Assembly (NCBI GenBank): GCA_017460045.1 | Contig: JAFUBU010000056.1 | Coordinates: 1-46,245, forward strand | From: Candidatus Saccharimonadota bacterium | GTDB lineage: Bacteria; Patescibacteriota; Saccharimonadia; Saccharimonadales; Saccharimonadaceae | Length of the DNA stretch: 46,245 nt | Direction: 5' to 3' | In this document: in pieces, positions 1 to 46,245 of the stretch | Layout: each line of letters opens with the position of its first letter | How positions within the stretch are numbered: the stretch's first letter is position 1 | The notes under the pieces: model-generated | What the model saw: only the letters and a program-made list of their open reading frames with translations | Database searches by the model: none | Told to the model about the DNA's origin: nothing | Made by a program: the position numbers and the translations under genes

Positions 1-120
1 CGAAAAGTTTAGGCGGCAGCCGTTTACTCCGGCCATAATCAAATCTTCGATTTTCTCCTTCGAGAAGGTCGCCGGACCGATAGTTGCTAGAATCTTGGTG
101 CGTTTGAATAGTTTGCTCAT
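1..120 (-). CDS. pyk: Pyruvate kinase, N-terminal part (continues beyond the window start)
   Basis: Manual translation from ATG at 120 gives MSKLFKRTKILATIGPATFSKEKIEDLIMAGVNGCRLNFS, with the pyruvate kinase motifs RTKI(V/L)ATIGPA and G.N..RLNFS. TGCTATAAT lies 6 nt upstream. Confidence 0.93.
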   Translation of the reverse strand, partial: MSKLFKRTKILATIGPATFSKEKIEDLIMAGVNGCRLNFS

Positions 121-166
121 ATAAATATTATAGCATATATCTGCCATAATATTTGCCAGCTGGAAG

Positions 167-189
167 GAGGTTTTGCTACGCAAAACCTC
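167..189. terminator. Hairpin downstream of tRNA-Arg, possible terminator
   Basis: Perfect 10-bp stem GAGGTTTTGC-tac-GCAAAACCTC; a second small hairpin GCCGCA-tc-TGCGGC is at about 212-225. Confidence 0.45.
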
Positions 190-240
190 ACTTTTCTGCA
201 ATAAGAAAAATGCCGCATCTGCGGCTTTCAATTCGGATTG

Positions 241-315
241 TGGCATCGCCAGCTGGAATCGAACCAGCATTGTATCCTTAGAGGGGATATGTCCTATCCG
301 TTGAACGATGGCGAC
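241..315 (-). tRNA. tRNA-Arg(TCT)
   Basis: The reverse complement folds as a cloverleaf: acceptor GTCGCCA/TGGCGAT, D-loop AACGGATA, anticodon arm TATCC-CCTCTAA-GGATA, T-arm GCTGG-TTCGATT-CCAGC, encoded CCA. Confidence 0.92.
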
Positions 316-364
316 AGAGATGAAACGCCGACGACTAGCGTGGCGCTTCTTATATTATACCACA

Positions 365-1090
365 TTATTTCTTTTTACGCTTGGGTTTCTTGTTGCTTTG
401 GTGGGCGGAAACTTTGGCAAAAACCATCCGGCCGGCAGAAGTCTGGATATACCGCAAGATATCGACGTCGATTTCGGTATTGACGCGGGTAGCGGCGTTT
501 TCGACGATAACCATCGTACCGTCCTGGAGATGGCCGACACCCTGGCTCTGGTTGTTGCCCGTCCCAGTAACCTTGACACGGACGCGCTCGCCGGGGAGAT
601 ACTGGTTTTTCATAACAAGAGCGAGCTCGTTAATATTGAGAACCGTCACACCCTCGGTCGTGGCGACCTTGTTTAAGTTATAATCGGTCGTACAGATATA
701 GCCGTCGGTCTTTTTGGCGAGCTCAATTAGGCGGTCGTCGACGTAGTCGCCTTTACCGAGGGCGTCTTGGTAAATCGAGACTTTTAGATCGTCGACGTTT
801 TGGAGCTCGCTCGCGACGTCGAGACCGAAGCGCGCGCGGTTTCGGCGGTCGTTATCCTTGCCGTCGGCGAGAAGCTGGAGCTCGCGGAGGACGCTCCGCG
901 AAATCACGAGCTCATGGCCGAGGAAGTGGGTCTTGGCGACGTTCAAAATCCGACCATCCATCAAAGCCGAGGTATCAATAAAAACCTTACGGCGGCTCCG
1001 GCGAGCGAAGTTTTTGAAACTATGCTCGACGAGAATAAAGGTCGTTTCGAGGAATACTAAAATTAGAACTGCTAAAATCACAACTTCCAT
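365..1090 (-). CDS. PIN/TRAM domain membrane protein (YacL-like)
   Basis: N-terminal TM helix, PIN motifs IDTSALMDGRI and TTDYNLNKVA, and a C-terminal TRAM segment QGVGHLQDGTMVIVE...QTSAGRMVFA. Confidence 0.88.
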   Translation of the reverse strand: MEVVILAVLILVFLETTFILVEHSFKNFARRSRRKVFIDTSALMDGRILNVAKTHFLGHELVISRSVLRELQLLADGKDNDRRNRARFGLDVASELQNVDDLKVSIYQDALGKGDYVDDRLIELAKKTDGYICTTDYNLNKVATTEGVTVLNINELALVMKNQYLPGERVRVKVTGTGNNQSQGVGHLQDGTMVIVENAATRVNTEIDVDILRYIQTSAGRMVFAKVSAHQSNKKPKRKKK

Positions 1091-1125
1091 ACTTATTCTA
1101 TTCTATCATATTTTTAGATTTTAGT

Positions 1126-3891
1126 CTATTTAACTTCGACCTGGGCGGAGTTTTCGTAGTCATTTTCATCAGTAACGACGACTTTGATAATCTTCTCGGA
1201 GCCGGTCGTAGTATAGCCAGGGTCGAAAGAGGTCGACATAATATTACCGCTCTTGACGACCTTACCGTCGACGATAAGCTGGTAGCTCTTAAGATTCCCT
1301 GTACCCTTAGTCACGGTCACTTTTACGGTCGCGCCGACGACGCCGGAAGTCGTAGTCTCCTCTTTTTTATCGTCCTCATCATCGTCTTTGTCGCCATCTT
1401 TATCGGTCGTAGTCTTTTTAACTAACTCAATCGTTACTTTCGGTCCGGTATAACCCTCGGTACAATCGTCCTTTTCTTCGCGGTTGTAGTCGTCCGGGAC
1501 GTACCAAACTTCCTGTTTAGTCATCGGGTCGATCGTCACAGTCGCCTCGATCGTAACCTTCAAATTCGCCGGGGTACAATCGGTCGCGAGCTTTTTGTTG
1601 AGTTTGTTAAAGGTAAGATTACGGGTCGAGACGCCGGAGCTACTCGTACCGTACCAGCTCGGCCAAATGTCGGTCGTACCGCCGACGGTCAAAGTCTGAA
1701 TCCCGGCGGGGCGAACCGGCTCTTGGTTGGTAGTCCAACGGCCTTCGGGGGCGTAAATGTCGAAGTGGACCGGACGCATATAGGAGTCGATAACGCGGCG
1801 GACGACGTAGTTGGTAGCGGCGCCAAGGGCGGAGCCGTCGTGGTTTCCGTTCCAGACGACCGTCGCGACAGCCGGCGTATAGGAGACCATCCAGGAATCC
1901 TTAGCTTGAGTCGAGACGGCGGTAGTCGTAGTACCGGTCTTGGAGGCGCTCCAAATACCGTTCATGTAGAAGCCGTAGTCGCGAGCCTGAGAACCGAAGG
2001 TAATCGAGCGAGCGTCCGGATCGGAGAGGATATTAGAAATCATATAGGCAACCTGCTCGTCGACGACGCGCTCGCCGGCGGTATCTTCCCATTGTTCGAT
2101 AATGTCGCCGGCGGAATTTTTTACTTCAAGGACGTAGGCGAGCGGCTTGGCGACACCGCCGCGGGCAATCGAAGCGTAAGCGTTGGCGTGCTCGACCGGA
2201 ACAACGGTACAACCGGAGCCGATTGCCATCGAAAGGCCGGCGTTTTCGTTGTCGGCACAATAATGCTCGTCGCCGAGGGCGTGGGCAATCTCGAGCGAGT
2301 TGTCGATACCGTTAATATAGAGAGCCTTAACCGCGGGAATGTTTAGAGAGTTACCAAGAGATTTACGGATAGTAATATTCCCATAGAAAGCGCCGGAAGC
2401 GTTGCGGAGGGCGCAGGAGCCGCTATAGCCCGCACAGTAAAGCGAGTCGATATTCTCGTCGCGAAGGACCGAACCCGGGCCGTAATTTATATCGGCGCGC
2501 TGCATAAAGAGCGGAGCGTAGTCGAGAATCGGCTTAATCGAGGAGCCCGGCTCGAGCGGAGAAGTCGCGGCGTTAACCTGGCCGTAGACCGGAGCGTTCC
2601 AATCGGCGGAGCCGACCATAGCGATAACCTGGGAAGTCTCGACGTCGACCGAGGAAAGGGAAATATTATCCGAGGCGTTGGTATAAAATAGCGCGGCGCC
2701 GTCGGCAACGGCTTGTTCGGCCATCTGTTGCGCGCGGTAATCGAGAGTAGTCTTAATCGTAAAGCCGCCCGAACGCATGGTCTTGACGCCGTATTTATCT
2801 TCGAGGTAGCTTTTAACGGCGAGGACGAAATGAGGGGCTTTCATGTTGCTGTATTGTTCCTGTTCCGGCTGAATCTGGTCGAGAATCGGGACAGCCTTGG
2901 CCTCATCGCGTTGGGTCTCGGTAATAAAACCAAGCTCAGCCATTACGTCGAGGGTATATTGTTGGCGCCAGATAAGCTGTTCGTGGCCGTATTCGTTGTA
3001 AGGGTTGAAGAGAGCAGGATTCTGGGGGATAGCGGCGAGAAGAGCAGACTCGGCGAGGGTCAAATCTTTCGCGGACTTCCCGAAGTAAGTCTGGGCCGCG
3101 GACTCAACACCGTTTCGACGGCCGCCGTAAGGAGACTCGTTTAAGTACATGCTAATAATCTGCTCCTTGTCGTACATTTTTTCGACTTCGAGCGCGAGGA
3201 TAGCTTCCTTAATCTTTCTCGGGATACCGGTCAAGCCGCGGTCGCCAGACTCGTCGGAGAAATAGACCTGTTTAATTAGCTGTTGCGTCAAGGTCGAGCC
3301 GCCTTGGACGCTTTTACCGGAGAGAGTCGAGAAGGCCGCGCGGACGAGCGAGAAGAGATCGACGCCGTTGTGGTTGTAGAAGTTACGGTCCTCAATCGCG
3401 ACGGTCGCTTGGCGCATATAGGTCGAGATTTCGCTCCCATCGACGACAAGACGATAGTCGCCGTCGCCGCGGTCTTCCCAGAGGATTTCGCCGTTGCGGT
3501 CGAGGTAGGTATTGACGGTTTCGGAGACCTTGAGCTCGTCGAGGCGAATCGCCTCGAGGTCCTTCTTGTAGTAGAGGAAGAGGCCGCCGACGGCAATAAT
3601 ACCGAGAAGGATACAAGCGGCGATAAACTTACCGATTTTCTTTAAACCGTTCCAGGAGAACCAATAGTGGAAAACTCGCTTGGGATGGAGATGGGCAAAA
3701 AAGCGCTTGACCGGGGTCTTCGGAAGAGTCGCTAGGTCCTCGGCTTTTTTACGAGCCTTCTGGTCCTTTTTAACCTTCGACTTATACATTAGACTCGTAT
3801 AGGTAGATTTACTCTTGGTTTTGCGCGCAAAGCGACTACGCTTTGGCGCAGATTTTTTCCCACTCTTATTTTCGCTCATAGCTTTCTCCAT
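1126..3891 (-). CDS. Class A penicillin-binding protein (transglycosylase/transpeptidase)
   Basis: Transglycosylase motifs EDRNFYNHNG, QGGSTLTQQL and RKIKE; transpeptidase motifs SSIK (SxxK), SLN and KTG; basic N-terminus followed by one TM helix. Confidence 0.95.
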   Translation of the reverse strand: MEKAMSENKSGKKSAPKRSRFARKTKSKSTYTSLMYKSKVKKDQKARKKAEDLATLPKTPVKRFFAHLHPKRVFHYWFSWNGLKKIGKFIAACILLGIIAVGGLFLYYKKDLEAIRLDELKVSETVNTYLDRNGEILWEDRGDGDYRLVVDGSEISTYMRQATVAIEDRNFYNHNGVDLFSLVRAAFSTLSGKSVQGGSTLTQQLIKQVYFSDESGDRGLTGIPRKIKEAILALEVEKMYDKEQIISMYLNESPYGGRRNGVESAAQTYFGKSAKDLTLAESALLAAIPQNPALFNPYNEYGHEQLIWRQQYTLDVMAELGFITETQRDEAKAVPILDQIQPEQEQYSNMKAPHFVLAVKSYLEDKYGVKTMRSGGFTIKTTLDYRAQQMAEQAVADGAALFYTNASDNISLSSVDVETSQVIAMVGSADWNAPVYGQVNAATSPLEPGSSIKPILDYAPLFMQRADINYGPGSVLRDENIDSLYCAGYSGSCALRNASGAFYGNITIRKSLGNSLNIPAVKALYINGIDNSLEIAHALGDEHYCADNENAGLSMAIGSGCTVVPVEHANAYASIARGGVAKPLAYVLEVKNSAGDIIEQWEDTAGERVVDEQVAYMISNILSDPDARSITFGSQARDYGFYMNGIWSASKTGTTTTAVSTQAKDSWMVSYTPAVATVVWNGNHDGSALGAATNYVVRRVIDSYMRPVHFDIYAPEGRWTTNQEPVRPAGIQTLTVGGTTDIWPSWYGTSSSGVSTRNLTFNKLNKKLATDCTPANLKVTIEATVTIDPMTKQEVWYVPDDYNREEKDDCTEGYTGPKVTIELVKKTTTDKDGDKDDDEDDKKEETTTSGVVGATVKVTVTKGTGNLKSYQLIVDGKVVKSGNIMSTSFDPGYTTTGSEKIIKVVVTDENDYENSAQVEVK

Positions 3892-3915
3892 AAACTTATA
3901 CTATTATATCACAGT

Positions 3916-4407
3916 TTACGACTCGCAGGCTAATTTTATGTCAAAATGGTAATCTTGTTTCCCGTACGGGGGGTCGGGGTAGTATTTAACGTAAGTCTCA
4001 TTGCGATTGCAATTCTCGAAATAGCCGGCCGCGGCTTTTCTCCGGCCAGAATCATAGAGGAGGAGTTGGCGAAGGTAGGTATTAGTAACGCCAACTTCTC
4101 GGTAATTTTTAAGCTCTTTGGCAACCTCGTCGCCAGTCCGGTCGCCGACTAATCTCTCGTAGAGATAGTCTTCGTAATATTCTTCGGCCAGGGCGGAGAG
4201 CTCACGTTCGACAGACGTCTTGGGGTTGAAATAAGCGCTAGCGACGGCGTTGACGACGACGAGAGAGATACAGATAATGACGCAGACGACAACCGTTCGC
4301 TTGACTAGCGGAGCGCGGGACTTAAAAGTCGAGAAAGACTTCCCCGGTAGGTTTTTAGGGATTTGGATAGTTTGTTCGTCGAGTTGGTCGACCGCGGATA
4401 AATCCAT
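3916..4407 (-). CDS. Hypothetical single-pass membrane protein
   Basis: 163-aa ORF with one hydrophobic helix; TGATATAAT 6 nt upstream of the ATG. Confidence 0.75.
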   Translation of the reverse strand: MDLSAVDQLDEQTIQIPKNLPGKSFSTFKSRAPLVKRTVVVCVIICISLVVVNAVASAYFNPKTSVERELSALAEEYYEDYLYERLVGDRTGDEVAKELKNYREVGVTNTYLRQLLLYDSGRRKAAAGYFENCNRNETYVKYYPDPPYGKQDYHFDIKLACES

Positions 4408-4444
4408 ATGTTTATTATATCACAGTTATGGTATAATGGTTATT

Positions 4445-5473
4445 ATGGACGGGTCGGGCAAAACTTACGTAGCAAAACGAATTCGCGCGGCGGATTATCT
4501 TGCGGTAGCGCAGTTGTTTCTGCAGGATAATTTTCTGCTTGAGCGCGAACTTTCTTTTGACGATATAAAGCCACGGCTCTTGGGGCATTGGGGGACTTGC
4601 CATGGAATCGACGTCGCCTATGCGAATTTGAAGTATTTTTTCGACGCCCGCGGGAAGAAATGGGACTTTGTCCTCGGGCCAGGTCATGGTTTCCCGGCTT
4701 TGCAAGCGAATTTATTTATCGACGGAGTTTTATCAGAAGCGGACGAGAACTTACGCGGAAGTTTTTCTGAGAATTTGGCGTATCTTTGTCGACAGTTTTC
4801 TTGGCCCGGCGGCTACCCGTCTCATGCAAGCCCGCTTACGCCGGGGGTAATTTGTGAAGGAGGCGAGCTCGGCTACGCGCTCGGGGCGGCCTACGGCTCG
4901 GCGCTCGGTCATCCGGAGAAAACGATTGCAGTTCTCCTCGGCGACGGCGAGTTCGAGACGGCGACCTGTCTTTCGTCTCTAAATTTTGTAAAATTATTTA
5001 CTTCGCGACACAACGGCGCGGTACTGCCGATTTTACATTTGAACAGCTATAAAATTTCCGGGCCGACAATCTCGGGGCGAAAATCGGAACGAGAATTATT
5101 CGAGCAAATTCGCGGGTTTGGCTACTTCCCAATTATGACAGACGAGGACTTCGGTTCGTTTGAGTTTGCTCTAAGGCTATTCGAAATCTTTTATGCTAAA
5201 ATTCATAATCCTAGTGCTAAAATTGAATACGCTTATGGTATTTCTAAAAACGCTTATGCTAATAAGCCGCCGTTTTTAATTTTGAAAACCGAAAAAGGCG
5301 CCGGCGGGCCGAAATACGTCAAAGGTAAGAAAGTCGCTGGAAATTATCTTGCGCATCAGATACCTTTACCGGAGGCGAAAAACGACCCGGAGGAGTTAAA
5401 GGCGCTGGAAGAATGGCTAAAGTCGTACCGATTTAATGAGCTAGTCGACGCGGAGAAAGGATTTTTACTATGA
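4445..5473 (+). CDS. Phosphoketolase (XFP family), N-terminal TPP-binding half
   Basis: XFP motifs KPRLLGHWGT, GPGHG, FSWPGGYPSH, EGGELGY, GDGEFET, LPILHLNSYKISGPT and HQIP. Start moved from 4250 to ATG 4445, 7 nt after TGGTATAAT; the longer frame overlaps the divergent gene. Confidence 0.9.
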   Translation: MDGSGKTYVAKRIRAADYLAVAQLFLQDNFLLERELSFDDIKPRLLGHWGTCHGIDVAYANLKYFFDARGKKWDFVLGPGHGFPALQANLFIDGVLSEADENLRGSFSENLAYLCRQFSWPGGYPSHASPLTPGVICEGGELGYALGAAYGSALGHPEKTIAVLLGDGEFETATCLSSLNFVKLFTSRHNGAVLPILHLNSYKISGPTISGRKSERELFEQIRGFGYFPIMTDEDFGSFEFALRLFEIFYAKIHNPSAKIEYAYGISKNAYANKPPFLILKTEKGAGGPKYVKGKKVAGNYLAHQIPLPEAKNDPEELKALEEWLKSYRFNELVDAEKGFLL

Positions 5474-6693
5474 GATATTTAGACGCAGAGCCAAATTCGA
5501 TTGCAGAGCCTGGAGCAGAGCGGGCGTCGTCGGCCAAGAAATTCGGGGAGCTAATTACCCGCGAGATGAAGCGCGACCGACATCTTTACCTTTTCTCGCC
5601 AGATGAGACGACAAGCAATAAACTCGACGAGACATACGAGATAACGGAACGGGCCTGGAGTTTGCCGATTCAGACTTGGGACTTGCCGGAGTCGGAGAGG
5701 GGGAGAATCGTTGAATTATTGTCGGAAAATTCCCTGTTTGCGGCGCAGGTCGGACACACGCTCGGAAATAAGGAGCGAAGCTTTATGACGAGCTACGAAG
5801 CGTTCTTTCAAATTATTTCGTCGCAAATTTTACAACATCTGAAGTTTCTGAAACAGGTTTCTGAAGCTTCGTGGCGAAAAGAGCCGGACGGCTCGCCGGA
5901 GAAGTTCCCGGCGGTTAACCTGCTCTCAACTAGTACTTGTTGGCGACAAGACCACAACGGTTTTTCACACCAATCGCCGGCGCTGATTTCGACTTTGTTG
6001 TCCGTCCCGAGCGCGAGGGTAAATTGTCTATTCCCGGTCGACGACGTCGCGGCGACGGCGAGCTTTGACTATATGCTCTCGTCTTGCAACGTCGTAAATC
6101 TTACAACGTTCAATAAGACCGACGAGCCGCGATGGATAGATAAAAACCACGCGCGATTCCAGCTTGAAAACGGCGGAGCGAGTATTCTCGGGTTCGCATC
6201 AAACTGCGGCGAGGACGAGACGGCGGACTATGTATTAGTCGGGGCGGGAGACATTACGACCCGCGAGGTAATTTATGCGGCGCGGATTTTGAACGAGGAT
6301 TTGCCCTGGCTAAAAATCCGGGTCGTAAATATCGCCGCACTATCGTACAAGGCGATTGGGACGACGACCGCGCGGCTCGACATTCCAACGTTCGAACGTT
6401 ACTTCGGGAAACACGCGGCGATTATCGCGAACTTTCATGGCTACCCAGAGACTCTGAAAAATATTTTGTCGCAATACGCCGACCCAATTCGAGTCCGGGC
6501 GCATGGATTCGAAGAGCAAGGTTCGACAACGACGCCGTTTGAGATGCTATCGCTAAATCGCGCCTCGAGATATGATTTGGCGCTCGATGTAGCGAGAGAC
6601 CTCGGGCGAGAGGACTTGGTAGCGAAATATGAAAATATTTTGTCTCTAAACCGCCAACACGCGCGGGAGCTCGGGACGGATATGATTTCTTGA
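5470..6693 (+). CDS. Phosphoketolase (XFP family), C-terminal half
   Basis: Motifs FSPDETTSNKL, ELLSEN, SYEAF, WRQDHNGFSHQ, NFHGYP and EQGSTTTPFEM; ATGA overlap with the upstream half. Confidence 0.9.
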   Translation: MRYLDAEPNSIAEPGAERASSAKKFGELITREMKRDRHLYLFSPDETTSNKLDETYEITERAWSLPIQTWDLPESERGRIVELLSENSLFAAQVGHTLGNKERSFMTSYEAFFQIISSQILQHLKFLKQVSEASWRKEPDGSPEKFPAVNLLSTSTCWRQDHNGFSHQSPALISTLLSVPSARVNCLFPVDDVAATASFDYMLSSCNVVNLTTFNKTDEPRWIDKNHARFQLENGGASILGFASNCGEDETADYVLVGAGDITTREVIYAARILNEDLPWLKIRVVNIAALSYKAIGTTTARLDIPTFERYFGKHAAIIANFHGYPETLKNILSQYADPIRVRAHGFEEQGSTTTPFEMLSLNRASRYDLALDVARDLGREDLVAKYENILSLNRQHARELGTDMIS

Positions 6694-6695
6694 GC

Positions 6696-7439
6696 TTATT
6701 TCTTGAGTCGATAGTAAATCGAAGGGGCGAAACGGACGGGGGCGAGGGCTTTTTGGGCGCCGCGCTCGAGGGCCATTAGTCCCTTTTTACCGAAAACTTT
6801 CTTGAGCTTCTTGGAGCGGAAATTCGAAACCGAGCGAACTTTTTCGATTTTGAAGCCGGCTTTTTTGAAAATGTTTTCGATATATTTAGGGTGGTAATTG
6901 TAGAAAACGGTTTTGGTCACGTCCTTGCGATTTTCGATCGAAAGGTCGAAGGGGTTTACGTCGGATTTTCCGCGCCAATAGCGGACCATCCGCGGGAGAG
7001 TCTTTTTGTTGGCGACCTCAATAACCGCGACGCCGCCCGGCTCGAGGATACGGTAGATTTCGGCGACAACCTTCTCGACGTCCTCGAAATGGTGCGTCGC
7101 GCGGACCATAATCGCAGCGCTAAACTCGCCGTCTTTGAACGGCATATGGTAAGCGTCGCCAGCCTTAGTATTCAAGCGATCGCCGTAGATTTCTTTGGCC
7201 TGTTTTAGCTCGGTCTTAGAGTAGTCGAAGAGGGTCGATTTTTTCGCGCGGTCTAGGTACATCGGGGCGAGCCGACCGTAGCCGCCGGCGATATCGACGA
7301 TACTGTCGATTTCCTTCGGAAGGAGTTTAGAAATCGCGAGCTTGTCCGCCGCGTCCTCATATTCGCGCCCGGAATTTTTCCAGAACTTTTCATAGTCGTA
7401 GCCGTTGTAATCAATGACAATGGGATTCTCTTTACTCAT
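6696..7439 (-). CDS. Class I SAM-dependent methyltransferase
   Basis: Motif I VDIAGGYGR, plus GDAYHMPFKDGEF and RILEPGG. Confidence 0.88.
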   Translation of the reverse strand: MSKENPIVIDYNGYDYEKFWKNSGREYEDAADKLAISKLLPKEIDSIVDIAGGYGRLAPMYLDRAKKSTLFDYSKTELKQAKEIYGDRLNTKAGDAYHMPFKDGEFSAAIMVRATHHFEDVEKVVAEIYRILEPGGVAVIEVANKKTLPRMVRYWRGKSDVNPFDLSIENRKDVTKTVFYNYHPKYIENIFKKAGFKIEKVRSVSNFRSKKLKKVFGKKGLMALERGAQKALAPVRFAPSIYYRLKK

Positions 7440-7463
7440 ATCGTATATTATATCACGATTTAA

Positions 7464-8675
7464 CTATTTTAAGTCGTTTAGGAGAAAATCTGGGAGGAAT
7501 TTTTGCTCGATACCTTGATGCTCCTCGGCCCAATCGTCGTCTAGAGTTAGAACATACTTCGGGTAATTATCCTCAATTCCGTCGAAGGCGCCGAATTCGC
7601 GCTCGGAAGTAGAACGCGAGTCGAGATGGGCGGCGACTTGAAGGTAGATACGTTTATGGTCTTTCTCGGCGACGAAATCGATTTCCTTCTCGCCGTTTTT
7701 GCCGATCCCGACCGTATAGCCCTTGGCGATTAGCTCATGGTAAACGACATTTTCTAGTACGCCAGAAAGATAAGTCTCGCTGCGACCGTTAAGCGCGTAG
7801 AGAAAAGCGATATCGCTAGCGTAGTATTTTTCTTGAGTCTTAAGTTGTTCTTTGCCACGGAGGTCGAGACGGCTAACCCGCTCGATAATGAGCGTCTCTT
7901 CGAGCCAGTTAAGATATTTATAAATAGTTTCTTGGCTCAAAGTCAGTTTCTCATTTTTAAGATAATTGCTAATCGAATTCGCCGACATCGTCGAGCCGAG
8001 GTTGTCTAGAACAAAGCGAATAACGCGGTTCAAAAGCTCGGTATTGCGAATCCCTTTGCGCTCGACCAGGTCGCGGTAGATAATGGAATTAACGATATCG
8101 GAGACTTCCTCGTCGTCTTGAGCCTGAGTCTGGTCGGTGAGGTGGATCGAAGGAAAGCCACCGCGAGAGAGGTAGTCCATAAACTCGTCTTTTGGCTCGC
8201 CGATTTTAGCGCCTCTGGCCTTCTTAAACTCGAGCGCCTCCTCGAAATTAAGAGTAGAGACCCGAATATCAACGTAGCGTCCAGTAAAGAAGGTCGAAAG
8301 CTCACTCGAAAGCATTTTGGAATTCGAACCAGTAATAAAAATATCTACGCCCTTTTCCGCGAAGAGGGCGCTAATCGCCTCGTCCCATTGTTCGACGTTT
8401 TGGACTTCGTCGAATAGGAAATATTTTACGCCGAGTTTCAAGAGATTTTTCTCGAGCTCGACTAGGTCTTTTTTGGTACGAACACCGGTATAGTCGATTG
8501 AATCAAAATTGATATAGGCGATTTTGTTGGCTTTGACGCCGCGAGATTTAAGGACTTCGATTAGCTGCTCAAGGAGGCTAGATTTTCCAGCGCGACGCAC
8601 CCCGGCTAGAACCTTGATAAAAGGTTTATCGATATATGATTCTAGCTTGTCTAGGTATAGCGGTCTTTTGATCAT
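7464..8675 (-). CDS. AAA+ ATPase of the AAA_14/DUF4143 type
   Basis: Walker A GVRRAGKS, Walker B FLFDEVQ, TGSNS, GGFP and C-terminal EIDFVAEK..YLQV; SD AGGAG upstream. Confidence 0.88.
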   Translation of the reverse strand: MIKRPLYLDKLESYIDKPFIKVLAGVRRAGKSSLLEQLIEVLKSRGVKANKIAYINFDSIDYTGVRTKKDLVELEKNLLKLGVKYFLFDEVQNVEQWDEAISALFAEKGVDIFITGSNSKMLSSELSTFFTGRYVDIRVSTLNFEEALEFKKARGAKIGEPKDEFMDYLSRGGFPSIHLTDQTQAQDDEEVSDIVNSIIYRDLVERKGIRNTELLNRVIRFVLDNLGSTMSANSISNYLKNEKLTLSQETIYKYLNWLEETLIIERVSRLDLRGKEQLKTQEKYYASDIAFLYALNGRSETYLSGVLENVVYHELIAKGYTVGIGKNGEKEIDFVAEKDHKRIYLQVAAHLDSRSTSEREFGAFDGIEDNYPKYVLTLDDDWAEEHQGIEQKFLPDFLLNDLK

Positions 8676-8693
8676 GGGCTCATCTCCTATTAG

Positions 8694-8754
8694 TTCCCTT
8701 CTATAGTAGCAAAAATTTTGAAAAATTGCAAGTTTTTACTTGCATAGAAGGGAA
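8694..8754 (-). promoter_or_regulatory. Sigma70-type promoter of the AAA ATPase gene with inverted repeats
   Basis: Minus strand TTGCAA (8726-8731)-17 bp-TACTAT (8703-8708). Inverted repeats TTCCCTTCTAT (8694-8704)/ATAGAAGGGAA (8744-8754) and TGCAAGT-tttt-ACTTGCA (8727-8744). Confidence 0.55.
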
Positions 8755-8807
8755 AATTGTGTTATCGAAATTTGCAGTAGCGATGCGATATTGCTATTTG
8801 AATTCGG

Positions 8808-9251
8808 CTAGACCGTTTTAACCTTGACCATGGCGGGGCGGAGAAGGTCACCGGCGTAGCGGTAGCCGGGGCGGAGGACTTCGTCGATAACTTCTTTATC
8901 GCCGTCGCCATCGGCCATCAAGACGGCTTCGTGGAGATCGGGGTCGAATTCGGAGCCGGGTAGGGCGGCGATTTTTTCGAGGCTAAGTTCTTTGGTCGTC
9001 TTTTCGAGCGATTTCTCAAGCGGCTTTAAGTCCGGGGTCGAAGCAATCGCGCGGTCGAGATCGTCGAGAAGCGGGAGCATCTTGCGAACAGTATCAAGCC
9101 TAGCAAGGTTAATAGCGCTCGCCTTTTGGGCGTCGATTTGTTTGCGATAATTTTCGAAGTCGGCGCGAGTACGTTGTAAATCGGCGGTTAGCTCGGCGAT
9201 TTTAGCGTCGCGCGGGTCGGGTCGACTTTGGTCTTGATGAACTTTTTTCAT
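8808..9251 (-). CDS. grpE: Nucleotide exchange factor GrpE
   Basis: Motifs RTRADFENYRK, LLDDLDRA, FDPDLHEAV and GYRYAGDLLRPAMVKV; overlaps the hrcA stop. Confidence 0.95.
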   Translation of the reverse strand: MKKVHQDQSRPDPRDAKIAELTADLQRTRADFENYRKQIDAQKASAINLARLDTVRKMLPLLDDLDRAIASTPDLKPLEKSLEKTTKELSLEKIAALPGSEFDPDLHEAVLMADGDGDKEVIDEVLRPGYRYAGDLLRPAMVKVKTV

Positions 9252-10015
9252 AAAATTTCCTCCAATTTATTGCCGGCGTGGCGGACGAGCGACATGACGC
9301 GACTGTAATTTTGGCGAGTCGGGCCGAGGACGCCGATATAACTATTATCAGAGTAGGGCGAGCGAAACTTACTAATAATCAGCGAGACGCCGGAGCTTTT
9401 GCCAATCGGATTTTCCTGACCAATAAAGATATTGAGCGGGTCGCCCGGAGCGGCTTCGCGAAGCCAAGGCTCGAGGTTATCAAGTAGCTTTGCGACCGCC
9501 TGGACGCGGTTGTTGTCGGAAAACTCCGGTTGGGTAAAGAGGCGCGAAATACCAGCAAGGTAAAGCTGGTCGCCGATAGTCGCGAGGCCAAGATTTCCGG
9601 TCAATTCGACGAGCGAATCGACGGCGCCGCGAATCGCAAGATCGGCCCGATTCTGGGACGAGACGCGAAGCTCGAGAGCATGGACCGGGCGCTCAAGGGA
9701 CGGCGGGGTAGTAATACGGACTTGGAGCGGAGACTCGTAATACTCGGGGGTCTCCTCGTCGATTTCGCGGTCGACCTCCTCGGTCATCGAATTCACGTAA
9801 AGTCGGTAACCAGCGTCGGTCGGGATACGTCCGGAGGAAGTATGGGGCTGGGCAATTAAGCCGTAGGCCTCGAGCCGAGCCATCTCGGAGCGAATCGTCG
9901 CGCTCGAAACGTCAAAAAGCTTCGCGAGGGTAACACTCCCGACGGGAGCGGCCATCTCGGAATACTCCTCAATGATTGCGAAAAGAATTTCCTTCTGACG
10001 CTCAGTTAATTCCAT
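9248..10015 (-). CDS. hrcA: Heat-inducible transcription repressor HrcA
   Basis: LTERQKEILFAIIEEY..PVGS, SSATIRSEM, QPHTSSGRIPT and GVLGPTRQNY. Start set to ATG 10015, 6 nt after TATAAT. Confidence 0.95.
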   Translation of the reverse strand: MELTERQKEILFAIIEEYSEMAAPVGSVTLAKLFDVSSATIRSEMARLEAYGLIAQPHTSSGRIPTDAGYRLYVNSMTEEVDREIDEETPEYYESPLQVRITTPPSLERPVHALELRVSSQNRADLAIRGAVDSLVELTGNLGLATIGDQLYLAGISRLFTQPEFSDNNRVQAVAKLLDNLEPWLREAAPGDPLNIFIGQENPIGKSSGVSLIISKFRSPYSDNSYIGVLGPTRQNYSRVMSLVRHAGNKLEEIL

Positions 10016-10032
10016 AGTTAAATTATACTCCA

Positions 10033-10059
10033 TTGGCAGACGAATAGCAAGAGTGCTAG
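10033..10059. promoter_or_regulatory. CIRCE operator overlapping the hrcA promoter
   Basis: TTGGCAGAC-N9-GAGTGCTAG versus consensus TTAGCACTC-N9-GAGTGCTAA. The minus-strand -35 TTGCTA lies in the spacer, 17 bp from TATAAT. Confidence 0.85.
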
Positions 10060-10096
10060 TTCTAAAATTGGGTCAGGCAAAGCCTAGCCCAATTTT
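10056..10096. repeat. Short REP-like hairpin repeat, copy 1
   Basis: CTAGTTCTAAAATTGGGTCAGGC-AAA-GCCTAGCCCAATTTT; 27 of the first 29 nt match 30777-30805. Confidence 0.7.
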
Positions 10097-10128
10097 GATA
10101 ATCTCTTTAACTGTGGTAAAATAAAAGA

Positions 10129-12114
10129 ATGGAAAAGAGTGGAGCGAAATCGATTTTGAAGGGTTTGAATCCGGCGCAAGTAGATGCGGCGGAGACGCTC
10201 GAAGGTCCGATTCTGATTTTGGCGGGGGCAGGCTCTGGTAAGACCAAGACCTTGACCGTCCGAATCGCGAATTTGATTGCGCACGGTGTACCGCCTAGAG
10301 ATATTTTGGCTGTTACTTTTACCAATAAAGCGGCGAAAGAAATGCGCAACCGTCTGTGGCGAATTTTGAACCCGGATACTCGCGAAGATGTCGCCGCGCC
10401 GAGACATTTTATGCCCTATATGGGGACGTTTCATGGGATTTGCGTCCGAATTTTACATATCGAATACGCCGCGGCGGGGCTTGACCCGAATTTTACAATT
10501 TACGATACCGAGGACCAGCTCGCGCTAATTAAACGCATCATGAAAGATTTACATATCGACAACAAGGCGGTTAAGCCGAAGCTGGTTCAGTCGATTATTT
10601 CGCAGTCGAAAAACGCCGGGCTTAGTCCGGAGGATTATGAGGCGACTTGTTACTATCCGAACCAACGAGCGGCGGCGAAGATTTATGCGCGCTACGAAGT
10701 CGAAAAACGCCGGGCTTCGGCGCTGGATTTTGACGATTTATTGCTCGAGACGGCGCGGCTATTTCGGGAGAACAAGCCGATACGCGAAAAGTGGCGCAAG
10801 CGATTTCAACATATTTTAGTCGACGAGTACCAGGACACTAACCATATTCAATATGAGCTAATTCGGATGTTAGTTAATGAGAAGCGAAATATTTGCGTCG
10901 TCGGGGACGACTGGCAATCGATTTATTCTTGGCGCGGAGCGGATTTTACTAACATTTTGAACTTCGAGCGAGATTTTCCGGGAGCAAAGGTCGTCAAGCT
11001 CGAGCAGAATTACCGCTCGACTGGAAATATTTTGAAGGCCTCGCAGAAAATTATTACCAAAAATAAGACGCGGACCGATAAGGAGCTCTTTACCGAGGCG
11101 GGAGACGGCGAGCCGGTCGAGATCGAGAGTTTGGCGGATGAAACGCAGGAAGCGGGGTATGTCGCGATGAAAATCCTCGAGATGAAACGAAAATATTCCG
11201 ACTTTGCGATTCTCTACCGGACCAACGCCCAATCTTACACATTTGAAAAAGCGTTTATTACGGCGAAAATTCCGTATAAAATCGTCGGCGGGGTACGTTT
11301 CTACGACCGGAAGGAGGTCAAAGACGTCCTCGCGATTTTGAAAGTATTAGTCAACCCGGCAGACAGGGTCGCGCTCGAGCGAGTCGTCGGGAACGTACTT
11401 TTGGGGATTGGAGCGGCGAGCCTGGCGAAAATCCTCGACCGACTTTCGGCGCTAGAGCTAGCGGGACGAGCGAACGAAAACCCGCTGACCGAGACGAGTA
11501 TTCTGGAAGGGCTGACGGCGAAAGCGCGCAACGCTTTTTCGCGGCTACAGAACTTCATTCGGACGACCGACCTCGAAAATACCTCGCCGGTCGAAATTAT
11601 CAATCGAGCGATTTCCTATTTTGAGTTTGCGAAGTTGCTCGACGACGGAACGCCGAGCGGTCAAGAGCGAATCGAAAACCTCTCGGTCCTCGCATCGAAC
11701 GCGGCGCCGTACGAGTCGCTCGAAGAGTTTTTAGCGGACGCGGCTTTGATGTCGTCGGCGGACGAAGAGACTTCGAAAAATTCGGTGACGCTAATGACGC
11801 TCCACGCGGCGAAGGGACTAGAATTTCCGGTCGTTTTTGTCGTCGGAATGGAAGACGGGTTATTCCCGAGCGCGAGATGCGTCGAGGACGAAAACGGGCT
11901 AGAGGAGGAGCGGCGGCTCGCCTACGTCGGGATGACGCGGGCGGAAGAAAAACTGTTTTTGACCTATGCGAAGTCGAGGTTTACATTCGGCTCGCGCGCC
12001 TATACTGAGCCGTCGCGATTTTTGCTCGAGCTCGGATACAATCCGTATGGGGCGAACGACTACGAAGATGACCCATTTCCAGATGACGTGCCAGTTTATA
12101 ACTATTCGTATTAG
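10129..12114 (+). CDS. pcrA: ATP-dependent DNA helicase PcrA/UvrD
   Basis: SF1 motifs LAGAGSGKT, TFTNKAA, VDEYQDTN, VGDDWQSIYSWRGA, LEQNYRS, MTLHAAKGLEF and EEERRLAYVGMTRA. Confidence 0.95.
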   Translation: MEKSGAKSILKGLNPAQVDAAETLEGPILILAGAGSGKTKTLTVRIANLIAHGVPPRDILAVTFTNKAAKEMRNRLWRILNPDTREDVAAPRHFMPYMGTFHGICVRILHIEYAAAGLDPNFTIYDTEDQLALIKRIMKDLHIDNKAVKPKLVQSIISQSKNAGLSPEDYEATCYYPNQRAAAKIYARYEVEKRRASALDFDDLLLETARLFRENKPIREKWRKRFQHILVDEYQDTNHIQYELIRMLVNEKRNICVVGDDWQSIYSWRGADFTNILNFERDFPGAKVVKLEQNYRSTGNILKASQKIITKNKTRTDKELFTEAGDGEPVEIESLADETQEAGYVAMKILEMKRKYSDFAILYRTNAQSYTFEKAFITAKIPYKIVGGVRFYDRKEVKDVLAILKVLVNPADRVALERVVGNVLLGIGAASLAKILDRLSALELAGRANENPLTETSILEGLTAKARNAFSRLQNFIRTTDLENTSPVEIINRAISYFEFAKLLDDGTPSGQERIENLSVLASNAAPYESLEEFLADAALMSSADEETSKNSVTLMTLHAAKGLEFPVVFVVGMEDGLFPSARCVEDENGLEEERRLAYVGMTRAEEKLFLTYAKSRFTFGSRAYTEPSRFLLELGYNPYGANDYEDDPFPDDVPVYNYSY

Positions 12115-12279
12115 AAGGCGAAATAAATACTTTTTGTCGCCCCAGTCTCACTCAAAAATGTCATACGCTGGACCGCCGGCGGAACCGCCCTTCGGGCGAA
12201 CCCGTCGGGGTCGTCAGGAATATACATTTTCTCGTTCGCAGGTGGAAATGTCGACAAAAAGTGTTTATTCTCGCCTTCT
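12113..12279. repeat. Long rod-like palindromic element between convergent pcrA and murA
   Basis: Imperfect ~27-bp terminal IR (12113-12139/12252-12279), inner stems, and apical hairpin CGCCC-TTC-GGGCG. Confidence 0.8.
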
Positions 12280-12282
12280 CTA

Positions 12283-13827
12283 TCAAATCCCTGTTAATGG
12301 GTGGACATCTGCACCGAGATGGCGCAACCTGGCGGCGAAATCTTGGTAGCCGCGGTTGATCGGGTAGACGTTGCGGAGGACGGAGGTCCCGGGAGCGGCA
12401 AGCATCGCGATTAAGATTACGACGCTCGGGCGAAGAGCCGGAGGCGCGACGAGCTCGGCGGGGCGCCAGTTGGTCGGACCCTCGATATAGACGCGGTGGG
12501 CGTCGAGGAGTTCGACTTTAGCGTTTAAGTTGCTCAGCTCAGTCGTATAGACGGCCCGGTTTTCAAAAACCCAATCGTGGATCAAGGTTCGACCCTCGGC
12601 GGTCGCGGCAATAACGGAGAAGAAAGGGAGGTTGTCGATATTAAGACCCGGGAACGGGAGAGGGTGGATTTTATCGACCGGCGCGACGAGGTCGGATTTC
12701 TTGACGGTTAAATCAACGAGGCGAGTATAGCCATTATGCGAAAGGTATTCCGGCGAGACTTCGATTTTCGCGTGCATATCCTTTAATACCTCAAGTTCGT
12801 ATTCCAAGAACTCAATCGGCGCGCGCGTAATTGTAATCTCGGAACGGGTCGCGAGGGCGGCGGCAATAAACGACATCGCCTCAATCGGGTCTTCGGACGG
12901 CGAATAGTCGACGTCGGTATCGATTTCTTCCTTGCCCTCGACCTTGAGGGTCGTCGTACCAATACCGGAAATCTTTACGCCAAGCTTTCTCAGATAGAAG
13001 CAAACGTCTTGGACCATATAGTTCGGCGAAGCGCCGACGATAATCGTCTTCCCGGGATAGCGAGCAGCGGCCATCAAGATATTTTCAGTTACGGTATCGC
13101 CGCGCTCGGTCAGAACAATCCGACGGTCCGGACGGCCTTGAAGTTTCTTGACGGTAATTTCATAAAAACCGCTATTTTTCTCGGCGTCGACGTTGAGGCC
13201 GAAAGAATCGAGAGCCTTGAGATGGGGCTCGACCGTCCGCGTCCCAAGCGAACAACCGCCGGCATAGGGGAGACGGAACTTTTCGTAAGCATGGAGTAGC
13301 GGGCCCATAAACATAATAACCGAGCGAGTTTTCCGAGCGGCGTCGATATTCATTTCGTCGAGCTTCAATTCGCGTGGTGGTATAATTTCGAGGTCGCGCT
13401 TGCGGTTAATCCAGTGGCACTTAACGCCGATGCTCTCGAGGACTTCGACGATACGGAAGACTTCCTCGATACGCGCAAGATGATGAAAAGTCGTTTTGCC
13501 GGAGTTGACAAGCGAGGCGCAGAGAAGACCGACCGCGGCATTTTTCGAGGTATAAGTCGTAATTTCGCCGGAGAGTTCTTTGCCGCCGTTGATGCGGAGA
13601 GACTGGGTCGTAGAGGTATTAATCGACAAAATCGGCGAGCCGAAAAAGCTCGAAAGTTTGCTGACCATCTCGAGAGAGATATTTTGGCCGCCCTTCTCGA
13701 TACGATGGATTGCGGACTGGGACGTACCGATAGCCTCGGCAAGCTCGCTCTGGGTCAAGCCTTTTTCTAGGCGCATACGCGCAATAACGGAGCCAATAGC
13801 CTCCTGATAACTCTGCTGTTTTTTCAT
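12283..13827 (-). CDS. murA: UDP-N-acetylglucosamine 1-carboxyvinyltransferase with N-terminal XRE-type HTH
   Basis: HTH RLEKGLTQSELAEAIGTSQSAIHRIEKG, then MurA motifs SKNA, AGGCSLGTR (catalytic Cys), PFPG, FENR and INRGY. Confidence 0.92.
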   Translation of the reverse strand: MKKQQSYQEAIGSVIARMRLEKGLTQSELAEAIGTSQSAIHRIEKGGQNISLEMVSKLSSFFGSPILSINTSTTQSLRINGGKELSGEITTYTSKNAAVGLLCASLVNSGKTTFHHLARIEEVFRIVEVLESIGVKCHWINRKRDLEIIPPRELKLDEMNIDAARKTRSVIMFMGPLLHAYEKFRLPYAGGCSLGTRTVEPHLKALDSFGLNVDAEKNSGFYEITVKKLQGRPDRRIVLTERGDTVTENILMAAARYPGKTIIVGASPNYMVQDVCFYLRKLGVKISGIGTTTLKVEGKEEIDTDVDYSPSEDPIEAMSFIAAALATRSEITITRAPIEFLEYELEVLKDMHAKIEVSPEYLSHNGYTRLVDLTVKKSDLVAPVDKIHPLPFPGLNIDNLPFFSVIAATAEGRTLIHDWVFENRAVYTTELSNLNAKVELLDAHRVYIEGPTNWRPAELVAPPALRPSVVILIAMLAAPGTSVLRNVYPINRGYQDFAARLRHLGADVHPLTGI

Positions 13828-13856
13828 ACTAAAATTATATCACGAGATGAATATTT

Positions 13857-16208
<2,352 letters not shown>

Positions 16209-16229
16209 AGGGTTATTATATCACAAAAT

Positions 16230-17339
16230 CTAGTTTTCGGCGGGCTCGACCGGGGCGGTCGGCTCGACCGGCTCGGTAGGCTGGCCCTCGGTAGAATTCG
16301 GCTCAGTCGGAGCCGGCTCGGCGGCAGGCTCGGCTTGAGGAGCGTCGGCCGGCGTCTCGGTAGCTTCGCCTTCGGCCTTGGTCTCGGTCTTAGCCTCGAT
16401 GATGATACCTTTAGTGTCGTTGATACCGTTACCGGTAACGTCGTAGTGTTTCCCCTCGGCGATTTTAATACCGGAGACGTTCAAAATACCGGTCCCGCCG
16501 TCGATAGTTAAGTCGCCCTCGGAATAAATCGAAGTAAAGGTCTCCGGGGCGGTAACGGCGAGGGTATTTTCGGTATCGTCGTCGAGGACGAGCGTAAGTT
16601 TATTCTCGGAGAAGTTGGAAATAGCGGAAGCGCCGGTCGCAGTAATCGAAACGTTGTCGAGATAAAGCGTCACTCCGCCCGGGGCGTTGATTTTAACCGG
16701 GAAAGTCGTAGTACCGGTTAAGATATAATGGCTCGCCTCGGTAATTTGAATCTCGGTTTCAAACGTCGAAAGGTCGATTACGGTAGCGGTCTGGCGCGGG
16801 TCGACATACTGGGGCTGGGCGGTATTTTCGGAATTGTTGGCGTCGGAGGCACTAGGCTGGGCAAAGAGAGCGATAAGGACTCCGGCCGTAACAATAATAA
16901 TCGGTATTAAGATAATCAAGAGAATAATGGCTTTATTGAGGCCATGTTTCGGCATATTCGTCTCGGCCGGAATACTACTCGGGTCGGGGAGATTACTCGC
17001 CTCGCGAGCGGCCGACATCTGTTCTTTGATGCGAGAATATTCATTTGCCTTGTTCATAGTCGGCATCGTAGCCGGGCGCGGCGCGGTCGGGCGCGGAGTC
17101 GGCTCGGCGGTCGGAACTTCGGCGGTAAAGGTCTCGCGCGGAGTCGCCGGACGAGAAGACGCAAAGGGGTCTTGGCTCGCGGTCGGGGCGGGTCGAGCCG
17201 AGCTCATACTCGGGGTCGGACTCGGGGTCGAACTCGGGGTCTGGCTCGGCGGGGCTACTCTCGAGGTCTCGGAGGGCGCGGCAGAACCAAAACTATCTTT
17301 AATAATATCATCTGCAATGTTGTTTAACTCTTTATCCAT
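16230..17339 (-). CDS. Single-pass membrane protein with Pro/Ser-rich N-terminus and a probable Cthe_2159/DUF4353-like beta-helix domain
   Basis: TM helix followed by ITEASHYILTGT..VTLYLDNVSIT..LTLVLDDDTENTL..IYSEGDLTIDGGTGILNV, recognised by eye; acidic Pro-rich tail. Confidence 0.65.
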   Translation of the reverse strand: MDKELNNIADDIIKDSFGSAAPSETSRVAPPSQTPSSTPSPTPSMSSARPAPTASQDPFASSRPATPRETFTAEVPTAEPTPRPTAPRPATMPTMNKANEYSRIKEQMSAAREASNLPDPSSIPAETNMPKHGLNKAIILLIILIPIIIVTAGVLIALFAQPSASDANNSENTAQPQYVDPRQTATVIDLSTFETEIQITEASHYILTGTTTFPVKINAPGGVTLYLDNVSITATGASAISNFSENKLTLVLDDDTENTLAVTAPETFTSIYSEGDLTIDGGTGILNVSGIKIAEGKHYDVTGNGINDTKGIIIEAKTETKAEGEATETPADAPQAEPAAEPAPTEPNSTEGQPTEPVEPTAPVEPAEN

Positions 17340-17346
17340 AAGCTTA

Positions 17347-17919
17347 TTATACCAAGCTCGGAAGATTTTGTAAATCTTTTATGGAATTAATCTCGTCAAA
17401 TCGCTCGAGATGGAGATGTTTAGCGTCCGGGCGACCTTTCATAGCCTTAAGCTCCTCGAGCGTAACTTCTAGGACCTCGATTTCTTCGCCGCCCTGGTCA
17501 AGAGACTGTTCGGTTTCGGATTCAAAATCGGTCGCGACGAAAGTATAAATAATTCGGTCTTCCTTGGACTCCCTCTGTTCGGCGGAAATTAGTTTCCAGT
17601 TTTTGAAGGAAAGGCCGGTTTCCTCTTTTAACTCTCTTTTGGCGGCCTCAAGCTCGGTCTCCTCCTCGTTTTCATGGCGGCCGCCGGGGAAGCTGTAGAA
17701 CCAGTCGGTATCCGGCTGGCGCTGTCGTTCGATGACGAGTTTGTCGTCTTTTATTGCAAAAATTACAACGGTATCTTCGCGTCTGAGCATCTCAAAAGTC
17801 TCGATTCGGCCGTCGAACATTTTTTGAGGCCACTCGTAGACCTTGAAAATTTTACCGTCGTAGACTTTAGTGGCATTTTCGGGGATAAGCCGAGCGTCTT
17901 TTGGAATATAACTTCTCAT
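17347..17919 (-). CDS. NUDIX hydrolase
   Basis: Nudix box GGRHENEEETELEAAKRELKEETG; overlaps the stop of the upstream gene. Confidence 0.9.
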   Translation of the reverse strand: MRSYIPKDARLIPENATKVYDGKIFKVYEWPQKMFDGRIETFEMLRREDTVVIFAIKDDKLVIERQRQPDTDWFYSFPGGRHENEEETELEAAKRELKEETGLSFKNWKLISAEQRESKEDRIIYTFVATDFESETEQSLDQGGEEIEVLEVTLEELKAMKGRPDAKHLHLERFDEINSIKDLQNLPSLV

Positions 17920-18965
17920 AATTTCTCCTTTAATTTATGTAAATAATACAGCTTCGTTACCGGCATTTCGAAACCGCCGATAAGCTCTATGACGTAGCCA
18001 CCGAAACCTTTCTTAAAGCGGTACATTCCGTAAGCGGGGTCGGTCTTGTCGAAGTTTCCGGAGATACCGTAGAAGTTGTAGCGCTTGTAGCCGTTTTTGT
18101 AGGCGTAGTTGATAATTTCCCATTGAATAAGATACTGGGCGTTTTGGTCGAGGTATTCTTCAGCGTTGCCGGCGATGAGATAGATAATTTCCCTCTTTCC
18201 GGAAAGCAAAAACATCCCGCAAGAGAGCTGTTTAGTTTCTTTGCCGTCCCTTAATTCGGCCATGAGGAACTTAACGTCTTTTCCGAAGAGGTCGTAAAAA
18301 TCTTCGTAGTAATCCAGAGGCTTGTTGTCTTTTTGAAAACCTTTGCGCTCGGCGGTCCGGCTACACATTTTATAGAAATCTTTTAGCTCATCGCGTTTTA
18401 ATTCGCGGATTTTAATTTCAGACCTTAAGGTACGGTTAATCAAGTTTCTAGTATTTTGGCGGAAAGATTTTTTGAGCTCCTCGGGAGGTCGATCGAGGTC
18501 GAGGGCAAAGAGCCATTTAATCTGGTCGGGATGGGGGTCGATTTTGATGCCGAGTTTTTTAAGATTATCGATAGCGGCTTGGTGGTCAAAGCCCTGCTCG
18601 ACGATCTTGCCGTCGAGGTCGCGCTCCCGGTATTCGAAATAGGGATCGAAGCGGAAAACGTAGCCGCCCTGGCTCTTGATATATTGCTTAAGGCTCGTAA
18701 AGAAGATTTTGAGGAGCTTTTCGTCTTCATAGTCAATCAGCGGGCCGCGGGGGGCGTAGAAGACTTTTTTCTTGAAAGCGGCGGGCTTCGAGAGCATCAT
18801 AGTCGCGGCGAGGATTTTATTTTGGTTTTTTAGCCCGACATAGTACTTCCGCCAACCGCGCTTCTCGCGATACGCGGCGAGGGCCGGGGTTTGGAAAAAG
18901 GAAAACTGAGGGTGTTTTTCGGCGAATTTTTTGAATTCGGTTTCGGTAAGCGTAGTAAATTCCAT
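17916..18965 (-). CDS. FemAB/FemX-family peptidoglycan interpeptide bridge aminoacyltransferase
   Basis: SFFQT, YAPRGPLIDY, AQYLIQW, YNFYGISG.F and YRFKKGFGG..ELIGGF. Confidence 0.9.
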   Translation of the reverse strand: MEFTTLTETEFKKFAEKHPQFSFFQTPALAAYREKRGWRKYYVGLKNQNKILAATMMLSKPAAFKKKVFYAPRGPLIDYEDEKLLKIFFTSLKQYIKSQGGYVFRFDPYFEYRERDLDGKIVEQGFDHQAAIDNLKKLGIKIDPHPDQIKWLFALDLDRPPEELKKSFRQNTRNLINRTLRSEIKIRELKRDELKDFYKMCSRTAERKGFQKDNKPLDYYEDFYDLFGKDVKFLMAELRDGKETKQLSCGMFLLSGKREIIYLIAGNAEEYLDQNAQYLIQWEIINYAYKNGYKRYNFYGISGNFDKTDPAYGMYRFKKGFGGYVIELIGGFEMPVTKLYYLHKLKEKL

Positions 18966-19070
18966 TAGAATAATTATACCACATCGGCCGGGGTTTGGCG
19001 GTAGATTGGCGGTCGCCGGGGTTTATGTTTGACGTGGCTACTTGCGCGAGTTGGTCGTGGCTAGCTGCGG

Positions 19071-19265
19071 CTATTTGCGCGAGTTGGTCGCGACGACGAC
19101 GAAAATCGTAATAGCGGCGACAAGCGCAATTGCAATCGCAATTACCGCGCCGATTTTCCGGCCAGAGGCCTTGTTTCGCGCAAGGTTTTCCTCGACCCGC
19201 GCCCGGTCGAGCGCGATTAGGCGCTTTAGCTCGGCCTCGCTGAGTTGTTTTTTGGGCTGTTCCAT
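19071..19265 (-). CDS. Small membrane protein (64 aa)
   Basis: MEQPKKQLSE... with a C-terminal TM helix. ATG 19265 is 7 nt after TGATACAAT; the upstream frame extension runs through repeats. Confidence 0.65.
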   Translation of the reverse strand: MEQPKKQLSEAELKRLIALDRARVEENLARNKASGRKIGAVIAIAIALVAAITIFVVVATNSRK

Positions 19266-19333
19266 TATATATATTGTATCACAAGTTGGGGATTTTAGGG
19301 AGCGGCGATGCAACGGACAGACTGACCGAAGTA

Positions 19334-19527
19334 CTGGTAAGTTTGCCTCGTGCGCATTCGCGCACGAGACGTCTTGGTCTGGTTGCAAGCAACCAGACCA
19401 GTCTCGGGCGCTCGGAGAAAGTAGCTACACGCTACTTTCTTGAAAATTCGCCAAAAACAAAAATAGAAGAGCAAGCTCTTCATTTTTTTACTCTGGTAAG
19501 TTTGCCTCGTGCGCATTCGCGCACGAG
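19334..19527. repeat. Two identical 35-bp REP-like hairpin repeats
   Basis: CTGGTAAGTTTGC-CTCGTGCGC-ATTC-GCGCACGAG at 19334-19368 and 19493-19527, with another hairpin TGGTCTGGTTGC-AA-GCAACCAGACCA between them. Confidence 0.85.
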
Positions 19528-19540
19528 TTTGCCTTTCCAA

Positions 19541-19560
19541 AAACTTCCGCAGGAAGTTTT
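19541..19560 (-). terminator. Probable terminator of tRNA-Pro
   Basis: AAACTTCC-GCA-GGAAGTTT hairpin immediately 3' of the tRNA CCA. Confidence 0.55.
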
Positions 19561-19636
19561 TGGTCGGGGCTAGCAGTCTTGAACTGCTGACCTCTGCTTC
19601 CCAAAAGCAGCGCGCTACCAACTGCGCCAAGCCCCG
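19561..19636 (-). tRNA. tRNA-Pro(TGG)
   Basis: Reverse complement CGGGGCT...AGCCCCG-A-CCA; anticodon arm CTGCT-TTTGGGA-AGCAG; T-loop TTCAAGA; TGATATAAT upstream. Confidence 0.95.
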
Positions 19637-19677
19637 GTATCTGAAATTATATCACAGACACCGAGGTTTTTCTAGGG

Positions 19678-21195
19678 CTATTTCGCGTATTCGATGGCGC
19701 GGGTCTCGCGGATGACGTTGACCTTGATAGTCCCAGGGTAAGACATCGTCGCTTCGATCTTGTTAGCGATGTCGCGGGCGAGCTTCAGGGCGGTCAAATC
19801 GTCGATTTGCTTCGGCTCGACAATGACGCGAATTTCGCGGCCAGCGGAGATAGCATAAGCCTTGTCGATACCGGGGAAACTCGTCGCGATATTCTCGAGG
19901 TCACGCATCCGCTCGGCGAAGTTTTCGGCGGAGATATTTCGCGCGCCCGGGCGAGCGGCGGAAATAGCGTCGCAAATCTTGACGATAACGGCCTCAGGGG
20001 TCGTCGCCTCGATGTCGTCGTGGTGGGCGGCGATAGCGTGGACAACTTCGTCCGGCATACCGTATTTCTTGGCGAGCTCAGCGCCGATGTCGGCGTGTTT
20101 GCCTTCGATTTTATGGGTAACAGCCTTGCCGATATCATGCATCAAAGTCGCAGTCTTGGCAATCCTCTTGTCGGCGCCGATTTCCTCGGCAATCATGCCG
20201 GCCATATGGGCCATCTCAATCGAGTGGAGAAGGACGTTTTGGCCGTAGCTCGTACGGAACTTGAGCTCGCCGAGGAGATGAACTAGCTCGCGCGGAATCC
20301 CGACGAGGCCAACCTCGCGAACGGCGTCTTCGCCAGCGCGGACGACTTCCTTTTCGATTTCCTTTTCGGCTTTAGCTACTGCATCTTCAATACTCGCCGG
20401 GTTAATCCGGCCATCTTTCATTAAACGCTCGAGGGCGTAACGGGCGACTTGGCGACGAATCGGGTCGAAGCTCGAAAGAACGACCATCCCCGGAGTATCG
20501 TCGACCATAATATCGACGCCGGTCGCGCGCTGGAGCGCTTGGATATTTCTACCCTCTTTACCGATAATGCGACCCTTAATATCGTCATCCGGGAGCTTCA
20601 AGGCGGTAACAGTCCGATCCGCAGTTACCTCGGAGGACATCCGCTCCATCGCGGTCAAGAGTAGCGCTTGGGCGGTCTCGTCGATATCGTGTTTAATTTC
20701 CTTCTGCTCCTTGGCGACGAGGCCGGCGAGATCTTGCTTGATGTCGTTTTCGGTCATTTTCATCAGCTTTTCTTTCGCCTCGTCCTTCGAGAGACCGGCG
20801 ATTTTCTCGAGCTTTTCATGTTGCTTGGTACGGATATCCTTAATTTCCTGCTTTAGGCTCTCGATTTCCTTCTCGTCGCGGTTCAACTTTTCTTGTTTCT
20901 TCTCGAGCTGATCGAGTTTACTATCGAGGGTCGCTTCGCGCTCGGCGAGACGATTTTCGTTCGCTTTCCACTCGCGACGACGGTCGCTTTCTTCTCTACT
21001 CAAGTCCTCTTGGGCCTTGGTCGCTTGTTTCTTCGCCTCGAGAACAATATCGCCAGCCTCGCGCTTGGCCTTGCTAATAATATCGTCGGCTTTGTTTTTA
21101 CCGCCGTTTTCATTTTTCTTGTTGTACGCAAAAATCGAACCGGCGCCGACGCCCAGTCCTACTACGGCGGCTACAATTATTCCTATAATTTCCAT
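19678..21195 (-). CDS. rny: Ribonuclease Y
   Basis: N-terminal TM helix, coiled coil, KH motif KGRIIGKEGRNI, HD motif MHDIGK, RTSYGQNVL and AARPGAR. Confidence 0.96.
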   Translation of the reverse strand: MEIIGIIVAAVVGLGVGAGSIFAYNKKNENGGKNKADDIISKAKREAGDIVLEAKKQATKAQEDLSREESDRRREWKANENRLAEREATLDSKLDQLEKKQEKLNRDEKEIESLKQEIKDIRTKQHEKLEKIAGLSKDEAKEKLMKMTENDIKQDLAGLVAKEQKEIKHDIDETAQALLLTAMERMSSEVTADRTVTALKLPDDDIKGRIIGKEGRNIQALQRATGVDIMVDDTPGMVVLSSFDPIRRQVARYALERLMKDGRINPASIEDAVAKAEKEIEKEVVRAGEDAVREVGLVGIPRELVHLLGELKFRTSYGQNVLLHSIEMAHMAGMIAEEIGADKRIAKTATLMHDIGKAVTHKIEGKHADIGAELAKKYGMPDEVVHAIAAHHDDIEATTPEAVIVKICDAISAARPGARNISAENFAERMRDLENIATSFPGIDKAYAISAGREIRVIVEPKQIDDLTALKLARDIANKIEATMSYPGTIKVNVIRETRAIEYAK

Positions 21196-21330
21196 AATGT
21201 GCCTTTCTGTGCGGGTACTTTCCTTGCATCCGCGGGTTAATAATATTTATCAAATCTTAAACTCTTAAAATCAAGATCTAGTATTATTATATCACGAGAT
21301 GGGTATTTTTGGCAAGGATTTAGCCGCACC

Positions 21331-21357
21331 AAAAACCTCGCTTGAGAGCGAGGTTTT
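21331..21357 (-). terminator. Intrinsic terminator of the nucleotidyltransferase gene
   Basis: Minus strand CCTCGCT-ctca-AGCGAGG followed by TTTTT, just after the stop. Confidence 0.75.
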
Positions 21358-21360
21358 GAT

Positions 21361-22197
21361 TTATTTCCCGCCGCAGACGACGTTGTTGGCGTGGACCCAG
21401 CCTTCGAGGGTTCCGCCGTCGAGATACTGGCCGTCGGTCTGGGCCGCGCGGAGAATCCCGCCCTTCTCGATATAACTATCAAACGGGTCGGTAATCATAT
21501 ACTCCTGGTCGAGCGGGCCGAAATCGTTAGCATGGACGTACTCGACAATCTCTTTCATCAAATCCGGCGAGATAATATATTTACTAACGCTCGCGATACC
21601 GGTCACTTGCTCCGGGGCAGGCTTTTCGGTAATCTTGGTAATCTTTTCGTCCTCAATCGTCAGAGCGCCGCCATTCAAGAGCGCTTCGTACGGCGAAGTA
21701 ATCCCCACGAGGGCGGACTCGGACGGAGACTTAACCGCCTTTAGGAGCGACTCGGCGCTCGACTCGCCGTTTGGATTCCAGATAAAGTCGTCGCCCATAA
21801 AGACGAACGTCGGCTCGTCCAAATTATACTCCTCAATCGCCATCGCGACCGGAATAGCGGTCCCGTATTTCTGAGACGGGTCTTGGGCGAGGTAGTGGAT
21901 ATGGACATCATCCGGGATAGTCTTGGCCTTTTCGAGGCGATCTTCCTTACCGCGTTCCTTCAAGTAGAGGTTGAGCGCGAGGTTGTCGCCATAATAGGCG
22001 CGGACCTGGCAAGGCTCGACGTTCGAAACAATCATATAAATATCTTTGACGCCAGCTTTAACCAACTCCTGGACAGAGTAGTCCACGAGCGGACGGTTCC
22101 CGACTGGTAACATTGATTTTTCAATAATCTTGGTAATCGGCAAACGCCTAGTGCCCCAGCCGGCAACAGGTATAATCGCCTTCGTAATCTTTTCCAT
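21361..22197 (-). CDS. Sugar-phosphate nucleotidyltransferase (GalU-like)
   Basis: KAIIPVAGWGTRRLPITK..K.MLPV, YGTA, MGDD, EKP and YLDGG. Confidence 0.88.
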   Translation of the reverse strand: MEKITKAIIPVAGWGTRRLPITKIIEKSMLPVGNRPLVDYSVQELVKAGVKDIYMIVSNVEPCQVRAYYGDNLALNLYLKERGKEDRLEKAKTIPDDVHIHYLAQDPSQKYGTAIPVAMAIEEYNLDEPTFVFMGDDFIWNPNGESSAESLLKAVKSPSESALVGITSPYEALLNGGALTIEDEKITKITEKPAPEQVTGIASVSKYIISPDLMKEIVEYVHANDFGPLDQEYMITDPFDSYIEKGGILRAAQTDGQYLDGGTLEGWVHANNVVCGGK

Positions 22198-22229
22198 ACC
22201 GATATAATATCATTTTAGCAACGTTTTGG

Positions 22230-23846
22230 CTAGACCCCTTTAATGAGCGGCTCATGCCAAGAGGTCGGATAATCTTCCTGGCCGAGAAAGAGGGCGAGAG
22301 TCGCGGCGAGGTTGGCAAGGCCGGCGTTCTCGACCTTGGCGAGCTGGTACTTCTTCGCGTTGTCGGTATTGTCGTAAATAATAAACGGTACAGGGCTAGT
22401 CGAATGGGAAGTTTTGGCGACGCCGTTTTCGTCGGTCAGCTCTTCGGCGTTGCCATGGTCCGCGGTAATCAAGAGGACGCCGCCAAGCTCGTCGACTTTC
22501 TTGGCGAGACGGGCGAGTTGGAGATCAATAGCTTCGAGAGCGACGATTGTCGGCTCAAGCTCAGCGAAATGTCCGACCATATCGCCGCCGGGATAGTTAA
22601 GGCGAATAAACCGATAATTCGGAGCTTCTTCGAGAACCTTGTCGGTAATCTCGGCCGACTTCATCCAAGGCCGAGTATTAAACGGCGCGGTATCGGACGG
22701 AATCTCGAGATGGACCTCGCCGGGAGCTTTTTCATAACTATTGCCATTAAAGTAGTAAGTTACATGACCAAATTTAACCGTTTCAGAAATCGCGAGCTCC
22801 GAAAGATTTTTCGAGCCAAGAAAGGCATGGAGAGAATCTTTAAACTCGAGCGGCTCAACGAGACGATGCTCCGGGACATGAGTATCGGAATTGTACTCGG
22901 TCATGCCGACAAAGTAGACGTTCGGGCGGACGTTGCCGACCGTCCCGCGGTCGAAATAGGGGAAGTCGTCGTAGGTAAAAGCTTGGGCAATCTCGATCGC
23001 GCGGTCGGCGCGGAAGTCAATATAGATAAAGGCGTCGCCGTCCTTGACCCGGCCGATCGGCTCGCCATTCCCGTCAACGATGACAAACGGCGGGAGATAT
23101 TGGTCCTGGACCTCGGGGTCTTCGGCGCGGAGGGCGTCAATCGCCTCGCTAGCAGAGAGGAAAGTTTTTTCGGCTTTACCCCAAACGATAGCGTCCCAGC
23201 CGCGCTTGACAATCTCCCAGTCGCTCTCGTAGCGATCCGCGACGTAGACCATCCGGCCGCCACCGGAGGCAATTTTATAGTCGAGCGGGGCTTGGTTCAA
23301 CGAGCCCTTCTCAAGAGCTTTAATAAAATCTTCAAATTCGCGAACGTAAACCTCCGCCGAACGAGGCGGAACGTCGCGGCCGTCGAGGACGGCGTGGACG
23401 CGGACGTGGCGGATACCTTCGGAGTAGGCCCTTTCGACGAGGCGCTTCAAATGGTCAATAGAAGAATGAACCTTGCCGTCGGAGAAGATACCAGAGAGAT
23501 GGAGCGTCAAATCGGGATTTTCGTGGAAACGATCGAGGAGGCCTCGCCAAGCTTCGGATTGCCAAATTGCGCCGGTCTCAAACGCCTCTTCAACGCGCGC
23601 GATGCCCTGTTTAATGATTTGGCCCGAGCCGATAGCGTTGTGGCCAACTTCGGAATTGCCCATGTCGCCCTTTAAGACTCCAACCGCTTCGCCCGAGGCA
23701 AGGAGACCCATAGAAGGATATTTTTTAACAGCATAGTTCAAAAATTCGGTATGCGCAAGTTTGACGGCGTTACCGACAAGCTCGCGACGCAAGCCGACGC
23801 CGTCGAGAATTGCAAGTACAACCGGTCCTTGATATTCTAATTTCAT
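22230..23846 (-). CDS. gpmI: 2,3-bisphosphoglycerate-independent phosphoglycerate mutase
   Basis: LAILDGVG, MGNSEVGH, DGRDVPP, FRADR, DMVGH and TADHGN. Start set to ATG 23846 after SD AAGGAG. Confidence 0.95.
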   Translation of the reverse strand: MKLEYQGPVVLAILDGVGLRRELVGNAVKLAHTEFLNYAVKKYPSMGLLASGEAVGVLKGDMGNSEVGHNAIGSGQIIKQGIARVEEAFETGAIWQSEAWRGLLDRFHENPDLTLHLSGIFSDGKVHSSIDHLKRLVERAYSEGIRHVRVHAVLDGRDVPPRSAEVYVREFEDFIKALEKGSLNQAPLDYKIASGGGRMVYVADRYESDWEIVKRGWDAIVWGKAEKTFLSASEAIDALRAEDPEVQDQYLPPFVIVDGNGEPIGRVKDGDAFIYIDFRADRAIEIAQAFTYDDFPYFDRGTVGNVRPNVYFVGMTEYNSDTHVPEHRLVEPLEFKDSLHAFLGSKNLSELAISETVKFGHVTYYFNGNSYEKAPGEVHLEIPSDTAPFNTRPWMKSAEITDKVLEEAPNYRFIRLNYPGGDMVGHFAELEPTIVALEAIDLQLARLAKKVDELGGVLLITADHGNAEELTDENGVAKTSHSTSPVPFIIYDNTDNAKKYQLAKVENAGLANLAATLALFLGQEDYPTSWHEPLIKGV

Positions 23847-23869
23847 TCCCACTCCTTTTATGCTTATAA

Positions 23870-25051
23870 TTATAGCATACTTTTGATATTTTGTTTATAA
23901 AGTTCGACGCCGGGCTGGTCGAAAGGATTTGCGCCCTGGATTTTCGCCGAGACAGCACAAGCAAGTTCAAAGAAATAAATCAGCCGGCCGAGATTTTCGG
24001 CGTCGAGATTTTTGACCTCGATTTCGAAGACCGGAATCTTGCCGGTCTTGTGTGCGGCGATTGTAGCTTTTTCAGCAATTTCATTATAGCCCTCGAGCGG
24101 GAATTTTAGGAAAGTTTCCATAATATTGCGCCGGCCGTCCTGGAGATACTGGCCGAGAGAATGAAGGTCGGTCGTATAGACGACGCTCGCCGGGAAAATA
24201 CCTTTGCCGCCTTTCCCTTCCGACTCGCCGAAAAGTTGTTTCCACCATTCTTCGAAAGTCTGGAGCTCGGGCTCAAAAACGGCGAGAACCTCGACGTCGT
24301 GGTACTTTCCATGGTATCTTTGTCTCAAGGTCGCATAGGAAAGCGCCGGGAGTTCGCTCGGGACATTAGAATTTTTGGCGAAGTTTTCAAAGAATTCGCC
24401 TTTTTCTTTTCTCGCGCCATCAAGTAGTGCATCAATATTAACGCCGGCGACAGCGAGCGGGAAAAGCCCAACCGCGGTCAAGACGGAGTAGCGCCCGCCG
24501 ATGTTATCGGGGACAATAAAAGTCTCGTAGCCCATTTCCTCGGCCTCGTCATGGAGCGCGCCATGGCGAGCGTCGGTCGTCGCAAAAATGCGGCTTCTTA
24601 TCCGGTCGTCGTACTTATATCGCTCTTTTAGCTTAGCCTTTAAGGCCTCAAAGGCAAGCGAAGGCTCGAGGGTCGTACCAGATTTAGAGATAACGTTAAT
24701 CGAAAAATCCTTACCCTCGATTTCGTCTAGGACTTTATCAAGCGATTTTTGGCTTAAGTTGTTGCCGGCGTAGAGAATTTTCGTCTTCGAAGTCGGCTCG
24801 AGGGCGTCGATAATAGCCTTATGCCCAAGATAAGAGCCGCCAATCCCAATACAAACGAGGTAGTCGGAATTGTCGTTAACTCTTTTTGCAAGGGTTTTAA
24901 TTTTGTCCAGCTCGATTCGGTTAATAGGGGCTGGGAGCCAGCCAGCCATCGGGTCGCTCCTAATTTCTTCGACCGCTCGCTTCGCCGAGCTTAAATCAAG
25001 ATTTTTAGTATCGTCTCCCCCCTCGGGATTAGTTGCGCTAAAGGTTATCAT
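23870..25051 (-). CDS. pgi: Glucose-6-phosphate isomerase
   Basis: IGIGGSYLG, ISKSGTTLE, GGRYSVLT, WWKQLFGESEGK, DLHSLGQ and PFDQPGVE.YK. Confidence 0.95.
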   Translation of the reverse strand: MITFSATNPEGGDDTKNLDLSSAKRAVEEIRSDPMAGWLPAPINRIELDKIKTLAKRVNDNSDYLVCIGIGGSYLGHKAIIDALEPTSKTKILYAGNNLSQKSLDKVLDEIEGKDFSINVISKSGTTLEPSLAFEALKAKLKERYKYDDRIRSRIFATTDARHGALHDEAEEMGYETFIVPDNIGGRYSVLTAVGLFPLAVAGVNIDALLDGARKEKGEFFENFAKNSNVPSELPALSYATLRQRYHGKYHDVEVLAVFEPELQTFEEWWKQLFGESEGKGGKGIFPASVVYTTDLHSLGQYLQDGRRNIMETFLKFPLEGYNEIAEKATIAAHKTGKIPVFEIEVKNLDAENLGRLIYFFELACAVSAKIQGANPFDQPGVELYKQNIKSML

Positions 25052-25098
25052 AAGAATATTATAGCATAGATTGGGAGAAAAGCTTCCTGATGCGGCAG

Positions 25099-25206
25099 GG
25101 GCTAAAGCAACTCAGTTTGCGAGTCTGACAGTAGCAAGAAGCAAATCTAAGGTTCGCGAACGCTACTCGCCGAATGGAGATGCCAAGGGCTAAAGCAACT
25201 CAGTTT
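25099..25206. repeat. 20-bp direct repeat
   Basis: GGGCTAAAGCAACTCAGTTT at 25099-25118 and 25187-25206. Confidence 0.75.
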
Positions 25207-25237
25207 ATGTGTCTGTTTCGCTTACGTCCGATGTCCG

Positions 25238-25427
25238 CCAGAAGAACTGCCGAGAGCTCCTTTTCCGAACGGGAGATTTCTCGCCCTTTGAAATTACAAC
25301 GCTCGGGCGGAGTCTCGCCCAAATTCCGCTTCGCTCCAGTTCGGGACTCAACTCCGCGAGCGTTGGTAATTTCTCGGGGAGAAATCTCTTTATTGTTCTG
25401 AAAAGGACTCCCGGCCAGTTCTTCTGG
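25238..25427. repeat. Long palindromic element, intergenic copy of the family inserted in sbcB
   Basis: The 133-bp core 25266-25398 aligns without gaps to 34815-34947 (15 differences by manual count). Imperfect outer IR CCAGAAGAACTG...CAGTTCTTCTGG. Confidence 0.9.
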
Positions 25428-25820
25428 AGGCCGCCCGGCGGAAGATCATTGTATCAAAAAATGCTCATTTTTTCAATGTTGTAATTTTGACTGTTGTAGA
25501 ATTGTATTTCTTACAAGCGGTTTGAGAGTGTTAGCCATAAGGTTAGTGAAACGGCCTAGCATCTTATGAAAAAGGTAGTGCTGGAGTTTTTCTGTAGGAT
25601 ATGATATTTGCCATAGGGCCTCATGAAAATCAAGGCTTGTTTTTGCTTAATCTGTCTCTTAGAATTAAGAGTGGGTCGGGAGTTGATTAGCTCGTCGGTA
25701 GAGAATGGGTATCGCTCCGCGGGTGGGGCAACAACTGCGAGAATACCGATTCTGGTCATTCTAGTTAAAACTAGGGTTTCCTGTTTTCGTGGGATTTACA
25801 ATGGAGAAAGGAGGACGAAC

Positions 25821-25904
25821 ATGACACTTTTAGATGTAAGAATCTTGAGGGCATTTCGCCTTCGTCTTGTTGTAACTCGCAACAAGAAACCTCGCCGTAA
25901 GTAG
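25821..25904 (+). CDS. Putative 27-aa basic peptide
   Basis: Strong SD AAGGAGG 6 nt before the ATG; MTLLDVRILRAFRLRLVVTRNKKPRRK*. Confidence 0.45.
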   Translation: MTLLDVRILRAFRLRLVVTRNKKPRRK

Positions 25905-25960
25905 CGAGGCCCCTAACCTGCAACCAAGAAGTGATATAATACTAGATAATATCATTTCTT
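25881..25960 (-). ncRNA. Putative ~80-nt antisense small RNA
   Basis: Minus-strand TTGCAA (25990-25995)-17 bp-TATAAT (25967-25972), then a CCTCGC/GCGAGG hairpin with a TTTCTTGTT tail at 25881-25909. Confidence 0.4.
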
Positions 25961-26022
25961 GGTTGCATTATACGATAAATGGTTATGATTTGCAAGACTT
26001 TTTACAAGATTTTAACGAGAAG

Positions 26023-27651
26023 TTAAATTACGCGGGAGACTTCGTCGAGAGTGGTCTCCCCGCGGAGCGCGGCTAGTACGCCTTTCTGCTCGAGCGTCAG
26101 TAGCCCGGCCGCCTTCGCCGTATCTTCGATCGTCTTGGTATCTATATCAGTAATATCGCCACGAATAAAGGAGGCAATCTCGTCCGTAACAACTAGCTGC
26201 TCCATAATTACCGTCCGCCCTTTATACCCAAACGGGTATTCTTCCGACACGACCGGTCGGCAGAGCGTAATATCGCCGAGATTGATATCGTGGTCCCTAA
26301 GTACTCTTTCCGGGACTCCTTCAAAAACTTTTTCGATATAGCGTCGCGTCGCGTCGTCTGGTCGATACATCTCTTTATTTTCGGCCAATTTTCGGACCAA
26401 CCTCTGCGCCATGACGAGTCGAATCGAGCTCGAGAAAATCGGATTCTGGCCAATCATATCAATCATCCGCGAAAACGCCGCCGCGGTCGAGTTGGCATGG
26501 AACGAACTTAGGACTAAGTGGCCCGTAATCGAAGCCTGAATCGCCGTCCGCGCCGTATCGGTATCGCGAATCTCCCCAACCATAACGACGTCCGGGTCGA
26601 GACGTAGAACGCTCCGTAGCCCGTCCGCGAACGACGCGCCCCCGGTCGTATCAATCGGTATCTGCGAAATCCCGGTAATTCCATACTCAATCGGGTCTTC
26701 AAGCGTAATAATTTTCCGGTCGGTAGAGTTGAGTGCGTTTAATATTGAGTACAAGGTCGTCGACTTACCAGAGCCGGTCGGGCCGACCATCAAGACTAAC
26801 CCCCTCGGGTGGGAAATTACTTCGTCAATCTCCGCCCGCTCGTCTTTCGAGAGCCCGAGCAAATCGAGGTTTAATAAAGTCTCGTCAAAGTTGAAGAGTC
26901 GGAGAACCGCGTCTTGCCCGTACATCGTTGGGACCGTCTCAACGCGAATATTTAAAAGGTGCGAAGTCCCGTTTTGCTCAATATCTTTTTGCATATGCCC
27001 AGATTGAGCCGTCGTCGCGGCGGTCGAAATCCCCGCCCTCGACGAAAGCTCGCCCATAAAAATCCGGTAGCGGTCTTTATTGATGTCGGCGACCGGATGT
27101 AAAATCCCGTCGACGCGCATCCGAATCCGAATTTTATCGCGCATATTTTCAATATGAATATCCGACGCCCCGAGCTTGTCCGCCTGGTCTAGTAAGAAAT
27201 CGAAGACCTTATCCGTCCCGACTTCGTTCAGGGTCTTGGAGACCGACTCGAGCGTCTCCGAGTCGCCTTCTTTAGCAATCCGAATATCGTCATAAACCGT
27301 CTCGACCGGCGGGTCGTATCTTAGCATAAAAACTTTGTAAGCCGAATTCGAAATCAAGAAGAAATCGGTCCGCTCGCCCTGCTCTTCGTAATCTCGCCGG
27401 ATTTCCTGGATAACCGAGCGCGGGGTCTGGGTCGTAATCATAAACTGGTAATGCTCCGCTCCGCCGCCTTTTTGTAGAGGAATAATATAGTCCTTGTGCA
27501 TCTGCTCGACCGACAGAAGTTCGGATACTAGCGGGATTTCCCGCTCAAAACTTCGCGTATCAAGATACGGGAAGCCGAGAATTCTCGCCCGCGTCCTCGT
27601 CGAGTCCTCTTCATTATTCCGACGGTTTTGCTGGATTTCCGATTCGTCCAT
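26023..27651 (-). CDS. Type IV pilus/T2SS assembly ATPase (PilB/GspE family)
   Basis: ASDIHIE, RVDG.L, Walker A GPTGSGKSTT, TLEDPIEY, LRLDPDVVMVGEIRD, His box TGHLVLSSFH and GYKGR. Confidence 0.93.
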   Translation of the reverse strand: MDESEIQQNRRNNEEDSTRTRARILGFPYLDTRSFEREIPLVSELLSVEQMHKDYIIPLQKGGGAEHYQFMITTQTPRSVIQEIRRDYEEQGERTDFFLISNSAYKVFMLRYDPPVETVYDDIRIAKEGDSETLESVSKTLNEVGTDKVFDFLLDQADKLGASDIHIENMRDKIRIRMRVDGILHPVADINKDRYRIFMGELSSRAGISTAATTAQSGHMQKDIEQNGTSHLLNIRVETVPTMYGQDAVLRLFNFDETLLNLDLLGLSKDERAEIDEVISHPRGLVLMVGPTGSGKSTTLYSILNALNSTDRKIITLEDPIEYGITGISQIPIDTTGGASFADGLRSVLRLDPDVVMVGEIRDTDTARTAIQASITGHLVLSSFHANSTAAAFSRMIDMIGQNPIFSSSIRLVMAQRLVRKLAENKEMYRPDDATRRYIEKVFEGVPERVLRDHDINLGDITLCRPVVSEEYPFGYKGRTVIMEQLVVTDEIASFIRGDITDIDTKTIEDTAKAAGLLTLEQKGVLAALRGETTLDEVSRVI

Positions 27652-27721
27652 GATACTATTATAGCATAAGCAGAAAGCCTACGGACTAATTTTATTAAAA
27701 TTAACTCGTAGGCTTCTCGCT

Positions 27722-29839
27722 TTAGACTTTATTGATGACCGGAATCACAATCGGCGTATGGCCGGTCGCGTCGAAGAGAATATGCGTAACGTCTTCCTTG
27801 ATTTCGTCCTTGAGCATCTTCATTTCCGGGTCGACCGCCGCTGACTTGTCGATTTTCATCCGGAGGTAATGGCGGATTTTCCCGATTAGCTCTTCCGAAT
27901 TGTCGAGGTAGATAAACGCTCGCGAGATAATGTCCGGCGTCTTGACGAGCCTTCCGCTCTTCTTGTTAATCGTCAGGACGATAACGAAAATTCCCTCGCG
28001 CGAGATATGAATCCGATCTTTGACAACCGCCTCGTGGACTTGTTGGTCGGCATCGTCGTAGAGCAAATTCCCGGCGTGGACTCGCCCATTTTTGCGAATT
28101 AGTTTATCTTTTGTTAATTCTACAACGTCGCCATCGTCCATCAAGATAATTCGCTCGTGCGGTATCCCAATAACGTTTTCGGCCATCTCGGCGTTGTGTT
28201 GTAACATATAAAACTCGCCGTGGTAAGGGATATAGTTAAGCGGACGAATTCGCTCGACTAGCTCGACGTGGTCTTCGTAGTAAGCATGACCCGAAAGGTG
28301 GAGCGGGCCGATCGAGTTGAGATGGGTCTTGCCGTTTTGGATAACTTGCGACCCCTCGCGCAGCAGCCCGTCGACCGTCGAGACGACGTGGGGCTCGTTC
28401 CCCGGAATCGGGTTGGACGAGAAGACGACCATATCCGTCGGCTTGATCTTAATGTATTTGTGCGCCCCGGTTACCATTCGGTTAAGTACGGCGTTGAGCT
28501 CGCCTTGCGACCCGGTACAAATAATCGTAATCTTGTCGTCCGGAAGTTTGATGATGTCTTCCATCTTCATAATCGTATCTTTCGGGACTTTAATGCATTT
28601 CGCTCGAAGCGCAACTTCGACGTTGTTGATCATCGAAAAACCCGAGAATGCGACTTTCCGCCCACGCTTCGCCGCCTCTTGGAGCGCCAGCTCGATTCTA
28701 GTAATCTGGGACGAGAAGCAAGAGATAATAATCCGCCCCTGGCCGTAGTAATCCATGACCTTACCGAAGTTTTCGCCAATCTCGAATTCCGTATGAGGAT
28801 GTCGCCCCGGGGAGTCGATATTGGTCGACTCGTTAATCATCAAGTCGAACCCTTCATTTTTCGCAATCTCGTCAATCCGCTCGTAGTCGGACTGTTTGCC
28901 CATCGGCTGGCTTTCGTGACGCCAGTCGCCGGAGACGTAAACTACTCCGTTGGGCGTCCGGACGACAATCGCCGTATTCCCCGGGATAGAGTGTAGCATG
29001 TGGATAAACTCGATCGAAAGATGTTCCGAGACCTTGATAATTTCGTGTTTGAACGGGTCGACCGGGCAATAATTCATCTCGGGAATTTCTTCGAGCTCGG
29101 ACATCTGGCGCTTAACCATCCCGAGCGTAAAGTCCGTCCCGTAAATCGGGGTCGTCGGGTTGAAGAAAGGTAAAAGATGTTTACAAGCTCCGATATGGTC
29201 AAGGTGGGCGTGGGTAAAGCAAATCGCTTTGACCTTGTCGCGGTTGTCGGTTAAATATTTAATATCAGGGATTAGATAGTTTACTCCCGGGTAGTCATCT
29301 CCGGCAAATAATACCCCCATATCAATTACAATCATCTCAGATTTGTACTCGATAATCGTCATATTTTTACCAATCCCAAACTCCCCGACTCCGCCCATCG
29401 GAATAATCCGTACCGCCTCCGGGTCGGGCCGCGCTTTCTTAAGCATCGCGTTTGTAACCTGTCGACCGTCGTAGCCATTGTATTTCGACTTGTTGACCGG
29501 GATACCGATAATATGTTGCGTCGCCTGGGCGTTGACGTCTTGGGACAACATCCGTTGGTGGTGAACCATCTCGCCTTTGCGCGTCGAGACCGAAAGATTG
29601 ACCTTGAGCTTGGCCGCCTCTTCGGCCTTCTGGGCCTGCTGCTTTTGCTTCTTAGACTGCGGCTTTGGCTGTTTGGTCTTTTTCTTCTTTCCGACCAACT
29701 TCGCGTCTTTCCCGCCCGGCGCAAAATTGCTATTGAAGTTGCGTTTCTGCGACTCTTCAAAGCGTTTTCTAATATCTGGCAAACGTTCAGCACTCATTTT
29801 TAGTAAACGTTCGCGTCTTTCTTGTTCTTGTTCGTTCAT
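27722..29839 (-). CDS. rnj: Ribonuclease J with Lys/Gln-rich N-terminal extension
   Basis: GGVGEFGIGKNM, THAHLDHIG, HSIP, TGSQGE, PIPGNE, HLSGH and PYHGE; SD AAGGAG. Confidence 0.95.
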   Translation of the reverse strand: MNEQEQERRERLLKMSAERLPDIRKRFEESQKRNFNSNFAPGGKDAKLVGKKKKTKQPKPQSKKQKQQAQKAEEAAKLKVNLSVSTRKGEMVHHQRMLSQDVNAQATQHIIGIPVNKSKYNGYDGRQVTNAMLKKARPDPEAVRIIPMGGVGEFGIGKNMTIIEYKSEMIVIDMGVLFAGDDYPGVNYLIPDIKYLTDNRDKVKAICFTHAHLDHIGACKHLLPFFNPTTPIYGTDFTLGMVKRQMSELEEIPEMNYCPVDPFKHEIIKVSEHLSIEFIHMLHSIPGNTAIVVRTPNGVVYVSGDWRHESQPMGKQSDYERIDEIAKNEGFDLMINESTNIDSPGRHPHTEFEIGENFGKVMDYYGQGRIIISCFSSQITRIELALQEAAKRGRKVAFSGFSMINNVEVALRAKCIKVPKDTIMKMEDIIKLPDDKITIICTGSQGELNAVLNRMVTGAHKYIKIKPTDMVVFSSNPIPGNEPHVVSTVDGLLREGSQVIQNGKTHLNSIGPLHLSGHAYYEDHVELVERIRPLNYIPYHGEFYMLQHNAEMAENVIGIPHERIILMDDGDVVELTKDKLIRKNGRVHAGNLLYDDADQQVHEAVVKDRIHISREGIFVIVLTINKKSGRLVKTPDIISRAFIYLDNSEELIGKIRHYLRMKIDKSAAVDPEMKMLKDEIKEDVTHILFDATGHTPIVIPVINKV

Positions 29840-30000
29840 AAACTCCTTTTCTTAATTTTTGGCCGGCTCGCCACATAAGACCTAGCGCTTCCGGCGTTTC
29901 ATACCCATTGGTACAAGTATAAAAAGTATTTCTATTATATCAAATCGTTTTAGCTTTGTAAAGTCTAGCGAACAAGAAAAATTTATGATATAATTATAGT

Positions 30001-30118
30001 TGTAACCTGAGAGGGGCTCTGGTAACATTCGCGTTACTTGTTTGTTATACACCTCCTTTGATTCAAGTTAACATAGATGGAGCCCTCTCTAACCAGTACC
30101 TTAAAAGGAGATTAAGTA
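30001..30118 (+). promoter_or_regulatory. Structured ~120-nt 5' leader containing an anti-SD sequence
   Basis: TGATATAAT at about 29986-29994; stem 30009-30019/30080-30090; CTCCTTT (30053-30059) is complementary to SD AAAGGAG (30104-30110). Confidence 0.45.
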
Positions 30119-30574
30119 ATGAAAAAGAGAAGATTTATCCCGTTTTTGACAGTTTTGTTGCTCTGTTTATGCGCCTTGACCGTTTCCGCCGAGACGAAAT
30201 GTCCTTGCGGTTGTGGTTGTGCGAACTGTTGCAACAATTATTACCAACTGTGCCAGCCGCATGGCTATTGGACGACGGACGGCTACTTCTACGTCCCGGT
30301 AGAATATTATACTTCGTCCGGGAAACACATCTCATCCGGCTACTATCCGAAAGGAGAATTGCCGGAAGAGGCGTTGGGAGCCTCGGGTTATTACTCGAGT
30401 GCGCCGATGGTTAAGCCGGACAAAGTAGAGACCAAGGAGACTACTACGACCAAGACGACGAATACGACCTTTTCGGTCACTTTCCCGGAAGGCGTAGATT
30501 CGCAAATCGTCTATGTCCCCGGAGTCGGAACAGTCTTAGCCAACCGAAACGGCACTTTCCAAATACTAAAATAA
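30119..30574 (+). CDS. Secreted Cys-rich hypothetical protein
   Basis: Signal peptide MKKRRFIPFLTVLLLCLCALTVSA, then KCPCGCGCANCCNNYYQLC and a Thr-rich linker; SD AAGGAG; hairpin after the stop. Confidence 0.8.
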   Translation: MKKRRFIPFLTVLLLCLCALTVSAETKCPCGCGCANCCNNYYQLCQPHGYWTTDGYFYVPVEYYTSSGKHISSGYYPKGELPEEALGASGYYSSAPMVKPDKVETKETTTTKTTNTTFSVTFPEGVDSQIVYVPGVGTVLANRNGTFQILK

Positions 30575-30605
30575 TCCCCTCATCGGAAGTGCTTAATCCA
30601 AAACC

Positions 30606-30629
30606 GGGGCGCCTCCCTTTAGGCGCCCC
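30606..30629. terminator. Hairpin after the Cys-rich protein gene
   Basis: GGGGCGCCT-cccttt-AGGCGCCCC perfect 9-bp stem; the U-tract is poor on the + strand. Confidence 0.5.
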
Positions 30630-30639
30630 AAACTCTTAT

Positions 30640-30726
<87 letters not shown>

Positions 30727-30776
30727 CTCTGAGGTGGGCCCTTTTCTTAAAAGAAAAGGTCCCAACGCCAAAAGAA

Positions 30777-30819
30777 CTAGCTCTAAAATTAGGTCAGGCA
30801 AAGCCCGACCATAATTTTT
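30777..30819. repeat. Short REP-like hairpin repeat, copy 2
   Basis: CTAGCTCTAAAATTAGGTCAGGC-AAA-GCCCGACCATAATTTT; matches 10056-10096. Confidence 0.7.
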
Positions 30820-30830
30820 GTTTATGAATC

Positions 30831-31508
30831 CTAGTTTTCGGCTTCGCCGGGGTTGGCGATGGCGGAGAAGACGACGTGGTTAGTATAGCTCCCGGCCGGG
30901 AGAGAGTCGGTCAAATTTGCGCCAAAGGTAATGGTCGTTTTTTCGGCCGTACCGGCGCTATAGCAAGAAGCGTAATTCGTCGAGAGGTCGGAGGTACAAA
31001 GGCCAGTCTCAGAGCCATTTTCGGTAATTAGCCCGGCAGTACCAGTAGAGCTTGCGCCAATTGGATACCAGGTAGTTTCATTGCCTCGTCTAAAGCCCCA
31101 TTTATTAGCTTCGAGAGTAGAAGTATTCCCGCCGGTCGCGGCAATCGAGGTCGAAACATTAGCGTTGCTATGGGTCATACTGGTCGTCGAGTCGCTAGTA
31201 TAGGCTCTAAGAGTATAGCCAGTCGTATTGTTGGTCGAGACGTAGACGTTTACGGTCCCGGTAGCGGTCACGCCGCCGGAAGTCGGAGTAATCTCCGTTT
31301 CACCATTATAGGAAAGGGCGAGAGAGGAAGTATCGAGGGCTAATTCAATTACCGGCTCAACCTTGGCAGATAAGCTCGCGGTAGCCGTAGCGGCTTCGGT
31401 AGAAGCGGGAGGGAAAAGACAATTGTAGGCTAAGAAGCCCAGAAAGACTGCCACTAAAGCAACGGGCAGATATTTTATCACCCTAAGTTTTTGTTTTAGT
31501 TTAATCAT
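30831..31508 (-). CDS. Exported Thr/Ser-rich beta-sandwich surface protein (pilin/WxL-like)
   Basis: N-terminal hydrophobic segment, VYVSTNNTTGYTL, NKWGF and terminal strand LPAGSYTNHVVFSAIAN. Confidence 0.7.
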   Translation of the reverse strand: MIKLKQKLRVIKYLPVALVAVFLGFLAYNCLFPPASTEAATATASLSAKVEPVIELALDTSSLALSYNGETEITPTSGGVTATGTVNVYVSTNNTTGYTLRAYTSDSTTSMTHSNANVSTSIAATGGNTSTLEANKWGFRRGNETTWYPIGASSTGTAGLITENGSETGLCTSDLSTNYASCYSAGTAEKTTITFGANLTDSLPAGSYTNHVVFSAIANPGEAEN

Positions 31509-31585
31509 CTTAAAAATGTCCTTTAATAATATGACCTTCGATATGTCTCTATTATAGTACTTATGTTTATAAAAAGCAAGAGTTT

Positions 31586-33262
31586 TTAGACATTTTTGAA
31601 AAGAATTTTTTTCAATTTGGCTAAAATCGGCTTGGCCTCGGGAAGATTTAGGAAAGAACAGGAGACGACATAGGCGATAAACGAGACGAGCGAAATAAGT
31701 ACGAACTTCGGGACGGTAATAAAGACGGAGTCGTCGGTCGAGCGAAGCGGGAAGAACTTGACGAAGCTATAAGCGACGCAACCAGTAATTGTCGCCGCGA
31801 AGAGCATTTTGGCGAAGGCGACCCAGAACTCGCGGTTGAAGAGCTGATGGCTGGACTTAAAATGGAGCAAGCCGAGGAGAATAATAATTTCGAGTACGGC
31901 GCCGATAGACTGGGCCCAGCCGAGACCGTCCGGGCCAAAGCCCCAAATCGAAAAGAGGACGGCGAGGACGGTCGAGAGGCCGACCGCAATAATCGAAACG
32001 ATAAAGGGAGTCCTAGTATCCTGGCGAGCGTAGAAGCCGCGCGAGGCGATATGGAAAACCGAGCGAGCAAAAATCGCGAGGATAAGCGTCCCGAGGACGC
32101 TCGCAATAAGCGGGTCGCCGCCGTTTGTAATAAACGAAACGACGTAGCCGCGCGCGAAATAGGCGATCGTCGCGACGGGGAGCGAAATCCAGATAATCAT
32201 CCGTAGAGCGCGACGAAAGGTCGCGTAAAACTTCGACTCTTCCCCCTTGACGATTTCCTCGGTCAGCTGGGGAAAATAGGCGGTCGAGAGAGCGACGCCG
32301 ATTAAGTTAACCGGCATTTGGTGGAGCGAGGAGGCCTGTTGGTAGCTCCGGAGCGCACCCGCGCCCATCCGCGAGGAGAGGTTGGTATTGACGATACCGT
32401 TAACGTAGTCGATTCCCTGGTCGAGCGAGCGGGCGGGAAGAAGCTTTAAGACGCTCTTGAAACCATGGTTTTTCCAGTAGATTTTGAAGCGGTAGTCGAA
32501 GCCGAGGCCAATCAAGCCGACGAGCGAAATAATAACTTGGAGGACGGCGCCAAAGACGACGCCGAGCGCGACACCCATAATACCGCCGCCGAAAAGCTGG
32601 ACACCGAAGATATTGATACCGCCGGTAAACCAGGTAATACCAATCAAAATCCCGATATTGTAGACCGCCGGGGCGAGCGCGTAAAAGACGAAGCGCCCGA
32701 CCGCCTGTTGAATCGAGGCGAGGACGGTCGCGATAGACATCAAGAACGGGTTAATCGCGATAACGCGCATCATGTTAATCGCGAGAATCGTCCCCGGCTC
32801 GTCGAGACCCGGGCCGACAACATAGCGGACGAGCGGTTCGGCAAAAACCATCATCAAGATACTGGCGACAAAAGTAATCAGAGCGAAAAGGTTAATTAGG
32901 CTACTCGAAAGCTCCCAGGCGGATTTTTTGTTGCCCTTGACGAGGCGCTCGTTGAAAACCGGGATAAACGAGACCGCGAGCGCGCCGGAGGTTAAAATAA
33001 AGAACATAAAGTCGGGGATAGTAAACGCGGCGGTATAGGCGTCGATACCGGTCGGGTAGGTATCAAGATAGTAAGAGTTTAAGAGGCGGTCGCGGAAGAT
33101 ACCGAGGAGGGCGGAAACGAGCGTCGAAGAACTTAAAATTACCGCCGCGACTTTTATCGAGAGGCGAGAATTCGCAATCGCGACGACCGACTTAAACTTC
33201 GAGCTTCTGCGCTTTTTGGGCGCGTTCTTTGGGAGCTCCTGATCAACGACTTGACTATTCAT
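31586..33262 (-). CDS. murJ: Lipid II flippase MurJ (MviN)
   Basis: LGIFRDRLL, DAYTAAFTIPD, GALAVSFIPVF and RGFYARQDTRTP; many TM helices. Confidence 0.93.
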   Translation of the reverse strand: MNSQVVDQELPKNAPKKRRSSKFKSVVAIANSRLSIKVAAVILSSSTLVSALLGIFRDRLLNSYYLDTYPTGIDAYTAAFTIPDFMFFILTSGALAVSFIPVFNERLVKGNKKSAWELSSSLINLFALITFVASILMMVFAEPLVRYVVGPGLDEPGTILAINMMRVIAINPFLMSIATVLASIQQAVGRFVFYALAPAVYNIGILIGITWFTGGINIFGVQLFGGGIMGVALGVVFGAVLQVIISLVGLIGLGFDYRFKIYWKNHGFKSVLKLLPARSLDQGIDYVNGIVNTNLSSRMGAGALRSYQQASSLHQMPVNLIGVALSTAYFPQLTEEIVKGEESKFYATFRRALRMIIWISLPVATIAYFARGYVVSFITNGGDPLIASVLGTLILAIFARSVFHIASRGFYARQDTRTPFIVSIIAVGLSTVLAVLFSIWGFGPDGLGWAQSIGAVLEIIILLGLLHFKSSHQLFNREFWVAFAKMLFAATITGCVAYSFVKFFPLRSTDDSVFITVPKFVLISLVSFIAYVVSCSFLNLPEAKPILAKLKKILFKNV

Positions 33263-33299
33263 CTCATATTATTATAGCACAATGTGTTATAATTGTTCT

Positions 33300-33935
33300 A
33301 TGGTTGGGCGTAAAAAAACACGTGCAGAAATTATCATCCGGACCTCTTGTATCGCTATTTTTATAAATCTAATTTTAGTCGGGATAAAGATTTTTATCGG
33401 ACTAGTTTCAAGCTCGATTGCGGTAGTACTCGACGGGCTGAACAACTTGACCGACTCAATTTCCCTAGTCGTAACCATCATCGGCGCGAAACTGTCGCGA
33501 AAATATGAACGTGTTGAATATTTTACAACAATCGTGATTGCGGCGATGGTCTTGATAGCAGGGACTTTGGCGGGACATGAGGCATTCGAAAAAATCCTAC
33601 GGCCGGAGCATACCGAGTTCTCGGTTGCTGCGCTGGTTGCGATTGGGTTAGCGGTAGTCGCAAAGCTCTTACTAGGTCGCTACGTCGGACGCGTAGGAGA
33701 GAAGGTCGACTCTAGTAGTCTAAAGGCTATTAGCAAAGATTCCCTACTAGACGTAATCCTATCCTTCGGGACGCTAGTCGGGGCGGGGCTAAGCTATTAT
33801 TTTGGAATAGAGATCGGGGGATTTATCGGTCTTTTGATTTCGATTTTTATCGTCGCCATGGGCATCAATATCATGATAGAGGCAATCCGGCTCTTCGTCA
33901 AAGCGCCATCTAGGAAAAAACGACGCAAACGCTAG
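33300..33935 (+). CDS. Cation diffusion facilitator family transporter (TM domain only)
   Basis: SSSIAVVLDGLNNLTD signature, ERVEY and SLKAISKDSLLD. Start set to ATG 33300, 6 nt after TGTTATAAT. Confidence 0.85.
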   Translation: MVGRKKTRAEIIIRTSCIAIFINLILVGIKIFIGLVSSSIAVVLDGLNNLTDSISLVVTIIGAKLSRKYERVEYFTTIVIAAMVLIAGTLAGHEAFEKILRPEHTEFSVAALVAIGLAVVAKLLLGRYVGRVGEKVDSSSLKAISKDSLLDVILSFGTLVGAGLSYYFGIEIGGFIGLLISIFIVAMGINIMIEAIRLFVKAPSRKKRRKR

Positions 33936-33940
33936 CGCGA

Positions 33941-34165
33941 CTATTTGCGGTTAAAGAGGACGAGGCCAAGCGGAAGGGCCATCAAGACCAAAATAGAAAT
34001 ACCGCGAGTCAACGAGGCGGCGTCGGGGCTGATGAAAATCAGGGTGTAAGCGTGGAAAGAAAGCAGGATAAAAACCGGGACGGCGACGATAACGAAGCCG
34101 AGCGAAAGTAGCGTCAAAACGCGATTTGGCTGTTTAACCCTCTTTAATGCCTTCTTTGTACTCAT
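33941..34165 (-). CDS. Small two-TM membrane protein
   Basis: 74 aa with two hydrophobic helices; TGGTATAAT 6 nt upstream. Confidence 0.7.
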   Translation of the reverse strand: MSTKKALKRVKQPNRVLTLLSLGFVIVAVPVFILLSFHAYTLIFISPDAASLTRGISILVLMALPLGLVLFNRK

Positions 34166-34238
34166 GCTCGCATTATACCATAGATTTGATATTTTTTCAA
34201 TAGTATTTTATAGCATAAGCTCGTTGAGCGGATGTTAG

Positions 34239-35792
34239 CTAATAGTCGACGCTAGCAAGAGACTGGGCCCAGAGGAGAAGCTCCTCGACGAGGCTCGGAT
34301 CGACGTCGGGGCGGTTCGAGAGAGCTTGTAGCTCCTTCTCGAAAGAGACCGACTGCCGATTTAGTCGAGCGAGACGGTATTTTTCCCAATCTTTTTGCTC
34401 TTCTTCGGAGAGAGTATCGGGGAAATTCTTAGCCTTATAGTGGAGGAGGAGCGGTTCGAGGCGGGGATCGGTAAACTCGGGGTGGAGATCGGCGAGCTGG
34501 TTTTTAGTCGCCGCGCGGACGAGACCGCAAAGGTCGCGATCCTGATCGCCCAGGAAGCCGTCGTAGAGGGCGGACTCGGGGTCGGGCGCCTCCGGGAACT
34601 CCGGCTTGGCCTCGTCAATAGCGCGCGCCATTTCGGCGAACTCGGGATGTTTCAAAAGCGCCTTGAGGTTTTTCTCGACCGTATCTTTGTCGAGGCCGAT
34701 CCTCCGCCAGCCATCGTTTTTCTCCAAAACGCCGAGCGGCGCAACCGCCGGACAACGGTTGTAGCGAAGTTCTTTGAGCTTGGGATACAGGTGGAATGTT
34801 GCTGAAGGGTCTTGCGAACGGGAGATTTCTCGCCCTTCAAAATCACAACACTCGGTCGGACCTTCGCCCAAATTCCGCTTCGCTACAGTTCGGGACTCAG
34901 GCCCGCGAGTGTTAGTGATTTCTCGGGGAGAAATCTCTTTATTGTTCGCAAGGCCCTTCAGCCAACATTCCTCCGGGTCATATCTCAAATCCCACACCAA
35001 AATGTTGCCGGTCTTGCTCGGGGCGATAGGAAAAGCGACGGTAGTCTTGTCGAACTCGCTCGAGTAGCGGCCCGAGGCGTAGACAAAGGGCTTTGGCCGG
35101 TCGAGGTTGATGAGGCGCTGGACGAGCTTTTTGTCGCGTAGCTTAAAGAGGTAGTTATAGAGGTCGGGTTGGTGGGTCTTGATGAGCCTCGTAACTTCGA
35201 TGAGCGCGACGACGTCGGCGAGGGCGTCGTGGGCGTGTTCATGCTCGATACCGTTTAGCTTCGTAATCAACTCGAGGCGATTGGTCTTGACCTCGACCAC
35301 GATTTTTTCGCCGTCTTTCTCGATTTCCTTTTCCTGGGTCGGCCAGTTAATCCCCTCCGGCCTCAAGGCCCTTGTCAAACGGACAACGTCGAGCAAGTCC
35401 CAGCGGCTACGGCCGTCCTTCCATTGCCACTCGTAGGGGTCGTAAAAATTGCGCCAGAAGAGATGTCTCATAAATTCATCGTCGAAGCGGACGGAGTTGT
35501 AGCCAAGGGCGCAAGTCCCCGGCGTAAAAATCTCGTCGGTCACATAGCGGCAGAACTCGGCTTCAGAAAGGCCGTCTTGTCTAGTCTGTTGGGGGGTAAT
35601 TTTCGTTACGGCGATAGCGCCAGGAGAAGGCAAAGTATCGTCGGCTAGCTCGACCAGCAGATTAACCGGCTCGCCGAGCGGGTTTAACTCGAGGTCGGTA
35701 CGTTGTCCGGCGAATTGCATAATCCGATCTTCGCGCGGGGAAAGGCCCGAAGTTTCGAGGTCGTAGAAGAAAAAACTATGGGGATCGTTCAT
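34239..35792 (-). CDS. sbcB: Exodeoxyribonuclease I carrying an in-frame palindromic insert
   Basis: DEDDh motifs FYDLETSG, GYNSVRFDDE and HAHDALADV, plus SRWDLLD, LRPEGINWP, YNRCP and LYDGF. Confidence 0.93.
   Translation of the reverse strand: MNDPHSFFFYDLETSGLSPREDRIMQFAGQRTDLELNPLGEPVNLLVELADDTLPSPGAIAVTKITPQQTRQDGLSEAEFCRYVTDEIFTPGTCALGYNSVRFDDEFMRHLFWRNFYDPYEWQWKDGRSRWDLLDVVRLTRALRPEGINWPTQEKEIEKDGEKIVVEVKTNRLELITKLNGIEHEHAHDALADVVALIEVTRLIKTHQPDLYNYLFKLRDKKLVQRLINLDRPKPFVYASGRYSSEFDKTTVAFPIAPSKTGNILVWDLRYDPEECWLKGLANNKEISPREITNTRGPESRTVAKRNLGEGPTECCDFEGREISRSQDPSATFHLYPKLKELRYNRCPAVAPLGVLEKNDGWRRIGLDKDTVEKNLKALLKHPEFAEMARAIDEAKPEFPEAPDPESALYDGFLGDQDRDLCGLVRAATKNQLADLHPEFTDPRLEPLLLHYKAKNFPDTLSEEEQKDWEKYRLARLNRQSVSFEKELQALSNRPDVDPSLVEELLLWAQSLASVDY
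34793..34971. repeat. Palindromic element inside the sbcB coding sequence
   Basis: Imperfect terminal IR 34793-34819/34944-34971; core 34815-34947 is homologous to intergenic 25266-25398; reading frame preserved. Confidence 0.9.
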
Positions 35793-35830
35793 ATAATTAT
35801 TATACCATCATCTTGTACCGCAACCAAGAA

Positions 35831-35985
35831 AAGAGGAGTATCTTTATTTGCGAGTCTGGTTTCACTCACGTCCGATTCTCAATCGATTTTTCGGGCAAGG
35901 CACCCTCATCTGAGAGGGCCCGCCTTGCGAAAAATCTCTTCGAATCGGGTTCGTTCAAGGCCTCGCAAATAAAGATACTCCTCTT
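35831..35985. repeat. Long rod-like palindromic element upstream of the sbcB promoter
   Basis: Perfect 24-bp terminal IR AAGAGGAGTATCTTTATTTGCGAG (35831-35854/35962-35985); nested stems CCGATTC/GAATCGG, GATTTTTCG/CGAAAAATC, GCAAGGC/GCCTTGC and CCCTC/GAGGG. Confidence 0.9.
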
Positions 35986-36006
35986 CTTTAGCGACCTGAT
36001 AAGCTT

Positions 36007-36031
36007 AAACCCCCGCGCCGAAGCGCGAGGG
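36007..36031 (-). terminator. Probable intrinsic terminator
   Basis: Minus strand CCCTCGCGC-TTCG-GCGCGGGGG-TTT just after the stop at 36036. Confidence 0.6.
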
Positions 36032-36035
36032 TAAT

Positions 36036-36422
36036 TTAATTTATTTTTTTGGGTCCATGTCCATGCTTGATATGCCAATTTAAGATAAAGGCAAACCATT
36101 TATGAAACATGGTTGCGACGGAGTATAAAATTACTCCGTATGCAATGGCGAAGTAAATGGTTAAAAACCATTTCCAGCCGGCAGTATCAAACCGGATGCC
36201 CGGCTCGATGATGTTGATGTACTCTAAGTTCCAAAGCGCCGCAAGCAAGGCGGCGGCTACGAGTGCGCCAACTACGGCTGCGCCGATAATAATCGGCCTG
36301 CCTTCGCCGTCCTGCAGTTTTTTGTTTTTTTCGTCATACGTAAAATTCGTAATGGCGAAATATAAAACTAAGACTGCGGGTACTAAGAGCGCAATTGCGC
36401 TCAGAATTTTTATTGTCATCAT
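36036..36422 (-). CDS. Hypothetical three-TM membrane protein
   Basis: Hydrophobic ORF. SD AGGAGG precedes MMTIKIL at 36422, which is preferred over 36476. Confidence 0.7.
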   Translation of the reverse strand: MMTIKILSAIALLVPAVLVLYFAITNFTYDEKNKKLQDGEGRPIIIGAAVVGALVAAALLAALWNLEYINIIEPGIRFDTAGWKWFLTIYFAIAYGVILYSVATMFHKWFAFILNWHIKHGHGPKKIN

Positions 36423-36546
36423 ATCTTCTCCCCTCCTATGATGGTGCGTGTCCTCCGGAAGTCCTATTACCTCCATTGAACATTACCTATATTATACCAC
36501 ACCTTTGCGAAAAAAGCAATAGTTTTTTGGCAATAACAGGGGTAGG

Positions 36547-37257
36547 CTAATTGCTCGAGGAGCTATAATAGGCGGCGTAGAGGCGTTCCATGATTTCGTT
36601 GGACTCTTTACCGAGTTTAATCATTTTTTCGTCATCGAACGGGAGGACGACGAACTTCAACGGGGAGTTGGTCCCGCCGCAGATTTCTTGGTCTTCACCG
36701 TAGGCGAGCTCGCCGGGGATAGTAATTTCGCGGACGCCGCCGAGTTTCATGCCAATCACGCCCTGGTTCCAGCCTTCGATCAGGCCGTTCGCGGCGTAAA
36801 TCGGAGCTTTGAGCGAGGTCGGGTTTTCGGCGTCGTCAAACGAAGAGTCGAAGATCGACTCGTCGGCGCACCAGCCGATGTAGTAGGCGAGATAATCGGT
36901 ATCGTCAGCTTTAAGCTCGCGGCCGGTCCCCTCCTTTAGGTCGGTAGTTTTAAGCCCCTCCGAGTTGGCGGTCGTAGCATTATAACTTTTTACCTGAGAC
37001 TTATAGCCCTTAAAATCGTTGAAGTACTTCGACGAGAGCGTCTCGGCGTATTTGGAAATTTCGTCGGACTTCTTTTGGTACTCTTCTTCGATAGCGGTCA
37101 ACTCGGAATTGTCGCCGTCGGTCGAGTTAGTATTGGAATTTTTATTAGAGAGGACGATAGCGATATAGGTCGCGACAAACGAAAATACCATCAATACCGC
37201 AATAATAATAAATAGAATACGTTGCCTCCAGCTAGTCTTTAGAATATCTTGGTCCAT
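36547..37257 (-). CDS. Membrane-anchored FKBP-type peptidyl-prolyl isomerase
   Basis: N-terminal TM helix; FKBP motifs DLKEGTG, FDSS and LIEGWNQGVIGMKLGGVREITIPGELAYG. Confidence 0.9.
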   Translation of the reverse strand: MDQDILKTSWRQRILFIIIAVLMVFSFVATYIAIVLSNKNSNTNSTDGDNSELTAIEEEYQKKSDEISKYAETLSSKYFNDFKGYKSQVKSYNATTANSEGLKTTDLKEGTGRELKADDTDYLAYYIGWCADESIFDSSFDDAENPTSLKAPIYAANGLIEGWNQGVIGMKLGGVREITIPGELAYGEDQEICGGTNSPLKFVVLPFDDEKMIKLGKESNEIMERLYAAYYSSSSN

Positions 37258-39722
37258 TAAATTATTTCTCCGCTTACGGCCTTACAGGTCTCTTTAGTAA
37301 TTTTGTACATTATATCAGAAACCTCATCGCCGTTCAAGGTACGTTCGGGGTTGTTCAAGAGAAGATGGAAACTCAGATTCTTGGTTTTTTCAAGGTTTTC
37401 TTTAGGTTCGTAAATGGAAACTGGCTCGATTTTGTAAATCAGCCCAGTCTTTACGAGACCACGGTCGAGGGAGTCGTAGACTTTTTCGTACGGAGTATCT
37501 TGGGAGACCTTGATAGTTAAGTCGCGGCTAACGGACGGGAAGCGAGAGAAGCGGAGGTTTTTCGTCTTATTCTCAAGCGAGCGGTCGAGGTAATCGTCGA
37601 GCGTAATTTCGAAGTAGGCGACCGGGCCTTCTAGCTTGAACTTCCTGAGTAAGCTGTTTGCAAGCTGGCTCGTCCCGCACGGGTGTTGCGGGTCCTGCTG
37701 CGCACATCCCCATGAATCGTCGCTTGGGGACCCCGCACCCCAAGCTCCGCTTCTGGGGGCCCCGTGCGCATCACCCGCACCAGCCCGGCGAGGGTCACCA
37801 GCTTGCAATCCTAATTCCTTCATTAACTCAACATAGTAGGCCTTCGCCTTATAGTAGTCGCCAGTGACGGCGAGGGCAAGGTTGGTCTTCATGACCGGGA
37901 CGCCTTCGTTGTTTAGACCGTCGGATTTTTTGGCGACTTGGTTGATTTCGTAGAGGGCAAAATCTTTATAGCCGGCTTTTTGATTTTCTTGGACTTTTTC
38001 AAGAAGGCTCGGAGCGAGCGACTGGCGGAAACATTGGAGCTCCGGGGAAATCGAGTTGACGATTTCGTAAGAGTCTTTCGGGTCTTCGCCGAATTTTTCC
38101 TGGAGCGCTTTCGAGACGAAAGAATAGGTCAAGATTTCGTGGGCGTTTAAGCGGTCCGAAAGAATATCGCGGATACGATTTTTCAAAATACGCATCGGGT
38201 CGTCTCTCGCGCCGACGAAAGGACGAGTCGGGAAAGAGAGCGGGATATTATCGTAGCCGAGGAGGCGGCCGACCTCTTCGATGATGTCTTCTTTAATGTG
38301 TAAGTCCGTGCGCCAATAGGGGACTTTTACGGAGAGACCCTTTGCCCCGAGTTTCTCGCACATAAGCCCGACATTGGCGAGCGTCCTGACGATTAATTCT
38401 TCGGAGTAGTCGGTACCGAGGAGAGAGTTGATGTCGGCAACGGAAACCTCGATTGGAGGGATTTCGATCGGGGCGGGGTAGTAGTCGACGACCTCTAGCG
38501 GCTCGACGCCGAGCTCCTCAACCGCCTCGGAGAGAACGGCGAGAGTCTGGCCGGCGGGCTGGCCCTTAGTGAAGCGAGTAACCGCCTCGGAGAAGATGCC
38601 ATGTTTCATCTGGGTCTTGCGGAGATGATAAAGCGAGAAAGTCGCAGACTCGAGGATGATACAATTCGTCGTCTCGTCAATCGCGGTACTAGCTCCGCCC
38701 ATAGCGCCGGCGAGGGCGACCGGAGTATCGTTGCTAGTAATTAAGATATCATTTTCGTCGCATTCGATAGTTTTACCGTCGAGGAGCTCGAGCTTTTCGC
38801 CGTTTTTGGCGGCGCGGACGATAATTTTCGGCTCTTTAGCACCGCCTACTCTTACGAACTTTTCGTAGTCGAAAGCGTGGAGCGGCTGGCCGGTCTTTAG
38901 CATCAAGATATTAGTCAAGTCGACAATCGGAGAAATCGGGCGCATATCGGCCTTAATTAGGAAGACGTCGTCTTTAGTGAAATACTTTTCGCGCGGGGCG
39001 TCGGCAAAATCGACGACGGCGCAGGAGTAGCGAGGGCAAAGGTCCGAATCTATTATCTCGACGCTCAAGGCTAAAGAACCTCGAGGACGGGAGGCCTCTC
39101 GTCCTTCAAGCCCGCTCGGCTCTTCGAATTTGATACCTAGTATCCCGGCTACTTCGCGAGCGAAGCCAACGAGGCCGAAGCAATCGGGGCGGTGGGTAAG
39201 GGATTTGTTTTCGATATCGAGAATAATGTCGTTTAAGTCGAAGACTTCGGCGAAGGAAGCGCCGGGCTTGACCCCTGGCATCGCCGGGTCGATTTCAATA
39301 ATTCCCTCGTGGTCTTCGCCAAGGGCAAGCTCGTCGGCGGCGGCGAGCATCCCGCTACTCTCATAGCCACGGAGCTTCCTTGAGCCAATTTCAAACGGCT
39401 CGTCCGTCTCGAAAGTCGCCGGGACGACACAGCCAGGGGCGAGCCAAGCGGCGAACATATCGGCATGGACATTCGGAGCGCCACAGACGACCTGGACTAA
39501 ATCTTTCGAGCCGCAGTCGATTTGGCAAAGATGGAGATGGGTATCGGGAATAGGCTCACAGGAGACGACCTTGACGATTTTGACGCCCTTGTACTTTTCG
39601 CTCCAATCTTCCGAACCTTCGACCTCGACGAGACGAGCGCCAATGAGGCGAATAAGCTCCTCGGTCGAGAGGTCTTTCGGAATATCGACGTATTTTTTAA
39701 TTTCATTCAAACTAATTTTCAT
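37257..39722 (-). CDS. pheT: Phenylalanine-tRNA ligase beta subunit carrying an in-frame palindromic segment
   Basis: VVCGAPNV, LTHRPDC, GQPLHAFD, R.DL...DIIEEVGRLLGYDNI and SRFPSVSRDL; follows pheS. Confidence 0.95.
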   Translation of the reverse strand: MKISLNEIKKYVDIPKDLSTEELIRLIGARLVEVEGSEDWSEKYKGVKIVKVVSCEPIPDTHLHLCQIDCGSKDLVQVVCGAPNVHADMFAAWLAPGCVVPATFETDEPFEIGSRKLRGYESSGMLAAADELALGEDHEGIIEIDPAMPGVKPGASFAEVFDLNDIILDIENKSLTHRPDCFGLVGFAREVAGILGIKFEEPSGLEGREASRPRGSLALSVEIIDSDLCPRYSCAVVDFADAPREKYFTKDDVFLIKADMRPISPIVDLTNILMLKTGQPLHAFDYEKFVRVGGAKEPKIIVRAAKNGEKLELLDGKTIECDENDILITSNDTPVALAGAMGGASTAIDETTNCIILESATFSLYHLRKTQMKHGIFSEAVTRFTKGQPAGQTLAVLSEAVEELGVEPLEVVDYYPAPIEIPPIEVSVADINSLLGTDYSEELIVRTLANVGLMCEKLGAKGLSVKVPYWRTDLHIKEDIIEEVGRLLGYDNIPLSFPTRPFVGARDDPMRILKNRIRDILSDRLNAHEILTYSFVSKALQEKFGEDPKDSYEIVNSISPELQCFRQSLAPSLLEKVQENQKAGYKDFALYEINQVAKKSDGLNNEGVPVMKTNLALAVTGDYYKAKAYYVELMKELGLQAGDPRRAGAGDAHGAPRSGAWGAGSPSDDSWGCAQQDPQHPCGTSQLANSLLRKFKLEGPVAYFEITLDDYLDRSLENKTKNLRFSRFPSVSRDLTIKVSQDTPYEKVYDSLDRGLVKTGLIYKIEPVSIYEPKENLEKTKNLSFHLLLNNPERTLNGDEVSDIMYKITKETCKAVSGEII
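37658..37808. repeat. Palindromic element inside the pheT coding sequence
   Basis: Terminal IR TTGCAAGCTGG/CCAGCTTGCAA; nested stems TGCGGGT/ACCCGCA, TGCGCAC/GTGCGCA and GCTTGGGG/CCCCAAGC. Confidence 0.85.
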
Positions 39723-40670
39723 TTAGAATTCCTCCAAAAATTCAAGTTTACCAGATTCGAAGTAGCGGATGTCGGTCAAGCCGTATTTCAACATCACGAG
39801 CCGGTCGATACCGCCGCCCCAGGCGAAGCCCTTGTATTTCTCCGGGTCGATACCGGCGGTCTCCAGAACGTTCGGATGTATCATCCCGCAGCCAAGCATC
39901 TCGAGCCAGCCATCGCCCTTGCCGCCGAGCGACTTCGGCTTTTCAATCAAGAACTCAAGCGAAGGCTCGGTAAAGGGGAAGAAGCCCGGCTGGGTCTTGG
40001 TATTTAATTTCTGGCCGTAGTAGGTCTCGAAGAGGGTTTTTAAGACCCCAAGCATCTGGCCCATAGTCGCGTCTTCGGAGACAAAGACTCCTTCGCATTG
40101 GTAGAAAGTATGTTCGTGGGTCGCATCGGCGTCTTCATTTCGAAAGACGCGTCCGGGGATAACGACGGCGATTTTACCGCCATTCTTTAGTTCGTCCTTA
40201 TACCGCGTAAGAGCGCGATATTGCATCGTCGAAGTATGGGCCGGGGGAATAAAGTTTTCGGCGGTACGGAAAGTATCATAGCCGTCCCGAGCAGGATGTC
40301 CCGCGGGGAAGTTGAGCGAGTCGAACATATGGAACTCATCGTCGAGCTGGCGCGCTTCCATAATATCAAAGCCCATATGAGAATAAATCGAGAGGACGCG
40401 ATTTAATTCGGTCATCAAAGGATGTTTACTACCGAGGTTAAAACGCGGAATCGCGCGGTTCGGCGCGGAAGGGGCGGTCTCGTCGAGCGGCTCCACCTCG
40501 GCGTCCTGCTCGGCGTCAAGGGCGGCCTGGAGCGCTTTTTCAAGCTCGGCGCGTTTTTTATTTAGCTCGCGACCAAACTCGCCACGCTTCTCGGGCGGGA
40601 GGTCTTTAATTTTAGCGTATTCGGCGTTTAGCGCCTTTAGATCTGATTTTATTTTCTCTACACTCAACAT
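39723..40670 (-). CDS. pheS: Phenylalanine-tRNA ligase alpha subunit
   Basis: LNFPAGHPAR, HTSTMQ, GRVFRNE.DATH, FFPFTEPS, WLEMLGCGMIHP and GFAWGGGIDRL. Confidence 0.96.
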   Translation of the reverse strand: MLSVEKIKSDLKALNAEYAKIKDLPPEKRGEFGRELNKKRAELEKALQAALDAEQDAEVEPLDETAPSAPNRAIPRFNLGSKHPLMTELNRVLSIYSHMGFDIMEARQLDDEFHMFDSLNFPAGHPARDGYDTFRTAENFIPPAHTSTMQYRALTRYKDELKNGGKIAVVIPGRVFRNEDADATHEHTFYQCEGVFVSEDATMGQMLGVLKTLFETYYGQKLNTKTQPGFFPFTEPSLEFLIEKPKSLGGKGDGWLEMLGCGMIHPNVLETAGIDPEKYKGFAWGGGIDRLVMLKYGLTDIRYFESGKLEFLEEF

Positions 40671-40698
40671 ACTATAATATATTATAGCACAGATAAGT

Positions 40699-40920
40699 CT
40701 AGATGAAGATAATAATCAGCGAGATAATGGCGAGAATAATCAAAACCGCCCAAACCCAAGCAAAGCGGCCGGTCTTTTTTAGATCCTTCGCGTAGTCACT
40801 ATCTTCGACGTAGTCGGGGTCCATTTCTTTAGATGTCCTTTCCGCGCGTTCGCGCAAATCTGCGTTAATTTGTTTCGTTAGCTCCGTATTGTCGTCTTCT
40901 TTTTGAACCATGATTCCCAT
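40699..40920 (-). CDS. Small C-terminally anchored membrane protein
   Basis: Charged N-terminus and a C-terminal TM helix. Start uncertain (40920 or 40911); the 40956 ATG overlaps the -10 box. Confidence 0.65.
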   Translation of the reverse strand: MGIMVQKEDDNTELTKQINADLRERAERTSKEMDPDYVEDSDYAKDLKKTGRFAWVWAVLIILAIISLIIIFI

Positions 40921-41011
40921 AAAATGTATTACCTTCCATAAATTTTCTATTACCATTATAACACAAGTGTGCTATAATAGTATCAGATTATCAATTTAAC
41001 GTGGAGGTTTT

Positions 41012-42028
41012 ATGGCTAAATCCAAGTCAAAAAAATCCAACGCCAACAAGTCCGAGAAGAAGGACGAGAAGGTGACAGTCGAAGCCGAAAAGGTCAAGAC
41101 TGAGGAGGTTAAAACTGAAGCTTCCGTGCGCGAGGAAAAGGAAGCGAAGCCGACCGAAAAGAAGGCTGAAAAGTGCGCAGAGAAAAAATCATTTAAGGAG
41201 CTAATGAAGGGATTCTTCTCGAAGAAGTATGATACTTCCGAGACTATCCTGACGATTTTCCACCGTCCGCAGATTTACGGTGCGTTGCTCGGCGAGATTA
41301 TCGGTACGATGCTTCTGACGATGACAGTGATCTGTCTCGGGATGACGAACCCGCTATATATTTGGTTCGCGATGGTCGCGATTACCGTAGCGGTCTTTGG
41401 CCTCTCCGGGGCGAATCTTAACCCGCTAATTACCGTCGGGATGATGGCGTCGCGCCGGATGTCCGCGATTCGCGGGGTACTTTATGTACTAGCCCAGATC
41501 GTTGGGGCTTGGCTCGGGATGTTTATCACGACCGGCTTCAAAAACTGGAGCGAAAGTACTACCGAAATGCCGGCGATGGCGGAAGTCGCCGAGGGGACTT
41601 TCTGGCAGCTCGCGATTATCGAGCTCGTTGGGGCGATTATTCTCGCGTTCTTCTTTGCGCGCGCTTGGAAGTATCGCAAGAGCCCGCTCACATTCGGTAT
41701 GATTGTTGGTACCGGTCTCGCCGTGACCATCATCTACGTTTATATCGTTTCCCAAAGCTACTTTGGGCTTTCGAATAACTTCATGATGAACCCGGCGATT
41801 GCCTTAATGTACCAAATTCTACCGTCCGCAGGAGACAACTTCGGCGAGATTATGGGCGGAATTGTCCAAGCTTTGACGATTTACGCGCTCTTCCCGATGG
41901 TCGGCGGCATACTCGGTTTCTACATCGCCGAGTTTACCAGTCGCCTCTCTGGCGAACGCCAGAAATACACGATGCTGTATTTCGCCGGCGATTGCTGTGA
42001 GAAAGATGGCGAGTGCCACAATAACTAA
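41012..42028 (+). CDS. MIP/aquaporin family channel with charged N-terminal extension
   Basis: GEIIGT, SGANLNPL (variant first NPA), IELVG and MNPA; six TM helices; SD GGAGG. Confidence 0.88.
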   Translation: MAKSKSKKSNANKSEKKDEKVTVEAEKVKTEEVKTEASVREEKEAKPTEKKAEKCAEKKSFKELMKGFFSKKYDTSETILTIFHRPQIYGALLGEIIGTMLLTMTVICLGMTNPLYIWFAMVAITVAVFGLSGANLNPLITVGMMASRRMSAIRGVLYVLAQIVGAWLGMFITTGFKNWSESTTEMPAMAEVAEGTFWQLAIIELVGAIILAFFFARAWKYRKSPLTFGMIVGTGLAVTIIYVYIVSQSYFGLSNNFMMNPAIALMYQILPSAGDNFGEIMGGIVQALTIYALFPMVGGILGFYIAEFTSRLSGERQKYTMLYFAGDCCEKDGECHNN

Positions 42029-42037
42029 TCCGTAAAG

Positions 42038-42070
42038 AAAATGAGCCCCGCTAGACGGGGTTCATTTTTT
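42038..42070. terminator. Intrinsic terminator between the MIP gene and metG, probably bidirectional
   Basis: AAA-ATGAGCCCCG-ctaga-CGGGGTTCAT-TTTTT. Confidence 0.8.
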
Positions 42071-42102
42071 AAGGGCGGAGGTCGGCGCTTTTAAGATTTG
42101 AG

Positions 42103-43518
42103 CTAGTTCTTAGGGAAAAGCGGAGTCTCGGGCGGGAGAATCTCGCCAGCGGTAAAGAGCGTTTGGATTTTCGCAGCGACGTCCGGGAGGAAGGGGACGA
42201 GGAGGTTTGCGACCTCGAGGAGATCTTCGACGAGGCTTTTTAGGACGGCGACGGCTCGCTCGGGATCTTGCTTGGCAAGTTCCCAGGGGCGCTCTTCGTC
42301 GATGCGCTTATTAATAGCCTGGACCTTTTCCCAGATATAATCAAAAGCCTTGCTGAAGTAGAGTTCGTCCATATATTTTTCGTAAATTGGGTCGGACGCC
42401 GGTTGGTATTTAAGGCCCTTGACTTGATTTTTCTTGCAGAGAGTCGCGAGGCGCTGGACGAGGTTTCCGAGATCGTTGGCGAGCTCGTTGTTGTAGGCGG
42501 CATCATATTTTTCCCAGGTAAAATCGGCGTCGGCAAAGGTATCGGCATGGCGGAGGAAGTAGTAGCGGAAAGCGGGGAGACCGTATTTATCGAGAACCTC
42601 GAGCGGGTCGACGACGTTGCCGAGGGACTTGCTCATCTTTGCGCCGTTTGTCAGGACAAAACCATGAGACAGGAGAACTTTCGGGAGAGGAAGACCGAGT
42701 CCGAGAAGCATAGCCGGCCAGATAATTGAATGAAATCTTAAGATGTCTTTCCCGACGATTTGAAGGTCGGCGGGCCAAAAGTCACTAATGTCTTTATCAG
42801 GGTAGCCCAGGACGGTAATATAGTTCGATAGTGCGTCCATCCAGACGTACATAACCTGCGTCTCGTCGCCCGGGACGGCGACGCCCCAGCTTAGCTGTTT
42901 CTTCGGCCTTGAAATCGAGACGTCCGGGGTATCTTCGAGGAGTCTTAACATTTCTTTTTTGCGAAACTCGGGAAGGATTTTTAGCTCGTCCTTTTCGATA
43001 GCGGTTTTAATCCGGTCTTTGAAGTCGGAAATTCGTAAATAATAGTTTTCTTCTTCGAGTCGCTCGTAGGGCTTTTGGTGGTCCGGGCAAATACCTTGGT
43101 TTTCGTCGTACTCGTTTTGAGTAACGAAGCGCTCACAGCCTTCGCAATACCAACCTTCGTAGCTATCCTTATAAATATGGCTCTCGAGCTTTTGCCAAAT
43201 TTTTTGGACGCGGGATTCGTGGTCCTTGTCGGTAGTACGGATAAAATCGGTGTATTCGACGCCGAGTTTCTTGATAAAATCTTGGAATTTTTTGGAATTT
43301 TCAGCGACATATTCCTCGACCTTTTGGCCGTTTTCGGTCGCTTTTTTGAAGATCTTATTACCATGCTCGTCGGTCCCGGCCTGGAAGCGGACGGTATTTC
43401 CCTTTTGTTGCTGGTAGCGAGCGTAGACGTCGGCGAGGAGGTAGTCGCACGCATGGCCGATATGCGGCGCGCCGTTAACGTAAGGAATCGCAGTAGTTAA
43501 GTAGATATTCTTTGACAT
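42103..43518 (-). CDS. metG: Methionine-tRNA ligase (short form)
   Basis: YLTTAIPYVNGAPHIGH, GTDEHG, YVWMDAL, GKDILRFH and KMSKS. Start set to ATG 43518, 6 nt after TATAAT. Confidence 0.96.
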   Translation of the reverse strand: MSKNIYLTTAIPYVNGAPHIGHACDYLLADVYARYQQQKGNTVRFQAGTDEHGNKIFKKATENGQKVEEYVAENSKKFQDFIKKLGVEYTDFIRTTDKDHESRVQKIWQKLESHIYKDSYEGWYCEGCERFVTQNEYDENQGICPDHQKPYERLEEENYYLRISDFKDRIKTAIEKDELKILPEFRKKEMLRLLEDTPDVSISRPKKQLSWGVAVPGDETQVMYVWMDALSNYITVLGYPDKDISDFWPADLQIVGKDILRFHSIIWPAMLLGLGLPLPKVLLSHGFVLTNGAKMSKSLGNVVDPLEVLDKYGLPAFRYYFLRHADTFADADFTWEKYDAAYNNELANDLGNLVQRLATLCKKNQVKGLKYQPASDPIYEKYMDELYFSKAFDYIWEKVQAINKRIDEERPWELAKQDPERAVAVLKSLVEDLLEVANLLVPFLPDVAAKIQTLFTAGEILPPETPLFPKN

Positions 43519-43685
43519 GATGTTATTATATAACAGATAGGAGATTGGCGCAAGCAGGGGCGCCACCTGATTTTACGGTAAAAAGCCAAAACCCCGGCGC
43601 GTTACCCGTTTTTGCCCAAAATGAGCACTTGGCGAAAGTCCTGGTTAATTATTGCTTTTCGGTACCCGAGGCTCCGCCCGGCGGA

Positions 43686-43705
43686 AAGCGCGCTATGGCG
43701 CGCTT
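43686..43705. other. Perfect hairpin over the stop codon, candidate DGR target-recognition stem-loop
   Basis: AAGCGCGC-TATG-GCGCGCTT (8-bp stem, 4-nt loop) directly after the SVRCV-encoding sequence. Confidence 0.55.
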
Positions 43706-46245
43706 ACGCAACGTACAGACCTACCGTAGTACTTATCGCTGTAGCTCGTGCCCAGGCTACTCGAACGGAAGTTCAAGTTGTAGCCGCTAGTGCTGGAGTA
43801 CTGGGTAGAGGCCCAATAGCCGCCGTAGCTACCCACACTGCTCCAGCCAGACGAGAAGAAGTTGCCGCCGTAGACGAAGTTATAGGGAGTACCTCGGATC
43901 TTCGAAGAGCCGGTAGAGTTGTCACCGCCCATAAAGGTCGCGATATTGGCGTATTCGGTCTGAGTAGGTAACCTCCAGCCTTTCGGGCAGACTTTTTGGG
44001 CGGCGCCGTAGGAATAATAGCCGTGGGAACTATTGGTGGCTGTACCGTAAGTATATTGGAGATTAGAGTCGGAGTTAGTGGTAGACCAGCCAGAGCCGCT
44101 ATTGGCAGAGTTTACGTAGGTAATTGTTCCAGCTGCAGCAGAGTCGGAAGTTGTTAGGGTTAGATTGCCGCCCTTAGTAATTGAGCCGCCGGTAACGTAG
44201 CCGAGGGAGAGGTCTTTAGTCATGATGGCGTAGCCGGCCATACCGGTCGGGTAGGAAGTTCCGGCAGTGCCAGTAGAGGGCCAGCGGTAGACAGTATATT
44301 CTTGGTTATCCCTTGAGTCGACGAGCGTTGTGGTAGCGCTTTCGGTAAGATCGCTGGCGGAGACGTCTTGCATATAAGGAGCAGGCTCGGCTACGCAACG
44401 TACAGACCTACCGTAGTACTTATAGTTGTAGCTCGTGCCCAGATAACTTGAACCGAAGGTCAAGTTCCGCCCGTTAGTGCTAGAATACTGCGTAGACGAC
44501 CAGTAGTAGCCGTAGCTACCGACATTGCTCCAGTCGGAGGAGCTGAAGTCGCCGCCGTAGACGAAGTTGTACGGAGAACGTCTAATCTTGGCAGAGCCAG
44601 TAGAGTTACTTCCACCCATAAAAGTAGCAATATTAGAATATTCGGTATTAGTAGGCAATCTCCAGCCTTTCGGGCAGACTACGAGGGCGGCACCGTAGGA
44701 GTAATAACCATGGGAGCTGTTTGTAGCTGTACCGTAAGTATACTGCATATTGGTATAACTATTTGTCGTAGACCAACCAGTCCCGTTATTGGCGGAATTT
44801 ACATAAGTTACGGTTTGTGTTCCAGAAAGGGAGATGGTTTCGTAGGAAGAATTAGAGGCGTTGGTATCGAAGTTGGAAGCGGTAGTAGTTAAGCTAAGAT
44901 TAGAACCTTTAGTAATTGAGCCGCCAGTAACGTAGCCGAGGGAGAGGTCTTTAGTCATGATACAGTAGCCAGCCATAGTGGTTGGGTAAGATTTTGCGGC
45001 AGTACCGGTATCTCTGAAACGGTAGACGGTATAAGTTTGGTTGTCCCTGCTATCTGTTACTGTGCCAGTATGGCCCGAAGTAAGATTGGCGCAGTTAAAG
45101 CTTTGCATCATCCCAAGGTCGCCATCGTCTACAATATCTTCCCAAATCGCGTAGAGGGTAATCGAACCGCCTTGAGTAGTAGTAACGCTAGGATATAGAG
45201 TCGCCGGAGCTACGACGGCCCTCGCTTCGTAAGTCGTCGTACCGCTCGTATCTGTTCCCCAAGCCTTAAAGATTTTACCGGAAGGAGCGGTAAAGTTGTC
45301 GGTACGTAGAGTAACGTTAGAACCGTAAGTGGCGGTAGTAGCGGTAGTTGTACCGCTTCCGCCGTTAGAATTATAGTTGATCGTAAAGGTATTCCCAGAA
45401 CCTTTAGCGGTAAGGGTAATAGCCCCGGCGGGCATGGTAAAGGAATAGGTATAAGTCCCTACGGCGGTATTACCAGTTTGAGAGGGCAAGAGAGTTGTAT
45501 CGCTACTGGTAAATTCAGTACAATGATACCCGGATTTGGGAGTACAAGTAGCGGTAACGCTAGTCCCTTCGGCGACAGTACTACCGGAAGTAATCGTCGC
45601 TCCGGTAGAAGTATTAGTTAAAGCTACGCTGGAGATAGCCGCTGTACTACCGTTCGTAAGAGTTAAGATGTGTCCGGCCGCTTCCCATATGGCATAGAGC
45701 GTAATGGTAGAACCGGAAGTAGTAAGGTTAGTAACGGATTCTTCGTTGTCGTAGTCTACGTCGGCCGCCGTCCCTACTCCATCTACGGCCGTACCGGTAG
45801 CTCCGGTAGCGGAAGTGGACCAGCCAAGGAAGGTATAGCCACTTCTTTCATAAGCATTAGCCGTTAAAGCAGTAGCGGTATTAGTAGTAATAGTCTGGTT
45901 ATTCATAGTACCGGTAATGGTAGAGGTATCCGCAGTATTAGCATCAAAGACTACGGTATAAGTAAGACAAGAGGAGTCCATAAGTACTGTATATAGTACA
46001 TCTCCAGTATAAGTACCGGGAGTAATCCTAGTATCGACTTTAAGGCCATAGTAAATCGATACAGTACTTTCTTCGGAAACAGAAGACTTAGACGTAAGAG
46101 CGGTATTAGTAGCATTAGCATAAGTGGGAAGACCGACATAGGTACTAGTATCTTCAGAGTTTAAGCCCCAAGTATTAGAAGACAAAGCAGTAGCCGTAGA
46201 ACCAATCGCAGTAGAGGAAGTAGAGATAGTATTGTTAGAAGTAAC
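43693..46245 (-). CDS. Large surface protein (5' end outside the window) with InlB B-repeat-like repeats and two FISUMP (Fib_succ_major)-type C-lectin-fold domains
   Basis: The frame is open to the window edge. B-repeat-like motifs YTVVFDAN..GYTFLGWST..TLYAIW and FTINYNSNGGSG..FKAW..TLYAIW; two domains DSRDNQ.Y..MTKDL..GYYSY.AA..VCPKGWRLPT..YW.ST..GRSVRCV. Confidence 0.88.
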   Translation of the reverse strand, partial: VTSNNTISTSSTAIGSTATALSSNTWGLNSEDTSTYVGLPTYANATNTALTSKSSVSEESTVSIYYGLKVDTRITPGTYTGDVLYTVLMDSSCLTYTVVFDANTADTSTITGTMNNQTITTNTATALTANAYERSGYTFLGWSTSATGATGTAVDGVGTAADVDYDNEESVTNLTTSGSTITLYAIWEAAGHILTLTNGSTAAISSVALTNTSTGATITSGSTVAEGTSVTATCTPKSGYHCTEFTSSDTTLLPSQTGNTAVGTYTYSFTMPAGAITLTAKGSGNTFTINYNSNGGSGTTTATTATYGSNVTLRTDNFTAPSGKIFKAWGTDTSGTTTYEARAVVAPATLYPSVTTTQGGSITLYAIWEDIVDDGDLGMMQSFNCANLTSGHTGTVTDSRDNQTYTVYRFRDTGTAAKSYPTTMAGYCIMTKDLSLGYVTGGSITKGSNLSLTTTASNFDTNASNSSYETISLSGTQTVTYVNSANNGTGWSTTNSYTNMQYTYGTATNSSHGYYSYGAALVVCPKGWRLPTNTEYSNIATFMGGSNSTGSAKIRRSPYNFVYGGDFSSSDWSNVGSYGYYWSSTQYSSTNGRNLTFGSSYLGTSYNYKYYGRSVRCVAEPAPYMQDVSASDLTESATTTLVDSRDNQEYTVYRWPSTGTAGTSYPTGMAGYAIMTKDLSLGYVTGGSITKGGNLTLTTSDSAAAGTITYVNSANSGSGWSTTNSDSNLQYTYGTATNSSHGYYSYGAAQKVCPKGWRLPTQTEYANIATFMGGDNSTGSSKIRGTPYNFVYGGNFFSSGWSSVGSYGGYWASTQYSSTSGYNLNFRSSSLGTSYSDKYYGRSVRCVSAP

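What the first reader, a model, noticed from the sequence alone, without database searches (positions are those of the whole stretch)
12113..37808. Candidate system: structure-conserved palindromic mobile elements colonising intergenic DNA and protein loops
Five 150-190 bp fully base-paired rods occur within 26 kb: 12113-12279, 25238-25427, 34793-34971 (in sbcB), 35831-35985 and 37658-37808 (in pheT), plus smaller hairpin repeats. They share size, nested stems broken by + strand TCG/TCCGC/TCACTC bulges, and often a cGNAg-type tip on one strand (CCC-GAA-GGG, GC-GAA-GC). Established: cGNAg loops are unusually stable in ssDNA, ssDNA hairpins are substrates of HUH transposases (IS200/IS605 TnpA, RAYT), and in-frame palindromic inserts are known as Rickettsia palindromic elements. 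Inference: a family of non-autonomous elements that adds new peptide sequence to conserved enzymes. I do not know of a description in this lineage but could not search. No mobilising enzyme is in the window.
Basis: partly seen in the sequence, partly recalled or inferred. Interest (0 to 1): 0.75.

Follow-up and report, generated by a model that had tools for sequence, protein, structure and literature searches.

The report
Replication-oriented hairpin inserts with mirrored flanks
This tiny gut bacterium carries dozens of 110-250-base hairpin-shaped DNA inserts of several families, many read in frame inside essential genes; nearly all face one way relative to the chromosome's strand bias and end in a stem that is likely a mirror copy of neighbouring host DNA, which suggests an undescribed way of spreading as single-stranded DNA during replication.

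Summary
The five rods are real (z -6.5 to -11), but they belong to four families, not one. The 0.84 Mb Saccharimonadia genome holds about 70 such rods; 23 sit in frame in ORFs, mostly housekeeping genes (tyrS, valS, ileS, argS, polA, dnaX, gatA, der, sbcB, pheT). Sister genomes show the same sites empty or filled by other families, so these are insertion elements like Rickettsia palindromic elements (RPEs). Three features go further. (1) The strand with GA-rich loops lies on the C-rich chromosome strand in 58 of 63 copies, and in 23 of 23 callable copies in relatives. This holds even against gene direction, and that strand is likely the lagging-strand template. (2) The 'bulges' likely form tandem G·A pairs and GNA mini-hairpins, a DNA-type fold. 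(3) Each copy ends in its own roughly 21-30 bp stem. One arm carries host sequence, and a conspecific contig lacks the core plus one arm of the 35831 rod. The stem is therefore likely an inverted target duplication made by fold-back synthesis. No HUH, IS110 or IS1380 enzyme was found. Verdict: a new variant of RPE-like elements with an unidentified mover.

The parts
12113..12279 (-). E1, family B rod (core about 12140-12251), wedged between the stop codons of convergent pcrA/uvrD (+) and HTH-murA (-); GA-rich strand is minus; GNA-type tip on minus strand
   Evidence: z -6.5; 5 other near-complete copies at 89-93%, two with a 78-nt nested module; neighbours named
25089..25237 (-). Array of half-elements (arms and core ends of families C and D) abutting E2; the same units recur at the 3' ends of FISUMP genes on other contigs
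   Evidence: reading as remnants of nested insertions is inference
25238..25427 (-). E2, family A rod (core 25263-25398, outer arms 29 bp), intergenic, upstream of pgi
   Evidence: z -8.6
34793..34971 (-). E3, family A rod (core 34812-34947, arms 23 bp) in frame in sbcB (exonuclease I), aa 274-334
   Evidence: z -11.0; site empty in G107, G366, G368 and filled with an A core with different but paired arms in G020
35825..35965 (-). E4 inserted segment: family C core (about 35853-35965) plus the left arm, which is the reverse complement of the host arm; 3-nt direct microhomology at the ends
   Evidence: a 589-nt contig of run X1 with 5 differences joins 35824 to 35966; core 98-99% identical to two other copies with unrelated arms
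35966..35985 (-). E4 right arm, retained in the conspecific allele that lacks the element; likely host DNA
37658..37808 (-). E5, family H rod in frame in pheT, aa 639-689, in a short linker; predicted disordered loop
   Evidence: z -6.9; copies at 76-84% at other sites in G368, G116, G107; empty linker of about 10 aa in 16 of the 18 close homologues P0004-P0021 other than the E5-filled P0019 and one with a longer linker; pLDDT <50 at 643-682
34239..35792 (-). sbcB host gene, intact ORF of 517 aa
   Evidence: NCBIfam NF008746 above cut-off
37257..39722 (-). pheT host gene, intact ORF of 821 aa
   Evidence: TIGR00472 above cut-off; model mean pLDDT 84.5

Best explanation
[quoted passage not shown] Shown: multi-copy families, filled and empty sites, fixed orientation to the chromosome's strand skew, copy-specific paired arms, and host codons in one arm. 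Inferred steps: (1) the GA-rich strand folds into a rod held by tandem sheared G·A pairs and GNA mini-hairpins while it is the lagging-strand template; (2) the 90-140 nt core is joined to host DNA at a fork; (3) its free end, already paired at the base of the hairpin, primes fold-back synthesis along the adjacent host strand and rejoins the other flank through a few bases of microhomology, often losing some host bases; (4) frame-preserving insertions in tolerant loops survive, and later template switching keeps the arms complementary. The enzyme is not identified; host replication and repair proteins, or a trans-acting enzyme not assembled here, are the likeliest.
For: Orientation: GA strand on the C-rich strand in 58 of 63 copies (families A-D 42 of 42, F 10 of 11, tRNA-linked G 6 of 10) and in 23 of 23 callable copies in relatives (7 of 30 not callable). 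It holds against transcription: 6 of 7 in-frame F copies are antisense in head-on genes, and 6 intergenic D/F copies oppose the read-through transcript yet keep the C-rich strand. The C-rich strand carries 442 of 607 scored genes, including rpoB, tuf, fusA, rpsL, and in one-contig G027 majority genes diverge from the dnaA region. Fold: 39 of 59 pairs change on both sides in 17 family A copies, 18 of 18 in the outer helix; no G-U-type bias (923 Watson-Crick, 37 G·T on the GA strand, 25 on the other, 10 other of 995 cells). The lone pair between two GA steps in family F is complementary in 12 of 12 cleanly parsed copies of 16 (C-G 4, G-C 3, T-A 5). Arms: own-arm pairing 22-38 bp (A, 7 copies), 21-32 (C, 8 of 9), against cross-copy means of 6.3 and 1.3. 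The conspecific allele lacks core plus one arm of E4, with the inner breakpoint at the family boundary. Host-conserved codons lie in one arm at tatD, der, polA, rmlD, argS, and a tRNA 3' end forms one arm in L054.
Against: No mover found. The E4 allele is one contig of one run and could be an excision or deletion product; the retained arm is not conserved in sister species, so ancestry is not proven. Polarity of the host arm differs: 5' on the GA strand for A/C (E4, tatD, der, tRNA), 3' for F (polA, rmlD, argS), and conserved codons bias which arm can be recognised. The inner 10-13 bp of arms is family-typical (strongly so in B and H), so only the outer part is host-derived. G000's own dnaA-dnaN lie on the G-rich strand, unlike G004, G007, G011, so leading/lagging is inferred, not read from an origin. 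Covariation counts include related copies and may partly reflect template switching, not selection. Sheared G·A pairing was not measured.
Confidence: 0.55

Rival explanations
1. The cores insert by some route without making arms; the arms arise afterwards by ordinary quasipalindrome template switching that overwrites one flank with the reverse complement of the other, and selection keeps the version that spares conserved codons.
For: Explains why the host arm is on either side; arms keep co-varying after insertion at shared sites (sbcB, tatD, polA, der); no MutS found; single-sided changes are rare; template switching has a known strand bias (PMC7202029, passages read).
Against: Three C copies with 98-99% identical cores already have full, unrelated 22-32 bp arms; arm lengths cluster at 21-25 bp instead of tailing off; template switching would erase the GA loops, which are kept.
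Confidence: 0.22
2. REPIN/PATE-like elements moved in trans by an HUH (Y1/RAYT/TnpA) enzyme by peel-and-paste on the lagging-strand template; the E4 allele is an asymmetric excision footprint.
For: IS608 and ISDra2 target the lagging-strand template (PMC5027513, passages read); REPIN excisions are asymmetric (PMC3116915, passages read); GNA tips; Y1 enzymes exist in 24 of 369 genus genomes.
Against: No Y1 in G000 or in 5 of 5 relatives with family A; no candidate HUH nuclease among the 11 motif-bearing six-frame ORFs; flanks of 12 Y1 loci show no similarity to 8 family seeds; REPINs have conserved ends and a variable middle, the reverse of these rods; peel-and-paste does not duplicate the target (recalled).
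Confidence: 0.1
3. RNA-level elements copied by the resident DGR-type reverse transcriptases, or structured RNAs with a function in transcripts.
For: Three RTs and many FISUMP genes are present, with nested element arrays at FISUMP 3' ends; 13 of 16 in-frame family copies are sense; family G follows tRNA 3' ends.
Against: Orientation follows replication where the two conflict; no G-U bias; no adenine-specific variation (A 0.19, C 0.17, G 0.15, T 0.20); no Rfam match; GCGNAGC-type hairpins are far less stable in RNA (PMC13037366, passages read).
Confidence: 0.07
4. attC-like sites recombined as folded single strands by a resident tyrosine recombinase.
For: Families A and D end in AAC...GTT with an asymmetric loop and often one extra base in the arm; arrays of hybrid half-sites exist; two tyrosine recombinases are present.
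Against: The integron-integrase model scores 136.6 bits against a cut-off of 265 and the best hits are XerC/D; no cassette arrays; B, C, F lack the triplet; arms outside the triplet stay complementary, which attC crossover would break (recalled).
Confidence: 0.06

Closest known systems
Rickettsia palindromic elements (RPE; Ogata et al. 2000, as summarised in PMC10969869 and PMC3184786, passages read)
   Same: About 105-150 bp palindromic repeats of several families, about half of them in frame in unrelated housekeeping genes of a small host-dependent genome; no mover established in the passages read.
   Different: Different phylum, no sequence relation tested; here copy-specific outer stems with host codons, fixed replication-strand polarity, GA-loop architecture, nesting and reuse of one site by several families. 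The passages read do not report these for RPEs, but the primary papers were not available.
REPINs and RAYT (Bertels and Rainey 2011, PMC3116915, passages read)
   Same: About 100-bp hairpins with compensatory changes, asymmetric loss footprints, proposed ssDNA route.
   Different: REPINs have invariant ends, are extragenic and have a RAYT; here the ends vary, the middle is conserved, many copies are intragenic and no Y1 enzyme was found.
IS200/IS605 elements and ORF-less derivatives (PMC5027513, passages read)
   Same: One active strand placed on the lagging-strand template; hairpin recognition.
   Different: No TnpA, no subterminal hairpin pair around cargo, and an inverted copy of the flank that these elements do not make (recalled).
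Classical bacterial MITEs (RUP, Correia, ERIC; PMC10969869, PMC3184786, passages read)
   Same: Short, protein-less, fold into long stem-loops, multi-copy.
   Different: MITEs have conserved terminal inverted repeats shared with an IS and direct target duplications; here the terminal repeats differ between copies, with only a 3-nt direct microhomology at the one resolved site.
Quasipalindrome template switching; coding palindromes of Nematomorpha mitochondria (PMC7202029 passages; PMC6649704 search listing only)
   Same: One arm of an inverted repeat copied from the other, also inside coding DNA.
   Different: Those processes perfect an existing palindrome; here a shared mobile core sits between the arms.

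Membership tests
RPE-like intragenic palindromic element (descriptive class) | Multi-copy palindromic repeat of about 100-200 bp | tested here: met
   63 family-assigned copies in 6 families plus H and singles
RPE-like intragenic palindromic element (descriptive class) | In-frame insertion in unrelated housekeeping genes, absent from orthologues | tested here: met
   23 host ORFs in G000; empty orthologues at the 11 genes compared
RPE-like intragenic palindromic element (descriptive class) | Insert falls in a surface loop and leaves the fold intact | tested here: met
   PheT model only: insert pLDDT <50, mean 84.5; a prediction, one protein
Rickettsia RPE-1 to RPE-10 proper | Sequence homology to RPE families | not tested
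   No RPE sequences were fetched; family A was found in only 6 of 369 genomes of its own genus
Classical MITE | Conserved terminal inverted repeats shared among copies and with an IS | tested here: not met
   Outer arms pair within a copy but not across copies; only the inner 10-13 bp is family-typical; B arms are more conserved
Classical MITE | Direct target-site duplication flanking the whole element | tested here: not met
   At E4 the allele without the element keeps one arm, and the 3-nt repeat flanks core plus one arm; one site only
Classical MITE | Cognate transposase in genome or lineage | tested here: inconclusive
   IS110 0 of 1, IS1380 0 of 369, IS91-type 0 of 1 with a silent control; other DDE families not searched; assembly is in 94 contigs
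REPIN / IS200-IS605 non-autonomous element | Y1 (RAYT/TnpA) enzyme associated with the repeat | tested here: not met
REPIN / IS200-IS605 non-autonomous element | Active strand on the lagging-strand template | tested here: met
   58 of 63 and 23 of 23 on the C-rich strand; lagging-template assignment inferred
REPIN | Invariant ends with variable spacer, extragenic | tested here: not met
   Conserved core, variable ends, many intragenic
Integron attC site | Integron integrase and cassette array | tested here: not met
   copies are dispersed and in frame
DGR-copied element | Adenine-specific hypervariation among copies | tested here: not met
   (pairing constraints weaken this test)
Curated structured RNA | Rfam match | tested here: not met
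   only 3 tRNAs in the window

The most novel reading that the evidence does not exclude
A distinct class of mobile DNA: protein-less ssDNA rods built on sheared G·A pairs that insert at the replication fork and self-prime a roughly two-turn inverted duplication of their target, with no dedicated transposase of a known family. Each event would write 30-60 new codons, partly mirrored from the host gene itself, into essential proteins of Patescibacteria, and might explain how RPEs move.
Probability: 0.35. Interest if true: 0.9.

Novelty: new variant of a known kind. Interest (0 to 1): 0.72.

Why it matters
How RPE-like elements move and why they stay palindromic inside coding DNA has been open since 2000. 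Here the footprint is readable: fixed replication polarity, a DNA-type fold, an inverted rather than direct target duplication, and filled, empty and arms-only alleles among close relatives. That makes the mechanism testable by strain comparison and simple biochemistry. It also shows a 0.84 Mb 'streamlined' genome giving about 1.4% of its DNA to such elements (70 loci, 11.7 kb) and tolerating 40-80 aa inserts in tRNA synthetases, DnaX, PolA and GTPases. The repeats probably also explain the fragmented assemblies of this lineage. Six literature searches listed no paper describing such elements in Saccharimonadia; subscription journals are mostly outside that library. Other unchecked notes of this scan report like elements in other Patescibacteria, so the phenomenon is probably widespread.

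Tried and rejected
One family: rejected by BLAST. E5 replacing a conserved part of PheT: rejected; the 30-35 aa loss in the CLM domain is shared by the whole subclade and predates E5, and the lost segment is not elsewhere in the genome. Orientation caused by stop codons: rejected for A and B, whose other strand has more open frames. Autonomous partner: a 20-mer of family A gave 9 genome records, all Saccharibacteria, and the copies read were of ordinary size. Three patterns in viral contigs gave 8 chance matches; one pattern in metagenomes gave 2 partial matches. A short GA motif across 61 genomes was uninformative against its control. IS1380, suggested by earlier notes, was found in 0 of 369 genomes. 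No RNA holder was listed, which says nothing on expression. A joint inside E5 (37692 to 37781, depth 6.6, side 25) may be another family H copy and was not used. Small-share runs X2-X4 were not used for habitat or alleles. One literature search on DNA zipper motifs returned nothing relevant, so that motif is recalled. The RPE primary paper was not held. Gene calls in scripts were crude (hexamer-scored ORFs), and z-scores rest on 4-8 shuffles.
Full report
Source. The window is contig C94 of G000 (841,835 bases, 94 contigs, 97% complete, 3.7% contaminated). Named PheT homologues are Saccharibacteria, one labelled Nanosyncoccus, records sharing a family A 20-mer are ruminant-gut Saccharibacteria, and the best run is a gut metagenome. 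Two divergent der and two rlmD copies suggest some contigs come from a second population, so copy counts may be slightly high.

Observation. All five rods fold far better than shuffles. BLAST separates them into families B (E1), A (E2, E3), C (E4) and an apparent singleton E5; E5 has copies at other sites in three relatives and is called family H. Genome-wide, 99 of 174 folded candidates had z <= -4 (rough, includes some tRNAs); 70 loci of 100-340 nt had z <= -5, 11.7 kb in all. Seeded searches assigned 63 copies to A (7), B (6), C (10), D (19, some cut by contig ends), F (11) and G (10). Rfam gave only tRNAs.

In-frame copies. Besides sbcB and pheT, 21 ORFs carry a rod in frame. NCBIfam names them tyrS, mnmA, tatD, valS, der (2), dnaX, gatA, obg, rmlD, ileS, polA, murG, argS, topA, rsmD, rlmD (2), recX and two unnamed; tatD, murG, topA, rsmD, rlmD, recX, dnaX in part and one der fragment score below curated cut-offs. 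The D seed has stops in all six frames, and 0 of 19 D copies are in frame in G000. The PheT model is confident except for the insert.

Mobility. Family A occurs in 6 of 369 genus genomes. Orthologous sites are empty or filled by other families. gatA: C here, H in G116, A in G020, empty in five. valS: B here, other families in four, empty or short in four. mnmA: A here, H in G116 and G368, empty in two. tyrS, tatD, polA, der, sbcB and pheT are similar. Cores nest in each other and take 30-80 nt side modules. Arms-only palindromes without a core occur in G020 tatD, one G020 pheT allele and G003 polA.

Strand polarity. One strand of each family has purine-rich internal loops. It lies on the strand that is C-rich at fourfold-degenerate sites in 58 of 63 copies (A-D 42 of 42; F 10 of 11; G 6 of 10), and in 23 of 23 callable copies in relatives, with 7 of 30 not callable. 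If orientation merely tracked gene direction, 42 of 42 would have p = 1.6e-6 (copies are not fully independent). Where transcription and skew conflict, skew wins: 6 of 7 in-frame F copies are antisense in head-on genes, as expected since the F seed has stops in all three GA-strand frames, and 6 intergenic copies oppose read-through; one F copy opposes both. Family G is the exception: at least 5 of 10 copies abut tRNA 3' ends and follow the tRNA. The C-rich strand carries 442 of 607 scored genes and the ribosomal and polymerase genes found. In one-contig G027, majority genes diverge from the dnaA region, and dnaA is C-rich in three genus genomes. I infer that the GA strand is the lagging-strand template, equal in sequence to the nascent leading strand. 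Against: G000's own dnaA-dnaN are on the G-rich strand.

Fold. In 17 family A copies, 95% of cells pair and 39 of 59 pairs change on both sides; 0 of 500 shuffles reach this, and slid controls give 3-13 pairs (relatedness inflates such tests). Wobble pairs show no strand preference, unlike typical structured RNA (recalled). On the GA strand the loops read as GA steps facing GA steps around one or two Watson-Crick pairs. In family F the single enclosed pair was complementary in 12 of 12 cleanly parsed copies; 4 of 16 were dropped (one unparsed, one mis-parsed, two cut short by inserts). Tips of A and B vary between GAA and GTA, fitting GCGNAGC mini-hairpins, which are very stable in DNA and much less so in RNA (PMC13037366, passages read). 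The B tip could also be read as a UNCG loop on the other strand; the A tip cannot. That tandem sheared G·A and GNA/GGA zipper motifs are stable in DNA is recalled, not retrieved.

Arms. Each core is enclosed by a stem specific to its copy: 22-38 bp in A, 21-32 in C (one of 9 mis-anchored), 17-22 in D after trimming 4 bp, against cross-copy means of 6.3, 1.3 and 0.9. The inner 10-13 bp is family-typical, often followed by one extra base. Three C cores that are 98-99% identical have unrelated arms. A conspecific contig (589 nt, depth 15, 5 differences, 74 nt on the short side, 3-nt ambiguity, lengths leaving no extra letters) joins 35824 to 35966, dropping the E4 core and left arm and keeping the right arm. 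Its inner breakpoint falls within 3 nt of the family boundary seen by BLAST (35969). In genes, one arm encodes residues conserved in empty orthologues (tatD PDEA, der ILK, polA LAxQA, rmlD ML, argS KIA) and the other is its reverse complement. In L054 one arm is a tRNA 3' end. The host arm is 5' on the GA strand in A and C and 3' in F. At argS about 11 host codons were lost with the insertion.

Mechanism. The simplest route to core plus inverted flank is fold-back synthesis primed by the hairpin's own end, followed by rejoining through microhomology, on single-stranded DNA at the fork. Confidence 0.55. Later template switching probably maintains the arms in any case; as sole origin it gets 0.22, because young cores already have full arms of similar length. 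HUH, RT and tyrosine-recombinase routes lack their enzymes or signatures: Y1 0 of 1 and 0 of 5, 24 of 369 elsewhere with unrelated flanks in the 12 loci read; IS110 none; IS1380 0 of 369; three RTs that I read as DGR-type from recalled motifs and FISUMP genes, but no adenine bias; recombinases XerC/D-like. A fragmented assembly can hide a repeated transposase, and most DDE families were not searched.

Comparison and verdict. The elements work like RPEs in what they do to genes (PMC10969869, PMC3184786, passages read) and like IS200/IS605 and REPINs in strand use (PMC5027513, PMC3116915, passages read), but fail the membership tests for classical MITEs, REPINs and attC sites. Six searches listed no description in this lineage; supplements were not read. 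Unchecked notes from this scan describe like elements elsewhere; I had reached the arm and polarity results before seeing those. Novelty: new variant of a known kind; interest 0.72.

Noticed in passing
G000 genome-wide; G004, G007, G011, G027: Inverted GC skew: majority, presumably co-directional, genes are strongly C-rich at fourfold sites (about -0.5) and the minority G-rich.
   Followed up: partly
G000:C87:8756-11509 (L074): dnaA-dnaN lie on the G-rich strand with no skew switch in the contig, unlike three genus relatives; possibly a local inversion.
   Followed up: partly
window 37257-39722, aa about 635-690: PheT of this subclade lacks 30-35 residues of the CLM domain (the EPxxSA...GE segment kept in other genus members), independent of the insert.
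   Followed up: yes
window 43693-46185; G000 C73, C84, C30: Multi-copy FISUMP/Lcl surface genes with three reverse transcriptases that look DGR-type; nested element arrays sit at the FISUMP 3' ends and many contigs break there. TR/VR not mapped.
   Followed up: partly
window 19330-19560: Cluster of small perfect hairpins beside the 3' end of tRNA-Pro, with a 22-nt palindrome present twice (19347, 19506).
   Followed up: no
window 25620-25970: Second cluster of small hairpins between pgi and pilB, partly repeated on C62 and C91; run X1 has a joint 25729 to 25838.
   Followed up: no
window 4250-6693: Phosphoketolase split into two overlapping ORFs of 407 aa each.
   Followed up: no
window 12283-13827: MurA with an N-terminal HipB-like helix-turn-helix domain.
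   Followed up: no
G000 C31:6745, C89:5336, C77:2658, C71:13501, C24:2117: Family G rods sit directly behind tRNA CCA ends and follow tRNA orientation; at C89 a direct repeat of the tRNA 3' end flanks the cluster, as at att sites.
   Followed up: partly
G000 C67 and C75; C57 and C59: Two der copies 78-86% identical, with reciprocal filled and empty or part-deleted sites, and two rlmD copies; likely a second population in the bin.
   Followed up: partly
G000: No MutS found.
   Followed up: no
L006 (G012 sbcB), L047, L048 (pheT aa about 459), L167, L180, L181, L226: Further, unassigned rod families at the same permissive loops in other genus genomes.
   Followed up: no

Follow-up and report, generated by a model that had tools for sequence, protein, structure and literature searches.

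The exodeoxyribonuclease I gene (sbcB) of a gut member of the Saccharibacteria carries an in-frame insert that we identify, with high confidence, as one copy of a palindromic repeat, probably translated. The explanation that fits our data best, and which we hold with somewhat more conviction than doubt, is that of a selfish, non-autonomous palindrome located in frame in a length-variable loop of ExoI and likely spread by strand-specific copying of single-stranded host DNA, with no enzyme of its own. The repeat family to which the insert belongs is called family A here, and further hairpin families are called B to G. 'The window' denotes the whole stretch of DNA that was analysed (46,245 nucleotides), and the features located in it are collected in Table 1.

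Table 1. Positions of sbcB and of the palindromic elements in the window.
Feature	Position	Strand	Remarks
sbcB, exodeoxyribonuclease I, host gene	34239..35792	-	517 aa, intact ORF without internal stop
Family-A hairpin in frame in sbcB	34793..34971	-	About residues 275-333; from fold and repeat match
Conserved 132-bp core of family A	34816..34947	-	Common to all full-length copies; 120-bp, 133-bp and apical-insertion variants exist
5' arm of the sbcB copy, 24 nt	34948..34971	-	Specific to this locus; a single base some 15 nt away from the core is unpaired
3' arm of the sbcB copy, 23 nt	34793..34815	-	Pairs only with the 5' arm of the sbcB copy
Family-C hairpin, intergenic, upstream of sbcB	35831..35985	-	24-bp perfect arms
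Family-D hairpin in frame in pheT	37658..37808	-	In relatives, family D in mnmA and der
Decayed family-A 3' end (scar) in frame in pheT	about 39061..39107	-	Scar recognised by eye
Intergenic family-A copy	25238..25427	-	Core 25267-25398, 29-nt arms; within a composite repeat block
Family-B hairpin, intergenic, between uvrD-like and murA-like genes	12113..12279	-	Gene names by eye

The palindrome in the exonuclease I gene

In a profile search, the sbcB product scored 479 bits against the NCBIfam exodeoxyribonuclease I model (cut-off 260), and its closest solved structures are 4RG8 and E. coli ExoI. The residues D11, E13, D104, H188 and D193, which we take to be catalytic, are invariant in an alignment of 15 orthologs. 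An open frame and intact ExoI motifs had been claimed in the first-pass annotation, and both are confirmed by these results together with the uninterrupted ORF. Comparison with the genome G020 shows purifying selection on either side of the insert, with pN/pS values of 0.13/0.66 and 0.20/0.74, which lends indirect support to exonuclease activity of the protein with its insert. Compared with sbcB of another strain, X1, 12 of the 14 differences lie at third codon positions (high-depth contigs among the matches listed). A second, non-palindromic insertion was observed at residues 150-170 (about 35290-35340), where a subset of orthologs carries a charged two-strand extension.

The insert folds into one long imperfect stem with a calculated RNA free energy of -107.1 kcal/mol (z -13.8), and none of 200 shuffled sequences folded as well. 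When folded as DNA, it reached a z score of -9.8. The earlier description of a stretch of about 60 residues encoded by a 179-bp hairpin was right as to the hairpin and its frame, but the net gain is smaller, about 54-56 residues, because the outer arms overlap host codons. In the window, 67 residues lie between the DLRY and LKEL motifs, compared to 11-13 in the shortest orthologs, which defines the insert by alignment. The similarity of a 133-bp core to a non-coding copy at 25266-25398, put at about 89%, was reproduced (88.7% identity over 133 bp; 88% over 136 bp in a second comparison). Searches with the inserted peptide returned no NCBIfam match (E 1e-12; E 0.001 inside sbcB) and no Pfam match (E 0.01).

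It is extremely improbable that the assembler joined the repeat into sbcB. The window is contig C94 of an 842-kb metagenome assembly that consists of 94 contigs, contains two der genes and has 3.7% contamination, and among the matches listed no X1 contig spans the whole insert. However, X1, which differs by about 1% and whose run may be related to the source sample, provides one contig over the left junction (34668-34844, 1 difference) and one over the right junction (34919-35450, 6 differences). The two contigs extend about 50 bases past their junctions, and no joint skipping the insert was found among the listed matches. Additionally, G020 carries family A at the same sbcB codon, the arms are unique and complementary, and every coding copy keeps an open frame, all of which argue against an artefact. 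Runs X2-X4 yielded only short pieces from relatives. The two der genes (C75:796-2394 and C67:2139-3461) encode proteins that are 84-92% identical and differ in their insert states, and C57 and C59 hold two overlapping rlmD-like pieces; these duplicates suggest a strain mixture in the bin or paralogs. A separate observation concerns window 43693-46185 (minus strand) and contigs C73, C84, C30 and C91: a Fib_succ_major/Lcl-domain gene has a duplicated C-terminal region and is one of many similar gene ends.

For the comparison of the insertion site, sbcB orthologs were searched in 151 genomes of the genus and the best 30 loci were aligned, a set that is biased to long loops. Across these loci, the stretch from DLRY to LKEL is 11-69 residues long. 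Strong hairpins (z <= -7) were present in this stretch at 8 of the 30 loci, namely the window, the family-A relative in G020, four loci with reversed family-B-like inserts and two others. Many long loops (42-63 residues) do not fold into a hairpin, so the site also grows by other routes. The family-A peptide without a palindrome was absent from all 30 orthologs examined. In an empty ortholog, the stretch aligns to residues 268-298 of E. coli ExoI, of which residues 277-295 are described as highly flexible and variable in length and hold Tyr284, which contacts a bulge of the single-stranded DNA (PMC3675492). The tyrosine aligned to Tyr284 directly follows the insert in the window gene. An AlphaFold model gave pLDDT values below 50 over residues 280-333; the model is modest (mean pLDDT 67, pTM 0.45, 15 sequences), and the low confidence of the insert partly reflects missing homologs. 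Judging from the conservation of the frame, it seems likely that the insert is translated and adds a floppy or disordered loop that the enzyme tolerates.

Family A and hairpin turnover at shared protein loops

In the genome of the window, family A is found in frame in sbcB, mnmA, tatD (with a tatD-family score under its cut-off), dnaX and two der genes. The presence of the element in five genes besides sbcB, and of orthologs without the peptide, substantiates the earlier proposal that a repeat has become protein-coding as in the Rickettsia palindromic elements (RPE). Family A is also intergenic on contig C91 as well as in the window, and fragments occur at contig ends. In relatives, its in-frame hosts are sbcB, rsmD (two copies), dnaX (three), der, pheT (two), obgE, lepA and valS (names by eye). 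Among 368 other genomes of the genus, BLAST detected the family in 10, with long matches in five, and a pattern search of named records covering 185,579 species returned 9 loci, all of them from Candidatus Saccharibacteria. Family A is confined to about six species. The composite block around the intergenic copy (window 25060-25450) is made up of arms and half-elements from families A, C and E, varies in X1, and recurs at the ends of contigs C81, C91, C48, C27, C71, C24, C31, C50 and C53.

All coding family-A copies are free of stops, both in the window genome (6/6) and in relatives (12/12, one of them cut by a contig end), and all 18 begin in one common frame. In seven of them the middle is read in a shifted frame, which is restored by a compensating -1/+1 pair. 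Among the full-length intergenic copies, two of five contain a stop in that reading. This bears on the possibility that the hairpin is removed before the protein is made, as a self-splicing or protein-spliced intron or by ribosomal bypassing, so that ExoI would lack the insert. In favour of such a route, the long stem brings both junctions together. On the other hand, the frame is kept without stops in each of the 18 coding copies, those with compensating frameshifts included, and in the scars; in tatD and der the arms extend over conserved codons of the host gene; family G occurs in either orientation with respect to genes; and no Rfam intron family was matched. We therefore consider removal very improbable.

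The family-A core measures 120-133 bp, or more with apical additions, and its bulges are fixed. Its pairing is conserved, with 98.5% of the cells paired and two-sided changes in 26 of 45 pairs. Shuffled controls gave 12.9 such pairs (0/500 as good) and slid controls 1-6, although relatedness among copies inflates such counts. The variable core columns are distributed 12/15/17 over codon positions 1/2/3, and pS was about 2.2-2.6 times pN in four of six core comparisons; this excess mildly suggests filtering at the protein level or a transition bias.

Beyond the core, each family-A copy has arms of 21-38 bp, which the first-pass annotation had missed as a locus-specific feature. The outer 11 nt of an arm pair best with their own partner in 18 of 19 copies (8.9 vs 4.5 matches). 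A single unpaired base, in most cases 10-17 nt away from the core, is seen by eye on the 5' arm of 12 of the 19 copies. An arm covers conserved host codons on one side in tatD, der site 1, dnaX of G353 and pheT of G185, which is expected if one arm templates the other. Assuming that the arms were always an inverted copy of the host flank would account for these four cases only, and we keep this idea as a partial explanation. It does not account for all arms, since those at sbcB, mnmA and der site 2 are unlike the empty orthologous codons and some arms travel with the core: the intergenic copy of the window shares its arms with the copy on C91. In another family, identical arms recur at different loci (der of L137; sbcB of L007 and L009). 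No direct target duplication was seen by eye at sbcB, tatD, mnmA or der in comparison with orthologs of other species. Nor did an exactly matching empty allele turn up within the same species. Partial tandem duplications of family-A ends beside a full copy add more in-frame peptide in L081 (dnaX) and L046 (pheT). Small side-hairpin modules are found in stems of families A, B and D (C16:1635-1881, C59:3121-3365, C91:1955-2176, L055 and L092); the elements are nested mosaics, with one such module common to several families.

A census of hairpins in the window genome yielded families of 15, 10, 9, 8, 6 and 5 copies besides singletons, and families A, B, C and E have a similar total length of 160-190 bp. 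Matches to HMMs identified tyrS, valS, an rsmD-like and an rlmD-like gene as in-frame hosts of family B, gatA, obgE and a recX-like gene as hosts of family C, and topA as a further in-frame hairpin host. Family G was recognised by eye in eight further long ORFs. A third palindrome had been noted just upstream of sbcB; it is real but belongs to a different family, C. In addition to the palindromes listed at first pass, pheT in the window holds two elements, a family-D hairpin and a decayed family-A end, both in frame. At window 35824-35966 and 25729-25838, X1 contigs are joined through different sequence, so strains differ in the family-C hairpin upstream of sbcB and in the stretch upstream of the intergenic family-A copy. 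Rfam covariance models, run over window 24500-38500, detected only a tRNA and one chance-level match elsewhere, and nothing at the repeats.

Pairwise identities, used in place of a core tree that was mostly unresolved, showed that cores resemble copies of the same genome more than copies at the same locus in relatives. The sbcB core is 94% identical to that in tatD, 92% to mnmA and 89% to the intergenic copy, but 71% to the sbcB copy of G020; similarly, the dnaX core is 90% identical to that in der, compared to 75-79% for orthologous dnaX copies. The same loops are found in various states. At the tatD site, six genomes show a full family-A copy, arms without core, a 3' half, a decayed small hairpin, another family or a short loop; the arms without core, in G020, carry compensatory changes. 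Across genomes, the mnmA site holds A, D, D or is empty, the rsmD site holds B, A, A, a fragment or is empty, and the der linker carries many unrelated hairpins and scars. The pheT site at which the window has a decayed family-A end is occupied by full family-A copies in two relatives. In X1, two joints (depth 18, sides of 104 and 29) place a full family-A copy there, so that this strain probably holds one; the joints come from metagenome contigs and one side is short. Scars and half-copies point to turnover, in which hairpin families likely replace one another at the same loops. Such turnover involving several families had not been recognised at first pass.

Strand polarity and the search for a mobiliser

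The orientation of the elements, likewise absent from the first-pass annotation, was compared with the GC skew of the contig and the third-position skew of nearby genes. BLAST matches of families A (14/14), B (11/11), C (13/13), D (2/2), E (20/20) and G (18/18) all had one orientation relative to the skew; these 78/78 matches include fragments, split matches and several per contig, the reference orientation was chosen per family, and they are not independent copies. In these six families, orientation follows the C-rich chromosome strand, even in genes that lie on the other strand. Family F obeyed the rule in only 11 or 12 of 16 matches. For family G, 9 of the 10 matches inside long ORFs fall in genes encoded on the G-rich strand, which read them in reverse. 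At L007-L010, too, the sbcB genes that hold reversed B-like inserts are encoded on the G-rich strand. Stop codons do not explain the orientation bias, since the sbcB core has two antisense frames free of them. One intergenic copy in a relative (L034) runs against the rule with a local skew of +0.18 on the sense strand, and at three more copies the local skew is near zero. A local skew halo around the elements was not seen, the values being -0.32 to -0.38 in all six bins.

The C-rich strand of the window genome carries two thirds of the coding length together with rpoB, tuf, fusA and rpsL, and dnaA-dnaN and gyrBA lie on the G-rich strand. We rejected as unproven the identification of the C-rich strand with the leading strand, given the location of dnaA-dnaN and gyrBA and an unflipped skew in relatives. 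The third-position skew has the same sign on both sides of dnaA in 4/4 relatives, and with no flip there, the tie of the skew to replication is itself unproven. In three relatives, the sign of the skew was constant along contigs of 554, 385 and 363 kb (17/17, 10/10 and 10/10 samples). Contigs G059:C3, G068:C3, G123:C1 and G211:C4 (L178-L230) have one strand that is C-rich throughout, and gene direction flips in G068 and G123.

Strict polarity and strong covariation could also be expected of hairpins that the host selects, the genes being merely hosts. They might be mRNA structures, or polar DNA signals that serve replication, segregation or the loading of proteins onto one strand. The similar length of families A, B, C and E would suit such a role, as would the observation that the C-rich-side (sense) strand folds better in most copies. 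However, sites are gained, lost and swapped between close species, and probably between strains, family A is restricted to its few species, and Rfam gave no match. Family G, which is mostly antisense in its mRNAs, further argues against a role as mRNA structure. We regard host-selected signals as improbable.

The main rival holds that a dedicated enzyme, either an unrecognised single-strand HUH nuclease or a reverse transcriptase (RT) of the type found in diversity-generating retroelements (DGR), mobilises the repeats in trans as MITE- or REPIN-like elements; the insert would still be translated and tolerated. Enzymes of the IS200/IS605 type act on the lagging-strand template and leave a strand bias (PMC6006769), and the conserved core with its fixed bulges resembles a protein-binding site. 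However, Y1_Tnp was absent from the window genome and from all six family-A carriers (24 of 369 genomes of the genus have it), and RAYT was found in none of five carriers, in searches of genomes that are 84-97% complete. Twenty Y1 loci were ordinary IS200-type elements without these repeats, apart from one 34-bp match. The best GIY-YIG match in the window genome was a UvrC-like gene (by eye), and no linked enzyme was seen. The family-A pattern had no locus in viral or metagenome contigs, and BLAST gave no match in phages or plasmids. As the 94-contig assembly breaks at these repeats, a mobilising gene could be missing from it.

For an RT, more can be said on both sides. The window genome has three reverse-transcriptase matches with Avd-like neighbours, which suggests several DGRs, and repeats match many target-gene ends; one family-A copy lies in a hairpin right after a target-like gene end on C91. 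Yet variation in family A is not A-biased (A 0.105, G 0.132, C 0.128, T 0.145), a repeat lies within 250 bp of just 1 of the 16 target-like gene ends found by motif (the motif search missed some targets), and G355 carries family A with no RT match (86% complete). Taken together, we think it rather unlikely that a dedicated enzyme moves the repeats in trans.

Template switching is described to perfect quasi-palindromes, with a strand bias in E. coli (PMC6357072). In the explanation that we prefer, that of a palindrome copied by host processes, the hairpin would fold while one chromosome strand is single-stranded, and recombination or template switching by a polymerase would copy it to new locations or onto old scars. 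Switching from arm to arm would keep the arms complementary and could extend the stem into host codons. Only copies with an open frame in a tolerant loop would survive, and internal deletion would leave short in-frame scars. SbcD scored over its cut-off in none of 61 genomes of the genus. SbcCD destroys or removes long hairpins, and its absence would then explain why hairpins are tolerated. Concerning the enzyme-free copying route taken by itself, we are evenly divided.

Relation to known repeats and significance

The closest parallel is found in the RPE, which are summarised (after Ogata et al. 2000, 2002) as dispersed stem-loops of 100-150 bp that lie between genes and, in frame, within conserved ones; a guanylate kinase remains active despite carrying an RPE insert (PMC2229807, PMC10969869, PMC1779305). 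According to these summaries, the two systems share stem-loops of 100-180 bp, several families per genome, intergenic and in-frame locations in conserved genes with pheT as a host in both, a small host-dependent genome and no known mobiliser; transposases have been hypothesised for the spread of RPE without support (PMC2229807). They differ in phylum and in their ends, as RPE have 12-bp terminal inverted repeats (TIRs; PMC2229807, Table 1) and the elements described here have locus-specific arms of 21-38 bp. Arms specific to each locus, strand-tied orientation and the replacement of families at one loop were not encountered in the parts of the RPE literature consulted. Family A appears to work like RPE and not to be a member of them, as peptide profiles and the pattern search gave no sequence link and its loci come from Saccharibacteria only.

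Other systems share single traits with these repeats. REP/REPIN-RAYT and IS200/IS605 systems, as presented in PMC6006769, likewise involve hairpin DNA and an expected bias for one single-stranded strand, but REPs are mostly extragenic and short, whereas the copies here are long and often coding and their carriers lack RAYT or Y1. The coding palindromes of Nematomorpha mitochondria (PMC6649704) have both arms coding and kept complementary, with template switching proposed and dynamic gain and loss, as here; those repeats are reported as perfect, host-derived and without a shared core, in contrast to the imperfect, conserved core dispersed among genes in our case. Bacterial MITEs are characterised by constant TIRs, TA termini and A+T richness (PMC2229807), whereas the outer arms here share 4.5 of 11 nt, which is chance, only the inner core ends are common, and the sbcB copy has GG..CC termini and a loop region of 53% G+C. 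For the Microgenomates order UBA1400, a whole chromosome with one C-rich strand has been described and unidirectional replication proposed (PMC7143001). Similar one-strand C-richness is present in the three relatives examined here, although UBA1400 is a different CPR lineage; a repeat family tied to the C-rich strand, as found here, was not met for UBA1400 in the consulted part of that paper. A search of mainly open-access literature found no published description of such repeats in Saccharibacteria or CPR.

How palindromic repeats enter coding sequence has been a question since RPE were described. The Saccharibacteria offer hundreds of related genomes in which a given loop can be followed through its filled, scarred, swapped and empty states, and the strand rule provides a handle on the mechanism. 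Dozens of such repeats in the core genes of supposedly streamlined CPR genomes affect annotation, alignment and assembly. The ExoI copy lends itself to direct assay, as the insert adjoins the aromatic residue aligned with Tyr284, which in the E. coli enzyme is reported to wedge into the single-stranded DNA bulge (PMC3675492). A more far-reaching reading, which we regard as possible but doubtful, is that these are enzyme-free selfish hairpins of gut Saccharibacteria, copied on one strand of a chromosome whose strands are asymmetric over the whole genome. Template switching would let them restore their basal stems, and the same protein loops would pass through rounds of insertion, internal deletion and replacement by another family at strain-level speed. 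If this is true, they would be a marker of an unusual, perhaps one-directional mode of replication, and the copy in the DNA-contacting loop of ExoI might modulate an enzyme whose substrate, single-stranded DNA, is what the copying relies on. The hairpins would then also keep supplying core enzymes with new peptide loops.

Follow-up and report, generated by a model that had tools for sequence, protein, structure and literature searches.

The gene at the far end of the window (the whole 46,245-nt stretch of DNA analysed here) is a real DGR target, and its internal and terminal variable regions (VRs) were likely derived from two different templates, termed beta and alpha, respectively. Judging from sequence comparisons, both VRs were likely written in trans from these templates, the adhesin domains carrying them were likely joined by recombination, and the locus is now likely static or changing at a slow rate; we give this combined reading an even chance. 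The window corresponds to contig C94 of an 842-kb Saccharibacteria assembly, which is fragmented into 94 contigs, is rated 97% complete and, with 3.67% contamination, could mix strains. The gene is organized as follows:

43693..46245, minus strand: target gene, 5' end lost at the contig end, 850 aa present
45193..45618, minus strand: two InlB B-type repeats, likely a stalk (PF18998 at aa 210-281, PF09479 at aa 287-351)
44389..45069, minus strand: FISUMP/CLec domain 1, internal
44392..44568, minus strand: internal VR, template type beta, a type common to C37:9153 and C76:2645
44392..44407, minus strand: IMH-like 16-nt invariant 3' block of the internal VR, with no hairpin after it
43702..44334, minus strand: FISUMP/CLec domain 2, terminal, with a predicted C-type lectin fold (pLDDT 91)
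43705..43881, minus strand: terminal VR, template type alpha, a type common to C8:437, C13:2088, C64:3165 and C91:1917
43705..43720, minus strand: IMH-like 16-nt invariant 3' block of the terminal VR

Thus ordered, the InlB-B/Flg_new repeats precede the two FISUMP (Fib_succ_major) domains. The full-length form of the protein, P0121, has 978 aa, and its N-terminal hydrophobic stretch, which ends in an apparent signal-peptidase motif, looks like a signal peptide. The target gene is followed by metG, with neither an accessory gene nor a template at that spot, and a search of the window agrees with the first-pass annotation that it holds no RT or template. The proposal of a remote target is well founded, since metG rather than cassette parts stands next to the gene, and that of a CPR host is supported as well. 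Elsewhere in the window, a channel of the MIP/aquaporin family is encoded at 41012-42028 (plus strand); its N-terminal extension is long and rich in lysine.

The 3' segments of the two domains, 43705-43881 and 44392-44568, had been reported to align without gaps, and they do so in frame on the minus strand, with 29 differences over 177 nt. Thirteen amino-acid changes result, ten of them through codon positions 1-2 only, exactly as described, and nine more codons differ synonymously. The described preference for NNC codons is also real, the third-base C:T ratio being 65:25 in the segments vs 245:303 in the remaining gene (p=1e-6). Two other claims stood in part. The 32-nt IMH-like block is identical between both segments, but only its last 16 nt are invariant in 9/9 paralogous copies, as in an IMH, so that the block shrinks to half of the length first given; the rest spans variable codons which agree by chance between both VRs. 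Likewise, adenine mutagenesis does not account for all of the differences, as 11/29 are fixed differences separating two template types. The GAC/GGC pair at codon 12 may be an ordinary mutation, since the other seven gapless copies have G at this site, as does the sister template introduced below.

Nine copies of the FISUMP domain end are present in the genome, eight of them gapless; the ninth, C13:1404, carries a 6-nt insertion and was excluded from the counts. The eight gapless copies are split by 11 fixed differences, 9 of which fall at third positions, into alpha (n=5, among them the window's terminal VR) and beta (n=3, among them its internal VR), which backs the earlier suggestion of two different templates. 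Variable columns are distributed over codon positions 1/2/3 as 23/22/2 in the alpha VR vs 19/11/38 in the 153 nt upstream (p=2e-9), and as 18/10/3 vs 13/8/22 for beta (p=2e-4). Codon positions 1-2 thus hold 45/47 alpha and 28/31 beta variable columns, whereas the upstream 153 nt vary mainly at position 3. The same holds pair by pair: in all 13 within-type pairs, internal copies included, third-position differences amount to 0-3/59 inside the VR vs 7-26/51 upstream. Four of the five alpha copies show no third-position difference at all, indicating recent writing, perhaps from a live template.

A related genome, G020, contains a non-coding AAC-rich copy of this segment beside an RT (locus L005), that is, a sister template. 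Its adenines stand opposite 40/47 variable vs 13/130 invariant alpha columns and opposite 26/31 variable vs 27/146 invariant beta columns. This template, which had no role in choosing the variable columns, shows about 19 non-A differences per VR; as no alpha or beta template was found, the A-only rule is judged here by the sister template and not by the true one. Variation confined in this way to codon positions 1-2 and to columns opposite template adenines bears out the proposed DGR origin. It also makes it highly improbable that the gene is an ordinary duplicated lectin domain shaped by diversifying selection and gene conversion: the missing cognate template would suit such a history, but third-position change is nearly absent in the segments, 85% of the variable columns lie opposite template adenines, and neighbouring families whose templates are present behave identically. 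A lone intergenic remnant at 19303-19356 of the window (minus strand) resembles the last codons of a FISUMP VR with the IMH-like end and a stop; no domain is found upstream of it.

The terminal domain was modelled with a pLDDT of 91 using a 34-row alignment, vs a pLDDT of 33 for the single-sequence prediction. The model matches Bdellovibrio Bd2740 (Z 9.5), the C-terminal domain of Legionella Lcl (Z 9.3, rmsd 3.2, 108 aligned), TvpA (Z 8.6, rmsd 3.6, 148 aligned) and Mtd (Z 6.4), supporting the C-type lectin fold that had been assigned from the sequence; Foldseek alone returned no match at E<=0.001. The target protein is likely a surface adhesin. Saccharibacteria live as epibionts, and from the fold, the repeats and this mode of life we infer that the protein would bind the surface of a host bacterium.

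Two further elements lie at the 3' end of the gene:

43686..43705, minus strand: hairpin with a perfect 8-bp GC-rich stem and a 4-nt loop CATA, the stop codon inside
43676..43686, minus strand: GC-rich motif, also found at several remote terminal targets, which belong to three template groups, and in a dispersed non-coding repeat

The hairpin is present right after the terminal VR as had been noted, with the correction that the final base of the identical block also belongs to the hairpin. It is identical at 4/5 terminal alpha/beta copies and missing from internal VRs; stems of at least 8 bp occur in 33/4000 random 45-nt windows of the genome. Its presumed role as a homing signal fared less well, as the loop is CATA and not GRNA, and a stem of at least 7 bp follows just 9/51 cassette-linked VRs of related loci (3/51 templates, 81/3000 control draws). 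The consensus site of the BPP-1 type consists of a 7-10 bp GC-rich stem with a GRNA loop, located downstream of the VR (PMC3240598, as far as the text consulted describes it); given its different loop, the site studied here is not classed with this type. According to the consulted part of Wu et al. 2018 (PMC5758913), hairpin-type repeats occur in only 34% of DGRs. As a sigma-70-type terminator the hairpin did not score, unlike a different stem at 43585-43598.

At three remote terminal targets of other templates, a different 6-bp stem surrounds the stop codon and is followed by the same GC motif. The specificity of this motif for DGRs is weakened, since it also begins a dispersed repeat. These repeats are modular, non-coding, 80-200 nt long and found in both orientations; they lie at 25096-25443 and 34812-34947 of the window and on contigs C16, C24, C27, C31, C48, C50, C53, C67, C71, C75, C78, C81 and C91, several copies standing directly 3' of terminal DGR targets. 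They could be REP/MITE-like elements aiding recombination.

A template repeat of 43705-43881 was sought in the 94 contigs of the genome, as the first-pass annotation had proposed, and none was found for alpha or beta, either by an all-against-all A-only scan or by a scan for AAC-rich segments of this fragmented assembly. DNA searches of 41 and 369 related genomes gave a best match of 78%, which is a sister template; sister templates occur in G020 and G307. Pattern scans of metagenome contigs yielded 0 and 2 matches. Among the Logan contigs of run X1, none of the pieces (8/40) and loose ends (6/7) listed at the VR is template-like, which is not evidence of template loss because such contigs prove presence only. 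All 32 variable places listed for these contigs fall at codon positions 1-2; they derive from paralogues and are thus not allelic evidence.

The first-pass annotation had also made its reading hinge on a template or an RT existing in this genome or in relatives. RT-template cassettes do exist in the same genome, in addition to the sister template in G020. Four RT loci were identified: the RT is whole in C84, open but 5'-cut in C73, and broken in C74 and C30. Every one of them adjoins a template, located downstream on the opposite strand and having A-only VR matches. The C74 RT (G000:C74 2358-3735) has suffered an internal deletion and a frameshift, and its adjacent template is intact; at C30 (G000:C30 4055-4507), the 3' end of the RT is fused to the 5' half of a convergent template, and this locus is a dead cassette with three surviving targets. 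A TATAAT box is found 269-298 nt upstream of each of the four templates. Across the species collection, a template/VR pair was recognized in 61 of the best 80 RT loci (of at least 564), with the template downstream and convergent in 51 and on the RT strand in 10. TATAAT occurs 150-600 nt upstream of 38/47 convergent templates with enough flank vs 584/2000 control windows, an excess which suggests that the template has its own promoter.

Cassettes of this lineage run from the target through the accessory gene to the RT, after which the template stands on the opposite strand. The gene preceding the C84 RT matches the bAvd-like profile PF22296 with E 0.0027 and 18.6 bits, below the cut-off of 40. 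The RT profile is matched at E<=1e-30 by 175/301 genomes of the genus, a count in which kin are not independent and whose weaker matches may represent another subfamily. In loci L053-L132, template orientation seems to be linked to lineage, being convergent in most ruminant-gut records; a same-strand template about 260-370 nt downstream was seen in eight loci, mostly from more distant records.

About 24 VRs were counted in the genome. They belong to about six templates, of which four were assembled and two are inferred: alpha 5 (plus 1 diverged), beta 3, C74 8, C84 2, C73 2 and C30 3. Ten of these VRs are internal, and in six genes (on C94, C8, C13, C37, C64 and C76) VRs of at least two templates stand together. 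C21 and C84 are possibly allelic versions of the same locus. By profile search, the domain was hit 38 times on 23 frames, of which three are templates, indicating that further domains without an assignable template exist beside the VRs assigned. The C74 template, used as a positive control, matches eight VRs, 2 terminal and 6 internal. Over 192 nt, the internal ones show 17-28 changes at A and 2-6 elsewhere, the terminal ones 21-22 and 0-2, respectively. Since the RT of this cassette is broken and its eight VRs nevertheless look fresh, cross-use of an RT in trans comes into consideration.

These control VRs bear on the possibility that the VRs of the window are a pure archive, never rewritten at this locus. 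Their diversity would then have arisen in single-domain genes linked to cassettes, and homologous recombination or gene conversion would have brought the copies here. The slight excess of non-A changes in the internal C74-type VRs (2-6 vs 0-2) points in this direction, as do the static internal VRs, the domain swaps and patchwork among paralogues and the occurrence of the same gene in single-domain and multi-domain forms. However, the C74-type VRs differ mutually at 21-33/55 A sites and no two of the eight are alike. Moreover, the homogenised tract of the window gene has the same extent as the segment matching the template, and upstream of it the gene is diverged from all terminal paralogues of the assembly, which favours direct writing over copying. 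We consider copying as the sole source of these VRs unlikely.

Present activity was assessed by comparing homologous proteins. P0121, from a second assembly, is identical to the window in both VRs and shows five differences elsewhere; the combinatorial variation that had been envisaged is thus not seen as an ongoing process at this locus. The comparison speaks only weakly for stasis, since both assemblies possibly sample the same population and the five differences may reflect mixing of paralogues. Nineteen protein clusters were then compared, one being a Fibrobacter control and one lacking a detected VR; independence of their members is not established. Terminal VRs are near-static (0-2 residues) in 9/12 clusters with a covered terminal VR, and two others change along with the whole domain. 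The P0024 cluster provides the sole clean case of hypervariation: 13-19/59 residues of its terminal VR differ in 8/8 other members, compared with 2-5/790 outside and 0 in the internal VR. This VR fits the G020 template, with 23/25 variable residues at template codons containing A, indicating that the template lineage is alive in relatives. As the locus of P0024/P0141 was not found (best match 70-74%), this target may be either cassette-linked or remote. The pair P0042/P0122 was excluded from the allele tally, as its 44/583 differences outside the VR are at paralogue level.

Internal VRs of the homologues are nearly always unchanged, a pattern compatible both with recombinational copying and with infrequent homing. 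Among the exceptions, P0182 and P0184, each holding patches of the other's family, look like products of recombination with paralogues; P0137 and P0138 have a single domain, which stands at the end of the protein and is internal in P0022. P0130 and P0015 share the same internal VR, and their terminal domain is swapped from beta to alpha. Tandem FISUMP domains with letter-identical VRs occur on G020:C1 (L012) and in P0003, and are unchanged across the other members of the cluster; by their sequence they are a recent exact duplication. In P0007, P0012, P0023, P0026, P0039, P0045 and L018, FISUMP domains are combined with Hint/intein-like domains (PF01079, PF07591, PF14890), which apparently stand after an internal VR.

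From these comparisons, most remote copies, including those of the window, look slow or frozen. Could the window gene nevertheless be a fully active double target, the alpha and beta cassettes being merely unassembled and both VRs being rewritten now to give combinatorial variation? Very few non-A changes are found within each type, assembly breaks occur at many target genes and cassettes, the terminal VR of P0024 shows strong allelic variation driven by the sister template, and multi-VR targets diversify in Thiohalocapsa (PMC10907252, in the portion consulted). Against this stand the identity of both VRs in P0121, the clean assembly of the region into a 46-kb contig, the 0-2 residue differences in the terminal VRs of 9/12 clusters, the almost invariably unchanged internal VRs and the failure to find a template in a genome rated 97% complete. 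We therefore regard full activity as doubtful.

Under the preferred reading, in which the VRs were written in trans and the domains joined by recombination, the template RNA would be transcribed from its own promoter toward the RT gene and copied by the RT with errors at A. The resulting cDNA would pair with any domain ending in the matching 16-nt block, and homing would be efficient at terminal domains and rare at internal ones. In the BPP-1 system, deletion of the stem-loop weakens homing but does not abolish it, according to the part of PMC12875486 consulted. Homologous recombination between near-identical VRs and domain bodies would then join domains of different templates in one gene. Finally, cassettes would decay faster than targets, as the deletion and frameshift of the C74 RT and the C30 fusion suggest; the alpha and beta templates may be lost or simply unassembled. 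It is also possible, though tentative, that gut Saccharibacteria hold a two-tier receptor repertoire. Several templates, each with its own convergent transcript and perhaps shared among RTs, would write directly into a pool of lectin domains spread over the genome, hairpin-less internal domains included. Recombination at the shared VR ends would then mix differently templated domains into single adhesins, yielding an antibody-like combinatorial library for choosing host bacteria within 0.84 Mb.

The repertoire is of interest for how Saccharibacteria recognise and switch their host bacteria. About twenty genes of this genome encode lectin-domain proteins, many with DGR-written tips, and they form a natural test set for asking whether homing truly takes place at in-frame, hairpin-less VRs and whether a single RT can act on several templates. 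In such genomes, surveys restricted to cassettes overlook most of the targets. Remote targets, internal VRs, several DGRs per genome and opposite-strand templates have each been published singly (PMC5758913, PMC11661182, PMC6642488, in the parts consulted), and trans targeting, multi-VR genes and domain shuffling have been described together for one genome (PMC10907252, likewise). The literature searched, as far as its texts were accessible, gave no account of DGRs in gut Saccharibacteria, although the supplements of PMC5758913, PMC8144416 and PMC11661182 may list some. Within the same limits, and with the 2017 survey of CPR DGRs outside the scope, it described neither a lineage-wide convergent template nor a single protein served by different templates.

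Several known systems resemble the one described here. By the consulted part of PMC5758913, the closest class is category 'd'/CLec2 (DUF1566, DUF823, Fib_succ_major; Legionella LdtA type), whose VR likewise ends a FISUMP/Lcl_C domain and which shares an AAC-rich template, an IMH-like invariant end, remote targets and possibly an opposite-strand template. In that survey (Wu et al. 2018), no DGR has more than seven non-adjacent targets, CPR mostly have single ones, and one CLec1 gene contains three VRs. This differs from the approximately 24 VRs found here for about six templates, ten of the VRs being internal, in 0.84 Mb and with templates mixed within an ORF. Bordetella phage BPP-1 (mtd; Guo et al. 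2011, PMC3240598, in the part consulted) has a similar 8-bp GC-rich stem with a 4-nt loop after the VR and a CLec fold, whereas here the loop is CATA, the target is remote and the template follows the RT on the opposite strand. The Treponema denticola DGR is also chromosomal, with several remote surface-protein targets, but it has one template, terminal VRs, an FGE-type domain and an HRDC accessory gene (PMC5758913, same part). Thiohalocapsa PB-PSB1 (Dore et al. 2024, PMC10907252) shares, in the text consulted, further traits: several DGR loci per genome, trans-acting templates, unequally diversifying multi-VR targets, domain shuffling, decayed components and MITE-like repeats nearby. That text contained no description of one target served by different templates. 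Its host is a multicellular proteobacterium and its targets are putative antigen sensors, whereas those described here are likely secreted adhesins of a minimal-genome epibiont.
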